Positions 1-64,000 of a stretch of DNA of 64,000 nt are shown here, piece by piece; within the stretch, counting starts at the first letter, position 1, and each line of letters begins with the position of its first letter. Location: NCBI RefSeq assembly GCF_037042905.1, contig NC_087250.1, forward strand, positions 12,960,001 to 13,024,000, in the 5' to 3' direction. This DNA comes from Lytechinus pictus. Taxonomy: Eukaryota. The notes beneath the pieces were generated by a model that was given only the letters and a program-made list of their open reading frames with translations, searched no databases and was not told where the DNA came from. The position numbers were made by a program, and so were the translations under genes.

Positions 1-297
1 GAAATGAAAATGAACTTCCATGAAAACAGACTCGAATGCCTGTCATGCCAAAGCACAACAGAAAAGTCTTTGTCGAAAATTGGTGATTCAAAACACCAGT
101 TTCGTTCTGGATTCTGTAAGAAAGACATAATTGCAATTTTCGTCAGCTCCGAAACTTAGGACGAAATCAGAGTGCTGTTCCGGTTCACCAATTTTAGACC
201 AATACCTCCCAGCTGTTCTTTGCCATTTTACCGGCATTTTCAAAATGTCAATACATTTTCTGTGTTGTTGAATCCTTCTCTTTTCCAAATTCTTCAG

Positions 298-3200
298 GTT
301 GTGGGACCGTTCCTTTCATGATCGTGGTGGGGGATGCTCTTCATAATTTCGGAGATGGACTTGCGATCGGGGCTTCATTCACTCTTGGGATCTCTGCCGG
401 TCTCAGCACGAGCATCGCCGTGTTCTGCCACGAGCTGCCTCACGAGTTAGGTAATTACGTCCTGTCATGTTTCAAAATGGACAATTCCTATTCTCAGTCA
501 TTATTATTAACGATAAATGCAAGGTATTATTTAGCGCCATTTCCACCTTGATAAAAATGCCTGAGGCGTTTTTTTAAAAAGAAAGAGAAAGAGAGAGAGA
601 TACAGAGAGGGAGAGGGAGAGAGGGGGGGGGGGGTGGGGTGAAGAAGAAGAAACAGAAGAAAAGAAAGGGATAAATGACTGTCATTTAAACACACGTTGA
701 AAGAAATTACAGCGTTTTCATTTTTAAAACCCCGTAGAAGAAGGAAAAGACATAGAAAGAACGCTGTTTAAAATGTTTGTACAACGCTGGCCTGGCTATT
801 ATGGACTTTTAAAGTAGTCTTTTGACATTGTAAACGAGTATTTGCAATTGAGAGAAGAGGAAGAAGAAAAGAGAGATAAATAACTGTCATTCAAACACAT
901 GTTGAAAAAATACAGGGTTTGTATGTTTCATGCTCTGTTACAGTATAGAAGAAACAATACATATAAAAAACGATGTTTAAATGTCAAAAGCTGATTAACA
1001 ACCATGCTTATTTCATTACACGTTGTCGCTTTTAAACAAGTCTTTAAACCTTCTACCGAGTACTCTAAAGTTCGTATCGTAAACAGCTAGCGTTGTATAA
1101 CTTTTAAACATCTTTTTTTTTTATGTGTATCTTGCTACTAAAATATTTCAATGGGAAGTAGAACATGAATAAGGCCATGATTAGAGTCCGTTTGTGTTGG
1201 TGAAGCATAAGTAAATAGTGATTGTAAAAAGCATCCCCTGCAGCCCAGTAGACTTTATTTTATTGTTTTATTGAGTGATAAAAGGAGGGGATCAATAAAG
1301 AAAGGACGTGGAGATATCTACTACACAAACGCGGCTTCTTTGATATACCGACTTCTTCTTAGTTCTCAATTTCTTATGTTCTTATTATGCCGTCTACTTC
1401 AAATGACACTGAAAGCTTAATTGTTTTGTCAATGTTGTCATGACAAACAACAGCCTTCTTCTTTTCTTCTTCTTCTTCTTCTCCTTCTTTTTTCTTTCTT
1501 TCTTCTTCTTCTTCTTCTCGGGTCACTACACAAGTCATGTTAAGTGTATATTGGAGTTAAACATGTTAAAAGACTCATGCGGGCGTCCAGTAATATAAAG
1601 GTTATAGCGATTCGTAGAAAAATGTTCTACGATCATTGCTAAGCTTTGTGCGGCGGGCCCATGATCTTTGGCAGCAGCAACCCTAAATGAATAAAAAAAA
1701 ATGAAATCTAAATGCAACTTACACGATTTTTACCCTCTTAATATATATATTTTTTGTTTGTTTGTCTATTATCTATTTTTTGTTGTTTTGCAAGGAAATT
1801 ATTCACACCTTGCCACTCTCCATCCGGTGCCAAAAGGGTACCTGGTATAGGATGTGAAAGTAATTTTAGCTTTTCCAGTATTGTGTGCGCCTCATTAACG
1901 ACTGGCTGGAATACTCCCAAGGGAGTGGAGGATGCGATTCCATTGTGTGCGGATATAAGTGATTGGAATCCGAAAACAGTGGAAAAAAAATCGGTGAGCG
2001 CGTAGATACGGACATTGTATGCCTTACGCGCATTATGAATAACCAGGCTTAGACTCGCACTTCAATTCCCAGTTGCACGCGGTATAAAATACACGGCCGC
2101 ATCGGTGAGATCATGCTAAGAAGACGCGAGCTGTACTGCGAATTAATTCTACAAGTCGGCATTTAAGTGCGACTGTCATATCTAAAGCTTTATGAAGCAC
2201 CCCCAGATTATTATTATTATTTTTTTTTTTTGAAGAACTATTTTTTATATTTCTCTTTCAAAAGGGGACTTGGCCATTCTTCTTAACCAAGGAATGCGCC
2301 TGCCAATAGCTGTGTTTTGGAACCTTCTCTCCGCGTGCACATGCTTTTTGGGATTGTGGGTCGGCATCCCTCTCGCGCAGACGGAGAACGCGGCGGAATG
2401 GATTTTCGCTGCTACCGCCGGCACGTTTCTTTACGTTGGACTTGTGCACATGGTGAGATCATCTAATTTCTAACAAGAAATCATAGGCAATTCCATTGTA
2501 ATTCTCTGGGACGTGGGGTTATAGGGGATTATATTAACATGATTGTTATCTTACTAACTTGGGCATAAAGGTAAAGGGGCAATGGGAACTGTATAGCCCC
2601 CTTATACTGTACGCCTTTTTCAATGATATTTTTGGACCATGACGAAATAGATGTTCAAAAGTACTCGAGAAATTGATCAAGTGCCCCATTGCATAAAAGT
2701 TATTATTGTAACTTTGCTATCCAATGGTATATACCATGGTAACGCTGATCCACGGCCAATCACAATCAATGATTCCATGCAAGTAATCATTGCATGGCAA
2801 AGTTACCATAATGGATATCACGCTATGAGATTTGAAAAAAAAACTATCGCCAAAGATATATGTATCCGTTTTTACTACACCCTCTTATAATCTTCAGCTA
2901 TCTTAATTGTTGAAAATAAATGACATTTTCTGTGCGATTTATAATTTCAATTATATCGTCTCTTGCGTTATTACATGTATCAATAGGGAACATGATCCAC
3001 AAGCTGATTGCTTCAAACGTTTCCTCCGCATTTCCGTTTTTAATAGACTTTATTTCTTTATCTATATAATTATCTATATACTTGTATAGAGTATGATTAA
3101 GAATGGTTGTTATTTACATTCTATACTTATCGTATATGTGGAAAGGTTGTTCAGCTTTGTTATGTAATTAAATCTGAATTTTGTAATTCACGGAAATATA

Positions 3201-3411
3201 ACTTTAGAAATGAAAAAAAAAAACTCGAAAATTTAATTTAAAAATATTTGGGTTTCTTTTACTTTTTCGTTCTCAGCTCCCCCTTCTGCATTCCTACAAA
3301 GGCGAGAGAAAGGGAACCGTCTTCATTCTGCAGAATATCGGCTTCCTGCTTGGGACACTCCTCATCCTGCTCATCGCTCTCTACGAGGACGCCATTAACG
3401 TCGCAATCTGA
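298..3411 (+). CDS. LIV-1-subfamily ZIP (SLC39A) zinc/metal transporter, last three coding exons (298-450, 2265-2452, 3277-3411); 5' part lies outside the window
   Basis: The AG/GT-bounded exons join in frame: ..[106 protein letters not shown]. HNFxDG (TM4) and [10 protein letters not shown] (TM5) are the LIV-1 signatures. Confidence 0.95.
1455..1518. repeat. (CTT)n-rich microsatellite
   Basis: Directly visible imperfect CTT run. Confidence 0.85.
1790..2040 (+). mobile_element. Degenerate SINE-like fragment (Deu/Nin-domain-like)
   Basis: Contains GGTACCTGG..GGCTGGAATACTCCCAAGGGAGTGGAG, which resembles the conserved central domain of deuterostome SINEs. Recognised by eye only. Confidence 0.4.
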
Positions 3412-4296
3412 AAAGTCGACCTACGAACATCATAAGACGAGACATGCGAGACCAACGAAATGGGATCTCGAATCCAGACTGATGAAAGAATAGGCGGAAA
3501 AAAGAGAGGGAAGGTGGTTTTAGGGAAGGGGGGGGGGGGGGTGGTGTTTCGCTTCCTGTGTGGCCGGGGGGAGGGAAGGAAGAGGGTAAGGGCTTTTTAA
3601 GTGCATATCACTCATTAGAGGAGAGAGGGGAGGGGTGAGCTCTTACACAATAATTTATCTTTATATAATCAAATTGATTTGATTTCTTTATCTCTTTTCA
3701 GTTATTTGATACATGTTACTGTATGAAACTTTTTATGTATTTTGCTTAGTGTATTTATGTGATTCTTTAAGCGAACAAACTCTTTTTTTTTTAATTAAGC
3801 TGAGTAATGTAGTTATGTTATTTTCTGAAGTGTGGACTCTATTGGAGTCGGTTTCGTTGGTGAGACTTTAAAAAATATATATATAGCAAAGGCCTTATAT
3901 TAGATCAGGCATGCGCAGTTTACTCTTTCATACGATCTTTTTGGCTCATGCTGTTAATAAAAATACTTAATACAAATGTACAACAAGTTCAGATAATGCC
4001 TGTCAACCACCAAGCTAGTTAAAACAAACAAAAACACTTAAACAAGTAGAAAAATGTAGATTACTTTTGTTGATGTAATAAATATATAGCAAAATCGTAG
4101 TGTATTTATAAACTGAACTACGCCATAACTTTGCAACTTGCCTATGTCAACGCAATATAATTTTTTTTCTCATTACTCAATGCTTTCAAAACTTTGTAAG
4201 AAAGCATTCGCAAGTATGAAATAGCCTCTCATATGTTTGAAGTGTTGTAAGAATTCCATTCTCCGTCATTATGCTATGCAGAAATTTATGCATTGA

Positions 4297-4754
4297 AGTG
4301 GAAGTTCAGCCTGACAAAAAGTTTATTGTAAACATAGCAGAAGAAAATAACAAAAAAGAATATTGGTGACGATTTGAGGAAAACCCGTCAAAGATTTAAA
4401 AAGTTATTTGTGACGTCATATGCGAGCAGCTTCCCATATATCGTGAATTAAAAAAAATCAATGAAATGTGCTTTTCACACACACAAAAAAGAATGAAAAT
4501 TAGTTATATTGTTTCTTATGTATATCCACAAATTATTTTACCCCAACTTTTGAAGGAAGAAATTTTTAGTCATCATGAACCATTAAACAAAAATGAAATT
4601 TATGCATTTCATATTACATAACAGTTGCTCGTATATTTTTTTTAAAATAATCTTATTAATCCTTAATGGATTTTACTCAAACCTTCACCAATATTCAATA
4701 TTATTTTTCCCGGTATTTTTACAACAAACCTTTTTGTCAGGATGATTTCTCACT
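4297..4754. mobile_element. Non-autonomous TIR element, Kolobok-like (TTAA site, AG..CT ends); related partial copies at about 7690-8150 and 56720-57230
   Basis: Imperfect TIRs AGTGGAAGTTCAGCCTGACAAAAAG / CTTTTTGTCAGGATGATTTCTCACT, flanked by TTGA and TTAA. Internal motifs (GTGACGTCAT, AAACCTTCACC) are shared with the 7.7-8.1 kb copy. Confidence 0.55.
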
Positions 4755-5785
4755 TTAATTGCTAAAATTGTCTTAGATATATATATTTCCATGATTTGTA
4801 TTTTGTCTTAATGGTCCAACCAATATTTAAGATATTTTAGCTTATCTAAATATTAGCGAATTTAAGTTTTGAGCGAAGTCGGAGGAGAAAAATCAAACCA
4901 TACGCTTTTGTTTGTTGTCCCATCATTCCCGACAAATTTTCCCATCCATGATCTTTTAGTCTCTTCTCTCATCAAACACATCTGAATATAGTAAAATATT
5001 GCATTCATGATCATAAATTCAAAACGTATTCAATCAAATTACACCATAATTACATAGCTTGGTTTGAACGTACAATGATCGTCATCAACACATCCATACA
5101 TTTTTTTGAAAATAGATTATTGACAATTCTAATCGAAAACGGAACAAAAGTCGTGAATAAATTATAAATCATTTATATACAAACAAAATATATATTTTCA
5201 AATCAAATACAAACACTGAAATGCAGTTTTACCTAAAATCAGACAAATTATTCACTATTCCTTGATGGTTGTATCAAACACAAATTGTTACATGTTTAAT
5301 CGATCTGTAAGCGAAATTACTCTCTCTTTATATTAATGCATGTGTCATTGTTTGTAGTCTGTGTGTTTGTATAATAACATATATTTAATCTGAAATTAAA
5401 AATATTATCATGTTCATCGGAAATTATTGGCCCAGTATTTGTAACTTAAGTGTACATTTCAGACGCAATCACTGGACTGCCCGTAGTACAGTTGATGTAG
5501 TGCGACTTCATACGTTAACTATAATATATTTTACATGTGTATTGTCACACTTGCCGTGATTTTGTTGTGGAAGTTTGTGGTGAAAACTTATGTTTATTTA
5601 TGAATTTGATTTCTCTTGTTAAATCAAGCTAACTTGGAGGTTAATAATTCATATTGCTGCTTCCCTCCACAAATTTAGTAAAGAATTGACTTGAGTATAC
5701 CGTCCAAGTTTATTGACTAGATAAGCCAATACACAAACAGAATAAGGCGAGATGATTAAATATTGCGGAATACCTTACCTATTCT

Positions 5786-5917
5786 GGGGCCCGTAACACA
5801 AAACTTAGCAATGATCGTAGAACATTTTTCTACGATTGATTCCATAGACTACAATGTACAATCAATCGTAAAAATCAAGCGTACGATCAATCGCTAACCT
5901 TTGTGTTACAGGACGCT
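5786..5917. mobile_element. Short PIF/Harbinger-type MITE (GGGGCCCG terminus); a deleted relative lies at about 1580-1660
   Basis: GGGGCCCGTAACACAAAACTTAGCAATGATCGT pairs imperfectly with ACGATCAATCGCTAACCTTTGTGTTACAGG. Confidence 0.55.
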
Positions 5918-7318
5918 AGTTAGGCATAATTATGTGTGTGATGGGGCGTCGCAAGAAATTACGTTCAATTGCAAATTAATCCGAGGTCTCTAAATCAATC
6001 ATAATTATGTTTTGTAATTGATTCGGCATTTGTCATTTATTGCTTATAGGCTTTTTGTAGCAGGGAGTTAAATAATTTGTCCTAGCTATATAAATGATCG
6101 GTCGTTTGTAAAATTGCAAGGCAAATTTGCAATTGATTGCAAATTATCTTTCTGTTCTTTCAGAACCCAGCGACCAATTAGTTCAACTTTGTATTTTCAT
6201 CATCATTGACTATAAAGTCAAATGCCATCGTTGTGAGCAAATTTCTAATAAAAGAAGATTTTTTATCTATCGTCCCTTTGTTCACCCTTTTCTGTTAGAT
6301 TGTTCATGTCGTGTATGTCGATTTTTTTTTTTTTTTCAAATTTATGTACATAATCATGATTATTGTTGAGTATCACACAATTTAAAAATAAAATCTATTT
6401 TGAAGGTTCCAGAAAGGGGAGCTCAAAAAGGTGCAGCATCGAATGAATTTTATTTTAATAAAGCCAGTAATCCATTTTGGCCCAGTTGTCCTAAGTTGTG
6501 CAAGGAATATAGTTACTTTTCCCAAAGCACAGGGTGTATATAGTAAATAGTGGTAGTAACATACGAGCTGTGATTGGCTAGATTGGTATAACGCGACCTC
6601 CCTTCGCGTACAACAATTAGGCGTTGTACAACTCACTATAATAAATAGTGAACGTCCTATCATATAATATAACTGGACTATATGAACTGCAAATATAAAA
6701 TTATCCCTCGTGCAGATCGATTTCACCTCGGCCTTCGGCCTCGAAGAAATAAACCTGCGCTCGGGATAATTTTATATTTTGTCACATATAATCCAGTATA
6801 TTGTACAATAGATTCTACACTATTCATATAATATATATATGCCCATATTTATAGATATATATATATATATTGTGTGAAAGAAATGGATGAAGAGAAAAAT
6901 GGTAGGCGTAGCTTACCTACCTAAGAGAGAAATAAGCAAAGGGGAAGAGGGAGAGAGAGGAAGAGAGAGAGAGAGAAATGAGAGTAATGGAAAGAAAAAG
7001 AGGGAGAGAGGAGGTATGACCTCCAAATAGAAAGAGAAAATTGAGTGAGGTAGAGAGAAAACAGAAAGTGGTGAAGAAGAGGAGATTGACATGAAGAACA
7101 TAAAAGACAAAAATATTGTCAATTATGATTGACACTGCATAAAGATATGAATATCCTATATTAGATACAGAATTAATTATATATATATATTTTTTTGTCA
7201 CATCATGGGCACTGACGAAGAGTGTGACTTTACCTTTTATTTTTGAGAGCTATGCTCCTTTTAAAATCTACGATTTTATTTCCAGTACGGCATTTTCTAA
7301 ACCATTTGTGATTATTTC

Positions 7319-7323
<5 letters not shown>

Positions 7324-7383
<60 letters not shown>
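7324..7383. repeat. (TA)n microsatellite
   Basis: About 30 TA units. Confidence 0.95.
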
Positions 7384-7386
<3 letters not shown>

Positions 7387-7487
7387 TCAACATGATAACA
7401 ATTAGTATAACATCTTAGCAAGACAGCAACTGTGATCATTTCAAATTTTCTATGTACGTAGGCCCCCCCCCCCCCGAAAAAAAGGCT

Positions 7488-7690
7488 CGGTGTAAAATTG
7501 GCAGAGGTAAAAATGGCAGAGGTAAAAATGGCAAAGGTAGAAATGGCAGAGGTAAAAATTGCAGAGGTAAAAATGGCAAAGGTAAAAATTGCAAAGGTAA
7601 AAATGGCAGAGGTAAAAATGGCATAGGTAAAAATGGCAGAGGTATAATGGCAGAGGTAAAAATGGCTGGGGTGAAAATTACAGAGGTATT
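7488..7690 (+). repeat. 15-bp tandem array (GGCAGAGGTAAAAAT)n
   Basis: Directly visible; it is the inverse of the array at 10171-10516. Confidence 0.9.
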
Positions 7691-8352
7691 ATAAAGTTTA
7701 TTGTAGAAATAGCAGAAAATAAGTAAAATGATAATGGTGGGGGTTTTAGGGAATCCATCAAAGATTTAAAAAGCTATTAGAATTTTACATTTCAACGGTG
7801 ACGTCATTTGCAAGCAGTTTTTCCCACATATGGTGTAATAAAAAATATCAATGAAATGTCAATTTCTTAAAAAAAAATTAAAATGGCCTTTATTGTACCT
7901 TAAGTATATCAACATACAAATCATTTCACATCCGCACCTGAAAGATTATTTTTAGCAATCATGAACCACTGATTAAAATATTGAAAAGTATACATTTTGG
8001 TGCATAAAATACGGGGCAGCTGCTAGTATATGACGTCACAGATCAAAAACTAAAACTTCTAATAACTTTCTTAATCTTTGATGGGCTTTCCGCAAACCTT
8101 CACCTTCTGCTAATTTAACAGTAAAACATTTGTCAGGGTGAATTTCCTCTTCAAAACAGGTCGATAGAATGATACCTAAGAAACACCTATAAATTAAATC
8201 CCTGATTCGCTACACATTTCAATATTCATGCGGTAACCGTTACCATAGAAACTAGGTTAGGAACCCGACATCCACTTGGACTAGGTGCAATGAGGTATTG
8301 CTCTGAAAAACTGAACACTAGTTGCTATTATTATATCATTTACATGAAACTA

Positions 8353-9731
8353 AACCCCTCAAAAAAAGTTTGGAAATCTGAGTTTGGCCATTGGTTTCTC
8401 CAAAATCCCAATTTTTGCACAATGCAAATTTGACATCATTCAAAAGATAATTTAATTCTCTTTAAAATGAAACCATGCTTGATGCTTGTTATGATCATGC
8501 CATCACGAAAAGAGCAGGATTCAAATATGCTGGATGAAGTCTGGATTGAAAAGCTGCAAAACGAGCAAAAAATGTTCGGAAATCTGAGTCTGGCCATTAA
8601 TTTCTCCCAACTCCAAATTTTACACAATGCATATTTGATATCATTCGAAAGATCATTTAATTCTCTTTAAATTGATATAGAGACAGTGATTTTCCGTTTC
8701 AAAAAATGGTCTTTTCCGTTTCTGAAAATCTGTAATTCCGTTTCAACTTGATCTAAAAATGAAAATTCTGTTTTGTCACTGTAAATGTACACAGCAAAAA
8801 CCTGAATTCCGTTTTGCAAAGGTTAATTCCATGAATTTTTACATAAAAAGCATAAGAACCAAACGGAATTTCCGTTTTATTTACCAGTAAAACGGAAAAT
8901 CACTGTCCCTATAATGATACCATGCTTGTTATGATCATGCCATTACGAAAAGAGCAGGATTCAAAAGTGTTGGATTAGGTCTGAATTCAAAAGTTGCAAA
9001 ACGAGCAGAAATAGTCATGAAGGGTCAATGCAGAACATGATTCTTTTGTCTGTGTCAATAGAGATGAAAATCCATTCAAATCAAGCACCCCTGCCTCTTC
9101 ATTTTTTATGTTTTGTTGTGGTTTATGTAGTGATGGTTCGTTTGTTTGTTATGTGTTTGCTTGTGCAGTAGGTGTGTTTGATTCCATGTTAATGTTGATG
9201 TTAAGGTGCATGAAAACAAAAGAAACCGCTGAGAAACTCACTCATCACTACGGAAGGAATAACAGTGACTTTCAATATTGTGTCATTTTGCAACTTTTGA
9301 ATTTTGACCTTGCCCCACATTTCAAGGCACTGCACCTCCATGTGAACCATAATGATATCATGTAAAGTATCATTTTAAAGAAAATTAAATGATCTATTCA
9401 TTCAGTCATTGATATTAATTATTGATATTTACTAAAACCGAGGAGGGATTATCGATCAAAATCAAAAGAAACCGCTGAGAAACTCACTCATCACCACGGA
9501 AAAAGAACAGTGACTTTCAATATTGTGTCATTTTGCAACTTTTAATTTTTGACCTTGCCCCACATATCAAGGCACTGCACCTCCTTGTGAACCATAATCA
9601 TATCATGTAGGGTATCATTTTAAAGAAAAGCCAATGATCTATTCATTGATACTAATTACACATTGATATTTACTAAAACCTAGGAGGGATTATCGATCAG
9701 AGTCAGATTTCCAAACTTTTTTTGAGGAGTT
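8353..9731. mobile_element. Tc1/mariner-like non-autonomous element with TA flanks; contains an internal 246-bp tandem duplication (9217-9699)
   Basis: TA-AACCCCTCAAAAAAAGTTTGGAAATCTGA ... TCAGATTTCCAAACTTTTTTTGAGGAGTT-TA. The duplicated unit starts CAAAAGAAACCGCTGAG at 9217 and 9463. Confidence 0.7.
8678..8911. mobile_element. hAT-like MITE nested in the Tc1-like element
   Basis: TIRs TAGAGACAGTGATTTTCCGTTT / AAACGGAAAATCACTGTCCCTA; degenerate 8-bp flanks AATTGATA / TAATGATA. Confidence 0.65.
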
Positions 9732-10170
9732 TATATACGTATCATATCAATATCTATTCGGATCCATTATGATGTTGAAAAACGAAAAATTGCTTTTATT
9801 ACAGAACGTTTTGTTATTTTGCTGTTATCCAAGTTATGCCAGTGGTTAAAACAATACCGAACTTGTCTATTTCGGTGTGTTAATGGTAGCGCACATTGGT
9901 CTTTACATTAAAATTTGTTGGTTATGTATGGGATGAAGTGCTGTAATACGAACTGGCCAAGATAAATACTTTCTCAATCACTAATTGAAATCATTTTGGC
10001 ATGAAAATCGTATCAACGATAAAGTATAGACCTAAAATGATGACAAAAAATCCATATAATATCTAATTTGTTCATAATACTCATTTCGTCGAGAGGAGTC
10101 CATTCAAGTTCAATAACTATGACTGATAATTAGCCGAAAAGGCTGTTTTTTCCTTGTTGATGTCATGATC

Positions 10171-10516
10171 TTTACCTCTGCCATTATTACCTCTGCCATT
10201 TTTACCTCTGCCATTTTTACCTCTGCCATATTTACCTCTGCCATTTTTACCTCTGCCATTTTTACCTCTGCAATTATTACCTCTGCCATTTTTACCTCTG
10301 CCATTTTTACCTCTGCAATTTTTACCTCTGCCATTATTACCTCTGCCATTTTTTACCTCTGCCATTTTTACCTCTGCCATTATTACCTCTGCCATTTTTA
10401 CCTCTGCCATTTTTACCTCTGCAATTGTTACCTCTGCCATTATTACCTCTGCCATTTTTACCTCTGCCATTTTTACCTCTGCCATTATTACCTCTGCCAT
10501 TTTTACCCGGCACCGT
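10171..10516 (-). repeat. 15-bp tandem array (ATTTTTACCTCTGCC)n ending in CACCG
   Basis: About 22 units, directly visible; the source of the spurious MAEVK, GRGKN and FTSAI ORFs. Confidence 0.9.
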
Positions 10517-11335
10517 TGCCCAGGGGGCACTTGACGAGTGGATACCAGTCTAATGCCATTCCGTCTAATAACCTACTAAGACTAAGTGTTAAATTGTGCC
10601 AAATAAATGAAAATGTAATGGATTTAGACCAACTGGTTATGAAACGAAATGGTCAGAGACGAAATGGTATTTAGACGAAGTGATGATTGGACCAAATGGT
10701 TAATGGGCCAAATGATTGTAAGAAGAAATGTTGATGGACGTAATGGCATCAGACTAAATGAAATTAGACCATGTGGTGAGTGGACTAGTTGGCAGTAGAC
10801 GAATTGACAATTTACCACCCCGAGCACCCCGGCCTACTTCACAGGGCCACGCGGTCTCTCGATATCAACTTTCACCTACCTTTTAATCATTTTTATCTAT
10901 ATGTAATAGACATGAAATTTAATATCTAGCCTTTCACCATACAAAAATGTATTGTGTTTGCTTTGATTAAAAAATGCGTTTAAGTGCTACTGTGAACCTA
11001 GTCTGTTATGTATCGGTATCCTAATAAAAACATCCCGTTCAACGGTACACTTATTGATTGCTTTTTTTAGTGCGTAATTGATTTTTGACTAAATATCTTG
11101 CTTAAAATCTGGCCCATTTTCCTCTATTTACAGTTGAAAAATATTACTCTCATGCATGACTCTCGCAAAGCAGATGTTACACTCAAATCCACGATCATCT
11201 AAATTTAGTAAGTATCAATCTTCTTTTAATTAAGTGCTTCTTGTCAAACAAGTGAACGAAAAGAGATAGGCCTTCTATTAATCAAGTAATAATTTTGAAA
11301 TGGGTTGATTGACACTTGAGAATCAATCTCGAAAG

Positions 11336-11359
11336 TATAAAAAGGAGGGACTGATAAGC
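11336..11359 (+). promoter_or_regulatory. TATA box (TATAAAAA) and adjacent GATA motif (CTGATAAG) of the lipase gene
   Basis: TATAAAAA starts 90 bp upstream of the ATG at 11426; TGATAA is at 11352. Function is inferred from position only. Confidence 0.55.
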
Positions 11360-11425
11360 ATAAATCACCAAGTTCTCTTCCTTGAGTTCTCATCAGCAAG
11401 CTACTCATTTACTGCTTGGAAAATC

Positions 11426-14400
11426 ATGATGTTTTCCTCGCTAAATAAAGTCACTGCGTTTGTCGCCATCATCGGCCTCTTTGCTGTGGGTAAGTCTGCG
11501 TTACCATTACAAGATTTTGTTTTATTATTCAAACATTCTTAGAAATTTTAAAACCTTTTGTTCTCGTATATGGAACCGTTTAAAATTCTTCAAAGAAGCA
11601 GAGAGGAGCTGTACTAAACATTTTTTTTTTGGGGGGGGGGTGTTCTACAAGGTTCTCGATACAACATACTGGGTTCTTGATGATGTAAACATCGTCATCG
11701 CTTTTCATCATACATGACTATCTATATTTTTATTTCACACCTGTGTTTTTATTTTGTTTTCTTCTTCTTCATCTTTCAGGTTAGCATATCAGTCATTATT
11801 CCATCCATTCTGTTCACTTAATATGATTATGTTAATGTATGTTTTGGTTGTCATATTCTCAAGCCTATTTCCGCAAGTGATTTTATGTTTGATGAAGTAT
11901 TTTTTCTGATTTATTGTAAAAAAAAAAAATCGTTGTTATATTTGTGTTACCATATTATTATGCAAAAGAAGACTGATAGATCAAATCAAATCGTATCCCC
12001 CGTCATACCATGATGTATATGCTCTAAACCAATGTATGTTTTATCCACAATTTTATCTGCCTTCTTCGTTCCAGGTCGTTGTGACGTCATATTCGAAGGG
12101 TTTGAACAGTTGGGTGAATTCAAGGTACGGGACTATAGTTGCAATGGCCTGGCACCATCCAACCCAAAGGAAATAGACACTAAATTTTGGTTGTATAACC
12201 TTAACACTGACCCAGCGGGCGAGGTAATGTGTATTCTGTTATTTTGTACCAAAAGATGAAGGTTCCGAGGAGATTTCCATTAATTATAATCAGTGTTCCG
12301 ATTTCTCAATTTGCAAAATAAATTAGAAGAAAGCGGGGGGGGGGGGGGGGCTTTTTTAATGAATAGGGGGCATTTCATGGTATTTCTTCTATAAGACTCA
12401 TTCAGATGAAGCCACGGTACATGAGCGAAGCTATAGTATATCCATTTTTTTTTAAACAAGTGCACACCTAGTTACCAATAATGCATATCGCATATAGCAT
12501 TTCCATTTATTTGAAAGCAGGATAAAAGAGCAGATTCAATGCCTTGCTCAAGGGCATAGGTGCCGCGGCCGGGATTGAACCCCGGACTTTCCATGTATAG
12601 CCAGGCGCCTTAGACTACTCGGCCACGGCACCTCCATAAGTTCGTTGTATGAAACGATATGCAATATGCAAAAGCTAAGAGTGGGGAGGGAGTAATTTCA
12701 GATTGTACTCCAAAATGGAACCAAATGCAGAATAGGAAATCGTATCGTGATGCAATTTTATCAAAATTCAATGCAGATGGTTGACTGGATTGGCAATGAG
12801 CCCATATCGCCAAACTACGATCCCAATTTGAAGACGGTGTTCGCATGTCACGGATGGCGAGACAGTTACCAGAAAGACCAATGGCAGGGCATGAAGGATG
12901 CACTTCTACAGAGGGTAAGTTAGAATATCTACATGTACATTAAATTTGTAATGCAATGTTGGGCAAGCAAAAAGGATTAAAGATAGCAAATATTGTGTAA
13001 AATGAAAGTAATCCGGGATTGAAATTCACCGTGATGATCAGGGGGGGCGTTTCATGAAAGGACTTGTCGGACGTTTTATCCGACAAGTACCATTTTATCC
13101 GACAGTTACCATAGTAACAGTACCTCTCAGCCAATCAACATCAGAGAAAGATGTCAGATCTGACAACTTGTCGGATGAAAATGTTGATGAAACACTCCCC
13201 AGGGCTACAACATATATATTAAAGTAAAACGCTGTCTAAATTTTAATACAATGCTGTATGAACAATACCGTATGCATTTAATAGTTGTTTAACGGTTTAA
13301 ACAACCATAGACTATTAAAACTTAAATATTAAAACCTAAATTTTGTTGTTTAAAGTTTGAATTCCACTTGTTAAACGGTTATTGTACGGACAAGTATACA
13401 GATATAGGCCGAATAAAAATTATACTAATGATTATGTCGCCAGGAGCCAGTGAACGTTATCTTAGTGGATTGGAGGGGAGGCTCTTCAAGTCTACTATAC
13501 AATAAATGTCGAGATAACACTAGAGTTGTCGGCAGGGAAATTTCTGCGTTGATCAAGCGATTCGTCAACGAAGCTGGCGCCAATTTAGACAACATTCATG
13601 TCGTTGGCCACAGTCTGGGAGCGCACATCGCAGGTTACGCTGGTGAGGATCTCGCCAAAGCTAACATGATACTGGGAAGAATAACAGGTGCAGTACCAAG
13701 AAATATATATATGCTATAAATTGTTTAGATTGAAATAGATTTGTGATCAGTCCAAAGTTGGACTGAAGCTTTCATGTTAATAGATCGAATTCAATCTTAT
13801 TCAATTGATTTTTTTTGTTAGTAACTATAGATAAACCACTATTGTTTCTTAAGAGATTTCGTGAATTTTACGTTATGATGATTACGATATCCGTGAAACG
13901 TGACATGCTCTTATCCAGAAACTTGCGTTTTCATTAATACCCTCAAGCTACATGGGTGAATTGCCTTTCTACTCATTTTTGCCTATATAGAGACCAACGC
14001 TAAAACACTATAACCACGACCATTGTAATCAATGTTATAGAATTGCGTCCGTATTTCATATTTTTCTTCAATGTCTGCTACACATAGAACTGTACAGGAC
14101 GTGCAAAAAAAATGTTAATAAATTTTAGAAGTAAACTCTTATTTCCTTTATTTAAATTTCACTTTAACTTTTGCTTGACTCCTTATATTTTGTATTACAT
14201 ATTTATAAGTAGACATGAGTTGTTTCTCTTTTTGACGAAATACTATTTTGTTTTTGTTTATCTGCTTATATTTCTTGTATTGTATATTTGTTTTGTATTA
14301 TTTTGTACTTCTTGTTTTGAACAAAATATTGGCGAATGCCAGTGACGTTCTAATAAATTCAATTCAATTCATGTCGAGAATGAAATAATGCGACTTGAAT

Positions 14401-15857
14401 AAAAGTGAATAGGCCTAGAATATCAAACGAATGGGTACAAATACATTTTTCTTCTTGTAATTAGGATTAGATCCTGCTGGTCCTCTGTTCGAGAATGAGG
14501 AAGCTCCATGTAGGCTGAGTAAAGACGATGCTGGGTTTGTGGATGTGATACACACCGACGGTGACAAAATTATTCTTGGAGGCGCCGGATTGATGCAAGA
14601 GGTAACATCATACAACAATGAACTTAGTGGTGAAATTGTAGTTGGTCACTAAATGTCATATGCCTTGCAACGTTTACTCACTTAATCAGGTCGCGGCGCG
14701 GCTATCACATTTTGAGTAGCCTACTTTTGTGGAAACGCGTTCGCGTTTTACGCACCGTGACGAGATTACGTGAGTAAACGTTGCAAGCCTTGTCAAAGTC
14801 TTTTTTATTTTATTTTTTTTTTTACCGAAAAGTGCTACCGGAAAGTGGTAAAAGGCCGTAACCAGTTGTGAATATTTTTGCCAGTCCCGAAGAGGTTTTC
14901 CACGTAAAACTCAATTCATTCACAAATTTTCAATGTATCATTTGTCTAAATTAACAGTACAATAATGCCATCGTGATAAGCTTAGTCCAGACGCTGGCCC
15001 TTCGATAATTTTCCCTACACTCACTGCGCTCCATCTACTGAACGCATTTCTTCCTCACTGCACTTACCATGCATCCTTACCCACCGTGATCGCGCGATCC
15101 CCAAATTTACACCAGGCGGGCCAGCATCTGGACTAGATCAGATTTGGTCCATCACTTAGGACCGGACATGATGACTCATGCCCCCCCCCCCCCTCATGAA
15201 AAGGAGATCGTGGGTTGGATCCACGACGCGATCGAAGCATATCAAAGACTTTAAATATGGGACCTTCTGCCTTCTTGCTAGGCGCTCAGCATTTACAATG
15301 GAGAATAATTACATGCTATGTTATGCAAGGCCCACTGCAGGGAAGAACAGCTTGAAGTTGAAGTGGCTACCCTTGCATGCCTGGGTAAATAAGAGTTTTT
15401 ATTATCATTAAACAATTTTTTTTTGCAAAAAAAAAAACCCAACCTGCTGCGGCTATGGATTTTAACTACATGGATTCTTTGATCATATTACTGGTTTTGT
15501 TTCTTCTACAAAGTTTTTATATATTTCAAATAAGAAACATTTATAGAATGTAATTTGGAAATGTATATCGATCCTTCTTTAAAAAATTTGCAGTGCGGGC
15601 ACCATGACTGGTATCCCTTCGGCGGGAAGGACCAACCAGGATGCCCAACTTTTGACGTCGCTTGCGACCACTCGAAAGCCGTCGAATATTTCATTGACAG
15701 CGTGAAAGGCGTCAAAACCTTCCTGGGCGAAAAATTTGCCAATACCGTCAATGATTTGCTCAACCGTCCAGCCAAGTGCTTCATCGATGGGAATTGCCCG
15801 GAAATGGGTTACCCTGATCACGACGACGCCGCCATCGAGGGCCACGACTTCATGTAA
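11426..15857 (+). CDS. Secreted pancreatic-lipase-family enzyme (PNLIPRP/PLA1-like), about 331 aa; exons 11426-11489, 12075-12223, 12777-12914, 13444-13687, 14465-14601, 15594-15857
   Basis: All six exons have AG/GT boundaries and compatible phases (996 nt in total). Motifs: signal peptide [22 protein letters not shown], oxyanion CHGW, NVILVDW, nucleophile GHSLG, ITGLDPAGP (catalytic Asp), [33 protein letters not shown] (catalytic His). Confidence 0.93.
12517..12634 (-). mobile_element. tRNA-derived SINE, 5' part, in a lipase intron
   Basis: The minus strand reads GAGGTGCCGTGGCCGAGTAGTCTAAGG (A box) ... GGTTCAATCCC (B box) ... GCCCTTGAGCAAGGCA. Confidence 0.7.
13042..13199. mobile_element. 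PIF/Harbinger-type MITE with CAG TSD; near-identical copy at about 26672-26828
   Basis: GGGGGCGTTTCATGAAAG..GATGAAACACTCCC is flanked by CAG on both sides. The second copy matches over its length. Confidence 0.75.
15205..15410 (+). mobile_element. Degenerate SINE; 3' tail related to 39967-40100
   Basis: Both loci share GGCCC..GGGA(A)GAACAG..GAAG(T/C)GGCT..CCTGGGTAAATA followed by (ATT)n-like tails. Confidence 0.5.
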
Positions 15858-18851
15858 AGGTCACACGAGACTCCTTGATGTTGGAATGATGAGTTTCAGA
15901 ACTTGATGGAACCTCGCGGATATAAATTAGGCCTATGTAAAATTGCTTTTCATCAGATGACATTAGAAAATCACCCACTTCGTTTAAATTGGATAAGGAT
16001 GTCATAATCACATCATTAATATTTTGCTTCTTCATCAAGTGTTGCGATCATCGCGAAAACATCTTGCAGGGGTGTTAAATACATTTTTGGTGTTCTAGGG
16101 GACCACATCAAGTATTTTACACCATTGTTTGATTTATGGTTTTAGTTAACACCAATTTGGCTGGTTATTCTGTTTTCCATTTTAACACTGATTTATGTTC
16201 ATGTTAAAACTTCATGATATATTTTGGCTCATTATGAGGTATCTGATTTATCAGAAAAATACATGTATTTACCTTTCTTTAATGACCTTTGGGGACCATA
16301 TGGATTTCAAGCGCACTCGCACAGCTAATTTTCTTTCATCGATCATTATAAATCCCTTAAATAAAGACGTCTATCCCAAACAGACTATAAATCACTGGGC
16401 TATGAACATTGAAAATTGTAAAATATAAGTCACGTATTTTGATGAATAAAGAGATAAATTGATTTTCTCCTCCATATTGTTCTATCCTGTTGCAATTATT
16501 GACTTTGCTCCGACTTTGATAATGTGTATACGTGAGTGCCAAATATATCATTTCATTTACTTTATTTCTGACATGAAGTGAGGCTTTAAGGACTTTCTGG
16601 TACATGATTTGAGAAAATCGGGTAGTATCCATAGCACTCTTATACAAAAATTACAACCACATAAGATTGATTCAGAACATAATATGCCAAACCCATCCGA
16701 ACCCTTACGTAATATTCTATACACAACAAAAAAAGTAAGTCCCCCCTTAATCGAATTGCTGTAACTTTTGAACGGAAATATTTTGAGATATGATATTTCG
16801 TAAGTGGTTTTCTACACTCATTAAGCAACTCCTTGGGAAAATGAAATTGATCGGTTGAGTCACGCATGAGTAATTAAATATTGAATTAAAAATGACAATT
16901 TTTGAAAGTCACAAGAGTCGTTTTTCAGATTGTGTAAATACAAAGTTGGGCAAACATTTTTTTTAGGTGAAATTTATGGTGTTAATGCTGTTTAACTATC
17001 CATCATTTAGCCACTCCACACACAATTTTCATATCGTATGTTTATGGTCGAGTGAGCACAATGTATTGTGACGATAGGGGTTTATGGTAGTATCCTCTAC
17101 AACTTGTAAGAACATGTTAAAATTTGAAAATGTTGGTGGCTTCCCCGATTATAGGCCCCTCCCCCCATTCTAAAATTCTGGATCCACCACTGATTTGTCC
17201 ATAAATTCAACTGATCCCGAGAAATTGTTCGGAAAATAATACATTTATGCAGTATAAAGAGTATTCATTCCCAAGTTTTCGAATGTGCTCGCTCAACCAT
17301 GAAAATGTCAAAATTTCGGAAAGTGTGTGGTGATAGAAATGATGGATGATAAAAACAACAGCGATTAAGTCACATTTGAAACCGAATTTGCCCCCAATAT
17401 TTACTTTATTACCCTTTAAAATGAGTCTGTGACATTGAAAATAACCCTTTTCCCACTTTGATGCGTGCTCACTCATCCATAAATAAACATATCGATTTCA
17501 TTTTTGCGCAGAATTCTGCCCATAGGTTGATAAACATTACTGCCAAATGACATTGCTAAAGACAGCCTTGAAAAAAAGTTCCACCACATTGAATAAGGGG
17601 TTCCTTATTCTTAAACATATGCACCCATCATGAACACAATGTCTATGAGAGAGGAAGTCCAAATTTTAACAAATGTGATATGAGGGTTTGTTTCATGGAC
17701 GGTTTTTGTTACTTCTGCCAACAGTTATTTCATGAAACTTCGCACATGGCTTCAGAGTAACACTATCCAAAAGGTGCGCACACCAAAATAACCATTCGAT
17801 ACGGCACACAGTGGGGCCAAGGCCTTGAACTTTCTTCTCATTTGCATAATTTTCGAATATTGTCTGCTCACTGATGTATTAGACATCGGGAATTTCATAA
17901 AAATCAAATCAAATGAACTATGCAAGGATGTTTGTGACAGATATCCATGGTTAGCAATTGCATTTTTTCCAATAACGTAAAAAAGAGCTAATCACATTCC
18001 ACATGTTCATTCAAGCGTGAATATTTATTTAAACGCGTTTGAATCATTGAAGCATGTTAACTGGTCATGAACATCACGAAAAAGTTGAGAAAAGATCATT
18101 TTCAGTTACCAAAATTAAACAATACTTACCTATGGTATTTGAAAATCGTATTTTTGTTTTCAATAAATGTTCCTTGAACCGTGAAATTATGAATATTGTT
18201 GAATACTCTTCCCAAAAATAATTGTCATCGTATTCGATCATTTTTATCGATAGAAATGTGTGAAAAATCAATCTATAGCAAATTTGGACTTGTGTTTATT
18301 CAACCGTGAAATTTAGCCAAATAAGTTTTATCGTCTTTTAGAAAGTACCTTTTACAAGCCTTCTGACTATTTTTCATGATGAGAATGTGGACTTCGTTCC
18401 AAAGAAGTGGAATCAAAGTCATGATATTTGGCTTGTGACTTTTGAAAAGTGACATTTTTGCCTTCTGGCGGTGCTCACTGAAGCATGACGTAAAATACGT
18501 CCATAACATTTACTCAGAGGGTAGCTTATAAAATTACCTACACGCTCATGTAAAAATATATTAAAAACTCGCATTGGTTCGAAAATTATTGATGTTTGTT
18601 TAAGGGGGGACTTACTTTTTTTGTTGTGTATATTTTGCGAGAGAGGGGAGAAAAATAGAAAGGGAAGAGAAGGAAAGAGAATAGTGAGGGAGAGAGAAAG
18701 GGATGGAAAGGGAGCGGGAAAGTAAAGGAAGAAATGCAGAAAGATTCCAAAATTGAGACAATGTGAGATAGGAAGACAAAGATAAAGTGTGTATGTGTGG
18801 GTGCGTTTGTGTGAGAGAGAAATGATTCGCATTCAGAGATAGATAGAGAAT

Positions 18852-19881
18852 AACAAGTGGAACGCCTCTGGCAGTCTCGCCTGCATTACGCGATTTAATA
18901 TAGCAGCAGTGCTAACTTTGAAAACTACAATAAAATAATCATTCACAAAAACACCATTCATATAATGACATAATACCACGTTCATTGACCATAAATGACA
19001 TTTGAACGGTGACTTAAGACTTGTCAACTACACCCATGTCCACATTTCATTCACTCTATCCATAAACTTTCAAAGTTATAATGGCAATTCAACAATTACC
19101 CCAACATAGCCTAAGTTTATTGACCTTAACTGACCTTTGACCTTGGTTTTGTGACCTAAAACTCACAGGGGATGTTCAGTGATACTTGATTACTCTTATA
19201 TTCCAAGTTTTATGGACTAGATCTATAAACTTTCAGAGTTAGGATGGTAATTCAACAAGTACCCCCAACATGGCCAAAGTTCATTGACCTTTAATGACCT
19301 TTGACCATGGTCATGTGACCTGAAACTCGCACAGGATATTCAGTGGTACTTGATTAACCTAATGTCCAAGTTTCATGAACTAGATCCATAAATTTTCAAA
19401 GTTATGAAGGTAATTCAACAAATACCCCCAACTTGGCAAAAGTTCATTGACCCTAAATGACCTTTGACCTCGGTCATGTGACCTGAAACTCGAGCAGGAT
19501 GTTCACTAATACTTGATTAACCTTATGCCCAAGTTTCATGAACTAGGTTCATATACTTTCTAAGTTATGATGTCATTTAAAAAACTAACCTTCGGTTAAG
19601 ATTTTGAAAATAATTCTCCCAACATGGTCTAAGTTCATTGACCCTAAATGACCTTTGACCTTGGTCATGTGACCTGAAACTCAGGTAGGATGTTGAGTAA
19701 TACTTGAATATCCTTATGGCCAAGTTTCATGAACTAGGTCCATATACTTTCTAAGTTATGATGTCATTTCAAAAACTTAACCTTAGGTTAAGATTTGATG
19801 TTGACGCCGCCGCCGCCGCAGCCGTCGCCGTCGGAAAAGCGGCGCCTATAGTCTCATTCTGCTATGCAGGCGAGACAAAAA
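18852..19881. mobile_element. Helentron/DINE-like non-autonomous element with internal tandem repeats of about 160-190 bp
   Basis: Subterminal inverted repeat GTCTCGCCTGCAT (18874) / ATGCAGGCGAGAC (19864) followed by AAAAA; repeated TGACCTTTGACC..GTGACCTGAAACTC units; (GCC)n near the end. Confidence 0.6.
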
Positions 19882-21215
19882 TGGATTCGCAACGTGACGG
19901 CCATCTTTTTAAACGAATTTTATCAAAATTCACATAATGTTATGTTAATTCTGTGAGTTACTTAATGACATTGCAAGATGAATTCTTTTTATGAAAATTC
20001 TTTATATATCTTAAATATAATGTTTCGCATGATAAATAATTCTTTGGTAAAATGTTAGGTATATAGTATTATCAGTAAACATGGTGAATATTTCTTGGAA
20101 AGGGTCCTATGTATGTTCTTAATTTCAATTGATCACAAATCATCTTATTTGCTGTTTTTTGTGAAAAAATACCAAGATACTGTATCTTTTTTGTTCTAGA
20201 ATCTAATTTTCTCGAAATTGTCCAAAGTGTTATCATTTTGCAGGGAATTTAACTTCTTTTCTTGTGATATCAAATGCATTTCAATAAAATAGATAACCTT
20301 AAACCTGTAGGATTCTTTATGAATAATAATAGAAAATACAATCGAAAGGGGACCTTTTTAGAGGCCATCTTGCACTTGGCGTCTCTTAAATGAATTTTTC
20401 TTCCGGTTCACCTCGTGAATCGTGTTAATGATTTCAGATAAGAAGTAATTAACATGAATAAGCATGGTATTCAAATGTGCGCAGAGTGGTATTAAATCCC
20501 TCTTCCTATATGGTTGCCGTCCACTTATTAGGTACAAAAAATGCAAATATATTTTTCTGATTCAAATACCAGTGTATCGAATATGTCAGCTGTGCAAAGC
20601 CTTCACCCATAAGGGGTCTGAATGTACAGTCTACAATGAATTTTATACTGAGGACCCTTGAAAGGCAACATTTAAATATATGTCCACACCAGAGAAGTGT
20701 TAAACAACACCAGTTTCGTTTTGGTCTTACACTAGATAGGTGTTTATACAACACCAATTAGTATTAAAACAGCATCGGTTTGATTCCAAACTGGTGTTGT
20801 TTCAATACTTCTCTGGTGTGGACATATATACATGTAGATTCCGGGCTGGTGTTAAATCAACGCCGGAGTTTTTGCAGTGTAGTCTTTAGTGAAAACCAAA
20901 TTGTTAGTCAAACTTCCAATCAGGGACTGTGACTGCACACTAGTATCGAATCGTGAAGATCAGCCATTCAGGATTCAGAAAATAAAGAAGTTTTTGCCTT
21001 GCGACGCTCGTCGGATTCAAGAACACAGTAAATGTATTGAAAATGCACGTCAAAGTGACAATGAACAGCTGGAAGGTCTTTGTCGAAGATTGGTGAACCG
21101 GAACAGGAGATTCGTCCTAAGTTTTTGAGCTGACGAATACTTTTTGTTATACATTGTCATGGAGGGCATTGACAATATATTTTTTATGTTTGAATCTGTC
21201 GTGCGTCATGGAGCG

Positions 21216-21462
21216 CACTGCAAAAACACCGGTAAGTGTTAATTGAACACCGGCCCGGTATCTATATCGGAATACACCAGAAAAGTGTTGAAACAACACC
21301 ATTTTAAAATCAAACCGATATTTGTTTTAACACTCATTGGTGTTGCTTAAATTTCTATCTGGTGTTAGCCTAACGCCAAACCAGAGTTGTTTCAACACCT
21401 CTATGGTGTTTTCCGATATTGATACCAGGCTGGTGTAAATCAACACCGGCGTTTTTGCAGTG
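21216..21462. mobile_element. CACTG-terminal (CMC/EnSpm-like) MITE; partial sister copy at about 20680-20879
   Basis: CACTGCAAAAACACCGG / CCGGCGTTTTTGCAGTG with AACACC/GGTGTT subterminal repeats; no TSD is evident. Confidence 0.65.
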
Positions 21463-22601
21463 GAAAACCCCCCTATTAAGACCAGCGAACCCTATACTAC
21501 TGCAGACGGACAGAGACTGTTGCGTTATTTCCAATAAGTTAGATACCATTGGTTTTGTTGGAGTCCTTTTGTGACCGTCCTGTAGCACTACCGTTCGTCG
21601 TTCAACAGTTAAAATTGATATCTGAGATGACCTCGGCCTGCATCACGGGTGTTTGTCACAAGTTTCAATCCTGATGAGAAACCGACACGAAAAGAATAAA
21701 AGCAGAATAAACATGATCGTATTTACATCTACGTCGATGCACCCAAGGTTCATTAGTTTCACAGCTATGATTCAATATATGATAATATTTCTGAAATAAT
21801 AGCCGACATATTCAGGTTTTCGTGAGGTGATTAACTCTGCAGTATAGAAAGACCTATTCTAAAACAGACGTACTGGGAATTGGATATTCATGCTTGTCCA
21901 AAGAGGGCCCGTCTTTCAAAGAGCTGAGATAAATTCAAATTGTACGCAGCAAAAGATTGATTTAAAATTTCTAGAAAAGAAGATAATAAATTTGATGAAT
22001 CTTAACTTCAACCGATGAAACCATCTTTGTAAGAAAAAGTCACTGCTTAAAGATTTATACAGGACTTGACGTATACACAGGGATATACGAGAAGAAAGTT
22101 ATAGGCGTCTATATAGCTATAACTAATTTTCGGTTGTAATTGATCTTGAGGTGCCAGAAATATCACGACTAAAGAAATTCTGCCGGGAGGTCATTGCATG
22201 CGGTATGTGATGAGATTCATGCGATGGGATAGAGAAGGAAATAACGTGAAGGAATGGATACCAATAGTGTTCATCGTTTCTTGCTGTGGGTTCTTTGGAT
22301 TTTGGTTTCGACATCACTGGTCGACGGGCAGACAGAAGGTAAGTGTTATTCCGTATTCAGACTGTCCCCCGTCACCCGGGGGAAGGGGGAGAGAAATCTT
22401 ATCTCTTTACGACCAACCGTCCATACATATTGTAAGACTGCGAACTGCACTGCAAACTGTTTAATTTGTATAGGGTGATCGTTTACGGACTCCCTCTATG
22501 GCGCGTGCGATGAAGATGGGAGGCTGCGTGAAGGTGTATGTGCGAGGGTGTGTGTGTTTGGGGGGGGGGGGGGGGTCATATTCATGACAAAATGATACCT
22601 G

Positions 22602-22774
22602 GTGGGTGTTTCATAAAGCTGTTCGTAAGTTAAGAGCGACTTTAAGAACGACTGGTGATCCTTTCTTGTGGTAAATGGTATATTGAATTGGCGATGGTTA
22701 AGCGCGTGAAAAGGGTTCACCAGTCGTTCTTAAAGTCGCTCTTAACTTACGAACAGCTTTATGAAACGGCCCCC
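22602..22774. mobile_element. Palindromic Harbinger-type MITE
   Basis: GTTTCATAAAGCTGTTCGTAAGTTAAGAGCGACTTTAAGAACGACTGGTG is inverted at about 22719-22768. Confidence 0.75.
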
Positions 22775-24034
22775 GGATATAAATACATGTATGAATAAGA
22801 AAACAAAACATAATTAAATACATAACATGTACATGGATAGTGAGTCCTGGCCCGCCTAAGATATGCTGTCCTTATAATCTCAGCATGCTCGAGGTATCTG
22901 AACTCAAAGTCCTACGTATTTGATTCTAGATATGAACTAATGTTAGTCAATCATTCCTGGATCCTACCTAACCTACCTGAAAATGAATATCTCTTTTTGC
23001 TGTCTCAATTTCTCTGTTTTCTTGTCATTCTCTTTTTTTTTCCGGTTATTTCTTTTTGGCTTCTTTATAATTCTCCCCTTCTGGTTATCCTCCTCATCAT
23101 TTGCTCTTCCTCACTTTCCTAAATATGAGAAATTGTATGTACATATAAGCAGGACAGTCAACCAGTGTAAAGCTATGATATGACTTTGTCCACTCTTTGC
23201 TCTTTCATCTATGGTGAAATTAGGCTTGGTGATCCTAGTCTTTTTACTCCTCATCTCGTGGGCCAATGATACATTCCAACACTAATATCTTGCCCAAATT
23301 ATTGATTAATATATTTTTTGTTTACTTTTCCACCAAATTCGTTTTGAAATCGAAATCCATTTTTCTACTTAGCCAATATAGGACCTAAAAATGCTTGAAA
23401 TTTGTAATGTTGACATGGTTGAGATGTCTATTGTATACGGAAATCATAAATCAATTTGTTGATGTTTTCGTCAAAATTGAGGCACTTAAAGATTATTTTT
23501 GCATGTTCATAGTGCATGCTGTGTGATCATCAACACATCATTTTTTTTCCAGCAAACAAATTACATTATGAAAATGATACATGGTATATACTTTATCCCC
23601 GTCGCCTTATACGCTTACAACATGGAAAAGTCGTCCTCATTTCACTTCGCATAATTTCACAAGTTTGAACCTTACACTTTTGCAGTTATTTGGTAAATAA
23701 CCTAGGCGACCTTCTCAGATGTGACAGCCTGATTGTCTACTTTGCACTCGTTACCTAGTTGGTGTATGTATTGCAGTAGAGACGATTATCCGGGTGATAT
23801 GAAAAAAAAAATGATAATAAAGTTTCTTGATTACAATATAATTATGTTCTTTGACAGTTTGCAGATGAACGCTTTATTGGATGCTTCAGGGATAACGCAG
23901 GAGATCGGGTTTTACCGGTTCGTATTAGCCAGAAAATACTTAGGGCAAACAATTTCACAGTCAACAAATGCATTGATCAGTGCATTGTATTAAGCATGAC
24001 ATACGCCGGAGTGATTTACCAAGCTGAATGCTAC

Positions 24035-24520
24035 CGCATACATTCGTAATTCCGACGCTTCGTAATTCCGAAGGTTCGTATTTCCGAAGGTTCGTAATTC
24101 CGAAGGTTCGTAATTCCGAAGGATCGTTAATACGAAAACGAAATAAGGTTCGTAATTCCGAAGGTTCGTTAGTCCGAAATAGAATTGAGGTTCGTAATTC
24201 CGAAGATTCGTTAATCCGAAAACAAAATAAGGTTCGTTACGAAATTACGAACGTTCGGAACATCGAACTTTATTTTGTTTTCGGATTAAAGCACCTTCGG
24301 AACAACGAACCTTATTTCTTTTTCGGATTAACGAACCTTCGAAACAACGAATCTTATTTTGTTTTCGGATTATCGAACCTTCGGAATAACGAACCGTCGG
24401 AATAACGCCACAAATGTTCGGATTAACGAACCCTTTTTCGTTTTCGGATTAACGAACATCGAGGTATAGGCAATTTACGTGGTTCGGAATTACGAATTTT
24501 CGGAAATACGAAGTGTAACC
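24035..24520. mobile_element. 486-bp MITE (Merlin-like, 8-bp TSD) inside the WSC exon
   Basis: Perfect TSD AATGCTAC (24027-24034, 24521-24528); inverted arrays of TTCGTAATTCCGAAGG; right end ..AAGTGTAACC. Confidence 0.88.
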
Positions 24521-25773
24521 AATGCTACTGTGGATACGCCATTACAGACTACGATCGCCACGGCAATCTGCCTCTAGATGACTGCAGAGTGTTCAGATGT
24601 CCTGGAAACCAGGATGAATATTGTGGTGGATATGATGCACTTCTTGTGTACAATAGTAAGTTAGTCAATACTCATTTTGTAATTGTTCTGCTCGTTAAAA
24701 CACCTTTACTATTAATATTATTGGTATGACTATCATTATTATTATTATTATTATCGCTAGTATTGTTAATATTATCATTATTATATCATCATTATTATTG
24801 TTTTTATTATTAGACCTATTATTATTATTACTTATTCTCTTAGGCAAATAAATCATAGAACAATTTAATAATTGGATGTATAAGTAGGGATAAAAGTTGA
24901 CTGTCCGAATCTATGGTGATTTCTTTTCAGTAACAGTGATGACGACATCACAAAAAACGTCTACGGAGTTATCATCCACTTCATCTGGCTCGTCTACTCT
25001 AAGAACACCTATTACAAATTCAACAGGTAACAAATGTACATGTAATAAAGGTGACCAACATGACTAAATGACATATGAATAGCTTTGTGCGGCGGGCCCA
25101 TGATCTTTGGCAGCAGCAACCCTAAATGAATGAAAAATTAAATGAAATTTAAATGAAACTTACACGATTTTTACCCTCTTTTGGTTTGTTTTGTCTATTA
25201 TCTATTTCTTGTTGTTTTTTGCAAGGAAATTATTCACACCTTGCCACTCTCTTCCCGGTGCCAAAAGAGATGGCGCCACAAAAATTAATGAATAGTGGGA
25301 AAATGAAGCATTAATATAAAGGAAAAGGAAGCAATATTGAGAAGGGTTATGTGATAAAGTACTAATTTTCGTGACTTTTGCAATAAGAACAAAAAAAAAA
25401 CCTTGAAAAATAAACCTGTGGCGTTCTTGATGAAAATAATAAAACCAGTTTGAAATAGGAAGTTCAATATTAAACCTGAATAACTTGATGTCAAATTTTT
25501 TTCAAGTTCATTTCGAATTTATCTTGAAATTTATCATGTCGATTTTAATTACACACATTCTTTTTAGACCCCCCCTTTCTTTGTTCATATGAATCTGGAA
25601 AAATTAATTATCTCACCCAACTATAAACAGTTATAAACCTATGATAGCTCACTTTGAACTCTATATTATTCAATTCAAATATCATTGTAGGTGCAGTATA
25701 AAGCATGACCAGTGGCAGCTTTCATTCAAATCAATATTCAAACTTTGACATGTGAATGCATTTTATCATTCAG

Positions 25774-26417
25774 ACATGCTACACGGGGGAGGAACTCCTC
25801 GACATTCACGGAATCGAACACGAAGCTAGTATCACGGAGTCCCAGTACGCAGCCCTGTGTCCATCCCTAGTCCAGCAGATCCTCTCCGGTTCCTGCAGCA
25901 GTGATGAACATAATGACCCAACTGATGCGATTACAAACGCCGAGAGTACGTGATATCAACAATTATAATTATAAAAACAAAAGATATTATTAAAATACTG
26001 TAGTACTGTCGATGATAATGATGATTACGATGATGATGACGATATTGATGACGATGGTGAAGATGATGACGATGATGTGATGATGACGATGATGATGAAG
26101 ATGGTGATAACGATGATGTTGATGATGATGATGATGATGATGATAATAATGATGATGATCAGTGCTAAAAGTAATAGTACTATCCGGTGTCTGCAACATT
26201 GATGAACACACCTTTCAACCTTGTCCTTATTGTGTGTTCTTTTTTAGTTTGGGGCTATGGTAACCTGGTCGTCCTCATCATCAGTCTCCTCGCTGTTTTC
26301 GGGGCTATTTTTGTTCCATGCATGTCCGGTTTCGTGTACGAGGCTGTTATTCAGACAATGATGGCGCTCGCCGTAGCAACGTTGACAGGGGATGCCTTGT
26401 TACATCTAATACCGCAG
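25774..26417 (+). CDS. Second LIV-1-type ZIP (SLC39A) paralog: PAL-motif ectodomain exon (25774-25945) and TM1-TM2 exon (26248-26417); the remainder is expected beyond the window
   Basis: TCYTGEELLDIHGI..ITESQYAALCPSLVQQILSGSC.. is the CPALLxQ-type motif. It splices in frame to IWGYGNLVVLIISLLAVFG..MALAVATLTGDALLHLIPQ. Confidence 0.88.
26010..26160. repeat. (GAT)n microsatellite, intronic
   Basis: Directly visible. Confidence 0.9.
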
Positions 26418-26451
26418 GTAACCATTCTCTCAATATAATGCAAAGGAGCTT

Positions 26452-26664
26452 GGGGGTGTTTCACAGAGATTTAAGTATGACTTAGATTCGCACTTAAATG
26501 TGTAGTTGCATGCGGTATAAAAGGCATGACCGCATTGGTCAGATCATGCCAAGAGGACGCGCACTACTGCGATTTCATCAATAAGATCGCACGTTGCATA
26601 TCATGCACGCGTCGGTATTTAGGTACGACTCTAAGTCATATTCAAATATTTTTGAAACACCCCC
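26452..26664. mobile_element. Harbinger-type MITE (relative at about 2045-2205), abutting a second MITE at 26672-26828
   Basis: GGGGGTGTTTCACAGAGATTT..TATGACTTAGA / TCTAAGTCATATTCAAATATTTTTGAAACACCCCC. Confidence 0.65.
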
Positions 26665-26995
26665 AGATCTGGGGGGCGTTTCATGAAAGGACTTGTCGGA
26701 CGTTTTATCCGACAAGTCCCATTTTATCCGACAGTTACCATAGGAACAGTGCCTCTCAGCCAATCAAAATCATGGAAAGATGTCAGATCTGACAACTTGT
26801 CGGATGAAAATATTGATGAAACGCTCCCCAGGTCCCTATTCACACTCTTCCCGGGGTGATACAAGGGATTGACCAATTCCTTTGGCGTGAATTGTGCATT
26901 ATTGTAGAGTGCATTGTGGCATCTGGAAACAACTGAGCATCTTTTGATACACTTTCGCATCCTACTCTTTGGAAAAATTTGTGATGCCGAAAAAA

Positions 26996-27067
26996 TGTCC
27001 CTGCCGGGAATCGAACCCGGGCCCCCAGCTTTGAGCGCCGGTGCCTTAACCACTACACCACAGAGAT
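26996..27067 (-). tRNA. tRNA-like gene or pseudogene, 72 nt, anticodon UCA, followed by a T6 Pol III terminator
   Basis: Minus strand: ATCTCTG TG GTGT AGTGGTTA AGGC A CCGGC GCTCAAA GCTGG GGGC CCGGG TTCGATT CCCGG CAGGGAC A TTTTTT. Mismatches at pair 1:72 and in the D stem; C33 and G32 are non-canonical. Confidence 0.6.
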
Positions 27068-27194
27068 GGGTTAGTGGCTAGGGCGACCCCGATCCGATTA
27101 ACCGTCATATAGACAGATTTTCGACAACACCAATTATAATTTCCTTTGTCTATCTGACGGTCAATCGGATCGGGGTCGCCCTAGCCACTAACCT

Positions 27195-27258
27195 GTCTCT
27201 GTGGTCTAGTGGTTAAGGCACCGGCGTTCAAAGCTGGGGGCCCGGGTTCGATTCCCGG
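27195..27258 (+). tRNA. tRNA-like gene, anticodon UCA (27228-27230), truncated after the T arm by the LTR insertion
   Basis: GTCTCTG TG GTCT AGTGGTTA AGGC A CCGGC GTTCAAA GCTGG GGGC CCGGG TTCGATT CCCGG | TGTCACA. The D, anticodon and T stems all pair, and A and B boxes are intact. Confidence 0.65.
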
Positions 27259-28757
27259 TGTCACATTGAAAATGCATTTATTTTATTTTATGTATTTTCC
27301 TCAGCAAAGCTTGCTTATTTTATCTAAGTTTCACTCCTCAGCCAGGTTGCTAAGAGACAAGGAGTAGATCTTATGCAAGAGTGAGTAGGAGATGAAAGAA
27401 GTGTGTGTGAGATTCTTTTTGCTAGAATTGAATTGAGATGATTTGCATATCTATTGTGTGTTGTGTCCAGGGTGGTAGACTTGTATAGATCCCTTTTAGT
27501 GAGCTCAGTGAGCCTTTTCTTTTTAACAGCTGCTTAAGATACTTTTGGGGGAATTGTAAAATTGGGAGGAGACCCTAGTAGCTTTCCACTAGTTTTCTGG
27601 CATTGCATCTTGGAGACTTTGTGTAACACACACCTATGCAATTTTGGGGCAGTCGCCATTTTAGCTGCCATCTTGATAATTTTTGAATTTCAACTTTAAA
27701 CAGAAAAGCAGCCTTTCTTGTTTGATCTTGGCTGGAACTTTTAGATACCTGTATGAGGTCAGATTTAGCTGGATTTATGCTGTTATTTTTATGCCTGTAT
27801 TGAAGAAGCCATCGATGGTTCTAAGATCGGGATATATTCCAAGACCGGATAATTTCCAGGATCGGCACATTTCCCAAGACCGGGTCGCTTTGAAGACTGG
27901 TGAATTGTTTTAAGCTGAACATTATAAAGTGCTGACTCTGAAGGTTTTCGGTCAACATGTCACCTGACAGATAAGTTGTAAATAGCAGTGAGAGAGAAAG
28001 CAGGAGACGTTTCGTTAAATTTGAAACTAGCTTTCTAAATACCAGGAAGTCTTGCAAATTGACATTTCAGAAAATAGACATTGATTATGAAGATGACCGA
28101 ACATGAACAGTTTGATAGTGAGAAGAGTTTATTCGAATTTGAATCCGTGTAAGATATGATGTCGATTAACAGAGTTTTGAGCTAGAATTTAGGTGCATAA
28201 TTTTTGTAAGCTCAAGTTCAGGAGTTAGAAGGATTTTGAAATGTAATCACAAAAATTTTGTGATAAGAGATACAAAGTGGTGAGAATTGAATTCTATGAC
28301 GGTGGATTAATGCAGGATCCTTTCATAGGAATTTTTGGTAGTCGTTATTGTGAAAACAAAATGAAACAAAGTTAAAGGTTCAATTGATATTTTTGGAGGT
28401 AATTTTGCAGGTGAAAATGTAATACACTGAACGTTGAAGTTGGTGATTAGATCAGTGCAGGATCTCTTCAGTTATATTGGAGTTAGAGACAGATCGAGAG
28501 TTTAATGTTATAGCTTGGATCAATGCAGGATCCTTTGATTGTAAACTTGTGAATTAAGAGTACTTTTCAGAATACTTTATCATTTAGAGGTGTTACAGTT
28601 TTATTTCCCTTTTAAAATTCATACGTTGGACAATATTGAACTTCGAAGAGAGATGTTTTGATATTGGAGTTTTGTATACTGAAAAAAAAATTGTAAATTG
28701 TGATTTGGTACACATTGAGTTTTACTTGAATTTTATTTAAGGGCCGCCCATGTGACA
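27259..28757 (+). repeat. 5' LTR (1499 bp)
   Basis: Ends are TGTCACA...TGTGACA (7-bp inverted repeat). The first 279 bp recur at 63410-63688, and the PBS follows. Confidence 0.93.
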
Positions 28758-28761
28758 TTTC

Positions 28762-28777
28762 TGGGGGCTTGTCCGGG
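28762..28777 (+). promoter_or_regulatory. Primer-binding site complementary to the tRNA-Pro 3' end
   Basis: TGGGGGCTTGTCCGGG versus the canonical Pro PBS TGGGGGCTCGTCCGGG; 4 nt after the LTR end. Confidence 0.88.
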
Positions 28778-28989
28778 TGAGGTTTTTCTTAGGTAATTTA
28801 TAAGCCCTCTCGCAGTCACATGGGTATATTGATTAGAAATTAAGAAACAAAACAACTCAAGACAATAACAATGGAGTTATTTCTTTAATGCAGATGTTTG
28901 TAAATATATATGTGTAAATAGTAATGTACATTTGACCTCATTTGGGTGAAGTAGGTTTTTGCAAATTGATAGAGACCCTATTTTCAAAC

Positions 28990-30021
28990 ATGGATTTAGC
29001 AAGTCTTATGGCAGCTAGTAAAGAGTTTGGGTTAACTGGTGAGGCTCTTAAAATTTTTGTATCAGAGGAACAGAAAAAGCAAAGAGATGAGAGAGCTGAG
29101 TTGTTGGAGTTAAAGAAACAAGAAAAAGAAACGGCAGAAATACAGCTAGAAATAGAGCGTGAAAATAATGTCAAAGGTGAATCAAAATCTGTAGGCCAGA
29201 AAGCCCGCACTCCCACACTACCACCATTTCATGAGGACAAAGATAATATTGATGCTTACTTGCAGCGATTTGAGCGTTATGCAGAAACCCAAAATTGGCC
29301 GCGCACTGATTGGGCAATTAATCTAAGCGCTTTGCTCACAGGAAAAGCTCTTGATGTTCATTCTAGATTAACCAGTGACGAAGCTAAAGATTATAAGACT
29401 TTGAAAACTGCTCTTTTGAAAGCTTTTCAACTTACCTCAGAAGGATTTCGTTCAAAGTTTTATACAGGTAAACCAGTTAATGGGGAAACCGCATCACAAT
29501 ATTCAAACAGATTAGAGAACTATCTTAACAGATGGATTGAACTCTCAGGCGTCAAGCATGATTTTGATGACCTAAAGGATCTTCTTCTTCGAGAGCATTT
29601 CATCAACGGATGCCATCGTGACTTGTCAATCTTCCTACGAGAACGACAGCCAAAGACTACAAAGGATGCCATGAAATCCACAGAGCAATACCTAGACGCA
29701 CGAGGAGGTGTATTCAGAGCACCACCGCCACAGAGGAACATCCCTACAGGACAAACACAGCGAATCAATACAAGACATGAAGGTAAAACAAATACCCCTC
29801 AAATACATTCTAAGTCATTCCCAAAGACATGCTACAACTGTCATCAAGAAGGACACATTTCTCGTAACTGTCCAAAACAATCACAAAAACCACAAATGAC
29901 CAAGACTTGTTTTATCTGTCACAGGCCAGGACACTTTGCTAACTCATGTCCTTTCTCTCCAGTTAAATCTGCAGGATTCGTGATCCCGGAAGAACCAGAG
30001 GAATCAGAGGACAGACCTTAA
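28990..30021 (+). CDS. gag: Gag (Gmr1-type capsid with SCAN-related C-terminal region and two CCHC zinc knuckles)
   Basis: ..LPPFHEDKDNIDAYLQRFERYA..W..LSALLTGKA..LLREHFINGC..FLRERQPKT..; CYNCHQEGHISRNC and CFICHRPGHFANSC. Confidence 0.9.
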   Translation: MDLASLMAASKEFGLTGEALKIFVSEEQKKQRDERAELLELKKQEKETAEIQLEIERENNVKGESKSVGQKARTPTLPPFHEDKDNIDAYLQRFERYAETQNWPRTDWAINLSALLTGKALDVHSRLTSDEAKDYKTLKTALLKAFQLTSEGFRSKFYTGKPVNGETASQYSNRLENYLNRWIELSGVKHDFDDLKDLLLREHFINGCHRDLSIFLRERQPKTTKDAMKSTEQYLDARGGVFRAPPPQRNIPTGQTQRINTRHEGKTNTPQIHSKSFPKTCYNCHQEGHISRNCPKQSQKPQMTKTCFICHRPGHFANSCPFSPVKSAGFVIPEEPEESEDRP

Positions 30022-30034
30022 CCGGAAGCTGAAC

Positions 30035-30543
30035 CCCGGGGGGGGGGGCACTCAGTATATAATGCATAGTGGGTATGTGCCGCGGAGGGGACCCCCATTT
30101 TCACACTCAAATTTTCGTTCCGAGGCATAGCATTTTTGTCTTATCGAGACAAAAAACAAAGAAAGCCGCTCCAAGGCATAGCACTTTGTTCTTATCGAGA
30201 AAAAAAAAAAAGAAATCCGCTCCAAAGCTTCGCATATTTTTCGTTACGCCGTTCCGGTCGCATTGATCTGCTGCAATTTTGGTGAAAAGCGGCCGCCGAG
30301 CGCTGTCCGACCATCGGAGGCCGCGTATAGCTGCATCATGCACGCATGCCCGTTCCATAGGGGTACATACGCACGTACTCGCACGCTGGCGATCCGTTCC
30401 AAGGACCCCCGTTTTCACAAAATTGTAGTTCCGAAGCCCGTTCCCAGGACCCTCCTTTTTACAATAAGCCCGCTCCAAGGCCCCCGTTTTTTGTCTCGCC
30501 CGCGGCACACCCCTACCACTTTTTTGGTCGAGTGCCCCCCCCG
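30035..30543. mobile_element. 509-bp non-autonomous DNA element (CCCGGGGG..GCACTC terminus) inserted between gag and protease
   Basis: TIRs CGGGGGGGGGGGCACTC / GAGTGCCCCCCCCG; perfect 8-bp TSD AGCTGAAC (30027-30034, 30544-30551). Confidence 0.85.
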
Positions 30544-33500
30544 AGCTGAACCTACTTATTTACAATCTGATAACCCTGGGTCTATCTCCCATAACCCATG
30601 TCAATGTCTCTCTTGTAATAGTACACAGGTCAGACTTGAAGCTTCATGCATAATGGTCAGAATGCCACACGATACCCCTCACCTTGAATCTATGACAGAT
30701 CATGGCAAATTTGGTTATGATCACAGTTTGCCCCTAATGAGTGCAGCATGCTCAAATGAAAATTTTGTCAAACGTATGCCTGTTACCAAGGGACTTGTAA
30801 ATAACAATGTCATTTCCGTTCTCAGAGACAGCGGATCCAGTGGTATCATCATCAAACAAGATCTTGTAAAACAAAGTCAAATGACAAGTGAAGTTTGTAC
30901 TTGTTTGCTAATTGATCAATCAATTAGAACTCTCCCCATTGCAGTGATCGATATCAATACACCTTTCTATGTAGGTAAAGTTCGTGCTGTATGTATGAAA
31001 ACTCCTCTCTATGACCTTATCTTAGGAAATATTCCAGGTGTGAGACCAGCAGAGCAACCAGATCCACAATGGACACTACCAGAGACCGTCATTCCAGTCT
31101 GCGCAGTACAGACAAGAGCACAAGTCCAACGAGAAGGCAAGCCATTTCGTCCACTCAAGACTCCACATCCAATGGAAGAAGTCGTCACCCCATCAGTTCT
31201 CAAGGAAACACAACAGAAGGATGAGACTCTACATCGACTGAGAGAACTGGCTGATGCTGGAACAGAGAAAGTAAGTCGTCATCGTAATAAGTCTTCCTTC
31301 TTCTATAAAGACGGGATTCTATACAGATCCTTCCTTTCTTCCAATGATTCAGATACAGTAATCACACAAGTTGTTGTTCCAAAACAATACCGTAAGCAAG
31401 TAATGCAGACAGCTCATGAGAATCTTCTAGGAGGCCACCAAGGAGCAAAGAAAACCACATAAAAAATTCTTACCAATTTCTTCTGGCCCGGTATGAATTC
31501 TGACATTATCCGATATGTCTGATCATGTGACATATGTCAACGCACTTTAGCTAGAGGCAGAGTAACAAAGGTCCCATTAGGAAAGATGCCAATCATTGAA
31601 GTCCCCTTTGAACGTATAGCTATAGATATCGTTGGACCAATACATCCCATGACAGAAAACAAAAATCGTTACATTCTCACAATTGTTGATTATGCCACTA
31701 GGTATCCTGAGGCGATTCCACTCCCTAGCATCGAAACAGAGAGGGTAAGCGGAGGCTCTTGTAAGCGTCTAAACCAGGGTCGGGATTCCAAAGGAAATGC
31801 TGACAGATCAAGGAACACAATTTACATCGGATCTCATGAAAGAAGTAAGCAAGCTACTGTCTATACGCCACTTCACGACCTCGCCATATCACCCAGCTGC
31901 AAACGGTCTTGTTGAAAGATTCAATGGAAGCTTAAAGCAGATGCTGAAACGTATGTGTGCCGAGAACCCAAAGGACTGGGACAGGTATATCACCCCACTT
32001 CTATTTGCAGTCAGAGAGGCACCTCAGGAAAGCATGGGGTTTTCCCCATTTGAACTTCTCTACGGAAGGAAAGTTCGTGGACCCCTCGACATCCTCAAAG
32101 AACTCTGGACAGGTGAAGATGAGACAGCCGAAACCAAGTCTACCTACCACTATATCTTGGATCTTCGGAACAGAATCGACGAGACTTGTCGCAACGCTCA
32201 TACTCAACTACAGAAATCTTCAGAGAGATACGCAAGGTACTACAATCAGAAAGCCAAACACAGAGAATTCCAAGTTGGAGACAGAGTACTCCTTCTACTG
32301 CCAACAGACCGAAACAAGCTTCTTCTGCAATGGAAGGGCCCTTTTGAAGTTGTCTCCAAAGTAAGCGTAACGGACTACAGAATCGATTTGAATGGTAAAC
32401 CAAAGGTATTCCACATAAATCTCCTAAAGAAATATCATGACAGAAATAACACATCTCCTTCTCTTTCAGGTACTGAGACAATTTGCTCCGCAGTGGTTGA
32501 ATGCGAGGATAATGCCGAAGATGAAGACACACCATCTCCAACCCAACTAACAAACAGATCTCTCTTGCAGCCATTTCTATTACAGGCTAAGGAATCACTT
32601 GCTGATGTTACCATTAATCCAGATCTTTCTCCCTCACAGAAAGAACAGGTCAATGCACTTCTCAACAACTACAAAGACGTCATGTCAGATCTGCCGAATC
32701 GCACATCACTTGGCGAACACAACATCTTACTCGGTGAAGTCGGTGATCACAAACAGTTAAAGAGTAAACCTTACCCTATTCCTCATTCTCTTAGGGACAC
32801 TTTCAGAGATGAAGTGAAGACCATGCTGTCTATGGGGGTTATAGAACCTTCAGATAGCCCCATAGCTTCCCCAATTGTCTTAGTCAAAAAGCCTGATGGT
32901 AGTAACCGTTTTTGCGTGGATTATCGGAAGCTCAACAAGGTCACTGTATTCGACGCTGAACCCATACCCGATCAAGATGAATTATTCACAAAAGTCGCAC
33001 ATGCCAAATACTTTACTAAGATAGACTTAAGTAAAGGCTATTGGCAAGTTCCTATGTCACACAAATCAAAACCACTAACTGCCTTTCTCACTCCTGATGG
33101 CCTTTTTCAGTTTACAGTCATGCCCTTCGGCTTGGTGAATGCGCCTGCCTCCTTCAGCCGAATGATGAGAAGACTACTAAAAGGACTTGATGGAGCTGTA
33201 AACTATATAGACGATATCCTGATACATTCAACCACGTGGGATCAGCATCTTGCCACACTCACCGAGTTGCTTAGCAGGCTACGAGCAGCAAAACTGACAG
33301 CCAGACCCAGTAAATGCTTCGTGGGACAATCGAAGGTCGAATTTCTGGGACACGTAATCGAAGATGGAACAGTAAGTCCTCGACCAGAGAAACTCAAGGC
33401 ATCCAAGAAATCAGCAGACCTCAAACCAAACGAGAACTTCGATCATTTCTCGGCATGACCAACTACTATAGGAAGTTCATACCCAACTATTCTGCCATTT

Positions 33501-33741
33501 CCGCTCCACTGACAGAAAGGACTCGGAAAGATGAACCAAATCAAATCAGATGGGAAACCAATCAGGAACAGGCCTTCAAAACACTCAAAGACAAACTAAC
33601 CAATCCACCCATCCTTCATCTACCAGACTTGTCAACAGATTTCATACTCAGAACGGATGCATCAAATGTTGGAATTGGAGCAGTCCTGCTTCAGACACAC
33701 GAAGAGGAACGATTCCCAGTAGCATATGCAAGTCGTAAGTT
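30544..33741 (+). pseudogene. pol: pol, 5' part: protease - integrase - reverse transcriptase - start of RNase H, with stops and frameshifts
   Basis: Protease VLRDSGSS; integrase HHCC (AHENLLGGHQG..SCDICQR), IAIDIVGP, LTDQGTQF, NGLVERFN, WKGPF; RT SPIVLVKKPDGSNRFCVDYRKLN, YIDDIL; RNase H LRTDASNVGIGAVL..YASRK. Stops at about 31460 and 31520; frameshifts near 31750 and 33400. Confidence 0.93.
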
Positions 33742-35967
33742 CCCAGGGAACAATACAGCGTTGGACCAACGTTGGATCAACGTTGGGAATTTTTTTCCCA
33801 ACGTTGCCTCAACGTTGGCAGGCCAAGGTTGCATCATCGATAGAAGTGCACGCGCATACATCGTCAGACCAACAACATTTCCAACGTCAGTTCAACGTTG
33901 TCCACCATCAATGCTCCAACGTTGGTATAATGTCGGCTGAGTCATCAATAACAGCGTTGCTGCAACGTTGATGGGCAACGTTGAAGCAGCGATGGACGTG
34001 CATTTGCATACATCGTCAGTCCAACTATGTTAACAACGTTGGTTCAACGCTGTCCAGCAACAATGCTCCAACGTTGTCTGGCAACATTGCTCCAACATTG
34101 TTACAACGTTGTCACAACGTTGCTCCAACATTGCTCCAACGTTATTCTAACGTATGGCAGTAATTAACAAAACATTAATTGGTCTCAAGGTGAAGACCAC
34201 CATTACAACTCTACACTCTAATCTTTATCATCATGTCTTATCCTATCCTAAAATCCTACATCCTAATCCTATATCCTATTCCTATCATCCTACACATATC
34301 CACTGTATCCTGTCATTGACTCCTATATATAGAGCAACTTTGCTATACTTGGCAGAATACAGTTAATATCATTTTCCACACTTAACCTTGAATATTTAAC
34401 TTAGAATAATATGTTTTGATTATAAATGATATGGTAATGGAGCCACATACTTTTCTGAAACTTTTCATGGTGGAAATATTGAATAAACATAAATACTCTA
34501 ATTATTATAGCAATATTACCTAAAATTTTGGTCATTTACTGATGTAATGAATATTCATGAGTGCATAATCATTGTCCAGATGAGGCAGGTATGGCAGCGT
34601 TGGTCCAAAGTTGGTCCAACGTTGGGTGACGTTGATCCAACGTTGGTATAATGTTGGTCCAATGTTGATTGTTGATGGAAAGTTGATTCAACTTTAGTCC
34701 AATGTTAGTCCAACGTTGGCGTAAACGTTGATTCAATGTTTGTCTAATATCGGTTAAATGCTGTTGTAACGTTGATTCTTTGTTGGTCTGATTTTAAACA
34801 AATCCAACGATGCGCCATCTCCATCAAACAGTTTTCAACACTGTGCCATCATCATCTGTAACCTGTTCATGATTCTATCAAAAAACATTACAACTATTAT
34901 TACAGCTATTCATTTCTTTTCATTCTTTCTGTTACAAGTCTCTTCACATAATTAAGAGGAATCAAGAGAATTACGTGTGATATTTATTGAGGCCTTTGTA
35001 GCATTCAAACTTTTTTGACATCCTCTTTTTCTCAAACAAGACTAATACCAAAAAACATATGCATATGTAATAAGAATTAAGATGTATTACATTTTCTTGC
35101 GAGTTGCAATCTCTGTTTCTGTCTACAATTGTTTAATGACTCGGTATATGCAATGCCAATTGCAACGTCAGTAATCAGCACAAAAACTCACATGTGTAAT
35201 TGCAGTCTCTCAGTATTTACAAAATCTAAAAAGGAGGTCGCGTAACTTGGCCTCACTCAGAGTAACGTAGCTACTGCCTACTGTAACTAAAGAGTGCCTC
35301 TTTTTGATTAAGATAAAAGTCAACTGATATCTCAATATGCATGGCCATGGCATAGTCTCGCTCGTGCCATAACTATTAAATGATATTTCAGCGTCAAGTG
35401 TAGCATGCCTCACATAGCAACTACAGGTTTGACTGCAGTTGGAAAACACTCGGTCCAGGCTAGGCCAGGCAGGACCGACCAAGTCAATTCAAGGCAGCGT
35501 ATAATAAATAAGGCAGGGATGCCAGGTAGCAAGTCATTGGGTGATTTCAAGTACGATGTACGGTGTTGAGAGCGTGAAAGGGCTGCTGAACTGAGCTCCA
35601 ACACCAAGCGTAATATTATTTTTCATTGAAATGTATTAAAACTCTAATGATTTGCTCTCATCTTAAATGTAAAAGATAATTTTACGGAGATGGTTCGTCG
35701 TGTTCGCCCCCTGTTCGTGAGCTACAGTTCATCAACACCAACACTGAACTTTAAATCACGATTCTCCCAATCCATGGGGGCCGGTGTTGCTGAATGGGGA
35801 AATTGCTTGTAGATCATCAACACCATGCAGCCACAGTGCAGTGTTGGGTTCAGCAGATGACAATCAACACCAGCCTTCAACACAAACTGCCGGAAATACA
35901 CCATATTTTCCGAGGTCAATCTCAACACCAGCCTGAGTCAAGTACGGTGTTGTCACAACACCAACAC

Positions 35968-36587
35968 TAACCCAGGGAGCTCCGGCCCGCTCAGCGGGCC
36001 GGAGCCCAGGGGCTTACCGTGTAATTCACCATGGCCACGGTAGTAGCGTGAAGTATGGTCTAAATAATTATCCGAATAAATAGTTAAAACAGAAATTAAG
36101 CACTTACCATGATTATATGGATGAAGGTCTAACGAGTGGCAGCTTCCTGACATCGAGGCACAGACTGGAACCTCAAAAAACGAAAAGTTCTGTCGCGGTA
36201 GCTCTCCTTCTTTCAGAATTCATAGCAAAATGGCCGTTCGAGACCGGTACCGAGGGTGTAGAGCGCATGCGCGAATTTGACAAAGTCTATATGCGCTCGT
36301 GCTATTAGCCTCGGTCTCAATCGGCCATTTTGTTTTGAATTCTGAAAGAGGAGAGCTACCGCGACAGAACTTTTCGTTTTTTGAGGTTCCAGTCTGTGCC
36401 TCGATGTCAGGAAGCTGCCACTCGTTAGACCTTCATCCATATAATCGTGGTAAGTGCTTAACTTCTGTTTTAACTATTATTCGGATAATTGTTTAGACCA
36501 TACTTCACGCTACTACCGTGGGTATGGTGAATTACACGGTAAGCTCCTGCAAGGGCTCCGGCGGCCGGAGCTCCCTGGCCTGGGTTA
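35968..36587. mobile_element. 620-bp foldback element, Mutator-like (9-bp TSD)
   Basis: Near-perfect arms of about 280 bp, TAACCCAGG../..CCTGGGTTA; TSD CACCAACAC at 35959-35967 and 36588-36596. Confidence 0.88.
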
Positions 36588-39500
36588 CACCAACACCAGA
36601 TTTCAACACTGTACTTGAAAATCATCCAATGACTGTTGTCTTGCCCTTGGTATTGCATACTCGTTCCCACTCACACGTATTGCGAGGTTAGTATTAGTCA
36701 CTCACACAAGCTAATTACGAGGTTAGTTAGTATGTTATACTGTGCAGTGACTGGTGTTAAGTACTACTTTACTACTACTTCCCTTACAAAAAATTCCTGT
36801 AGTACTCTGTGATATGTACTGCAGGAAGTATCGCAGGAAAGTACTGCAGGAATTACGTGCACGTAATTTGGGACGGTACTACAGAAATGTACAACAGGAG
36901 TACAACAGGTCCGTGTCCTGTGATACTTCCTGTGGTAATAACCGCATAAGTATGGCAGGAAGTATGACAGGACACGATCACCACAACCGCTACAACCGCT
37001 ACAACCACGACCACACTACTATTAGTACTACAGGACAGTATCACAGGATAGTATCACAGGATAGTATCACATGATAGTATGACAGGACAGTATGACAGGA
37101 TAGTATGACAGGACAGTATGACAGGACAGTACTACAGGAATACCGCAGACCAGTATCACAGGGAAGTACTACAGAACAGTATCGCAGGACAGTACTACAG
37201 GAGTACCGCAGGCTTCTGGTACTGTGTCCTGTAGTACTGTCCTGTGATACTGGTCTGGTATTCCTGTAGTACTGTCCTGTGATACTGGTCTGGTATTCCT
37301 GTAGTACTGTCCTGTGATACTGGTCTGGTATTCCTGTAGTACTGTCCTGTGATACTGGTCTGGTATTCCTGTAGTACTGTCCTGTGATACTGGTCTGGTA
37401 TTCCTGTAGTACTGTCCTGTGATACTATCCTGTGGTGATAAATAGTATCACAGGACAGTATGACAGGACAGTACTTTAGGAATTCCGCAGACCAGTATCA
37501 CAGGAAAGTACTACAGAACAGTACTACAGGACAGTACTGCAGGAATACCAAGATACCTTACCGCAGGACAATTCCTGCAGTACTGTCCTGTGGTATTCCT
37601 GTGATACTGATCTTTGATATCTTCTGTGGCATTATTGGTCTCATCCTGCAGCCTTCTTGTGATACTTTACTGTGGTAATCCTGCAGGGGTATTCTTGTTG
37701 ATTTCCTGTGACAATCCTATGGTATTGTCCTGTAGTAGTCTGTGCGATTTTCTCACGACACCGTCCTGCACTGGTTTGTTAGGCGTAGTAGTTTGTAAGA
37801 ATTTCCTGTGATCCAGCACAACAACTTTGACATCTGGGCCCCGTTGCATAAAACTTTTGCCAGACTTATTTTTGCCATAGTTTTTCTATGGCAAAAACCT
37901 TAGTTTTTTGCCAGAGTTTCAAATTCGGTCAAAATTTCATGGCAAAAAAACTCTGGCAAACTTTTGCCAGAGTTTTTTAAGTTGCCAGAGTTTTTTAAGA
38001 CTGAATAAACTTGAACGAGGATGAACGCCGATATCAGCCGATATCGCGATCGGTATCTGCGGCTGCTGAAAAAATCATGGAGACTCCATAGAACGGTAAG
38101 CTTGATATTTTTTAAATGAAATGTGTTGATATTTGCTATTTTTATCATTATAAGTCGATTAATTAGTTGCAAAAATATCTGTGTATTGTTTTGAATCCGT
38201 GCTCGCACCGTGAAAGTGAGATTCACGATTTTTTTACACGTTTGAATCGTTCCATTTTTGTGTCGCAAGCGCCTGCGGGGTCTGCGTCTCGGCCATGTCT
38301 ATTGCCGCCGGAGCTTCGGCATGGTGATGTGACCGCGCTGGTCGCACTTGGTGCGCCAACAGCTGAAACCACCAACTGCATCGACACGTTTGGAAAGCTT
38401 ATTTATCGATTTATCGTATTTCTCTTGCTATGATCACACATTCTACATTATGATTAGTATCAGTAAATAAAATTTCATGTTGTTCAAATCAATTTTTCAT
38501 GTTAGAATTGAATTGAATGCAAAGCCAAAGTTGCAAACTTTGGACCACCGTCACTGTCGGTCGTTACCAAGTCAGACAAGTTGAATTGAAGTTGGTTAGA
38601 TTCTAGACCTACAACAACAGTTAGATCGAATTTTCAGATCTAACTTTAGGCATAGAATCAACATTCTTGATCTAAGTTAACTTTTTCTGAAGAAGTTGAG
38701 ACTTCAGTCAGTCAGTTTGAGGTCTCCACCGTGAGGCGTGAAGCCCCTGAGGCTGAGTGAGGTACATGTTCTATTATTAGTATTACGTAGGCCCTTAAAA
38801 AAGGTGCGTAGCTGTAGAGCTAGAGCTAGATTAATGGTTGGCGCATAGACTCTCTTGTACCAGGTGCAGATCTAGAGCCTGTGTCTTTACTTAGTACAGT
38901 ACTACAGGGCGCGATTGGCACTAGGGCCTACAGTGCAGTGCTGCGATCCAAAAATTTTGACAACTCTGAATGGTGGCTTTAATTTCTCCCTTAAAAATTT
39001 GAAATAAAATAGGGGGGGAGTCGTACCAATTGACCCCCTTTCCCTGGATCTGCTATAGGTGACCCCACATGAAATTGCGACATCATGATCATGAACAGTA
39101 CTTAGCGTAATGTGCCAAAAATTTTGAGGGGGCCTGACACTGACAATGGCGTAGGGGGCAAATCTTTTTAATAAAAACTGAGCAATCCAAAATTTTTACA
39201 TTTTTTTTAAATACAAAAAAAAAAAAAAAAACGAAATTTTTGTTATCCCCTTTATTTTGTTTTTGAAAATTTTAGAGGGTCCATAGTCTCTCCCCCCCCC
39301 AAAAAAAAAAAATGTACGCCAGTGAACGTGAATCTATACAGTGGCTAGAGATTAAAAATTGGTCTCAATTTAAAGCTTGTTATAATCCAACACTCTGTGC
39401 AATTTATTTCAATTAATTGAAATTAATGATCTGATGACCACTAAAGTAAAAATCTTGAAAATCCTTCATAAAAAAATTCTTGCAGAGAAACAAATCATAT

Positions 39501-41087
39501 ATATAATGTTATTTTGGGGCTGAATGGAGACTATGGGATTGTTGTATTGTTAGTATTTAACATGCATTACTATGTTTTTTAAGGGGCTAGAATTTTTATT
39601 TTGGTCTCAATTGCATATAACATCATTGATTATTTGTTTAAGATAAATAAAAAATGATTAAAAAATTGCAGTTTTGGAATTTGGATATTCTAAGTTCATA
39701 TAAATTTGCATATCTAAATTATGTTGAAGAAATGAACAAAATCCCTTTAGGTTATTTATCATCTGAAAGGGAATTTCAATGATCAATCCAAATATTTTTT
39801 TCCAGTTTGTACTGAGCTACTTTTTTTCTGTTAAGTTTGAATTACTGTAATAAGTTTAACAATTGGAATCAACCATCAAAATGACCTATCCTAGTAATGG
39901 TTTAATTCACCGGCACAAACATATTAGTATATTAGTAGGAACATATTAGTAGGAAGAAATTCCTTGAATGCTTTGAGCGCCTAGGCAGCCCAGCTAAAGC
40001 CGGGGTAATAATAATAGCAGGGCCCGCTGGGAGAACAGTTTTCGGAACTGAAGCGGCTTCCCTGGGTAAATATACCTGTATTATTATTATTATTATTATT
40101 CATTTGATAATTTATACTGAAAGTAATCTCAATGCAAATATTTGTGTGACTTTATCTAGTCTTAATTTGTGACTCTCTAATAGGATTATTTATTTTCTCA
40201 TTCAATATCTAACAGCTTAAATAGTTGAGGTATATACACTGGAGCAACTCAAGTGCATGTGTGACTTTTTGAGAAGAAACCACAAGGCTGTTGGTTAGCA
40301 ATCACCATGTAAAAGGGTAAGATATACAGCTTAATTTCAAATTAGCCAAAATTCTAATTGCTACCATTTTAAGTATTTATAGACAGGCTTATATTTTATG
40401 TTGGTAATCTCGATGCAAAGTTTCTCAAAGTGAAAAGAATATTTATGAAGAAGAAGTCATTACTGCCTGATAATGTCGAACATAAAGTAGTTATAAAATA
40501 CAATTTTTTAAAAAGGCTTCGTCTTCTTGAATAGAAAGAAAAAAATTGTTTCAGGCATATTTGAAATGAGTAAGAATCCTCATGTTGATTATTAAATTTA
40601 TACAACCCCCCCTCCCCCCCCAAAAAAAAAAATTAGAAAATGTACCTAATCTCACCTGGCTATGCTAGTGATTGTGTAGACCTGAATCAATAATAGTTAA
40701 GTTCATTTAATTACCTCTTGCAATTCTTTGAAAATTATTATTGATTTTGATTTTTTTTCTTTGATATGTCCATTGGAAATGATGAAATCTTATTTTCTTA
40801 CAATTACAAGTTTTGATTTAGATTTTCATGGAATAAAACTGAAAGAGTACAACACATCTTTCTTATAAATTCCTGATTTGAACTCTAGTTACATTAATAG
40901 ATTGCAATTTTAAATTTTGATAACTTACAAAGTAGATAAATAATATTAATTATATGCCATGAAATGAGATTTTTGTCAAATAAATTTAGACATTCTTGAC
41001 AAAGTGCAGAGTGTCTTTTCAATTAATATATAGCATATACCTATTTTATGATTTGTTTGTGTTTGCATTTTAAATAAAGGTTTGCAG

Positions 41088-43140
41088 AAACCAGACAGAG
41101 AGCCTGTATGGAGATGCTATTGGCTGCCCAGGTCGGACTGCCTCCAACCTGAGGCGGTCTTGGAGTGATCTAACAAAAGAGTGAATGATTATGCTAGGAA
41201 TCAGACAAAGACTGGTATGTATTTTTATTTATAAGAGTTAAGAATATATTTTATATGCATCAAGAAGAATTAAAGATCACTATCTCTTAAATTTTATTTT
41301 GTTGTAATTGTCATGCAACTAATCCAAAATATCTAGAATTTTTTTACATCCACCCATCGGAGGTGGGTCCGAGGACAGGTTTTGGGGTTGTCTGGCCATC
41401 CTGTCTTTCTTAAATTATTCTGATAAGTAAAGAACTGTTTGATTTCAAACTTTGTCCAAGAATGCATGTAGGATTGATTATACTTTAATTATTTTGAGGG
41501 TATCAAGGTCAAAGGTGGCATGCCTTGTTCACCTGAATATACATCGCTCCTGTGATAAATAAAGAACCCTTTGATGGTTCAACTTCATCTTGGCAAATAT
41601 ATATTTGGGAGTGACAATGATCAGGTTAGGTCAAATGTAAAAATTCACCAGAGATCGTTGGCAAATTTGTGTGTTTAATATTTTTATCTTTTGATGTTGC
41701 AATGGCGGATGCATAAATTTCGAAACTTACAAATGTACCCCCATGATCCTAAACGGGTTAAGGATGGATTGGTGTCACGGCTAAATACTAATTAAAAAAC
41801 AAGTATTATTCTTTGTCTATTTCAGTCATTCAGTAATTAAATTGTTGCATTTGTGGAAAACTTCATAACTGAACAGTTCTGTGTGTAGTGACTTCAAAAT
41901 TTGATATTGACAGATTCTTCTTTGGCCTAGATCCCCTGTGTTTGTGGGGGGGGGGGGGGGGGTAGGCACAGATCTGGGACAGATCTGGGGGGGGGGTACA
42001 CCCCCAAAAAAATTGTTGAAAGTACTGTGTATATATGCAAGTGATGACCAGTTTTTTTGGGGTTGTCAACATTTTCTGGACAAAAGTGCCCCTCCTTTTG
42101 GAAATTCCTGGATCTGCGCCTGGGGTGAGGCGAGTCAAAATCACCCTTCATAGTTTTTTTTTAAGATCCTTCTGCTGTGATCCCTGTTTGCATGGAGAAC
42201 ATTTATAATTGTGGCATTACTGCACTTTGTTAAATCTTTAGGTGGTAAAGTGAAGCCAAATATGGAGATTGTGCTGGCAACCATTAGGGACAAGGCCAAG
42301 CATTGGGTCCATGGCCAGGAGACAGAGACTGGGGCATCTGAGCAACTGGTTAGTTTTACATAAAAGATTTATCACACAAAGGCATAACAAAGTTGAAAAT
42401 ATATATACCTAAGGATCATTGTATTAATTTTGCTATATTCTTTCATTCATTTTCTCGAGAAATGAGCATAATTTCGATTGAAATTTGTACAAGATGGTTC
42501 TCCCTATAGAAATAGGTAAACTGGTTTACATTGTACAATGAAAAATTCAGATTTTTTAAAAGCTAGAATAATTATCCCTAACCCATAGAATTCCTATCAT
42601 TCATTTTGAATTAATTAAATCTGAATTTTAACGGCGATAGTTCTTCTTTCCTCATGAAAATTTCTGCAAGGAATAGTAAGTAGCTTCAACTACTATTGCC
42701 AGATTGAGGGATTTTCGTTCAGAGTTGGTAAATGATTTAAGATTTCCAAAATGAAATAAAAATGTTGAATCATAGTAAGTCAATAAAAAAAAATCAATGC
42801 GGAATGGTTTGAAGATGTAATTAAAGTTAAGTCAAACATTATTTTCTTGATGTGCAGCTTTCACATAAGGCAGCCTGCTTCTGGACATGGGGAAGCCAGA
42901 GGAGGAAAAGGAGGTTGAGGCGGAACCTCAAGCTGTTCCCGGGGCACCATTGACATCCAGGGTAGATGGGGTCTAGTTGATTTTTAGGACACCAAGATGA
43001 CACCCAGCATAAGAGAAGAGAAGGTGCTCTTCCTGTTATGACCAGCACACCAAGTACCAGGAGCATGGATCTGCAGCAAGTTCAGCAGGAGACGCTCAGA
43101 ATGCAGCAAGCTATGCTGCAAACATTTAAAATCATCCATG
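41088..43140 (+). pseudogene. Relic Myb/SANT-like DNA-binding partner gene of the Harbinger (exon relics at about 41088-41214, 42242-42348, 42858-43140)
   Basis: GRTASNLRRSWSDLTK/VNDYARNQTKT|GGKVKPNMEIVLATI..VHGQETETG (the splice yields KTGG), then an acidic segment and coiled-coil-like MDLQQVQQETLRMQQAMLQ; stops and frameshifts are present. Confidence 0.6.
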
Positions 43141-43619
43141 TTGATTTTTGTAATTATCCACAATTGTTTGCAGCAGTTTGTTAATGGAAATCAGTAGTAA
43201 CATTGAACAATGCAACTTCCTCTCCATTTTTTTAAAACTGGAAACCTGTTGAATATTGTTTTTAGAAAATGAAGTAAATCACCTTGAACTTTGGAAATTT
43301 CCAAAAGCATATATTTTAGCAAGTAATATGAAAATGAGTTATACCTTGGTCACATTTGGTGGCCTTACGGCAAGTCAAAATCAGTCGTTTTATGTATTAC
43401 TATACGAACCACCTACATGAAGCTGGTACAAGGATGAGTAAAATGGTTGATTTCGACTCGCCATAATGCCACCGGCGAATGTGACCTAGGCATAAGTTGT
43501 TGATGTCATTGCCTCATAATTTTGAACAAAAAGTGACAAAGACTACATTCTTCAGGATTGAGAAAGTTAAACTTGAACTTTATTCTCATCTCAGTAGATA
43601 GAAGATAATGTTATTCATT

Positions 43620-43815
43620 CAATACTGCGGTAGAATTTGAACAAATGCCTTGCAATGCAACATAAAAATTTAGGTTCTGAAATCTTGATGGGAATCCCTG
43701 TGCAAGAACAGTTTGAAAGTTTATTTATACATGTTCATATTGCAAGTCTGTTATATGATCTGTCAGCATTGTTTGTGGATCTCACACTGGTGTCATTAGC
43801 CATAGTTCCAATCTT
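43620..43815 (-). pseudogene. Relic Harbinger (HARBI1-like DDE) transposase, C-terminal part
   Basis: Minus strand, with frameshifts: WLMTPV*DPQT/NADRSYNR...SRFQNL, matching the WLMTP..YN..LKxRFxxL pattern of this family. Confidence 0.65.
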
Positions 43816-44026
43816 ACGCCATCTGCAAAACGTTTTCCAATGGTACTGTTATGTTGATTTAAAAGAAAAGGGACCTTGTCAACATTCAATCACATCTTTC
43901 AATACGCATATAAGGGTATGGGATACTGTTAGCATTGAAACTAAAATATGACTTGATAAAAATTATTTTCAATTAAATTAAAAGTATTATAATGGTTCAT
44001 AACAAGTTCTTTTGACTGTCACTCTG

Positions 44027-44560
44027 ACTGTTCTTAATAAGTGATTGCGAATAAAATTATTTGAAATGTATAATTCAATGAGAAATGAATTGTTTAAAAG
44101 AGGATAAATTGCGAGAGAAGAGATAGAAAAAGAAAGAAAGTATTAAGAAAGAGACATCTGAGTTGCGTGACTGTAATTTAATTGAAAAAAGAAAACTGTT
44201 CTTAATAAGTGATAAGTTTTTCCCTATTCTCGCTTGCAAATAAAATTGTTTTAAATGTATAATTCTATGAGAAATAAATTGTTTAAAAGAGGATAAATTG
44301 CGAGAGAAAAGATAGAAAAAAGAAAGTATTAAGAAAGAGACATCCGAGTTGTGTGACCGTAATTTAATTGAGAGAAGAAAACTGTTCTTAATAAGTGATA
44401 AGTGTTCCCCATTCTCAATTGCAAATTAAATTATTTTAAATATATAATTCAGAATTAAATTGTTTAAAAAGGAGAAAGGGAGAGAGAAGAGGAAGAAAAA
44501 GAAAGAAAGGAGAATTATTAAGAAAGAGATGTCTGATTTGTGTGACTGATATTTTAATTG
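44027..44560. repeat. Three diverged tandem units of about 170-185 bp
   Basis: ACTGTTCTTAATAAGTGAT starts at about 44027, 44195 and 44381. Confidence 0.8.
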
Positions 44561-46919
44561 ACAGTAGAAATAAAATGATTTAACCTTTAGGTTGGCGTCC
44601 GACTATAAAAATACAATTGCACCATCCCTCTTGGCCCATAAAGGAAAATATTCTTGATTGTAACATAAAATATTACCAAGAAAAACATCAAGTCTTGTTC
44701 GCCCCCCCCCCCCCCACCCATATAATTGCCACACCTTCAACACTATGGATCTATGTTTTATGAAATTGCTAATTTTGATATTTTGGAAATATTTTTAACA
44801 TTGCCAAGAAAGCAACAACAACAAAAAAAGAACCTTTTTGAAATATTATGGACAAATGTGATACAAAATGTTTTCCTCCACTTTTTCTAACAATATTATA
44901 ATGTTTTGAATAATGGCATTGAGAAGGGGGTGATGTGATTGAATTGCATGAATTTAATTATTTGTTCCTTGTCAAATAATTTGGATATACATACTTTCAT
45001 CCAATGTAAATACAATGTGTAGACCTAGGCTGTTTACCCCCCCCCCCCCTCTTCCAGAATAATCCCCCTCTTGCTATCTCTCTTTCTCTCTCTCTCTTAT
45101 TGTATGTTAGATGTTCGGGGACAGTTTCATCCCATATCATGGAGGTTATCATTAATTGAGTTTTATTCCTGGGTTTTATAAAGCAACCACAAAGAAAAAA
45201 TAAAACATCTCTCAGTTGTCCCCGTTCAGGAACTTTCGATGATGGCTAGTTTTTCTTACTTTATTACATTTTGTTCCCAGCCTTCTATCATATACATGTA
45301 CATGTAGACACAAGTGTGAAATTAAAAAGGAATCCACACAAATTTCGGGTCACTGTATTATATAGTGTAAGTTTTGATAAATATATCAGTCGGATATTTC
45401 ATTTCCCCTTTCATTTGTTTACGTGCTCGATCGTCGTCTGTCTTGGACTGGAGCAAGCCGAGCGACGGGAAAGAAAAATATAAGTTAGGTCTGTTTTGAG
45501 TGAAAGATAGACCTCCTCCGGCATGCCCCTCCTTCTCAATCATCACCCAGTTTTTATGACCTGTTAAAGAAAAATGAGACTGGCAAAGGTGAGAAATTAA
45601 GATGTCCAATGAGCGCGTCCTAATCTTACTTTGAAGTTCCAACTTATTTTTGCAAGTGTGGGACTAGGCCGTATCGACTGCTATTCAAGTTTTCCTCGTA
45701 AAATTGAACTTGCAGTACAAGTCTGTTCAATCGTTAAAATAAAGTTAGCTCATACTTCTGAGTATTTCAGTTGATTTAGGGTAGTATTTCTTGGTATGTC
45801 TCGTAGAACTTGTACATATTTGGATTTACAAAGATGGTTAAATGGTAAAAAACAGCAAAAATTGAGGCGGCTTAGGAGGTACTCCAACAACACATCGTTG
45901 CATATCGCATAGAGGTTGAACCAGCGGCCAACTCGCCAGCCGGAGGCTCTGGCGATAAAGGTCACGGTAGCAAAGAAAAAGAGCAGACTGCCTAAGTTCA
46001 AGTTCAACTTTAAAGCCTTATGTTTTGAGTAATTTAAAGTGTTTAGTCCAACTGCATCGCTCTATTCACAGCATAACTTTTCAAAAACACTATAATCATA
46101 TAGATTTACTTAAACTAGAACTAGATTCTATCTTAGAAGATTTTTATTATTGAGCTGTCACAGGGTTGATAAATTTAAAAAAATTAAACCACCAACTATT
46201 ATTCCCCCCACTTCACTTAAAATCTAGATCTTCCTAGGCCCTATTTTTACTAAATTATATGAAATTTTCTGTAATTACCTTATTGCGTAGCCTATACAAG
46301 GCTTATGTCACCCTTCTAATTATTCTTGAAGCCGTAGACAGGTGAATACTGTATATGGTACTTGGGACAGATCCTGAGCAGCTGCCTTGAAATAGTTTTG
46401 CCGGAGTTTTTAGGACTTTGCCGTTGGTACAGGAGCTACGGCAAAAAACCACTTGATTTGCCGGAGTTTTTAAAAAGTTTTGCCGTAAAAAACTCCGGCA
46501 AAGTTTTTTGCAATGGAAAACTCCGGCAATTTTTTTTTTGCCGTAGTTTCCTGATTTTTTGCCGTAAAAAACTCCGGCAAAAGTTTTATGCAACGGGGCC
46601 CTTGACTAATGAAAAGAGGCGTGAAAAAACCCACAAATTTGCAAAGACGTTAAAAGCATATTCACATACCTTTATTATGTATGAGCTGTACTATGCACAG
46701 TATAGAACATCTTTGATATCATAAATGACTGCTAGAATAATGCAGTAACATTTCATCTTTAGGATAAGACATGTACAAAGATTTATATCCATGAACATTG
46801 AGATGCCACATGAACTACTTTCACTATTCATACATTGCTGCCATTTTGAGATCACATAAAGAAAGCTAGATTCGACCCAGAATCCTTCCCTCTAACACAA
46901 CAATAAGCGATTATTATTA

Positions 46920-47093
46920 ATACCTTGGTCACATTCCTTGACCGGTTGCCTTACGGCGAGACAAAATCAGCAGTTTTAGGTATTCCTGTACAAACCACCC
47001 ACGTGTAGCTGGTAGTAGCTGGTACAAGGATGATTAAGACTGTTAATTTTGACTCGACGTAAGGCCACGAGCCGGCGAATGTAACCAAGGCTT
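46920..47093. mobile_element. Small PIF-type MITE; sister copy at about 43340-43493
   Basis: ATACCTTGGTCACATT..AATGT(A/G)ACC(A/T)AGGC at both loci, with shared internal sequence. Confidence 0.6.
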
Positions 47094-48495
47094 AACCAGT
47101 ATTATGGTTGCAAAAAAAACTGTAATAGCTGAGCAATTGCATTTTCCCCTTCTTGTCAACACCCGATTGGCTTAATACTAAAAGCAGAACATCCTTTACT
47201 CAACCATGTTATGAAACAATGGATAACCACTTCTGCATGTACAGATAATGCATGGTGCACATACAGTAAGGGATGAAATTATGATGTGTTGATCACCAGT
47301 ATAAACTTAAAGTACATGAACGTAATCATAATCACTTCATTTTGCTCAGAATTCACTTAAGTCCATAAATACTGAAAGATATTTTTGAATGAATTTCACA
47401 TGATTTAGAACGTTCACCATAGGTTAGAAAAAATATTTACATAAGATTACTTTGCCAAAACGTAGATCAAATCTATTGAGACATTAACCTTTTTGACATT
47501 GAATAGGCATATCATTTTACACAGTCTTCTTGTCTAAGAATTGCTCCAACTACGTATTGAAGGGTTATATATGAATGTAAGCATGAGCCCATCATAAACA
47601 CGAAATTGCGGCATGTAATTTGATTTGCTACATGTCATAATTGATAACTAAATGACGTTCAATACTTGATGTTGCTACATAAAATAATTAAGGTCATGTG
47701 GCAATGTGAATTCATACCTACTCGAGTCATTTAGTAATTTCAATTAGTATATGACCTAATTAATTATGACATATAGCTCAAAATTGACTTGAATAATTAT
47801 GACCAATTTGATTGACCTCAATTATTTGAAGTAGCAACATCAATTATTTAACATAAGCACTCTCAATCGAGGTGGAGTAACTCTTCTTTAGGTCATGTTA
47901 CTATTCGAATTGGAACATGTCATTGTTTAGGTCATGCAGCAATTCAAATTACTTGCTCAAGTAAACAATTACAATTGTAATATCACGCAAAATGAATTAG
48001 CTGTACATGACATAATTCTGTTCTTTGATGGGCTTATGCTTCCATATATTAAGTAAATGGCTTTAATTCTTAATGATTATCCAAAAATTCATATACATAA
48101 AATAAACCAATATGAAGAGCATCATATCCAAAGTGATCACCAGTTCACCCAATGTTACAGTACAAAAATAAAAAGCTGATTTTCTTATGTACTTTCACAC
48201 ATGTTATACATGTGCACTGTATGTCACTTGACCCTGGCAGACAATAGAATTGACAAGCAGTGAGTCCTACATGTACATGTAGCTGCCTGGTTTGCATACT
48301 TTAATGTTATATGAATTTCAATCATGGCCATGTGCTGTTTATACACTAACTGGAGGGATCTTGTCATAATGTTATGTCAATTAAAAACTGAATAAAATCC
48401 CAATTATCCTGAATAGCTAGACTAGCCCCCTTGCAATGGACATTGTAATCTTGTTTTCTTTTACCTTTCATTATTTTTGAAAATTTTCATACAAC

Positions 48496-51218
48496 TAGGG
48501 CTGGGACTAAAACCCGGGTACCCGAGTAGAAAAATCAATACCCGATACCCGAAAATTGCTCACCAGTATAATGTACATGTATTTGATTTGTATTGCATAG
48601 TGTAAGACATGATTGTAACTCATTACAAAAGTACACAAGCCTCATTTTGAATTTCACCAATTACCCTCTAAATATCCATAAATATACAAGTTTTCAAGTG
48701 ATGATGATGTGACCGAGATCGTTCAATCATCGCCATGTTTCTTTTGCAGCGCAGTGACGTCATCCAGCCACTGCGACGCAAACCAATTTATGAATGAAAA
48801 TATAGTAAGCATTAAGCCTGAGTCATATCGATTATTTTGAAAACCGGTGTTCGACAGCTTTAATTCGATCGAACATCGATGCATCGAAATTTGAAGGCGG
48901 GGAAAATCGAGTCTTTTTTTGGCTCCGGCCGGCCGTCGATGCATGCGCTATGCATGCACTACATGCACTAACGGTCTGCGCTGGCCGGGTGAGCGTTGCA
49001 AAAGCAAATGACAGAGCAAAGTTCGTTTGTATTTTCCATGATCACAAAACACAAAAAAGGCCGGGGAGCAATGCAGAATTCTTCCCAAAATATCTTCAAC
49101 CATGATATCTGCAGATGATAAGATATAAGTTTAAAATGAAACAATATTAAAGACATGAATCACGCAGAGTCGATCCGAATGATTTTCGGTCAACTAGCAT
49201 TCGCAGTCCAGACTCGCACACACCAGCCCCGTACACTCACTCTCCCGAAACGACAGGCGTGCTTGCCAGCGCCATCTAACAAGTGCAAACAGCGGGGAGA
49301 GCGTTGTAACTTGCCTGAGATTGTGTAGTTGGCGGGGTAGTTAGATCCAAAATTAGCTCCAAATAAATTGATGGGAATAAATACGTAATTTTCTCTGGAT
49401 GGTCATTTGAATTGGTATTCAATGCTGATATAACGATTGTGAGGAAAGATTGTGGAATATGAGTTCTGGCGATGTTCGAGATTTAATCCTGATAATGATA
49501 ATCCATTTTTTTTAGACACAAGAGCTTTGTGATCGAAATAAATACGAATTCTTGGATCGAGCTCTAAATTAATATAAATTATTATTGGATGTTAAATAAT
49601 TACGATTTAATAAGATTTTATGGCCATACTAAAAGTATTGACGATGTCAGCAAAGTATGTTATGTTCATATGGAAGAATTAATAGTATTATACTGGCATT
49701 ATTTTTATTTTTTATTCCATCTCTGGACGTCTCCGAGCTCCGGCTCCGAGAAAAGAAGCACAATGCGCATGCGCGTTCGATGACGTCTGACATATTTTCC
49801 ATTCATGAAATCAGAGCCCAAAGTTGGGCACAAACAAGCTTCATATTGATGGGAAAAAAATCAAACGTAATTTTTCTCTGTTTTGTCATGTAAAATATTA
49901 TTATATGGTGATATTATGATCTTCAAGAGAGTTTCTACATGTTGACAATGTTCGATAATCAATCCTAACGTGATAATTATTTTCTTAGACAAGTGCACTC
50001 ACTCAAGTCGATCGTCATGTGATGTCCGCCATTGAAAATTTAAACGAAATACAAACGTTTCACATCAAGCTCTAAGTTCATATTAATGATTATCATATGC
50101 AAATTATTGTTAAATATTACGATTAAATCATGTTCTATGGTCATGATATTAATATTGTTCATGAAAAGCAAGATATACTTTACGTTGATCGCATCAATTT
50201 TCCGGCCATTTTCTGATTTGATTGACAGTACGGTACTGCGCATGCACGATGAATGGCGACTTCCATTCATAAAGTCATCGTGCATAAATTATCTCGGCAC
50301 AAGCAGACGAGCCGGGCAGACGAGTAAGACTAGAACTATGATCAAAATAAACTTCAAATTAATGGTGAATAGGCATCATAATTACACAATCGGTTTCATT
50401 TTGGGGGCAATATAAATGAAGTAAGTAGTAGTCAAGTTGGATATTACTGTTTATTTTGATGTCTGATTGTGTGAACCAAATGAATCGGCCAGCCGACGTA
50501 TTTTTTTTTTTTTTTCGATGCACCGATTTTGCAAAATCTGCACCGGCGTTCGATGACATCGATCGAACATCGATTTTAAAATCGATTCGACTCAGGCTTA
50601 GTAAGCATGCGCATTGCAAGCCTCAGCCCCACGCAGTATTACGTCAAAACAAGTCTGCAATACTCTGTCACCTCATACCAAAATCGACCTACGAAGCACC
50701 AGCCAATCACGTTCTTGTTACCATTTTTAGTTCATCATAAACCGAAAATGGGAACACGATCGTGATTGGCTGGCGCATTTGACGCTCCGAAACCCGGAAA
50801 TCAATTGACTTTGTTCACGTAGCGATACAAACTCACGAACACGATGTAATATCGATGCTACTTCGTAAGATTTTGACGGAAAAGCAAGAATAAAAATTTG
50901 CTTACCTGTGCAGTATCGGTGAGAAAACCTTTTATAATTCATATGATATATAGGAAAGTGGAATTCTAGGTCGATTTTGGTACGAGGTGACAGAGTATTG
51001 AAACTTGTTTCGATGGAATACTGCGTGGGGCACGGGAGGCTTGCAATGCGCATGCTTACTATATTTTCATTCATAAATTGGCTTGCATCGCATTGGCTTG
51101 ATGACGTCACCTATGGGGTGTTTCCACCAGTCATATTTCAAGTGACATGATTTTCAGGTACCCACCCGAAAATTACCACGGGTACCCGAAGAGAAAAAAC
51201 CCGAAAGTCCCAGGCCTA
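48496..51218. mobile_element. hAT-type non-autonomous element (8-bp TSD CATACAAC)
   Basis: TIRs TAGGGCTGGGACT / AGTCCCAGGCCTA; ACCCG subterminal repeats; TSD at 48488-48495 and 51219-51226. Confidence 0.88.
48813..50600. mobile_element. hAT-type element (8-bp TSD GTAAGCAT) inserted in the left arm of a foldback (48754-51110)
   Basis: TIRs TAAGCCTGAGTC / GACTCAGGCTTA; ATCGAT repeats; TSD at 48805-48812 and 50601-50608. Confidence 0.88.
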
Positions 51219-52673
51219 CATACAACTCTTTGTTTTTTTTTATACTTTATCAAAGCTTTTATGATTATAAATGTAATTAAATAATTTGACTTGATAAATG
51301 TATATTACTGGTATACTAATTGTGAATTTTTAGCAAGAAACAGTATTTGTGTTGGATTAATACATAAAAATGTTGCGAAATTTCGGAACAGCGTACCCAG
51401 GCATCACAAATTTGGTCTCAAAAGATGTGCAAGACTTGAAAGTAAAAAGGCAGCTAACAGCCTCCCAGTTATTAACCCTTAGTTAAATTGGACCAATTTG
51501 ACCCCCCCCTTCCAAAAATTTTGCGACCATGCTGTCGCACAATTTTTTTAAAACATGCCTCTTTCTAGTCTTGTGCATCTTTTGAGACCAATCTTGTGTC
51601 ACCCGGTACGTGGTTCTGTAATAACGTGACATTATGTAAGTACATGTCATACCAAAAATTGCTCAAAAACGTGATTTTGTGTACAAGGTCAATGCAATAG
51701 AGGAAAAAGTATGATTTTGTATTCTAATTACGCATAAATTAGTATTATCACTTACTAACAATTTGCGTGAAATAATTTACAATTTAATTTGGTAAATTAT
51801 GCCCTAGACAACCCATGTGCCAATGTTAGACGCGATTGTGCGGTCAAGATCTCAAGGAAGGGGGGGGGGGCCCTGGAAACCCCCCCTCCCCCCTTCCCCG
51901 GCCATATCAACTCCCAAAATACCCTGGCTTTAGTTGACTTTCTGGCTCCTCTTGAGTAGTCACCATTCATTGGACAGCTTGTTTTTATCCAAGTCTGTAT
52001 AGCACGAGGCAGCTTAATCTGTAGAAAAAAAAACACATACCATTACGATAACATGAACAACATAAAAATACAAGAAATAAGGTGTTTTGCCCCCATCTAG
52101 ATCTCTTTCACAAGTACATATCTATCGGATAATGAGGTCCTTGCGGCTATCTCTCTTAGCATATTCTTGCTTATAAAAGCAAACTAAGCCGAAGAGTGAC
52201 AAACAATTTATAATGCAAACAAATTGTCATAAGCACATATTGAAACTCTTTAATAAAACAATGAAGAATAAATCTACATCTTCTAACAAGGATTACACTG
52301 TATGCCACTGCATGAATACAATCTGCTTAATTTTGTAATTATAATATCTACTGAAGTGAATGCCTATATAATCACCTTTTATGAACTCCAACCGTGTCTT
52401 GTACAAGAACATGGCCTTTTCTGTGTACACCTGTAGTATCTTTCCCACATAATGCTGGACTTGCTGCTCGATCATCCAGAGATCCCTCTTTGGATCTTTA
52501 ATGAAATGAAATGAATTTGAGTGACATAGTAAAATTTTATTTGCAGGTTAATACAAATACATGATGTAATAAAAATACATGATAAAACTTCTTCATTTCC
52601 ATATTTCAGTGTTACAATTCAGGTGCAAAGAGTCATATTCTTTAATAATATTCAACATAAAATCAATGAAAAC

Positions 52674-53641
52674 TAGTGCTGTTGTTGATAGGCCTCATAT
52701 CGACATTGATGTCGACATACGAAGGATTTTCAAAATTCCGACATGTCGACATGCACGCACCCACATCGACATGTAAACATAAAATAAAAAGGGGTCTAGC
52801 CTACAATCACGAGTGTAAAGATTAGCTGAAAAGTTAGAAGCATTTATCCACAGTAATTGGCGCGATTAAAAGGTTTATTCAGCTTAGCAGCGCATTAAAT
52901 GAAAAAAAGAATATCTGCGAGCTGTGCGGCAGTAGAAATACGTCAGTGCAGGGCCGGCCTGCCCGATCGAGCCGCCCTCGATATCCCGTTATAGCGAGAG
53001 TAGCATTCACCGTACCCATCGCGCGCTATTCACCGTGCTTGATAATACGTTGCTCCTCAATGCATTACTTTTCACATAAACGTGAGCAGCAGCGAACACG
53101 TGTTTTTGTCAAAGTTGTGACTGCCGCAATTGAGCGCTTACTTCATATCACGAAGTCACAGAAAACTTCCCTTCATTCGTTTGGAGATCGTTGCACGGAT
53201 CGCCGCGGAAGTGATACTGAAATTATCGGTCGATTTTCATTACTTTTCATTGTCAAATTGAGGAGCTTGCGTTTGCAGCAATGATCACTGTTGTAATTGG
53301 TGATTCTCAAATTGGCTACGAGTGTTATTGAGCAATGCTTTCGAAACCGGATCCTGGTACAAAAACTTGATTCTCCAGAAAAAAAATGTGGATTAAATCA
53401 GTGATTTTGGAAGCTCAATTCCCGAACTGAGCCTGTATTATATAGATCTAGTGTGGGGATATCACTCGTGTCAAGGTGAATATATTTGATTGAGAGTGTT
53501 GTTCCACGATCGAATGCGTTTTTTTTATGTTAGGGAGCCCAGGCTAAATTACGGTCCCTTTTTCATGTCGACATTGTCGATGTCGGGATTAATTTTTAAG
53601 CGACATGTCGACATGGATTTTTGTTCCCGACAACAGCACTA
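52674..53641. mobile_element. hAT-type element (8-bp TSD ATGAAAAC)
   Basis: TIRs TAGTGCTGTTGT / ACAACAGCACTA; ATGTCGACAT subterminal repeats; TSD at 52666-52673 and 53642-53649. Confidence 0.88.
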
Positions 53642-54112
53642 ATGAAAACATTAAAAGTAGAGGAGCATTTTAACCTTACTCACAGTCTGTTATTGTCGCT
53701 AAAGTCTTTACAATAAGAAGATTGGGCACTTTGCCGACATCGCGTAATGCTTTGCATCGATTTACATGTATAATAGTCTTTGTGCCTAGTCTTTTCTATG
53801 TAGTGTCTTTAATATGTAGATAAAACATGCGTCCTTTAGCTAGTTAGACGAACAATTTTGGAAATTAAAGACGGATCCATATTTTATCAACCGGAAGAGA
53901 AATTAGTGCTTAAATGAAGCTATTTGAGGGATATTGATGATATTTAGGGTGAATTGACTTCACATCTTTTCGTAAGTTTGTCATGTTCATAGAAGGCCGG
54001 ACTTGATTTTATAGAAACCTCTTTTAAATTTGTGGGATTGCCTACCTCGAGTGAAGTTTGTGCAGGCTCCACTCCACTTCACTATTGCTACACTACGCTC
54101 CACCTACCCAAA

Positions 54113-54643
54113 CTTTGAGACCGTGAACTGGATCTGCCGATCTGATATTCCGAGTGACAAAAAGTGGGATCTTATGGGGGGGGGGATATCAAATTCATGC
54201 AACATCACGCTCTTTAAAAAAATTAAAACTAATATTCTTCCTGCACACAAAGTTTCAGTTCTTCTCCATGCCTCTATCCGTCTCAAAATTGATGATTTAG
54301 AGCCAACATGAAGTTTCTCACACGTATCAATATTCAATACATCGCATGCGTGTGAGGTCGGTCGGGTCAGACCAGGCCCGGTATCTCGCGAATATTGCAT
54401 CCGCATGCAATGTTTTGAAATCGGCAGCGAATTATAAATATGTGTGAGGAACTTTATGTTGGCTCTAAATCACCAATTTTGAGACTGATAAAAGCATGGA
54501 ACTAAATGAAACTTTGTGTAAAGTAAGAATATTAGTTTTAATTCTTTTTAAAAATCAAGATGTTGCATGAATTTTATATTCCCCACCCCCATAAAATCCC
54601 ACCTCTGTCACTCAGAATATCAGATCGAGTTCATGGTCTCGAA
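54113..54643. mobile_element. Diverged foldback element (arms of about 210 bp)
   Basis: 54113-54323 is the imperfect reverse complement of 54441-54643 (e.g. GATTTAGAGCCAACAT / ATGTTGGCTCTAAATC); no TSD was identified. Confidence 0.7.
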
Positions 54644-57600
54644 GTTCGCGTCTGTAACGTTGGCGAAGAACAATAGAAAACAAGATGGCGGCGTAAACAT
54701 CGGGCAAGTCTCTTCCGTCTAATCATGATATTTTTCGCATTTTTTGGAATGAATTTCTTCTTCAAAAATAACGACGAGAGCGTAGAAATGTTGGAAATTA
54801 AGTTTTATCCCATGTACATGATTTAGGTCTAACGTTAGGCTAGATCTTTTAGAAGGAAAGTAGAAATCTCGGGGCCGGGGGTGAAAGTTTCAAGTTTTGG
54901 CTTCCTCTGTGTGGGTATATGAGAAAGGATCCCTGGCTTCATATGAGAGTGACCTTACGAAGTTACGTTAGTAAATGATTTTCACTCTCTAGAAGCCGCC
55001 TGGCTAGGCCTACAGCCATGGCATTATTCCCGATCACGATATTTTGAAAAGTGGTGGATATATTGACTTCAAATGTGACTGAGAGACTTGTCATGACATT
55101 TGGGAACAAATATTGGTGATGAGGTATGCTGGTATTAATCGGCCGGTGCGAAACTGCATTAGCGCCCACCCCTGACCTGGCTACAATCATGACAATACAA
55201 ACATCCTCACCGCCGCCATCAATATACTACTAACTTAGCCAGCCGTTGGCCGTCCCCGGCCGCGCACACCGCAGATCAGCCCCCACCCGATAAGCGATCG
55301 GGAACAACGGCAGTGCAGTGGCCGTACGGTAATGATTAAAAAGTCGAAGAAATTTAAGTGCATGCCGCGCCAAACTACGAAAAATTGATCTAACTTACTG
55401 TTTAGCCTGTTGTGTGAATGTCTTAAGAAGTCGTTGTCCGAATCTGATCCATATTCTGTTAGTTTTTGTTGAAATATTGACGGCCTTCTTCATCAAGCTT
55501 CGGGTTCAGCTGAGCAGTTACGAACGTTTTTTTTCAAATGGCGGAACCGGAAACACGTATACGGTACATACAGTCCGTGCGTTTGTACGGGGAGCTTGGA
55601 GGGGGGGGGGGGGTCTTACTTTTTACTTGGCAACCAGACAATTTGACTATTTTCGCCATCATTTATATATCATATTATTAACGTAAAGGAATTGAATAAA
55701 GTAAAATTCAAATATTTATTTCTTCTTCCTTTCTTTTTCTTTTCTATGTCTTTTAATTTTTTTCTTTCTCTTTATTCTTTTTTTTAATATAAGGATAGGA
55801 TTTAAAAACATGTCTCACAATTTTACTGAAAATATGTTATATAGGCCTACTAGTATGCAAGTAGGATGACAAAGAAAGCAATGAGGAAAATCACAGCTCC
55901 AATCCTATGTATTTTTAATTTTATTTCTTTTCAAAAACACACATTTTATCCTTTCTTGCGATCGAAGGAAAGATCCCTTTATAAGGTTCAAGTAGTAAAA
56001 GAAAATAATCTTAGATCAAGTGCCGGCAGGGTATTTTGATAAGGGGTGGAGGAGCAAGACAAGCAAACATAAAGATACCATTTTGAAGCGAAACATAAGA
56101 AAAGAGAATAACTTTGCCAACGAGGTAAAAAATAATATGATATCGGTTGTGACACTTTAAGGATGGAAAATAGTTTGAAAATATATAGATACAAACTTCA
56201 TACAAATTAGAAAAAAAGAAGCAAAATAAACTGCCATCATATGTGAACAGAGATACAAGATTGTTCTTGCAATTAAAAAACATATTTACAAACTATATAT
56301 AGCTTCGCATCATAAACATAGATTGAAAATATCCAAATTTATTTGATTTAAAAAGAAATAGATATAAACCAGCCTGGCTAACATATTGCAAGGTGGCAAA
56401 GATATAAACCGGGGATATAAAGCAAAAAATAGGCCTTAAAATGGAAATTAAATATCCTATTTTTAGTTTATCCTATTCCACCTGTAAAAAATATTGTGAA
56501 TAGGAGAACAAATATTGAAGTAATTTTATTTATAATAATATATTTGTAAGAAAATAGGTCCTTTTTACTAAAAAAAAATAAATAAATAAATAGATGGGAA
56601 ACTTGGAAAAATGTATTTTCTCGCAATAAAAACTTTAAGGGGCCAGAATCGCATTAAAACTTGGTTATGAAACGTGTAAAACAAAATCTTAGATAGCATT
56701 TTAACTGAGATTTATTTTTTAATCAACATTCAACGCTGAACTTTCTTATGTTAATTGTTTATCAATATTTTGTGAAAACAGATAGTGTGCACATCGTCAT
56801 GAATATTCATTTGGTGGGCTGATGATGTGACATTCCCATTTTTCTTTTTTAATGTTAGATATGAAATTATGATTATCTATTTTTTCAATACATGTGTAAA
56901 TAATGTGTCCCCATTGTAAAGTTGCTGCATTAAATAACTAATGCGGTTAATTAGTCGTCATTCCAATTGTTTAAGTTCTTGGTAGAAATATGTTGAATAA
57001 ATCTAATTTCATATATTGTACAAAAGAACATGGGATATGACATCATCAGCCCACCTAATGAATATTCATGAGACATGCCTAAATAAAACTGTTTCATGGG
57101 AATATTGCAAATCCTTAAAATTCAACTTAACTTCGTTATTTGTCATCCGATTTTGAATAAATTTTAAGCATTTTGTTTTGTGAATTTTACTCTATTTATT
57201 GATTATCTCTAGCGTTGACCTCCCCTTCAATTATTTTCTTGTATTGTTAGAAAGAGATGGATGAAGTAGAATAATACGTTCATGCTTATATTTTTATTCA
57301 TTACAATATCTCTTTGAAATTCAACCCGGCTTCCTCACAACCATTAAGCTCTAAGAGTGTTAGGTGTGTCCTGTATATTTCAACACGTACCCTTTTAAAT
57401 ATAGTCATTTTTTTATTATTCATCCTGTTTTTTATGAAAAATAAGTGGCGAACAAACAAAACAAAAATGATAATTGAAATTTAAAAGAGCGCATGAAAAA
57501 GAAATAACCCTGAAAACGAACAATAGTCCTCAAAATATAAGTTGCCCATTTTGGGGTCGATAATTTTTCGCATTTTTCAGTTCGCGCTTTGCTCCTAGTT

Positions 57601-58518
57601 TTGATCTAGTACGTATAGTACCCTTTCTCGTAGAAATAGAAGCTATCAAACTTAAAACCTCTGAGTCTCAGTAGGCATAACCCCCCCCCCTCGCTGATAT
57701 AGACCTACACAATGGGACAGGGTGAAATATAATTTTGAAATAGGGCCTATATGTCACACTCAATCTAGCTATCACAAAATTAAATTTTCATATAAAAAAT
57801 TGTACTTTTTAAAATGAATGGTGCCCTTTTAAGCCATATGGCCTTCTAAAAATATAAGACTCAATACGCTACTGACCTCTCCCGAAACTGAAAAAAAAGA
57901 TAAATCCCTCACTGGAAATAAAAAAATTAGTCTGTGGTACAAACAGGGCTTCCATACAAGTACTGAAGGAAACTAATTTTTTCATGTACTGTACCACAGA
58001 AAATACACCAGTAGCGTCTGTGATACAGTTTCAGTCATATTTCTGGGGTGGCTGCATGAGAAGTACCGCAGGAAATTTTGAAAGTATAGCACTGGGGTTG
58101 CCATAGAATTTTAGAAGTGCCTATATTGAGTCCTGCAGGAAATTTCAAAATTTTCATTTACCACAGAAGTATCACAGGGTTTTCATAGAAGTGTCTTTAA
58201 TAGGATCGAGTACTGCAGGAAATTTCAAAATGTTCATGTACCACAGAAGTATCACAGGGTTTCCATAGAAGTGCTTAGTAATAGGAGTACTGCAGGAAAT
58301 TAAAAAAATGTTCATATACAACAGAAGTATCGCAGGGTTGTCATAGAAGTACTGCAGGATATTTTAGAATTTTCATGTACAACAGAAGTACGACATAACT
58401 ATCACAGAGTGATATTGTATACAGTTATGTACAACAGAAGTATTACACAGGTACGACAGAGTACCATTAAGGTAATGCATGAAATTTTCATATTTTTATG
58501 TACCACAGAAGTAGAACT

Positions 58519-60320
58519 CCCAGGACCAAAATCCAGTTAAAACCAATTAGGGCAAAACCAATTGAAACCAGTTGGCCAACTGGTTTCAATAGGGAAATTG
58601 GAACAACTGGTTCCAATTGGTTCCAGTTAAAAACCAATTGAAAACCAGTTGCCAATTGGTTCCAGTTAAAACCAATTGGGCAACTGGAACCAGTTGGCAA
58701 TTGTTGTCAATTGGTTCCAGTTGTTCCAATTTCCCTATTAAAACCAATTGAATCCAAGTGGAGGCAACTGGTTTCAATTGGTTCCAGTTGAAACCAATTG
58801 GAGGCAACTGGTTTCAACTGGAACCAGTTGAAACCAATTGGTTTCCAACTGGATCCAATTGGAACTTCCAGTTGGAACGAACTTAATTAGTTACAAATTA
58901 ATTAGCATTTGCAGTAACTATTTCTCATGCCAACACAGAAGCAGTGTTATATGTCTATTAATACCAAAGTAAAGGGCATTGATAAAATACAGACTTTCAT
59001 GTATATATATTTATATGGAAGATCTTCAAATATATGTACTTTTATTTGATGTAATTTGGTAACAGTTAGTGGTGTACTAATTATCCTTTAATCTGTTTTA
59101 ATTATAATCTATAACATTTATGAACATGGTTTTCACTGCTAAGTATTCTAAATACTAATCTTTAAAAAGTGTGGTACTTGAAATTGTAAAGAATTAAATA
59201 GATACATTGTTAATGATGATTAATCTCATAAAACATTAATCTGTGCACACTGGCAAATAATATGCAAATTAACTGGTTTCAATTGGATCCAGTTGGGTAA
59301 CTGGAAAATTTCCAATTGGAAACCAATTGGAAATAATTTCCAGTTACCCAACTGGTTCCAATTAGAATTCATTTCCAGTTACCCATCTTTCCAGTTAGAA
59401 GTCATCTCAGTTACCCAATTGGTACCAGTTAGGATTTCCAGTTACACAACTGAATGGTTCAAGTTAGGATTTCCAGTTACCCAACTGGTTCCAGTTAGAA
59501 ATCATTTCCAGTTGGAAGTCATTTCCAGTTACCCAACTGGTTCCAGTTAGGATTTCCAGTTGCCCAACTGGTTCCAGTTAGAAATCATTTCCAATTGGAA
59601 GTCATTTCCAGTTACCCAACTGGTTCCAGTTAGGATTTCCAGTTGCCCAACTGGTTCCAGTTGGGATTTCCAGTTACTCAACTGGTTCCAGTAAGAAATC
59701 ATTTCCAATTGGAAGTCATTTCCAGTTACCCAACTGGTTCCAGTTAGGATTTCCAGTTGCCCAACTGGTTCCAGTTGGGATTTCCAGTTACTCAACTGGT
59801 TCCAGTTAGAAATCATTTCCAGTTGGAAGTCATTTCCAGGTACCCAACTGGTTCCAGTTAGGATTTCCAGTTGCCCAACTGGTTCCAGTTAGAAATCATT
59901 TCCAATTGGAAGTCATTTCCAGTTACCCAACTGGTTCCAGTTAGGATTTCCAGTTGCCCAACTGGTTCCAGTTGGGATTTCCAGTTACTCAACTGGTTCC
60001 AGTAAGAAATCATTTCCAATTGGAAGTCATTTCCAGTTACCCAACTGGTTCCAGTTAGGATTTCCAGTTGCCCAACTGGTTCCAGTTGGGATTTCCAGTT
60101 ACTCAACTGGTTCCAGTTAGAAATCATTCCCAATTGGAAGTCATTTCCAGTTACCCAACTGGTTCCAGTTAGGATTTCCAGTTGCCCAACTGGTTTCAAT
60201 TGGTTTCAACTGGAAATTGTTAAATTCCAGTTAAAACCAATTGAAACCAGTTGAAACCAATTGAAACCAATTGAAACCAGTTGGAAATCCAACTGGTTTC
60301 AATTGGATTTTGGTCCTGGG
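58519..60320. mobile_element. 1.8-kb CCC-terminal DNA element (2-bp TSD CT) inserted in the subterminal repeats of the 24.1-kb element
   Basis: TIRs CCCAGGACCAAAATCCA / TGGATTTTGGTCCTGGG, with CT on both sides (excision restores the AGAACTATCACAGAG repeat); CAATTG/CAACTG/CAGTTG arrays. Confidence 0.92.
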
Positions 60321-63096
60321 CTATCACAGAGTGATACCACAGGAGTCCTGTAGTAATTCCTTATACAGTTTTGTACAACAGAAGTATCACACAGGTACGA
60401 CAGAGTACCATTAAGGTATTGCATGAAATTTTCATATTTTTATGTACCACAGAAGTATGACAGAACTATCACAGAGTGATACCACAGAAGTCCTGTTGTA
60501 ATTCTATATACAGTTTTGTACAACAGCAGTATCACACAGGTACGACAGAGTACCATTAAGGTATTGCATGAAATTTTCATATTTTCCTGTACCACAGAAG
60601 TATGACAGAACTATCACAGAGTGATACCACAGAAGTCCTGTTGTAATTCTATATACAGTTTTGTACAACAGAAGTATCACACAGGTACGACAGAGTACCA
60701 TTAAGGTATTGCAGGAAATTTTCATATTTTCCTGTACCACAGAAGTATGACAGAACTATCACAGAGTGATACCACAGAAGTCCTGTGGTAATTCTGAGGT
60801 ACCGTCGTGTATGACAGAAGTATCACACAGGTACAACAGAGTACCACTAAAGTACTGCAGGAATTTTTTGTAAGGGTTACATCAATATACTAGCGTCGGA
60901 CTGTACGCGCACAGAAGCTGACTCCGGGATCTTTCGGAGGGGATCAATAGTTGCAGTTACCGATTATCTGCAAGTGCTCAGAAAATTCCACTGTAGATTG
61001 TAGGTCCTAAATATGCAGCTTATAAGTACTGTGCCAGATCACTAGATATTCTGAAATTTAATTGTCTATATCCACTATCCAGTCCAAATTCTGCCAGATT
61101 CTTCAAAAATTGAAGGAAGCAGACTACACAGACATGACAGAAGGAGTCCGACGTCGCGACTAATTCTGCGCATCAGAATAGTATGGTATTCTTAAATAGG
61201 CACATTTGATGCTTGCATGTATTTCCTTCTTCAATTTCTTCTAGTTATGTGACGGTAGGCCTATGACATATCTCGTACTTACTGTGAAAGGCCTAGCCAG
61301 CTGCAAAGGACGAGGGCGTTTCTGGAAATTCTGGTCTTAAACTACATTTTTTTCTTGTTTTTCTCCTTTATTTTCTATATTATCGACACATTTGCATCCC
61401 CCGGTGCATGCAGCCTCTCTATATTCTACCCCATCTTTATTTTTGTTTTCCCCTTATAGACTTAGTTTTAGTTCCTCTTTCCCTTCCCATTATTTTCCTT
61501 CTCTCTCGATTTCTTTTCCCCTTATTGCTGGGGGATACCAAGGGTGACATGGATAGACAAGCAAACTTACTTGATCGACCCCCCCCCCCTTGGCCCCATT
61601 GGAAATTATGCGAGTAGTCTTGTCTTGTCTTGTCTTGGGTTAAGTCGGCATATGCAGACTTGCTTTACTCCGCCAACTTTATCAATTATCAATTCTCCAA
61701 TGAACCAGTTTCTAACGTTCTCAACACATTATGCCGGGATATTATGTTGACTGTCAAACAAATATCCAACAAACTATAGTTTCCAACATTGTGTCAATGT
61801 TAAATGTCAACAACTCTCCAATAAACTATTCCAATTACGCTGTCCACGTTGTGCCATTGTCCGTTGTTCAACAACTCTCCATCAAACTAGTTTCCAACTT
61901 TGTCAACGTTGTGCCATTGTCGACTGTCCAACAAATCTCCAAGAAAATAGTTTCCAACGTTGTTCCTTTGTCGGTTGTTCAGCAACTCTCCATCGAACTA
62001 GTTTCCAACGTAGTCAACGCTGTGCCTTTGTTGGCTGTTCAACACCTATCCAATCAAACACGCGTTTCCAACGTTGTGACGTTGTTGGCTGTCCAACAAA
62101 TCTCCAACACACTAGTTTCCAATGTTGTGCCATTGTCTGTTGTTCAACAACTTTCCAACGTTGCCAACGTTGTGTCATCGTCGACTATCCTACTGATCTC
62201 CAATCTACCAGTTTCCAACGTTGTGCCAGTGTCAGTTGTTCAACAACCTCCCATCTAACTAGTTTCCAGCTTTATCAACGTTGTGTCATTGTATACTATC
62301 TAACTAATCTCCAATCTACCAGTTTCCAACGTTGTGCCATCGTCGACTATCCAACAAATCTCCATCGAACTAGTTTCTAGCTTTGACAACGTTGTGCCAT
62401 AGTTGGTTGTTCAACAACTTTCCATCGAACTATAGTTTCCAACGTTGCCAACCCTGTGTCATCGTCGACTATCCAACTAATCTCCAACCTACTAGTTTCC
62501 ATCGTTGTGCCATTGTCGACTGTCCAACAACTCTCCAACTAACAAGTTTCCAACGTTGCCAACGTCGTGTCATTGTTGATTGTTCAACAACTTTCCAGCG
62601 AACTAGTTTCCAACGTTGCCAACGTGTGCCTTTGCTGGCTGTCAACAACTATCCAATCAAACGTGTCTCCAACGTTGTGACATTGTCGACTGTCCAACAA
62701 CTCTCCAACTTACTAGTCTCCAACGTTGTGCCATTGTCGACCGTCCAACAAATCTCCAACAAACTAGTTTCCAACTTTGTCAACGTTGTGCCATTGTCGG
62801 TTGTTCAACAACTTTCCAGCGAACTAGTTTCCAACGTTGCCAACGTTGTGCCTTTGCTGGCTGTTCAACAACTATCCAATCAAACGTGTTTCCAACGTTG
62901 TGACATTGTCGACTGTCCAACAACTCTCCAACTAACAAGTTTCCAACGTTGCCAACTTCGTGTCATTGTTGATTGTCCATCATCTTTCCATCAAACTAGT
63001 TTCCAACGTCGATTCAACGTTAATCCATCAAGTTTTTCCAACGTCCAACGACTTTCAAGTTTCCAACGTGGAGCCAACGTTGGCTTGTTACCTGGG

Positions 63097-63362
63097 TTAC
63101 TTCGAAGAGAACAAGCATATTCCACCATTGAACGTGAGTGTTAAGCCATAATTTGGGCTGTAAGAAAGTTCGAGCCATACTTATATGGTAGACAATTTGT
63201 GCTCGAAACTGATCATCAACCATTAACCTACATGAATAGTGTAAACCCAGCCAATATGGGAGGCTGATGCGCTGGATCTTAGCATTGCAAGCTTACAGAT
63301 TTCGCGTAGAAGCGATTCGCGGCAGCGACAATGTCGGAGCAGACGTATTGAGTAGGTTGTGA
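63097..63362 (+). pseudogene. pol: pol, 3' remainder: RNase H C-terminal part
   Basis: [45 protein letters not shown]../GRLMRWILALQAYRFRVEAIRGSDNVGADVLSRL*. Confidence 0.92.
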
Positions 63363-63393
63363 AAAAAAAAAGTAAAAGTAAGAGCATTTTATC

Positions 63394-63404
63394 GAAGAGG
63401 GGAG
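63394..63404 (+). promoter_or_regulatory. Polypurine tract
   Basis: GAAGAGGGGAG lies just upstream of the 3' LTR start TGTCACA at 63410. Confidence 0.8.
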
Positions 63405-63409
63405 TAAAA

Positions 63410-63688
63410 TGTCACATTGAAAATGCATTTATTTTATTTTATGTATTTTCCTCAGCAAAGCTTGCTTATTTTATCTAAGTTTCACTCCTCAGCCAGGTTG
63501 CTAAGAGACAAGGAGTAGATCTTATGCAAGAGTGAGTAGGAGATGAAAGAAGTATGTGAGAGATTCTTTTTGCTAGAATTGAATTGAGATAATTTGCATA
63601 TCTATTGTGTGTTGTGTCCAGGGTGGTAGACTTGTATAGATCCCTTTTAGTGAGCTCAGTGAGCCTTTTCTTTTTAACAGCTGCTTAA
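63410..63688 (+). repeat. 3' LTR, first 279 bp (interrupted at TTAA)
   Basis: Matches 27259-27537 with 3 substitutions by eye; identity stops abruptly after CTGCTTAA. Confidence 0.93.
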
Positions 63689-64000
63689 AGTTGAATTAAG
63701 AAGGGGGTGAGTTTCCATAAATATAGGTTCTACATACAATATATAGTATATATAAGTTGTTCAAACACATAGCATGTCACAATAATCCTCTGCCTTCTCG
63801 ATATTTTGCTTTGAAAGTCTATGAAATTAGCCACCTGTCAGAGCCCGAGAGACGAGTGTACAGAAAAGTCACTCGGAGTGTGACGTCACCGGGGGGAATT
63901 TAGTATAAGAGGTGCCTGAATGTCATACAGAAATGCTATGCAGAGAGAGAAAGATATTTTACAATTTTTTTTCAAAGCAACTCAAATCAAACAAATAGGA
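63689..64000. mobile_element. Probable left end of a TTAA-targeting (Kolobok-like, AG-terminal) element inserted in the 3' LTR
   Basis: The LTR match ends exactly at TTAA and new sequence starts AGTTGAATTAAG; the other end is not in the window. Confidence 0.5.

Follow-up and report, generated by a model that had tools for sequence, protein, structure and literature searches.

The window, a 64,000-nucleotide stretch of sea urchin DNA, contains a palindrome made of two inverted arms, 27004-27115 and 27147-27258. A repeat search of the window resolved the arms as 112 nt each, 95% complementary and separated by a 31-nt spacer. A direct arm-against-arm count gave six mismatches, and both the coordinates and the count agree with an earlier description made from the letters only (here, the sequence-only reading). 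Measured against the consensus of the repeat family described below, five of these mismatches are private to the left arm and one is private to the right arm. Folded as RNA, the 271-nt stretch 26996-27266 forms a single long hairpin of −235.8 kcal/mol (z = −28.2), and none of 200 shuffled sequences folded as well; the strength of this hairpin is far beyond chance.

Each arm carries a tRNA-like sequence. ARAGORN called two tRNAs with anticodon tca, at 26996-27067 on the minus strand and at 27194-27266 on the plus strand, which bears out the outward orientation and the TCA anticodon that had been proposed for both. The Rfam tRNA model RF00005 (gathering score, 29) matched the left copy over its full length (26996-27067, minus strand; 39.3 bits) and the right copy over model positions 8 to 63 only (27202-27258, plus strand; 35.7 bits). 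The proposal that each arm holds a canonical 7/4/5/5 cloverleaf stands in part. The left cloverleaf is complete, but its A1 and C72 do not pair, one pair of its D stem is broken, and its position 33 is C rather than U; the right copy is without its 3′ acceptor strand in the window. A run of T residues at 26990-26995 corresponds to the T6 terminator assigned to the left copy, and G32, which had been flagged as noncanonical, is seen in both window copies. A-box-like and B-box-like sequences, together with the T run, support the description of putative Pol III-type tRNA-like genes.

Insertion of an LTR retrotransposon explains why the right arm ends at 27258. The left copy of the target-site duplication, CCCGG, occupies 27254-27258 (plus strand), and the same five bases follow the 3′ LTR at L118:950-954, where L118 denotes a 1.1-kb stretch beyond the window that holds the end of the 3′ LTR and the resumed family sequence. 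The Ty3/gypsy-like 5′ LTR (27259-28757, plus strand) starts with TGTCACAT and ends with ATGTGACA, and at least 14 other genomic copies of the element, with 96 to 98% identity, begin at the same base as 27259. The gag and pol frames of the retrotransposon (28942-33940, plus strand) gave Pfam hits to zf-CCHC (1.8e-09), RVT_1 (1.4e-33), RT_RNaseH_2 (1.5e-22), Integrase_H2C2, and rve_3, a content of zinc knuckle/gag, integrase, reverse transcriptase, and RNase H in which integrase precedes reverse transcriptase. A search for LTRs flanking the gypsy-like reading frames within 24000-40000 found none; the 3′ LTR lies instead at 63410 and beyond. Its first 279 bp occupy 63410-63688 (plus strand; 98.9% identity to 27259-27537), and the rest lies past the window edge after an intervening insertion (C6:13025127 onward; L118:1-949). 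LTR positions 549 to 1499 are 98.7% identical to L118:1-949, and the LTR pair overall shares 98.7 to 98.9% identity. The right edge of the inverted repeat is a retrotransposon insertion site and not a palindrome end.

Both arms are parts of units of a single repeat family, whose full 406-bp unit is represented only in parts in the window. Unit B contributes the right arm (27147-27258, plus strand; 99.1% identity to the consensus over 112 nt), which consists of 48 bp of family sequence upstream of the tRNA (27147-27194) and tRNA nt 1 to 64 (27195-27258). The remainder of unit B, with tRNA nt 60 to 72, the T6 run, and downstream sequence, lies beyond the window at L118:950-1101, where it resumes at 99.2% identity after the 3′ LTR. 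The shared CCCGG, together with the resumption of the family sequence right after the 3′ LTR, indicates that unit B was complete and canonical and was split by the LTR retrotransposon. The split falls inside its T arm, and the two halves are now ∼39 kb apart, later additions included.

Unit A extends past the left arm. The 112-nt arm length is correct as an arm, but the family homology of this unit reaches further, covering 26962-27150 (minus strand) with 94.2% identity to the consensus over 191 columns. It comprises 34 bp downstream of the tRNA, the T6 run (26990-26995), the tRNA-like gene (26996-27067), and, upstream of it, 83 bp that belong to the family (27068-27150), all on the minus strand. 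Four differences separate its tRNA from the consensus tRNA: nt 1 G>A, which breaks the first acceptor pair; nt 12 C>G, which breaks a D-stem pair; nt 33 T>C, which removes U33; and nt 68 A>G. The last is a common family variant, and the other three are private. The left copy is decayed, scoring 39.3 bits versus 60.9 bits in canonical copies. The outer end of unit A (∼26962) adjoins unique DNA and is not at a canonical 3′ site of the family (see below), and the unit has therefore lost sequence in a further event. At the head-to-head junction, 27147-27150, four bases fit both units, so that the two consensus alignments overlap there by a microhomology.

The window palindrome is thus one head-to-head junction of a high-copy sea urchin repeat that bears a tRNA-like gene, with one copy decayed and the other split. 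The sequence-only reading had taken it for a foldback element whose arms carry Pol III tRNA-like genes and which could yield, among other products, a suppressor-like RNA, an interpretation that is not supported at this locus, where the right "gene" is a fragment cut by the LTR retrotransposon and the left one is degraded. Neither copy would be expected to give a normal tRNA, and since the tRNA-like genes face outward, nothing known would transcribe across the palindrome, so the hairpin is presumably not made as a transcript.

A third family fragment, heavily 5′ truncated, lies at 6860-6915 (minus strand). These 56 bp correspond to the last 53 positions of the unit (89.3% identity to consensus positions 354 to 406), and on the 3′ side they adjoin a TA-rich tract, 6830-6859, that ends in (TA)n. 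We considered whether this fragment could be the missing outer end of the left arm and rejected the possibility: 22 unit positions are absent, and exons of a host lipase gene lie between, among them exon 15534-15854, which encodes part of a lipase with 90% identity to a protein of Lytechinus variegatus. The fragment is an independent truncated copy.

The size of the family was assessed in the host assembly, which comprises 812 Mb with a G+C content of ∼31 to 42%. A BLAST search with 26990-27270 yielded 90 scored matches among 510 candidates. Thirty loci were examined and yielded 65 ARAGORN tRNA calls, near-identical and all with anticodon tca; overlapping loci count some genes twice in this total, and 51 entries were resolved, 2 of them duplicating a pair on contig C14. 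Two acceptor variants occur among the copies, one ending in CAGAGACA and one in CAGGGACA. A probe of 33 nt spanning the anticodon arm, in which the seven loop positions were left free and at most one mismatch was allowed, found 2,235 genomic sites; its reversed control found 0. Of these 2,235 copies, the first 100 listed have the loop GTTCAAA in 92 cases and the anticodon TCA in 98. The variable anticodon that the sequence-only reading would have expected of a decaying SINE head is accordingly not what the copies show; 27 family copies have TCC instead of TCA, as do a few reads of other species.

Part of the family is organized in head-to-tail arrays with a period of 405 to 406 bp and 99% matches (Tandem Repeats Finder). 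On contig C2, at least 38 units follow one another at a spacing of 406 bp. Contig C1 holds 57 copies in 38 loci, namely, 24 solo copies, 11 pairs, 1 triple, and 2 quadruples. Head-to-tail arrays of constant period, the hallmark of satellite DNA, are therefore present, and the family lives both as satellite-type arrays and as hundreds of short dispersed insertions. The full 406-bp unit contains the 72-nt tRNA-like gene with a T6 run directly behind it. Canonical copies are clean 72-nt cloverleaves followed by T6, with Rfam tRNA model scores of 56 to 60.9 bits, and the module is structurally perfect in most copies. No other RNA family reached any Rfam threshold in the 406-bp unit, which gave only weak, subthreshold hairpin matches.

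The "SeC" label that ARAGORN attaches to family copies arises from the anticodon alone. A genuine tRNA-Sec gene of 86 nt scores 76.9 bits with RF01852 (cutoff, 47) at C2:54020026-54020111, with a second, equal hit on C25. These are the only two loci in the genome above 47 bits and neither is a family member, which rules out tRNA-Sec as an identity for the family. The initial judgment that the window sequences are not tRNA-Sec is confirmed by this result and by their 72-nt length, 7/4/5/5 fold, and 4-nt variable loop. The resemblance to tRNA-Glu also holds. Among the tRNAs available for comparison, those sharing the T arm and a Lys cluster, tRNA-Glu-CTC was the closest (57 to 58 of 72 positions identical). 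That sample was drawn from an Rfam tRNA search of the genome, which returned the Lys cluster only; from a Glu/Gly-type T-arm probe, whose 124 genome hits included Glu and Gly-GCC genes; and from a Gly-TCC-type T-arm probe, which returned Gly-GCC fragments only.

One explanation for these data could be that the family consists of genuine, expressed opal-suppressor (UGA-reading) tRNA genes, two of which lie in the window. The anticodon loop of the family has the form seen in such tRNAs, with UCA in a 7-nt loop, U33, and the purine A37 (the left window copy has C33). The 60.9-bit score of canonical copies, their T-loop and T6 terminator, and the near invariance of the anticodon noted above also argue for this explanation. 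Other features of the module argue against it. Cytosolic tRNAs nearly always have a pyrimidine at position 32, and all family copies seen have G32. The acceptor stem is unlike those of the Glu and Gly tRNAs of this genome, which would make charging doubtful. The family exceeds normal isoacceptor families in copy number by an order of magnitude (2,235 copies versus 124 hits of the T-arm probe).

We then compared substitution in the tRNA and its surroundings. In 18 young solo copies, private substitutions numbered 5 in 685 positions of the tRNA outside the probe and 70 in 4,057 positions of the flanks (odds ratio, 0.42; Fisher P = 0.066). This deficit, which would suit functional genes, hints at constraint. 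In a second sample, of 52 copies and biased toward tRNA variants, π was 0.046 in the tRNA versus 0.044 to 0.059, which is no difference, and the whole 406-bp unit is as homogeneous as its tRNA part.

RNA reads and sequences from other sources carry the same module. The tRNA letters, including TCA, are the same as those of the window family in an RNA-seq run and two contig sets, and they dominate in the reads of two species, in which no differences of at least 10% occur within 2127-2198 at depths of at least 100. This persistence is again what suppressor genes would show. A marine metatranscriptome run contained a small share of the sequence words of the repeat. In poly(A)-type paired-end cDNA RNA-seq from a related or identical species, 1,731 of 12.9 million reads fell on the repeat. 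They showed neither tRNA enrichment nor end pileups in this library type, which is blind to 72-nt Pol III products; the two orientations were equal, and the spacer was covered like the tRNA. No evidence was seen for a discrete RNA product or for a role in translation. Random truncation cuts 2 of 20 solo copies inside the tRNA, and at the window locus the split of one copy is accompanied by damage to the other, in which an acceptor pair and a D-stem pair are broken and U33 is replaced by C. On balance, genuine suppressor genes are highly improbable.

The near-invariant anticodon, the intact fold, and the weak substitution deficit are also compatible with the UCA RNA being used by the urchin in some manner, and such use would be why more than 2,000 putatively transcription-competent genes for it are retained. 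It might serve, for example, in stage-specific UGA read-through in eggs or embryos, as an uncharged tRNA-like regulator, or as a source of small RNA, with two-ended copying into (TA)n tracts spreading Pol III/TFIIIC sites through the genome. We regard such use as highly improbable.

To learn how the dispersed copies end, we mapped their ends against a concatenated consensus at 11 loci from the first BLAST search and at an unselected set of 20 solo loci on C1. Among the C1 solo loci, 18 of 20 have their 3′ ends at three AT-rich sites of the unit, and a TA-rich tract follows 16 of these 18; the 3′ sites of dispersed copies adjoin (TA)n or (CA)n(TA)n. No such clustering is seen on the 5′ side, where 14 defined ends fall at 14 different positions, 2 of them inside the tRNA. 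An inverted family fragment flanks 6 of the 14. Inverted neighbors within 2 kb of one another are arranged head to head (−/+) in 8 of 8 cases and never tail to tail (+/−) (two-sided binomial test, P = 0.008).

Dispersed copies are very often joined 5′ to 5′ with a second copy that is inverted and likewise truncated. These head-to-head loci show the same regularity at their outer ends. All 10 outer ends that are visible lie at the three canonical 3′ sites, and the nt 68 A/G variant is identical between the two arms in 7 of 7 pairs. The 11 junctions themselves vary, with breakpoints anywhere between nt +6 of the tRNA and positions more than 200 nt upstream of the tRNA. The units overlap by 1 to 5 bp at 6 of the 11 junctions and are separated by small gaps at the rest. 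Had a resident copy simply been duplicated by folding back, unique flanking DNA would have been duplicated along with the arms; no such duplicated flanks were seen, which speaks against this origin.

Several of these observations could instead suggest a mobile foldback DNA element that carries Pol III genes in its arms, moves as a unit, and acts through a hairpin RNA or as a TFIIIC insulator. Head-to-head orientation is the rule, the window copy folds into the −235.8-kcal/mol hairpin, and one palindromic form occurs on two chromosomes, where loci L003 (C5) and L004 (C8) share the same junction and 92% identity over ∼550 bp within unrelated flanks. These two are the only loci among the 11 to share a junction. 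Across the 11 loci both breakpoints differ, which argues that there is no single element with defined ends, and solo truncated copies and head-to-tail arrays are more numerous than palindromes. The single type, constant termini, and target duplications that characterize foldback transposons were not observed. Neither a transposase nor a defined terminal sequence was found, and target duplications are unreadable because the flanks are (TA)n. The outward-facing genes provide no promoter that reads through the hairpin. A foldback element of this kind is very unlikely, and the discrete element, a possible source of suppressor or hairpin RNA, that was proposed for the palindrome is not supported; the locus belongs to a 406-bp repeat with at least 2,235 copies, whose head-to-head junctions at 11 loci have differing breakpoints.

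The fixed 3′ ends, the simple-repeat tail, and the variable 5′ truncation also resemble the products of target-primed reverse transcription, which raises the question of whether the family is a retroelement of a described kind, either a tRNA-derived SINE or a Helenus-type TRIMp3 element whose chains resemble tandem arrays. The many loci that hold exactly two tRNAs 405 to 419 bp apart would suit the latter, as would the reported behavior of Helenus, which inflates tRNA and "tRNA-Sup" predictions and forms tandem arrays in zebrafish, according to the accessible text of Kojima 2024 (PMC10886601). The structure of the urchin unit is at odds with both kinds. The tRNA is not at the 5′ end, none of the 14 defined 5′ ends falls at tRNA nt 1, at least 225 nt of conserved sequence can precede the tRNA, and T6 stands directly behind it; the tRNA head at the 5′ end and the lack of an internal Pol III terminator that define a SINE are therefore not features of this family. 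As for Helenus, no constant TG...CA ends were seen, the ends vary, and no 4-bp duplications are readable. Reading of the unit consensus showed no primer binding site (PBS) matching the observed tRNA 3′ ends by the LTR end and no polypurine tract (PPT). A retroelement of either described kind is unlikely.

We consider it probable that the palindrome in the window is the junction of two inverted, 5′-truncated units produced by templated copying and that the tRNA module is a relic or passenger. The anatomy of the copies is what points to copying, from either an RNA or a DNA template: copies that always finish at a TA tract on the 3′ side but are cut at random on the 5′ side, that have an inverted partner with its 3′ end likewise outward, and that meet this partner at a microhomology fit a two-ended process. 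A break would expose two (TA)n ends, each of which would prime synthesis at the AT-rich 3′ site of a donor, be it a unit or a transcript. Such synthesis could take the form of two-ended, synthesis-dependent repair from a donor unit or of reverse transcription that is twin primed on a multimeric transcript. The nascent ends, both unfinished, would then be joined via microhomology, and the pair in the window would be one product. Later, the LTR retrotransposon split unit B, and unit A gained its three private tRNA substitutions. In the family at large, the tRNA-like module may be the Pol III/TFIIIC-binding module of a selfish or neutral repeat rather than a working opal suppressor, and its UCA anticodon may be an accident of descent from a Glu/Gly-like tRNA.

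These findings bear on genome annotation. In this urchin, and probably in related ones, predictions of "SeC" or "suppressor" tRNAs by tRNA finders will run into the thousands; such predictions represent one repeat family, and the real tRNA-Sec is a different gene. The accessible parts of two urchin genome papers give total tRNA counts only, 1,799 and 3,393. In the literature that we searched, neither this family nor any high-copy, UCA-bearing tRNA-like repeat of echinoderms is described; Repbase, Dfam, and GtRNAdb lay outside that search and may catalogue it. The family also illustrates cleanly how one repeat can exist both as a satellite and in dispersed pieces. The pieces have a regular anatomy, in which the 3′ end is fixed at (TA)n, the 5′ end varies, and a partner is joined head to head, and this anatomy suggests that they are copied by a particular mechanism where microsatellites break. 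If the RNA were made and charged, the animal would have a rare cognate stop-codon-reading tRNA at very high gene dosage, which we consider unlikely.

Among known systems, Helenus is a TRIMp3 miniature LTR retrotransposon with a tRNA-like sequence in its LTRs (Kojima 2024, PMC10886601). In the accessible text, it is defined by two LTRs, a PBS that follows the 5′ LTR, a PPT that precedes the 3′ LTR, and 4- to 5-bp target duplications, and all tRNA-Sup-CTA predictions in two rust-fungus genera stem from it (PMC10886601). Like Helenus as described there, the urchin family is a tRNA-like, Pol III promoter-bearing repeat with hundreds to thousands of copies, arrays, and inflated tRNA or "suppressor" counts. 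Unlike Helenus as described there, it shows none of the LTRs, PBS, PPT, or target duplications; its anticodon is TCA; and its cloverleaf is intact. The part of the article that lists hosts names six animal phyla without echinoderms, from which Helenus is not reported there (PMC10886601).

Like the urchin family, tRNA-derived SINEs contain a tRNA-like module in which A and B boxes occur, reach high copy numbers, have a 3′ tail of simple repeats, and include 5′-truncated copies. Unlike a SINE, the urchin unit has its tRNA in the middle, behind 125 to 225 nt of conserved sequence, with T6 at once after it, and forms long 406-bp arrays. tRNA-Sec shares the anticodon UCA with the family, whose RNA would be 72 nt long with a 7/4/5/5 fold and a 4-nt variable loop.

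Arrays of tRNA genes occur in Entamoeba, Xenopus, and zebrafish. A further case, in the accessible text of its description, is that of Arabidopsis tRNA-Cys genes clustered in 0.4-kb units (PMC10701932). Such arrays resemble the urchin family in being head-to-tail repeats of a few hundred base pairs, each with one tRNA gene and its terminator. They encode normal sense-codon tRNAs, whereas the urchin units have a stop-codon anticodon and G32 and also occur as scattered truncated and inverted fragments.

The closest parallels to the inverted pairs are twin-primed L1 insertions and two-ended templated break repair, with which the urchin pairs share inversion, microhomology, a variable 5′ end, and a constant 3′ end. 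L1 twin priming, reportedly set out by Ostertag and Kazazian in 2001, is said to leave the 5′ part inverted relative to the 3′ part, with microhomology at the junction, variable 5′ truncation, and a constant 3′ end. The urchin pairs differ from it in that no reverse transcriptase partner was identified and in that both arms end at a canonical 3′ site, so that each arm resembles a separate copy primed from a (TA)n end.

Where two inverted units of the tRNA repeat are joined 5′ to 5′, some of the positions at which their arms break recur between loci. In 4 of the 11 head-to-head junctions compared (loci L094, L026, L116, and L002), an arm breaks 25 to 27 nt upstream of the tRNA, roughly the TFIIIB-binding position of a Pol III gene. 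Further recurrent breaks were found at −150 in two junctions and at −108/−110 in two. These recurrent breakpoints could represent either hot spots or shared ancestry. The anticodon loop of the family has a variant form: at 27 dispersed sites in the genome assembly, GTTCAAA is replaced by GTTCCAA, giving the glycine-type anticodon TCC. All of these copies are solitary, with the sole exception of one head-to-head pair on contig C16, and comparable variants were detected in a few reads under other species labels. The TCC copies may mark the ancestral state of the repeat.

Near the window palindrome lies a short, highly abundant MITE-like element with inverted ends (26452-26835). Its ∼170-bp core (26664-26836), for which 4,637 first-look candidates were counted, has numerous genomic copies at 99 to 100% identity and is nested within an older element of ∼385 bp. 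A copy of the MITE-like element was also observed close to two tRNA-repeat loci, L027 and L028.

Elsewhere in the assembly, a dense cluster (C4:9700711-9735957, loci L033 to L060) holds dozens of tRNA-Lys genes, both TTT and CTT, in ∼35 kb, many with point variants. The window also includes plus-strand exons of a pancreatic-lipase-like gene (13432-13716 and 15534-15854), matching a Lytechinus variegatus protein at 90% identity, and a separate plus-strand reading frame (198-548) with a putative ZIP zinc transporter-like motif. Long tracts of short tandem repeats occupy 7326-7765, 10120-10674, and 37000-37560; the second carries a periodic, pentapeptide-like reading frame, and the third has repeat lengths of 13 and 35 nt.

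The right-hand family unit of the palindrome is split by a Ty3/gypsy-like LTR retrotransposon that extends from 27259 through 64000 and onward to C6:13026348. Its LTRs, 1,499 bp each, are 98.7 to 98.9% identical to one another, and the 3′ LTR is broken at 63689 by ∼1.4 kb. The LTRs lie ∼35 kb apart, whereas the gag/pol frames span ∼5 kb; much other DNA must therefore have entered the element. Integrase precedes RT, an order shared with the Gmr1-like elements of deuterostomes.

Follow-up and report, generated by a model that had tools for sequence, protein, structure and literature searches.

Nested CCC-ended DNA transposons within one RNase H codon of a Gypsy retrotransposon in Lytechinus pictus

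A stack of DNA transposons of about 29 kb lies inside a single codon of a young Gypsy retrotransposon in the 64,000-nucleotide stretch of L. pictus DNA analyzed here (the window). The nesting is real; the coordinates and anatomy given in an earlier note on this DNA held on re-analysis. A young Gypsy with Gmr1-type gene order lies behind a truncated ZIP gene, CCC-ended element A lies in the Gypsy, element B in A, and element C in a subterminal array of B; the remaining TSD-bounded inserts sit in A or B. As to how the stack formed, a stepwise, partly preloaded buildup seems likeliest, and one 29.4-kb jump ranks second. Positions are those of the window, and strand is given where one was assigned.

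RESULTS AND DISCUSSION

The Gypsy host and its surroundings

Two ZIP4/ZIP12-like exons (25774-25944 and 26247-26417, plus strand, with a GT donor after 26417) apparently represent a 5'-truncated copy: they cover only residues 345-458 of the 720-residue relative P0001 (tblastn identity, 88% and 96%), and no further ZIP exon, N-terminal or next, was found in 3409-25773 or 26418-64000. The putative ZIP intron proposed earlier as the outermost layer belongs to this gene fragment. The following layer is a tRNA-derived inverted pair (26996-27258; arms at 27004-27115 and 27147-27258, mismatched at 6 of 112 positions), whose right arm is cut by the Gypsy; the right-hand borders of both fall outside the window. 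That the palindrome is a mobile layer in its own right is unproven.

The Gypsy lies on the plus strand. Its 5' LTR (27259-28757; TGTCACA...TGTGACA) is followed by a PBS-like tract (near 28762-28777), which we take to resemble tRNA-Pro, and by the first part of gag-pol (28936-33741), which encodes gag (SCAN and zf-CCHC), a weakly matching protease, integrase, reverse transcriptase, and the start of RNase H, with frameshifts near 31750 and 33400. In the Pfam matches, integrase precedes reverse transcriptase and RNase H, an order of the Gmr1 type; the likeness to the Gmr1 clade of Ty3/Gypsy elements (PMC8220671) is one of gene order, and this copy differs in being broken in several places. Its protein is 98% identical to an L. 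pictus protein, and it has relatives at 97-98% in both L. pictus and L. variegatus.

The rest of RNase H (63097-63359, plus strand) has lesions of its own, a stop near 63142 and a frameshift near 63256. Beyond it, a purine tract precedes the first 279 bp of the 3' LTR (63410-63688, plus strand), which match the 5' LTR at 276 positions (a difference of 3/279 sites; 95% CI, 0.2-3.1%) until the match breaks off at TTAA. Neither this break nor a 509-bp insert in the gag-pol region (30035-30543, between two copies of AGCTGAAC) was on the earlier list. The 6.6 kb of visible Gypsy DNA has taken two to three insertions since the Gypsy landed; the site keeps accepting elements, which counts in favor of a stepwise buildup.

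Borders of element A

Element A (33742-63096; 29,355 bp) has CCC ends, TIRs matching at 11 of 12 positions (CCCAGG[G/T]AACAA), and a TT TSD on both sides. TIR and TSD are by themselves weak evidence for A, because such short pairs are near chance in simulation: simulated windows held on average 0.81 CCC..GGG pairs that combined an 11/12 TIR with a 2-bp TSD, and 5 of 100 Markov simulations yielded at least three such pairs. The case for A is carried by the RNase H register and by motif arrays restricted to its ends. The two Gypsy RNase H flanks are one residue apart in every one of the 85 relatives in which both flanks could be placed (120 examined). In Pfam alignments, the left flank stops at position 39 of PF17917 (64 of PF17919), and residue 3 of the right flank aligns at position 43 (68), leaving one position between the flanks. 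RNase H is therefore split with single-codon precision, as had been claimed; since a clean insertion with a 2-bp duplication always gives such precision, it validates the borders and is no special property of the element. The motif CCAAC[GA]TT occurs at 17 and 13 copies per kb at the left and right ends of A (33742-34850, 10 plus and 9 minus copies; 61681-63096, 17 plus and 1 minus), compared to 0-0.2 per kb in 11 other segments.

The TIR pairs might instead belong to independent short elements, but this is disfavored by the restriction of each TIR to its own two ends and by the exact RNase H register; two independent short copies of A were ruled out, as there is no extra TIR at ≤1 mismatch. 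An assembly artifact, or a rearrangement that brought unrelated ends together, we regard as highly improbable. The locus is known here from assembled sequence, and a TIR and TSD of this size (12 and 2 bp) are by themselves close to chance expectation; against this, the brackets are ordered and properly closed at all levels, the one-residue register is invariant, the array of B is in phase across C, and spare TIR copies are lacking at that same threshold. The earlier note's title spoke of one 29.4-kb transposon: A does have clean borders, but borders do not demonstrate movement as one unit.

Inserts carried by A and B

Element A carries B and seven further inserts. A foldback of 620 bp (35968-36587), presumably Mutator-like given the length of its 9-bp TSD (CACCAACAC), precedes B. 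Within B, an 8.8-kb Harbinger-like element (37837-46600) has TIRs matching at 32 of 35 positions and flanks of CTG and CTT, which match at 2 of 3 bases. By eye only, it contains Myb-like (plus-strand) and DDE-like (minus-strand) remnants, for which we found no Pfam match, homologue, or Atlas match; a borderline phmmer match, P0129 (E value, 1e-3), was rejected as a Skp1_POZ-like repeat protein. With NuwaI and PIF-Harbinger (PHIS) elements, as described in PMC4482050, it shares a TIR of <60 bp starting with G, a CWG-like left flank, and apparently convergent Myb-like and DDE-like remnants; unlike NuwaI, with its 3-bp CWG TSD, it has CTT on the right, a TIR that starts with GGC rather than GGG, and coding remnants without a database match.

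An outer hAT-like element (48496-51218; TIR 11/12, TAGG...; TSD CATACAAC) contains a foldback (48754-51110; arms mismatched at 10 of 149 positions) for which we looked for a TSD and found none, and this in turn contains an inner hAT-like element (48813-50600; TIR 12/12; TSD GTAAGCAT). A third hAT-like element lies at 52674-53641 (TIR 12/12; TSD ATGAAAAC). All three of the elements labeled hAT have 8-bp TSDs and short TIRs; P-type elements also make 8-bp TSDs. No hAT transposase was found in these elements among the frames scanned (150 of the 154 of ≥55 aa). The Harbinger, Mutator-like foldback, additional hAT, and third CCC element listed earlier as side insertions were thus all located, the last being element C. 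Up to seven mobile layers, most with TIRs and TSDs, had also been proposed; the nesting stands, but both a TIR and a TSD are present in four of the seven (A, B, and two hATs). Across the inserts, 41 of 42 TSD bases match.

Three CCC-ended families

Element B (36781-60876; 24,096 bp) lies inside A and has CCC ends, TIRs matching at 25 of 26 positions, a TT TSD, and its own CAGGA/CAGAA-type subterminal motif at both ends. Element C (58519-60320; 1,802 bp) also has CCC ends (TIR 25/27; TSD CT) and consists almost entirely of CCA[AG]TT[GA] repeats; it interrupts the right subterminal array of B, which resumes in phase beyond it. The three elements have three different TIRs, and each family's motif is limited to its own ends, where the family-specific motifs reach 12-70 per kb, compared to ≤0.9 per kb elsewhere. 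The end sequences of the CCC-ended families are CCCAGGKAACAA, CCCTTACAAAAA, and CCCAGGACCAAA.

Subtracting the inserts leaves cores of 4,628 bp for A and 9,818 bp for B, in agreement with the earlier estimates of about 4.6 and 9.8 kb. The lack of a recognizable transposase in either large element was likewise confirmed in 150 of the 154 stop-to-stop frames of ≥55 aa; the other four, two in Gypsy flanks and two in repeat arrays, were left out of the scan, and stop read-through was scanned in selected short stretches only. The core of B holds repeat remnants that are TSD-less or decayed; arm mismatches were 14-26% in three of the four measured and 6% in the fourth, compared to 1.1% for the LTR pair.

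Metagenome scans with the end patterns of A and B revealed no further copy of either: the A-end pattern gave no match, and the single match to the B-end pattern (L001; 19-21 bases, without an array) was judged to be chance. A separate look-up listed 14 of 16 runs that contain part of 33742-43700, with shares of 0.47-0.53 in four runs from the same study, 0.32 in another run, and 0.07-0.12 in the other nine; we draw no inference from these values.

A, B, and C appear to work like non-autonomous En/Spm elements, a reading partly supported by their sequences. The earlier label "EnSpm-like" is apt for the 2-bp TSDs, short TIRs, two-orientation arrays, and lack of a transposase; membership is unproven, because the ends are CCC rather than CAC or CACTA and no cognate transposase is tied to them. 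CCC ends are possible in animal EnSpm families; we found no literature support for such ends, nor any report of CCC-ended sea urchin elements with 2-bp TSDs in the literature outside Repbase Reports and subscription journals. A piggyBac origin, which entails TTAA duplication, was ruled out for all three by their 2-bp duplications. According to PMC12730594 and PMC6004678, EnSpm/CACTA (CMC) termini are in most cases 5'-CA..TG-3' (CACTA/CAC), whereas A, B, and C start with CCC and end with GGG. Their TSDs (TT, TT, and CT) fall in the short range of 2-3 bp (2-5 bp across CMCT), which is weak evidence by itself, and no Transposase_21-type protein was found in the scanned frames. Like the ENS1_Cis-related CMC-NA MITEs described in PMC6004678, they combine a 2-bp TSD and TIRs with the lack of a transposase; more generally, short TIRs and a 2-bp TSD of variable sequence are also found in non-autonomous En/Spm elements. 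Subterminal arrays are described for plant CACTA elements in PMC8978399 as a short motif in direct and inverted orientations, as seen here. Unlike the CAC...GTG elements of En/Spm, however, those of this nest have CCC...GGG ends, arrays of 1-1.4 kb, and no tie to a transposase.

Assembly of the nest

We tentatively favor, as the likeliest single reading, that non-autonomous cut-and-paste elements accumulated step by step at a tolerant site and that B was partly loaded when it arrived. By analogy with En/Spm biology, A, B, and C would be three separate families, each mobilized in trans by a helper protein that binds the family's own subterminal array; excision by a transposase would take place at the CCC ends, and target cleavage with a 2-nucleotide stagger would yield the 2-bp duplication. 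A would have landed first as a unit of about 5 kb; B may then have arrived as a 10- to 24-kb unit with its old repeat remnants and probably some TSD-bounded passengers, and the remaining inserts would have landed in place. The remnants in the B core, without intact TSDs and with arms diverged by 14-26% in three of four cases against 1.1% for the LTRs, suggest that B moved with old passengers. The low yield of purely in-place simulations (see below) and the record of En/Spm-type elements of 16-20 kb (PMC6431247) also speak for this reading. Against it, the sequence does not order the arrivals of A and B relative to the jump into the Gypsy, arm divergence does not date insertion, the fourth remnant differs by only 6%, and both the missing second copy and the lack of a cognate transposase linked to the ends also weigh on it.

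Somewhat less probable, but a serious contender, is that an A-B composite of about 29 kb formed elsewhere with most of its passengers and was pasted whole by A's transposase acting in trans. Eight inserts lie four levels deep in a host whose LTRs differ at 3/279 sites, and a purely in-place model reached the observed depth in 0.4-10% of simulation runs, a simulation based on one to three events at a locus selected for being extreme. The arms of the inner foldback (10/149) are also more diverged than the LTR pair (Fisher's exact P = 0.002), but insertion does not reset the TIR arms of a DNA transposon, whose divergence therefore cannot serve to date it, and for the Mutator-like arms the difference from the LTR pair is not significant (P = 0.13). 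Nor does the "age inversion" of a decayed Harbinger in a young Gypsy prove carriage: we rejected this argument because the Harbinger-like TIRs are far better kept than the interior, so that a late move of the element in non-autonomous form is conceivable. With TSDs this well preserved, the inserts need be no older than the Gypsy, which likewise counts against a composite jump, as does the failure to see a second copy. Among known systems, a maize Ac/Ds macrotransposon is described as moving up to 100 kb of nested retrotransposons (PMC3260210), and Chondrus crispus has En/Spm-type families of 16-20 kb (PMC6431247), so this superfamily is able to move long units; the latter elements are enlarged by extra ORFs, unlike A and B, which have no recognizable gene, and the same source says that transposition efficiency drops above about 6 kb of cargo.

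At the other extreme, every TSD-bounded element could have landed after the Gypsy as a naked core, at a neutral site where each insert enlarges the target. The high local insertion rate and the nearly intact TSDs are consistent with such a sink, and simulations that did not count the foldback reached the pattern in 1-19% of runs. We nevertheless consider it unlikely: it requires seven to eight events, two of them involving 9-10 kb, in the time in which the LTRs diverged by about 1%, and the naked B core is already a 9.8-kb patchwork. Maize Ds elements swell to 24 kb through later insertions (PMC3260210) and resemble A as TIR- and TSD-bounded non-autonomous elements that exceed 20 kb because of other transposons. 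That source documents growth by later insertion as well as movement of the whole unit; the maize passengers are LTR elements, in contrast to the several kinds of DNA transposon found here, and the host here is an animal retrotransposon.

Significance

Familiar kinds of elements make up the stack, which is a good example of an ordinary phenomenon. For teaching, it shows deep nesting cleanly and brings its own ruler: the borders can be read from the split RNase H, and the LTR pair sets a bound on the age. It also yields the end sequences and subterminal motifs of three CCC-ended families. Somewhat less likely than not, in our view, is that the stacked passengers, about 29 kb in all, traveled in one recent jump of a gene-less, CCC-ended, En/Spm-like element; these would comprise the second and third CCC families and the Harbinger-like, three hAT-like, and Mutator-like elements. 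On that reading, CCC elements may also favor each other's subterminal arrays as targets, as C sits inside the array of B. If the composite did move whole, a gene-less animal element would have cut and pasted 29 kb in nature, more than the 16- to 20-kb En/Spm examples described in PMC6431247, and such elements would be natural large-cargo shuttles that redistribute transposon families in sea urchin genomes.

Insertion Site in RNase H

The left flank of the Gypsy RNase H domain stops at position 39 of PF17917 and position 64 of PF17919; the third residue of the right flank aligns at positions 43 and 68, respectively. We mapped the two flanks separately onto 120 natural relatives, 35 of which fell below the identity thresholds. 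Because exactly one residue lies between the flanks in all 85 relatives in which both could be placed, the 29,355-bp element that separates them (A; 33742-63096) fills one insertion site. The TT duplication of A falls within that single codon. The single-codon precision claimed in an earlier note thus holds for the borders but not as codon targeting, since a clean insertion is expected to give the same result.

Anatomy of the Nest

Element A contains B (36781-60876), which in turn contains C (58519-60320). The terminal inverted repeats (TIRs) match at 11 of 12 positions in A, with TT on both sides, at 25 of 26 in B (target site duplication [TSD] TT), and at 25 of 27 in C (TSD CT). As a control for chance signals, 100 third-order Markov simulations of the window gave a mean of 0.81 CCC..GGG pairs with a 2-bp TSD, and ≥3 in 5 simulations; the real window, with 17 CCC pairs, has 3 of this kind. 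Taken alone, these short TIR and 2-bp TSD signals are weak. More weight falls on the motif arrays, in which every element repeats a short motif of its own that is dense at its termini but scarce away from them: A has 17 and 13 per kb at its two ends and B has 12 to 29 per kb at its ends, versus 0 to 0.2 elsewhere, and C has 70 per kb, versus ≤0.9. At ≤1 mismatch, the TIRs of A, B, and C are present at their own two ends only, and the right array of B picks up in phase beyond C. Together with the RNase H register, these features confirm the nest, and the chance that it is an artefact seems to us very small.

Three elements with 8-bp TSDs and one with a 9-bp TSD were confirmed in the nest. The Harbinger-like element (37837-46600) is flanked by CTG on the left and CTT on the right, and no TSD was found for the inner foldback (48754-51110). 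The tRNA palindrome has ARAGORN and Rfam tRNA matches; its far border and that of Gypsy fall beyond the window. Of the up to seven mobile layers proposed, four have both TIR and TSD. Subtracting the inserts leaves cores of 4,628 bp (A) and 9,818 bp (B), as originally given.

A small palindromic family has two copies, 74% identical, in the Harbinger-like element (43341-43495) and the B core (46920-47095). Within 37837-52673, the Harbinger-like element and parts of the B core have a CpG observed/expected ratio of about 0.5, against 1.3 in two hAT-like inserts, perhaps because these sequences have spent unequal lengths of time in methylated DNA.

Likeness to En/Spm Elements

A, B, and C resemble non-autonomous En/Spm elements in having short TIRs, 2-bp TSDs, long subterminal arrays in two orientations, and no gene. 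Accounts of related elements describe subterminal arrays for CACTA (PMC8978399) and 2-bp TSDs for ENS1_Cis and relatives (PMC6004678); the wider group is described as having TSDs of 2 to 5 bp and mostly CA..TG ends (PMC12730594). Because A, B, and C instead have CCC ends, and because no cognate transposase was seen, we say that they appear to work like such elements rather than that they are such elements; of the earlier EnSpm-like assignment, the architecture stands. A search of 150 of the 154 stop-to-stop frames of ≥55 amino acids inside A turned up no transposase family, which to that extent upholds the absence of a recognisable transposase. Some peptides of the Harbinger-like element look by eye like Myb/SANT and DDE remnants; database searches gave no confirmation of them. 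A, B, and C would be mobilised in trans, each family perhaps served by a helper that reads its own subterminal motif. The literature searched, excluding Repbase Reports, yielded no papers on these CCC-ended families in sea urchins.

The Gypsy Host

The window is animal DNA with a GC content of 30 to 45%. One exon shares 98% identity with a ZIP4-like protein from Lytechinus pictus, and the protein of the retroelement reaches 98% with one from L. pictus and 97% with one from L. variegatus; the host is thus a Lytechinus-like sea urchin. Pfam matches to the retroelement give the order gag (SCAN, zf-CCHC), protease (weak), integrase, reverse transcriptase (RT), and RNase H. Integrase ahead of RT is described as the mark of Gmr1 elements (PMC8220671), to which this copy corresponds in gene order. 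The 5′ long terminal repeat (LTR; 27259-28757) has ends TGTCACA...TGTGACA, and a PBS-like tract comes after it; a partial 3′ LTR (63410-63688), preceded by a purine tract, matches the first 279 bp of the 5′ LTR with 3 mismatches (divergence, 1.1%; 95% CI, 0.2 to 3.1%). The 3′ LTR match stops at TTAA, with unrelated sequence after it (63685-64000), which may be a further insertion, into a TTAA target, that runs on past the window edge. Further breaks occur near 31750, 33400, 63142, and 63256, and a 509-bp insert is bordered by two copies of AGCTGAAC.

Assembly of the Nest

Since the LTRs differ so little, the inserts either landed within a short time or arrived pre-assembled. The 41 of 42 matching TSD bases, in TSDs found partly by matching, speak against great age. 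In the 6.6 kb of Gypsy DNA that can be seen, one to three insertions have occurred, the count varying with the treatment of A itself and of the TTAA break. We modeled in-place growth at that rate under six settings (15,000 runs each); with a rate drawn from few events and a locus chosen as extreme, the share of runs reaching 8 inserts at depth 4 was 0.4 to 10%, and that reaching 7 inserts at depth 3 was 1 to 19%. This leans against a pure sink, with all inserts landing in place, which we consider unlikely even though maize Ds elements are described as having grown to 24 kb through later insertions (PMC3260210).

Arm mismatch in the inner foldback exceeds LTR divergence (P = 0.002), while that of the Mutator-like arms (35968-36587) does not differ from it significantly (P = 0.13), and the B core holds remnants without intact TSDs whose arms mismatch at 6, 14, 23, and 26%. 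Insertion does not reset the TIR arms of DNA transposons, and these values are therefore hints rather than dates. We tentatively favor stepwise build-up, with B arriving partly loaded. One 29.4-kb jump is somewhat less probable, though a real contender; its precedent is a maize macrotransposon described as moving up to 100 kb (PMC3260210), and En/Spm families are described at 16 to 20 kb, with efficiency dropping above about 6 kb (PMC6431247). Our weighting of the four explanations is judgement rather than computation; the evidence comes from simulation, from related proteins, and from the window itself. Neither deep nests nor large non-autonomous elements are new.

Flanking Genes and Repeats

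Exons at 12076-15860 resemble a putative pancreatic-lipase-family gene (GHSLG motif, by eye). Arrays of a 15-bp unit lie in inverted orientation with about 3 kb between them (7492-10507) and may be akin to the TU foldback elements of Strongylocentrotus. TIR-bounded elements lie at 1612-5835 (arms 49 bp, 92%), 8351-9733 (31 bp, 97%), and 16718-18632 (56 bp, 84%). A 164-bp MITE with CWG-like flanks has two copies, 95% identical (13040-13203 and 26669-26832), the second adjoining another short palindromic element (26449-26667).

Signal-peptide, WSC, and Ser/Thr exons (22254-25027) directly precede two ZIP exons. The WSC exon is in two parts (Pfam positions 1 to 51 and 50 to 82), split by a 486-bp foldback of 16-bp tandem units (24035-24520) between two copies of AATGCTAC. 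With phase 1 at the end of the Ser/Thr exon and, apparently, phase 0 at the start of the ZIP exon, these exons probably make up a small WSC gene of their own beside a duplication junction, not one fused to ZIP.

The two ZIP exons before the nest (25774-25944 and 26247-26417) correspond to residues 345 to 458 of P0001, a 720-amino-acid relative. Residues 562 to 720 match exons at 294-3408 (89 to 100% identity), the 3′ exons of an upstream ZIP copy; no convincing match was found for residues 1 to 340 and 460 to 560. The putative ZIP intron first named as host thus follows exons of a fragment, which we infer to be a 5′-truncated duplicate and probably non-functional. Such a copy would account for how a nest spanning 37 kb or more is tolerated there.
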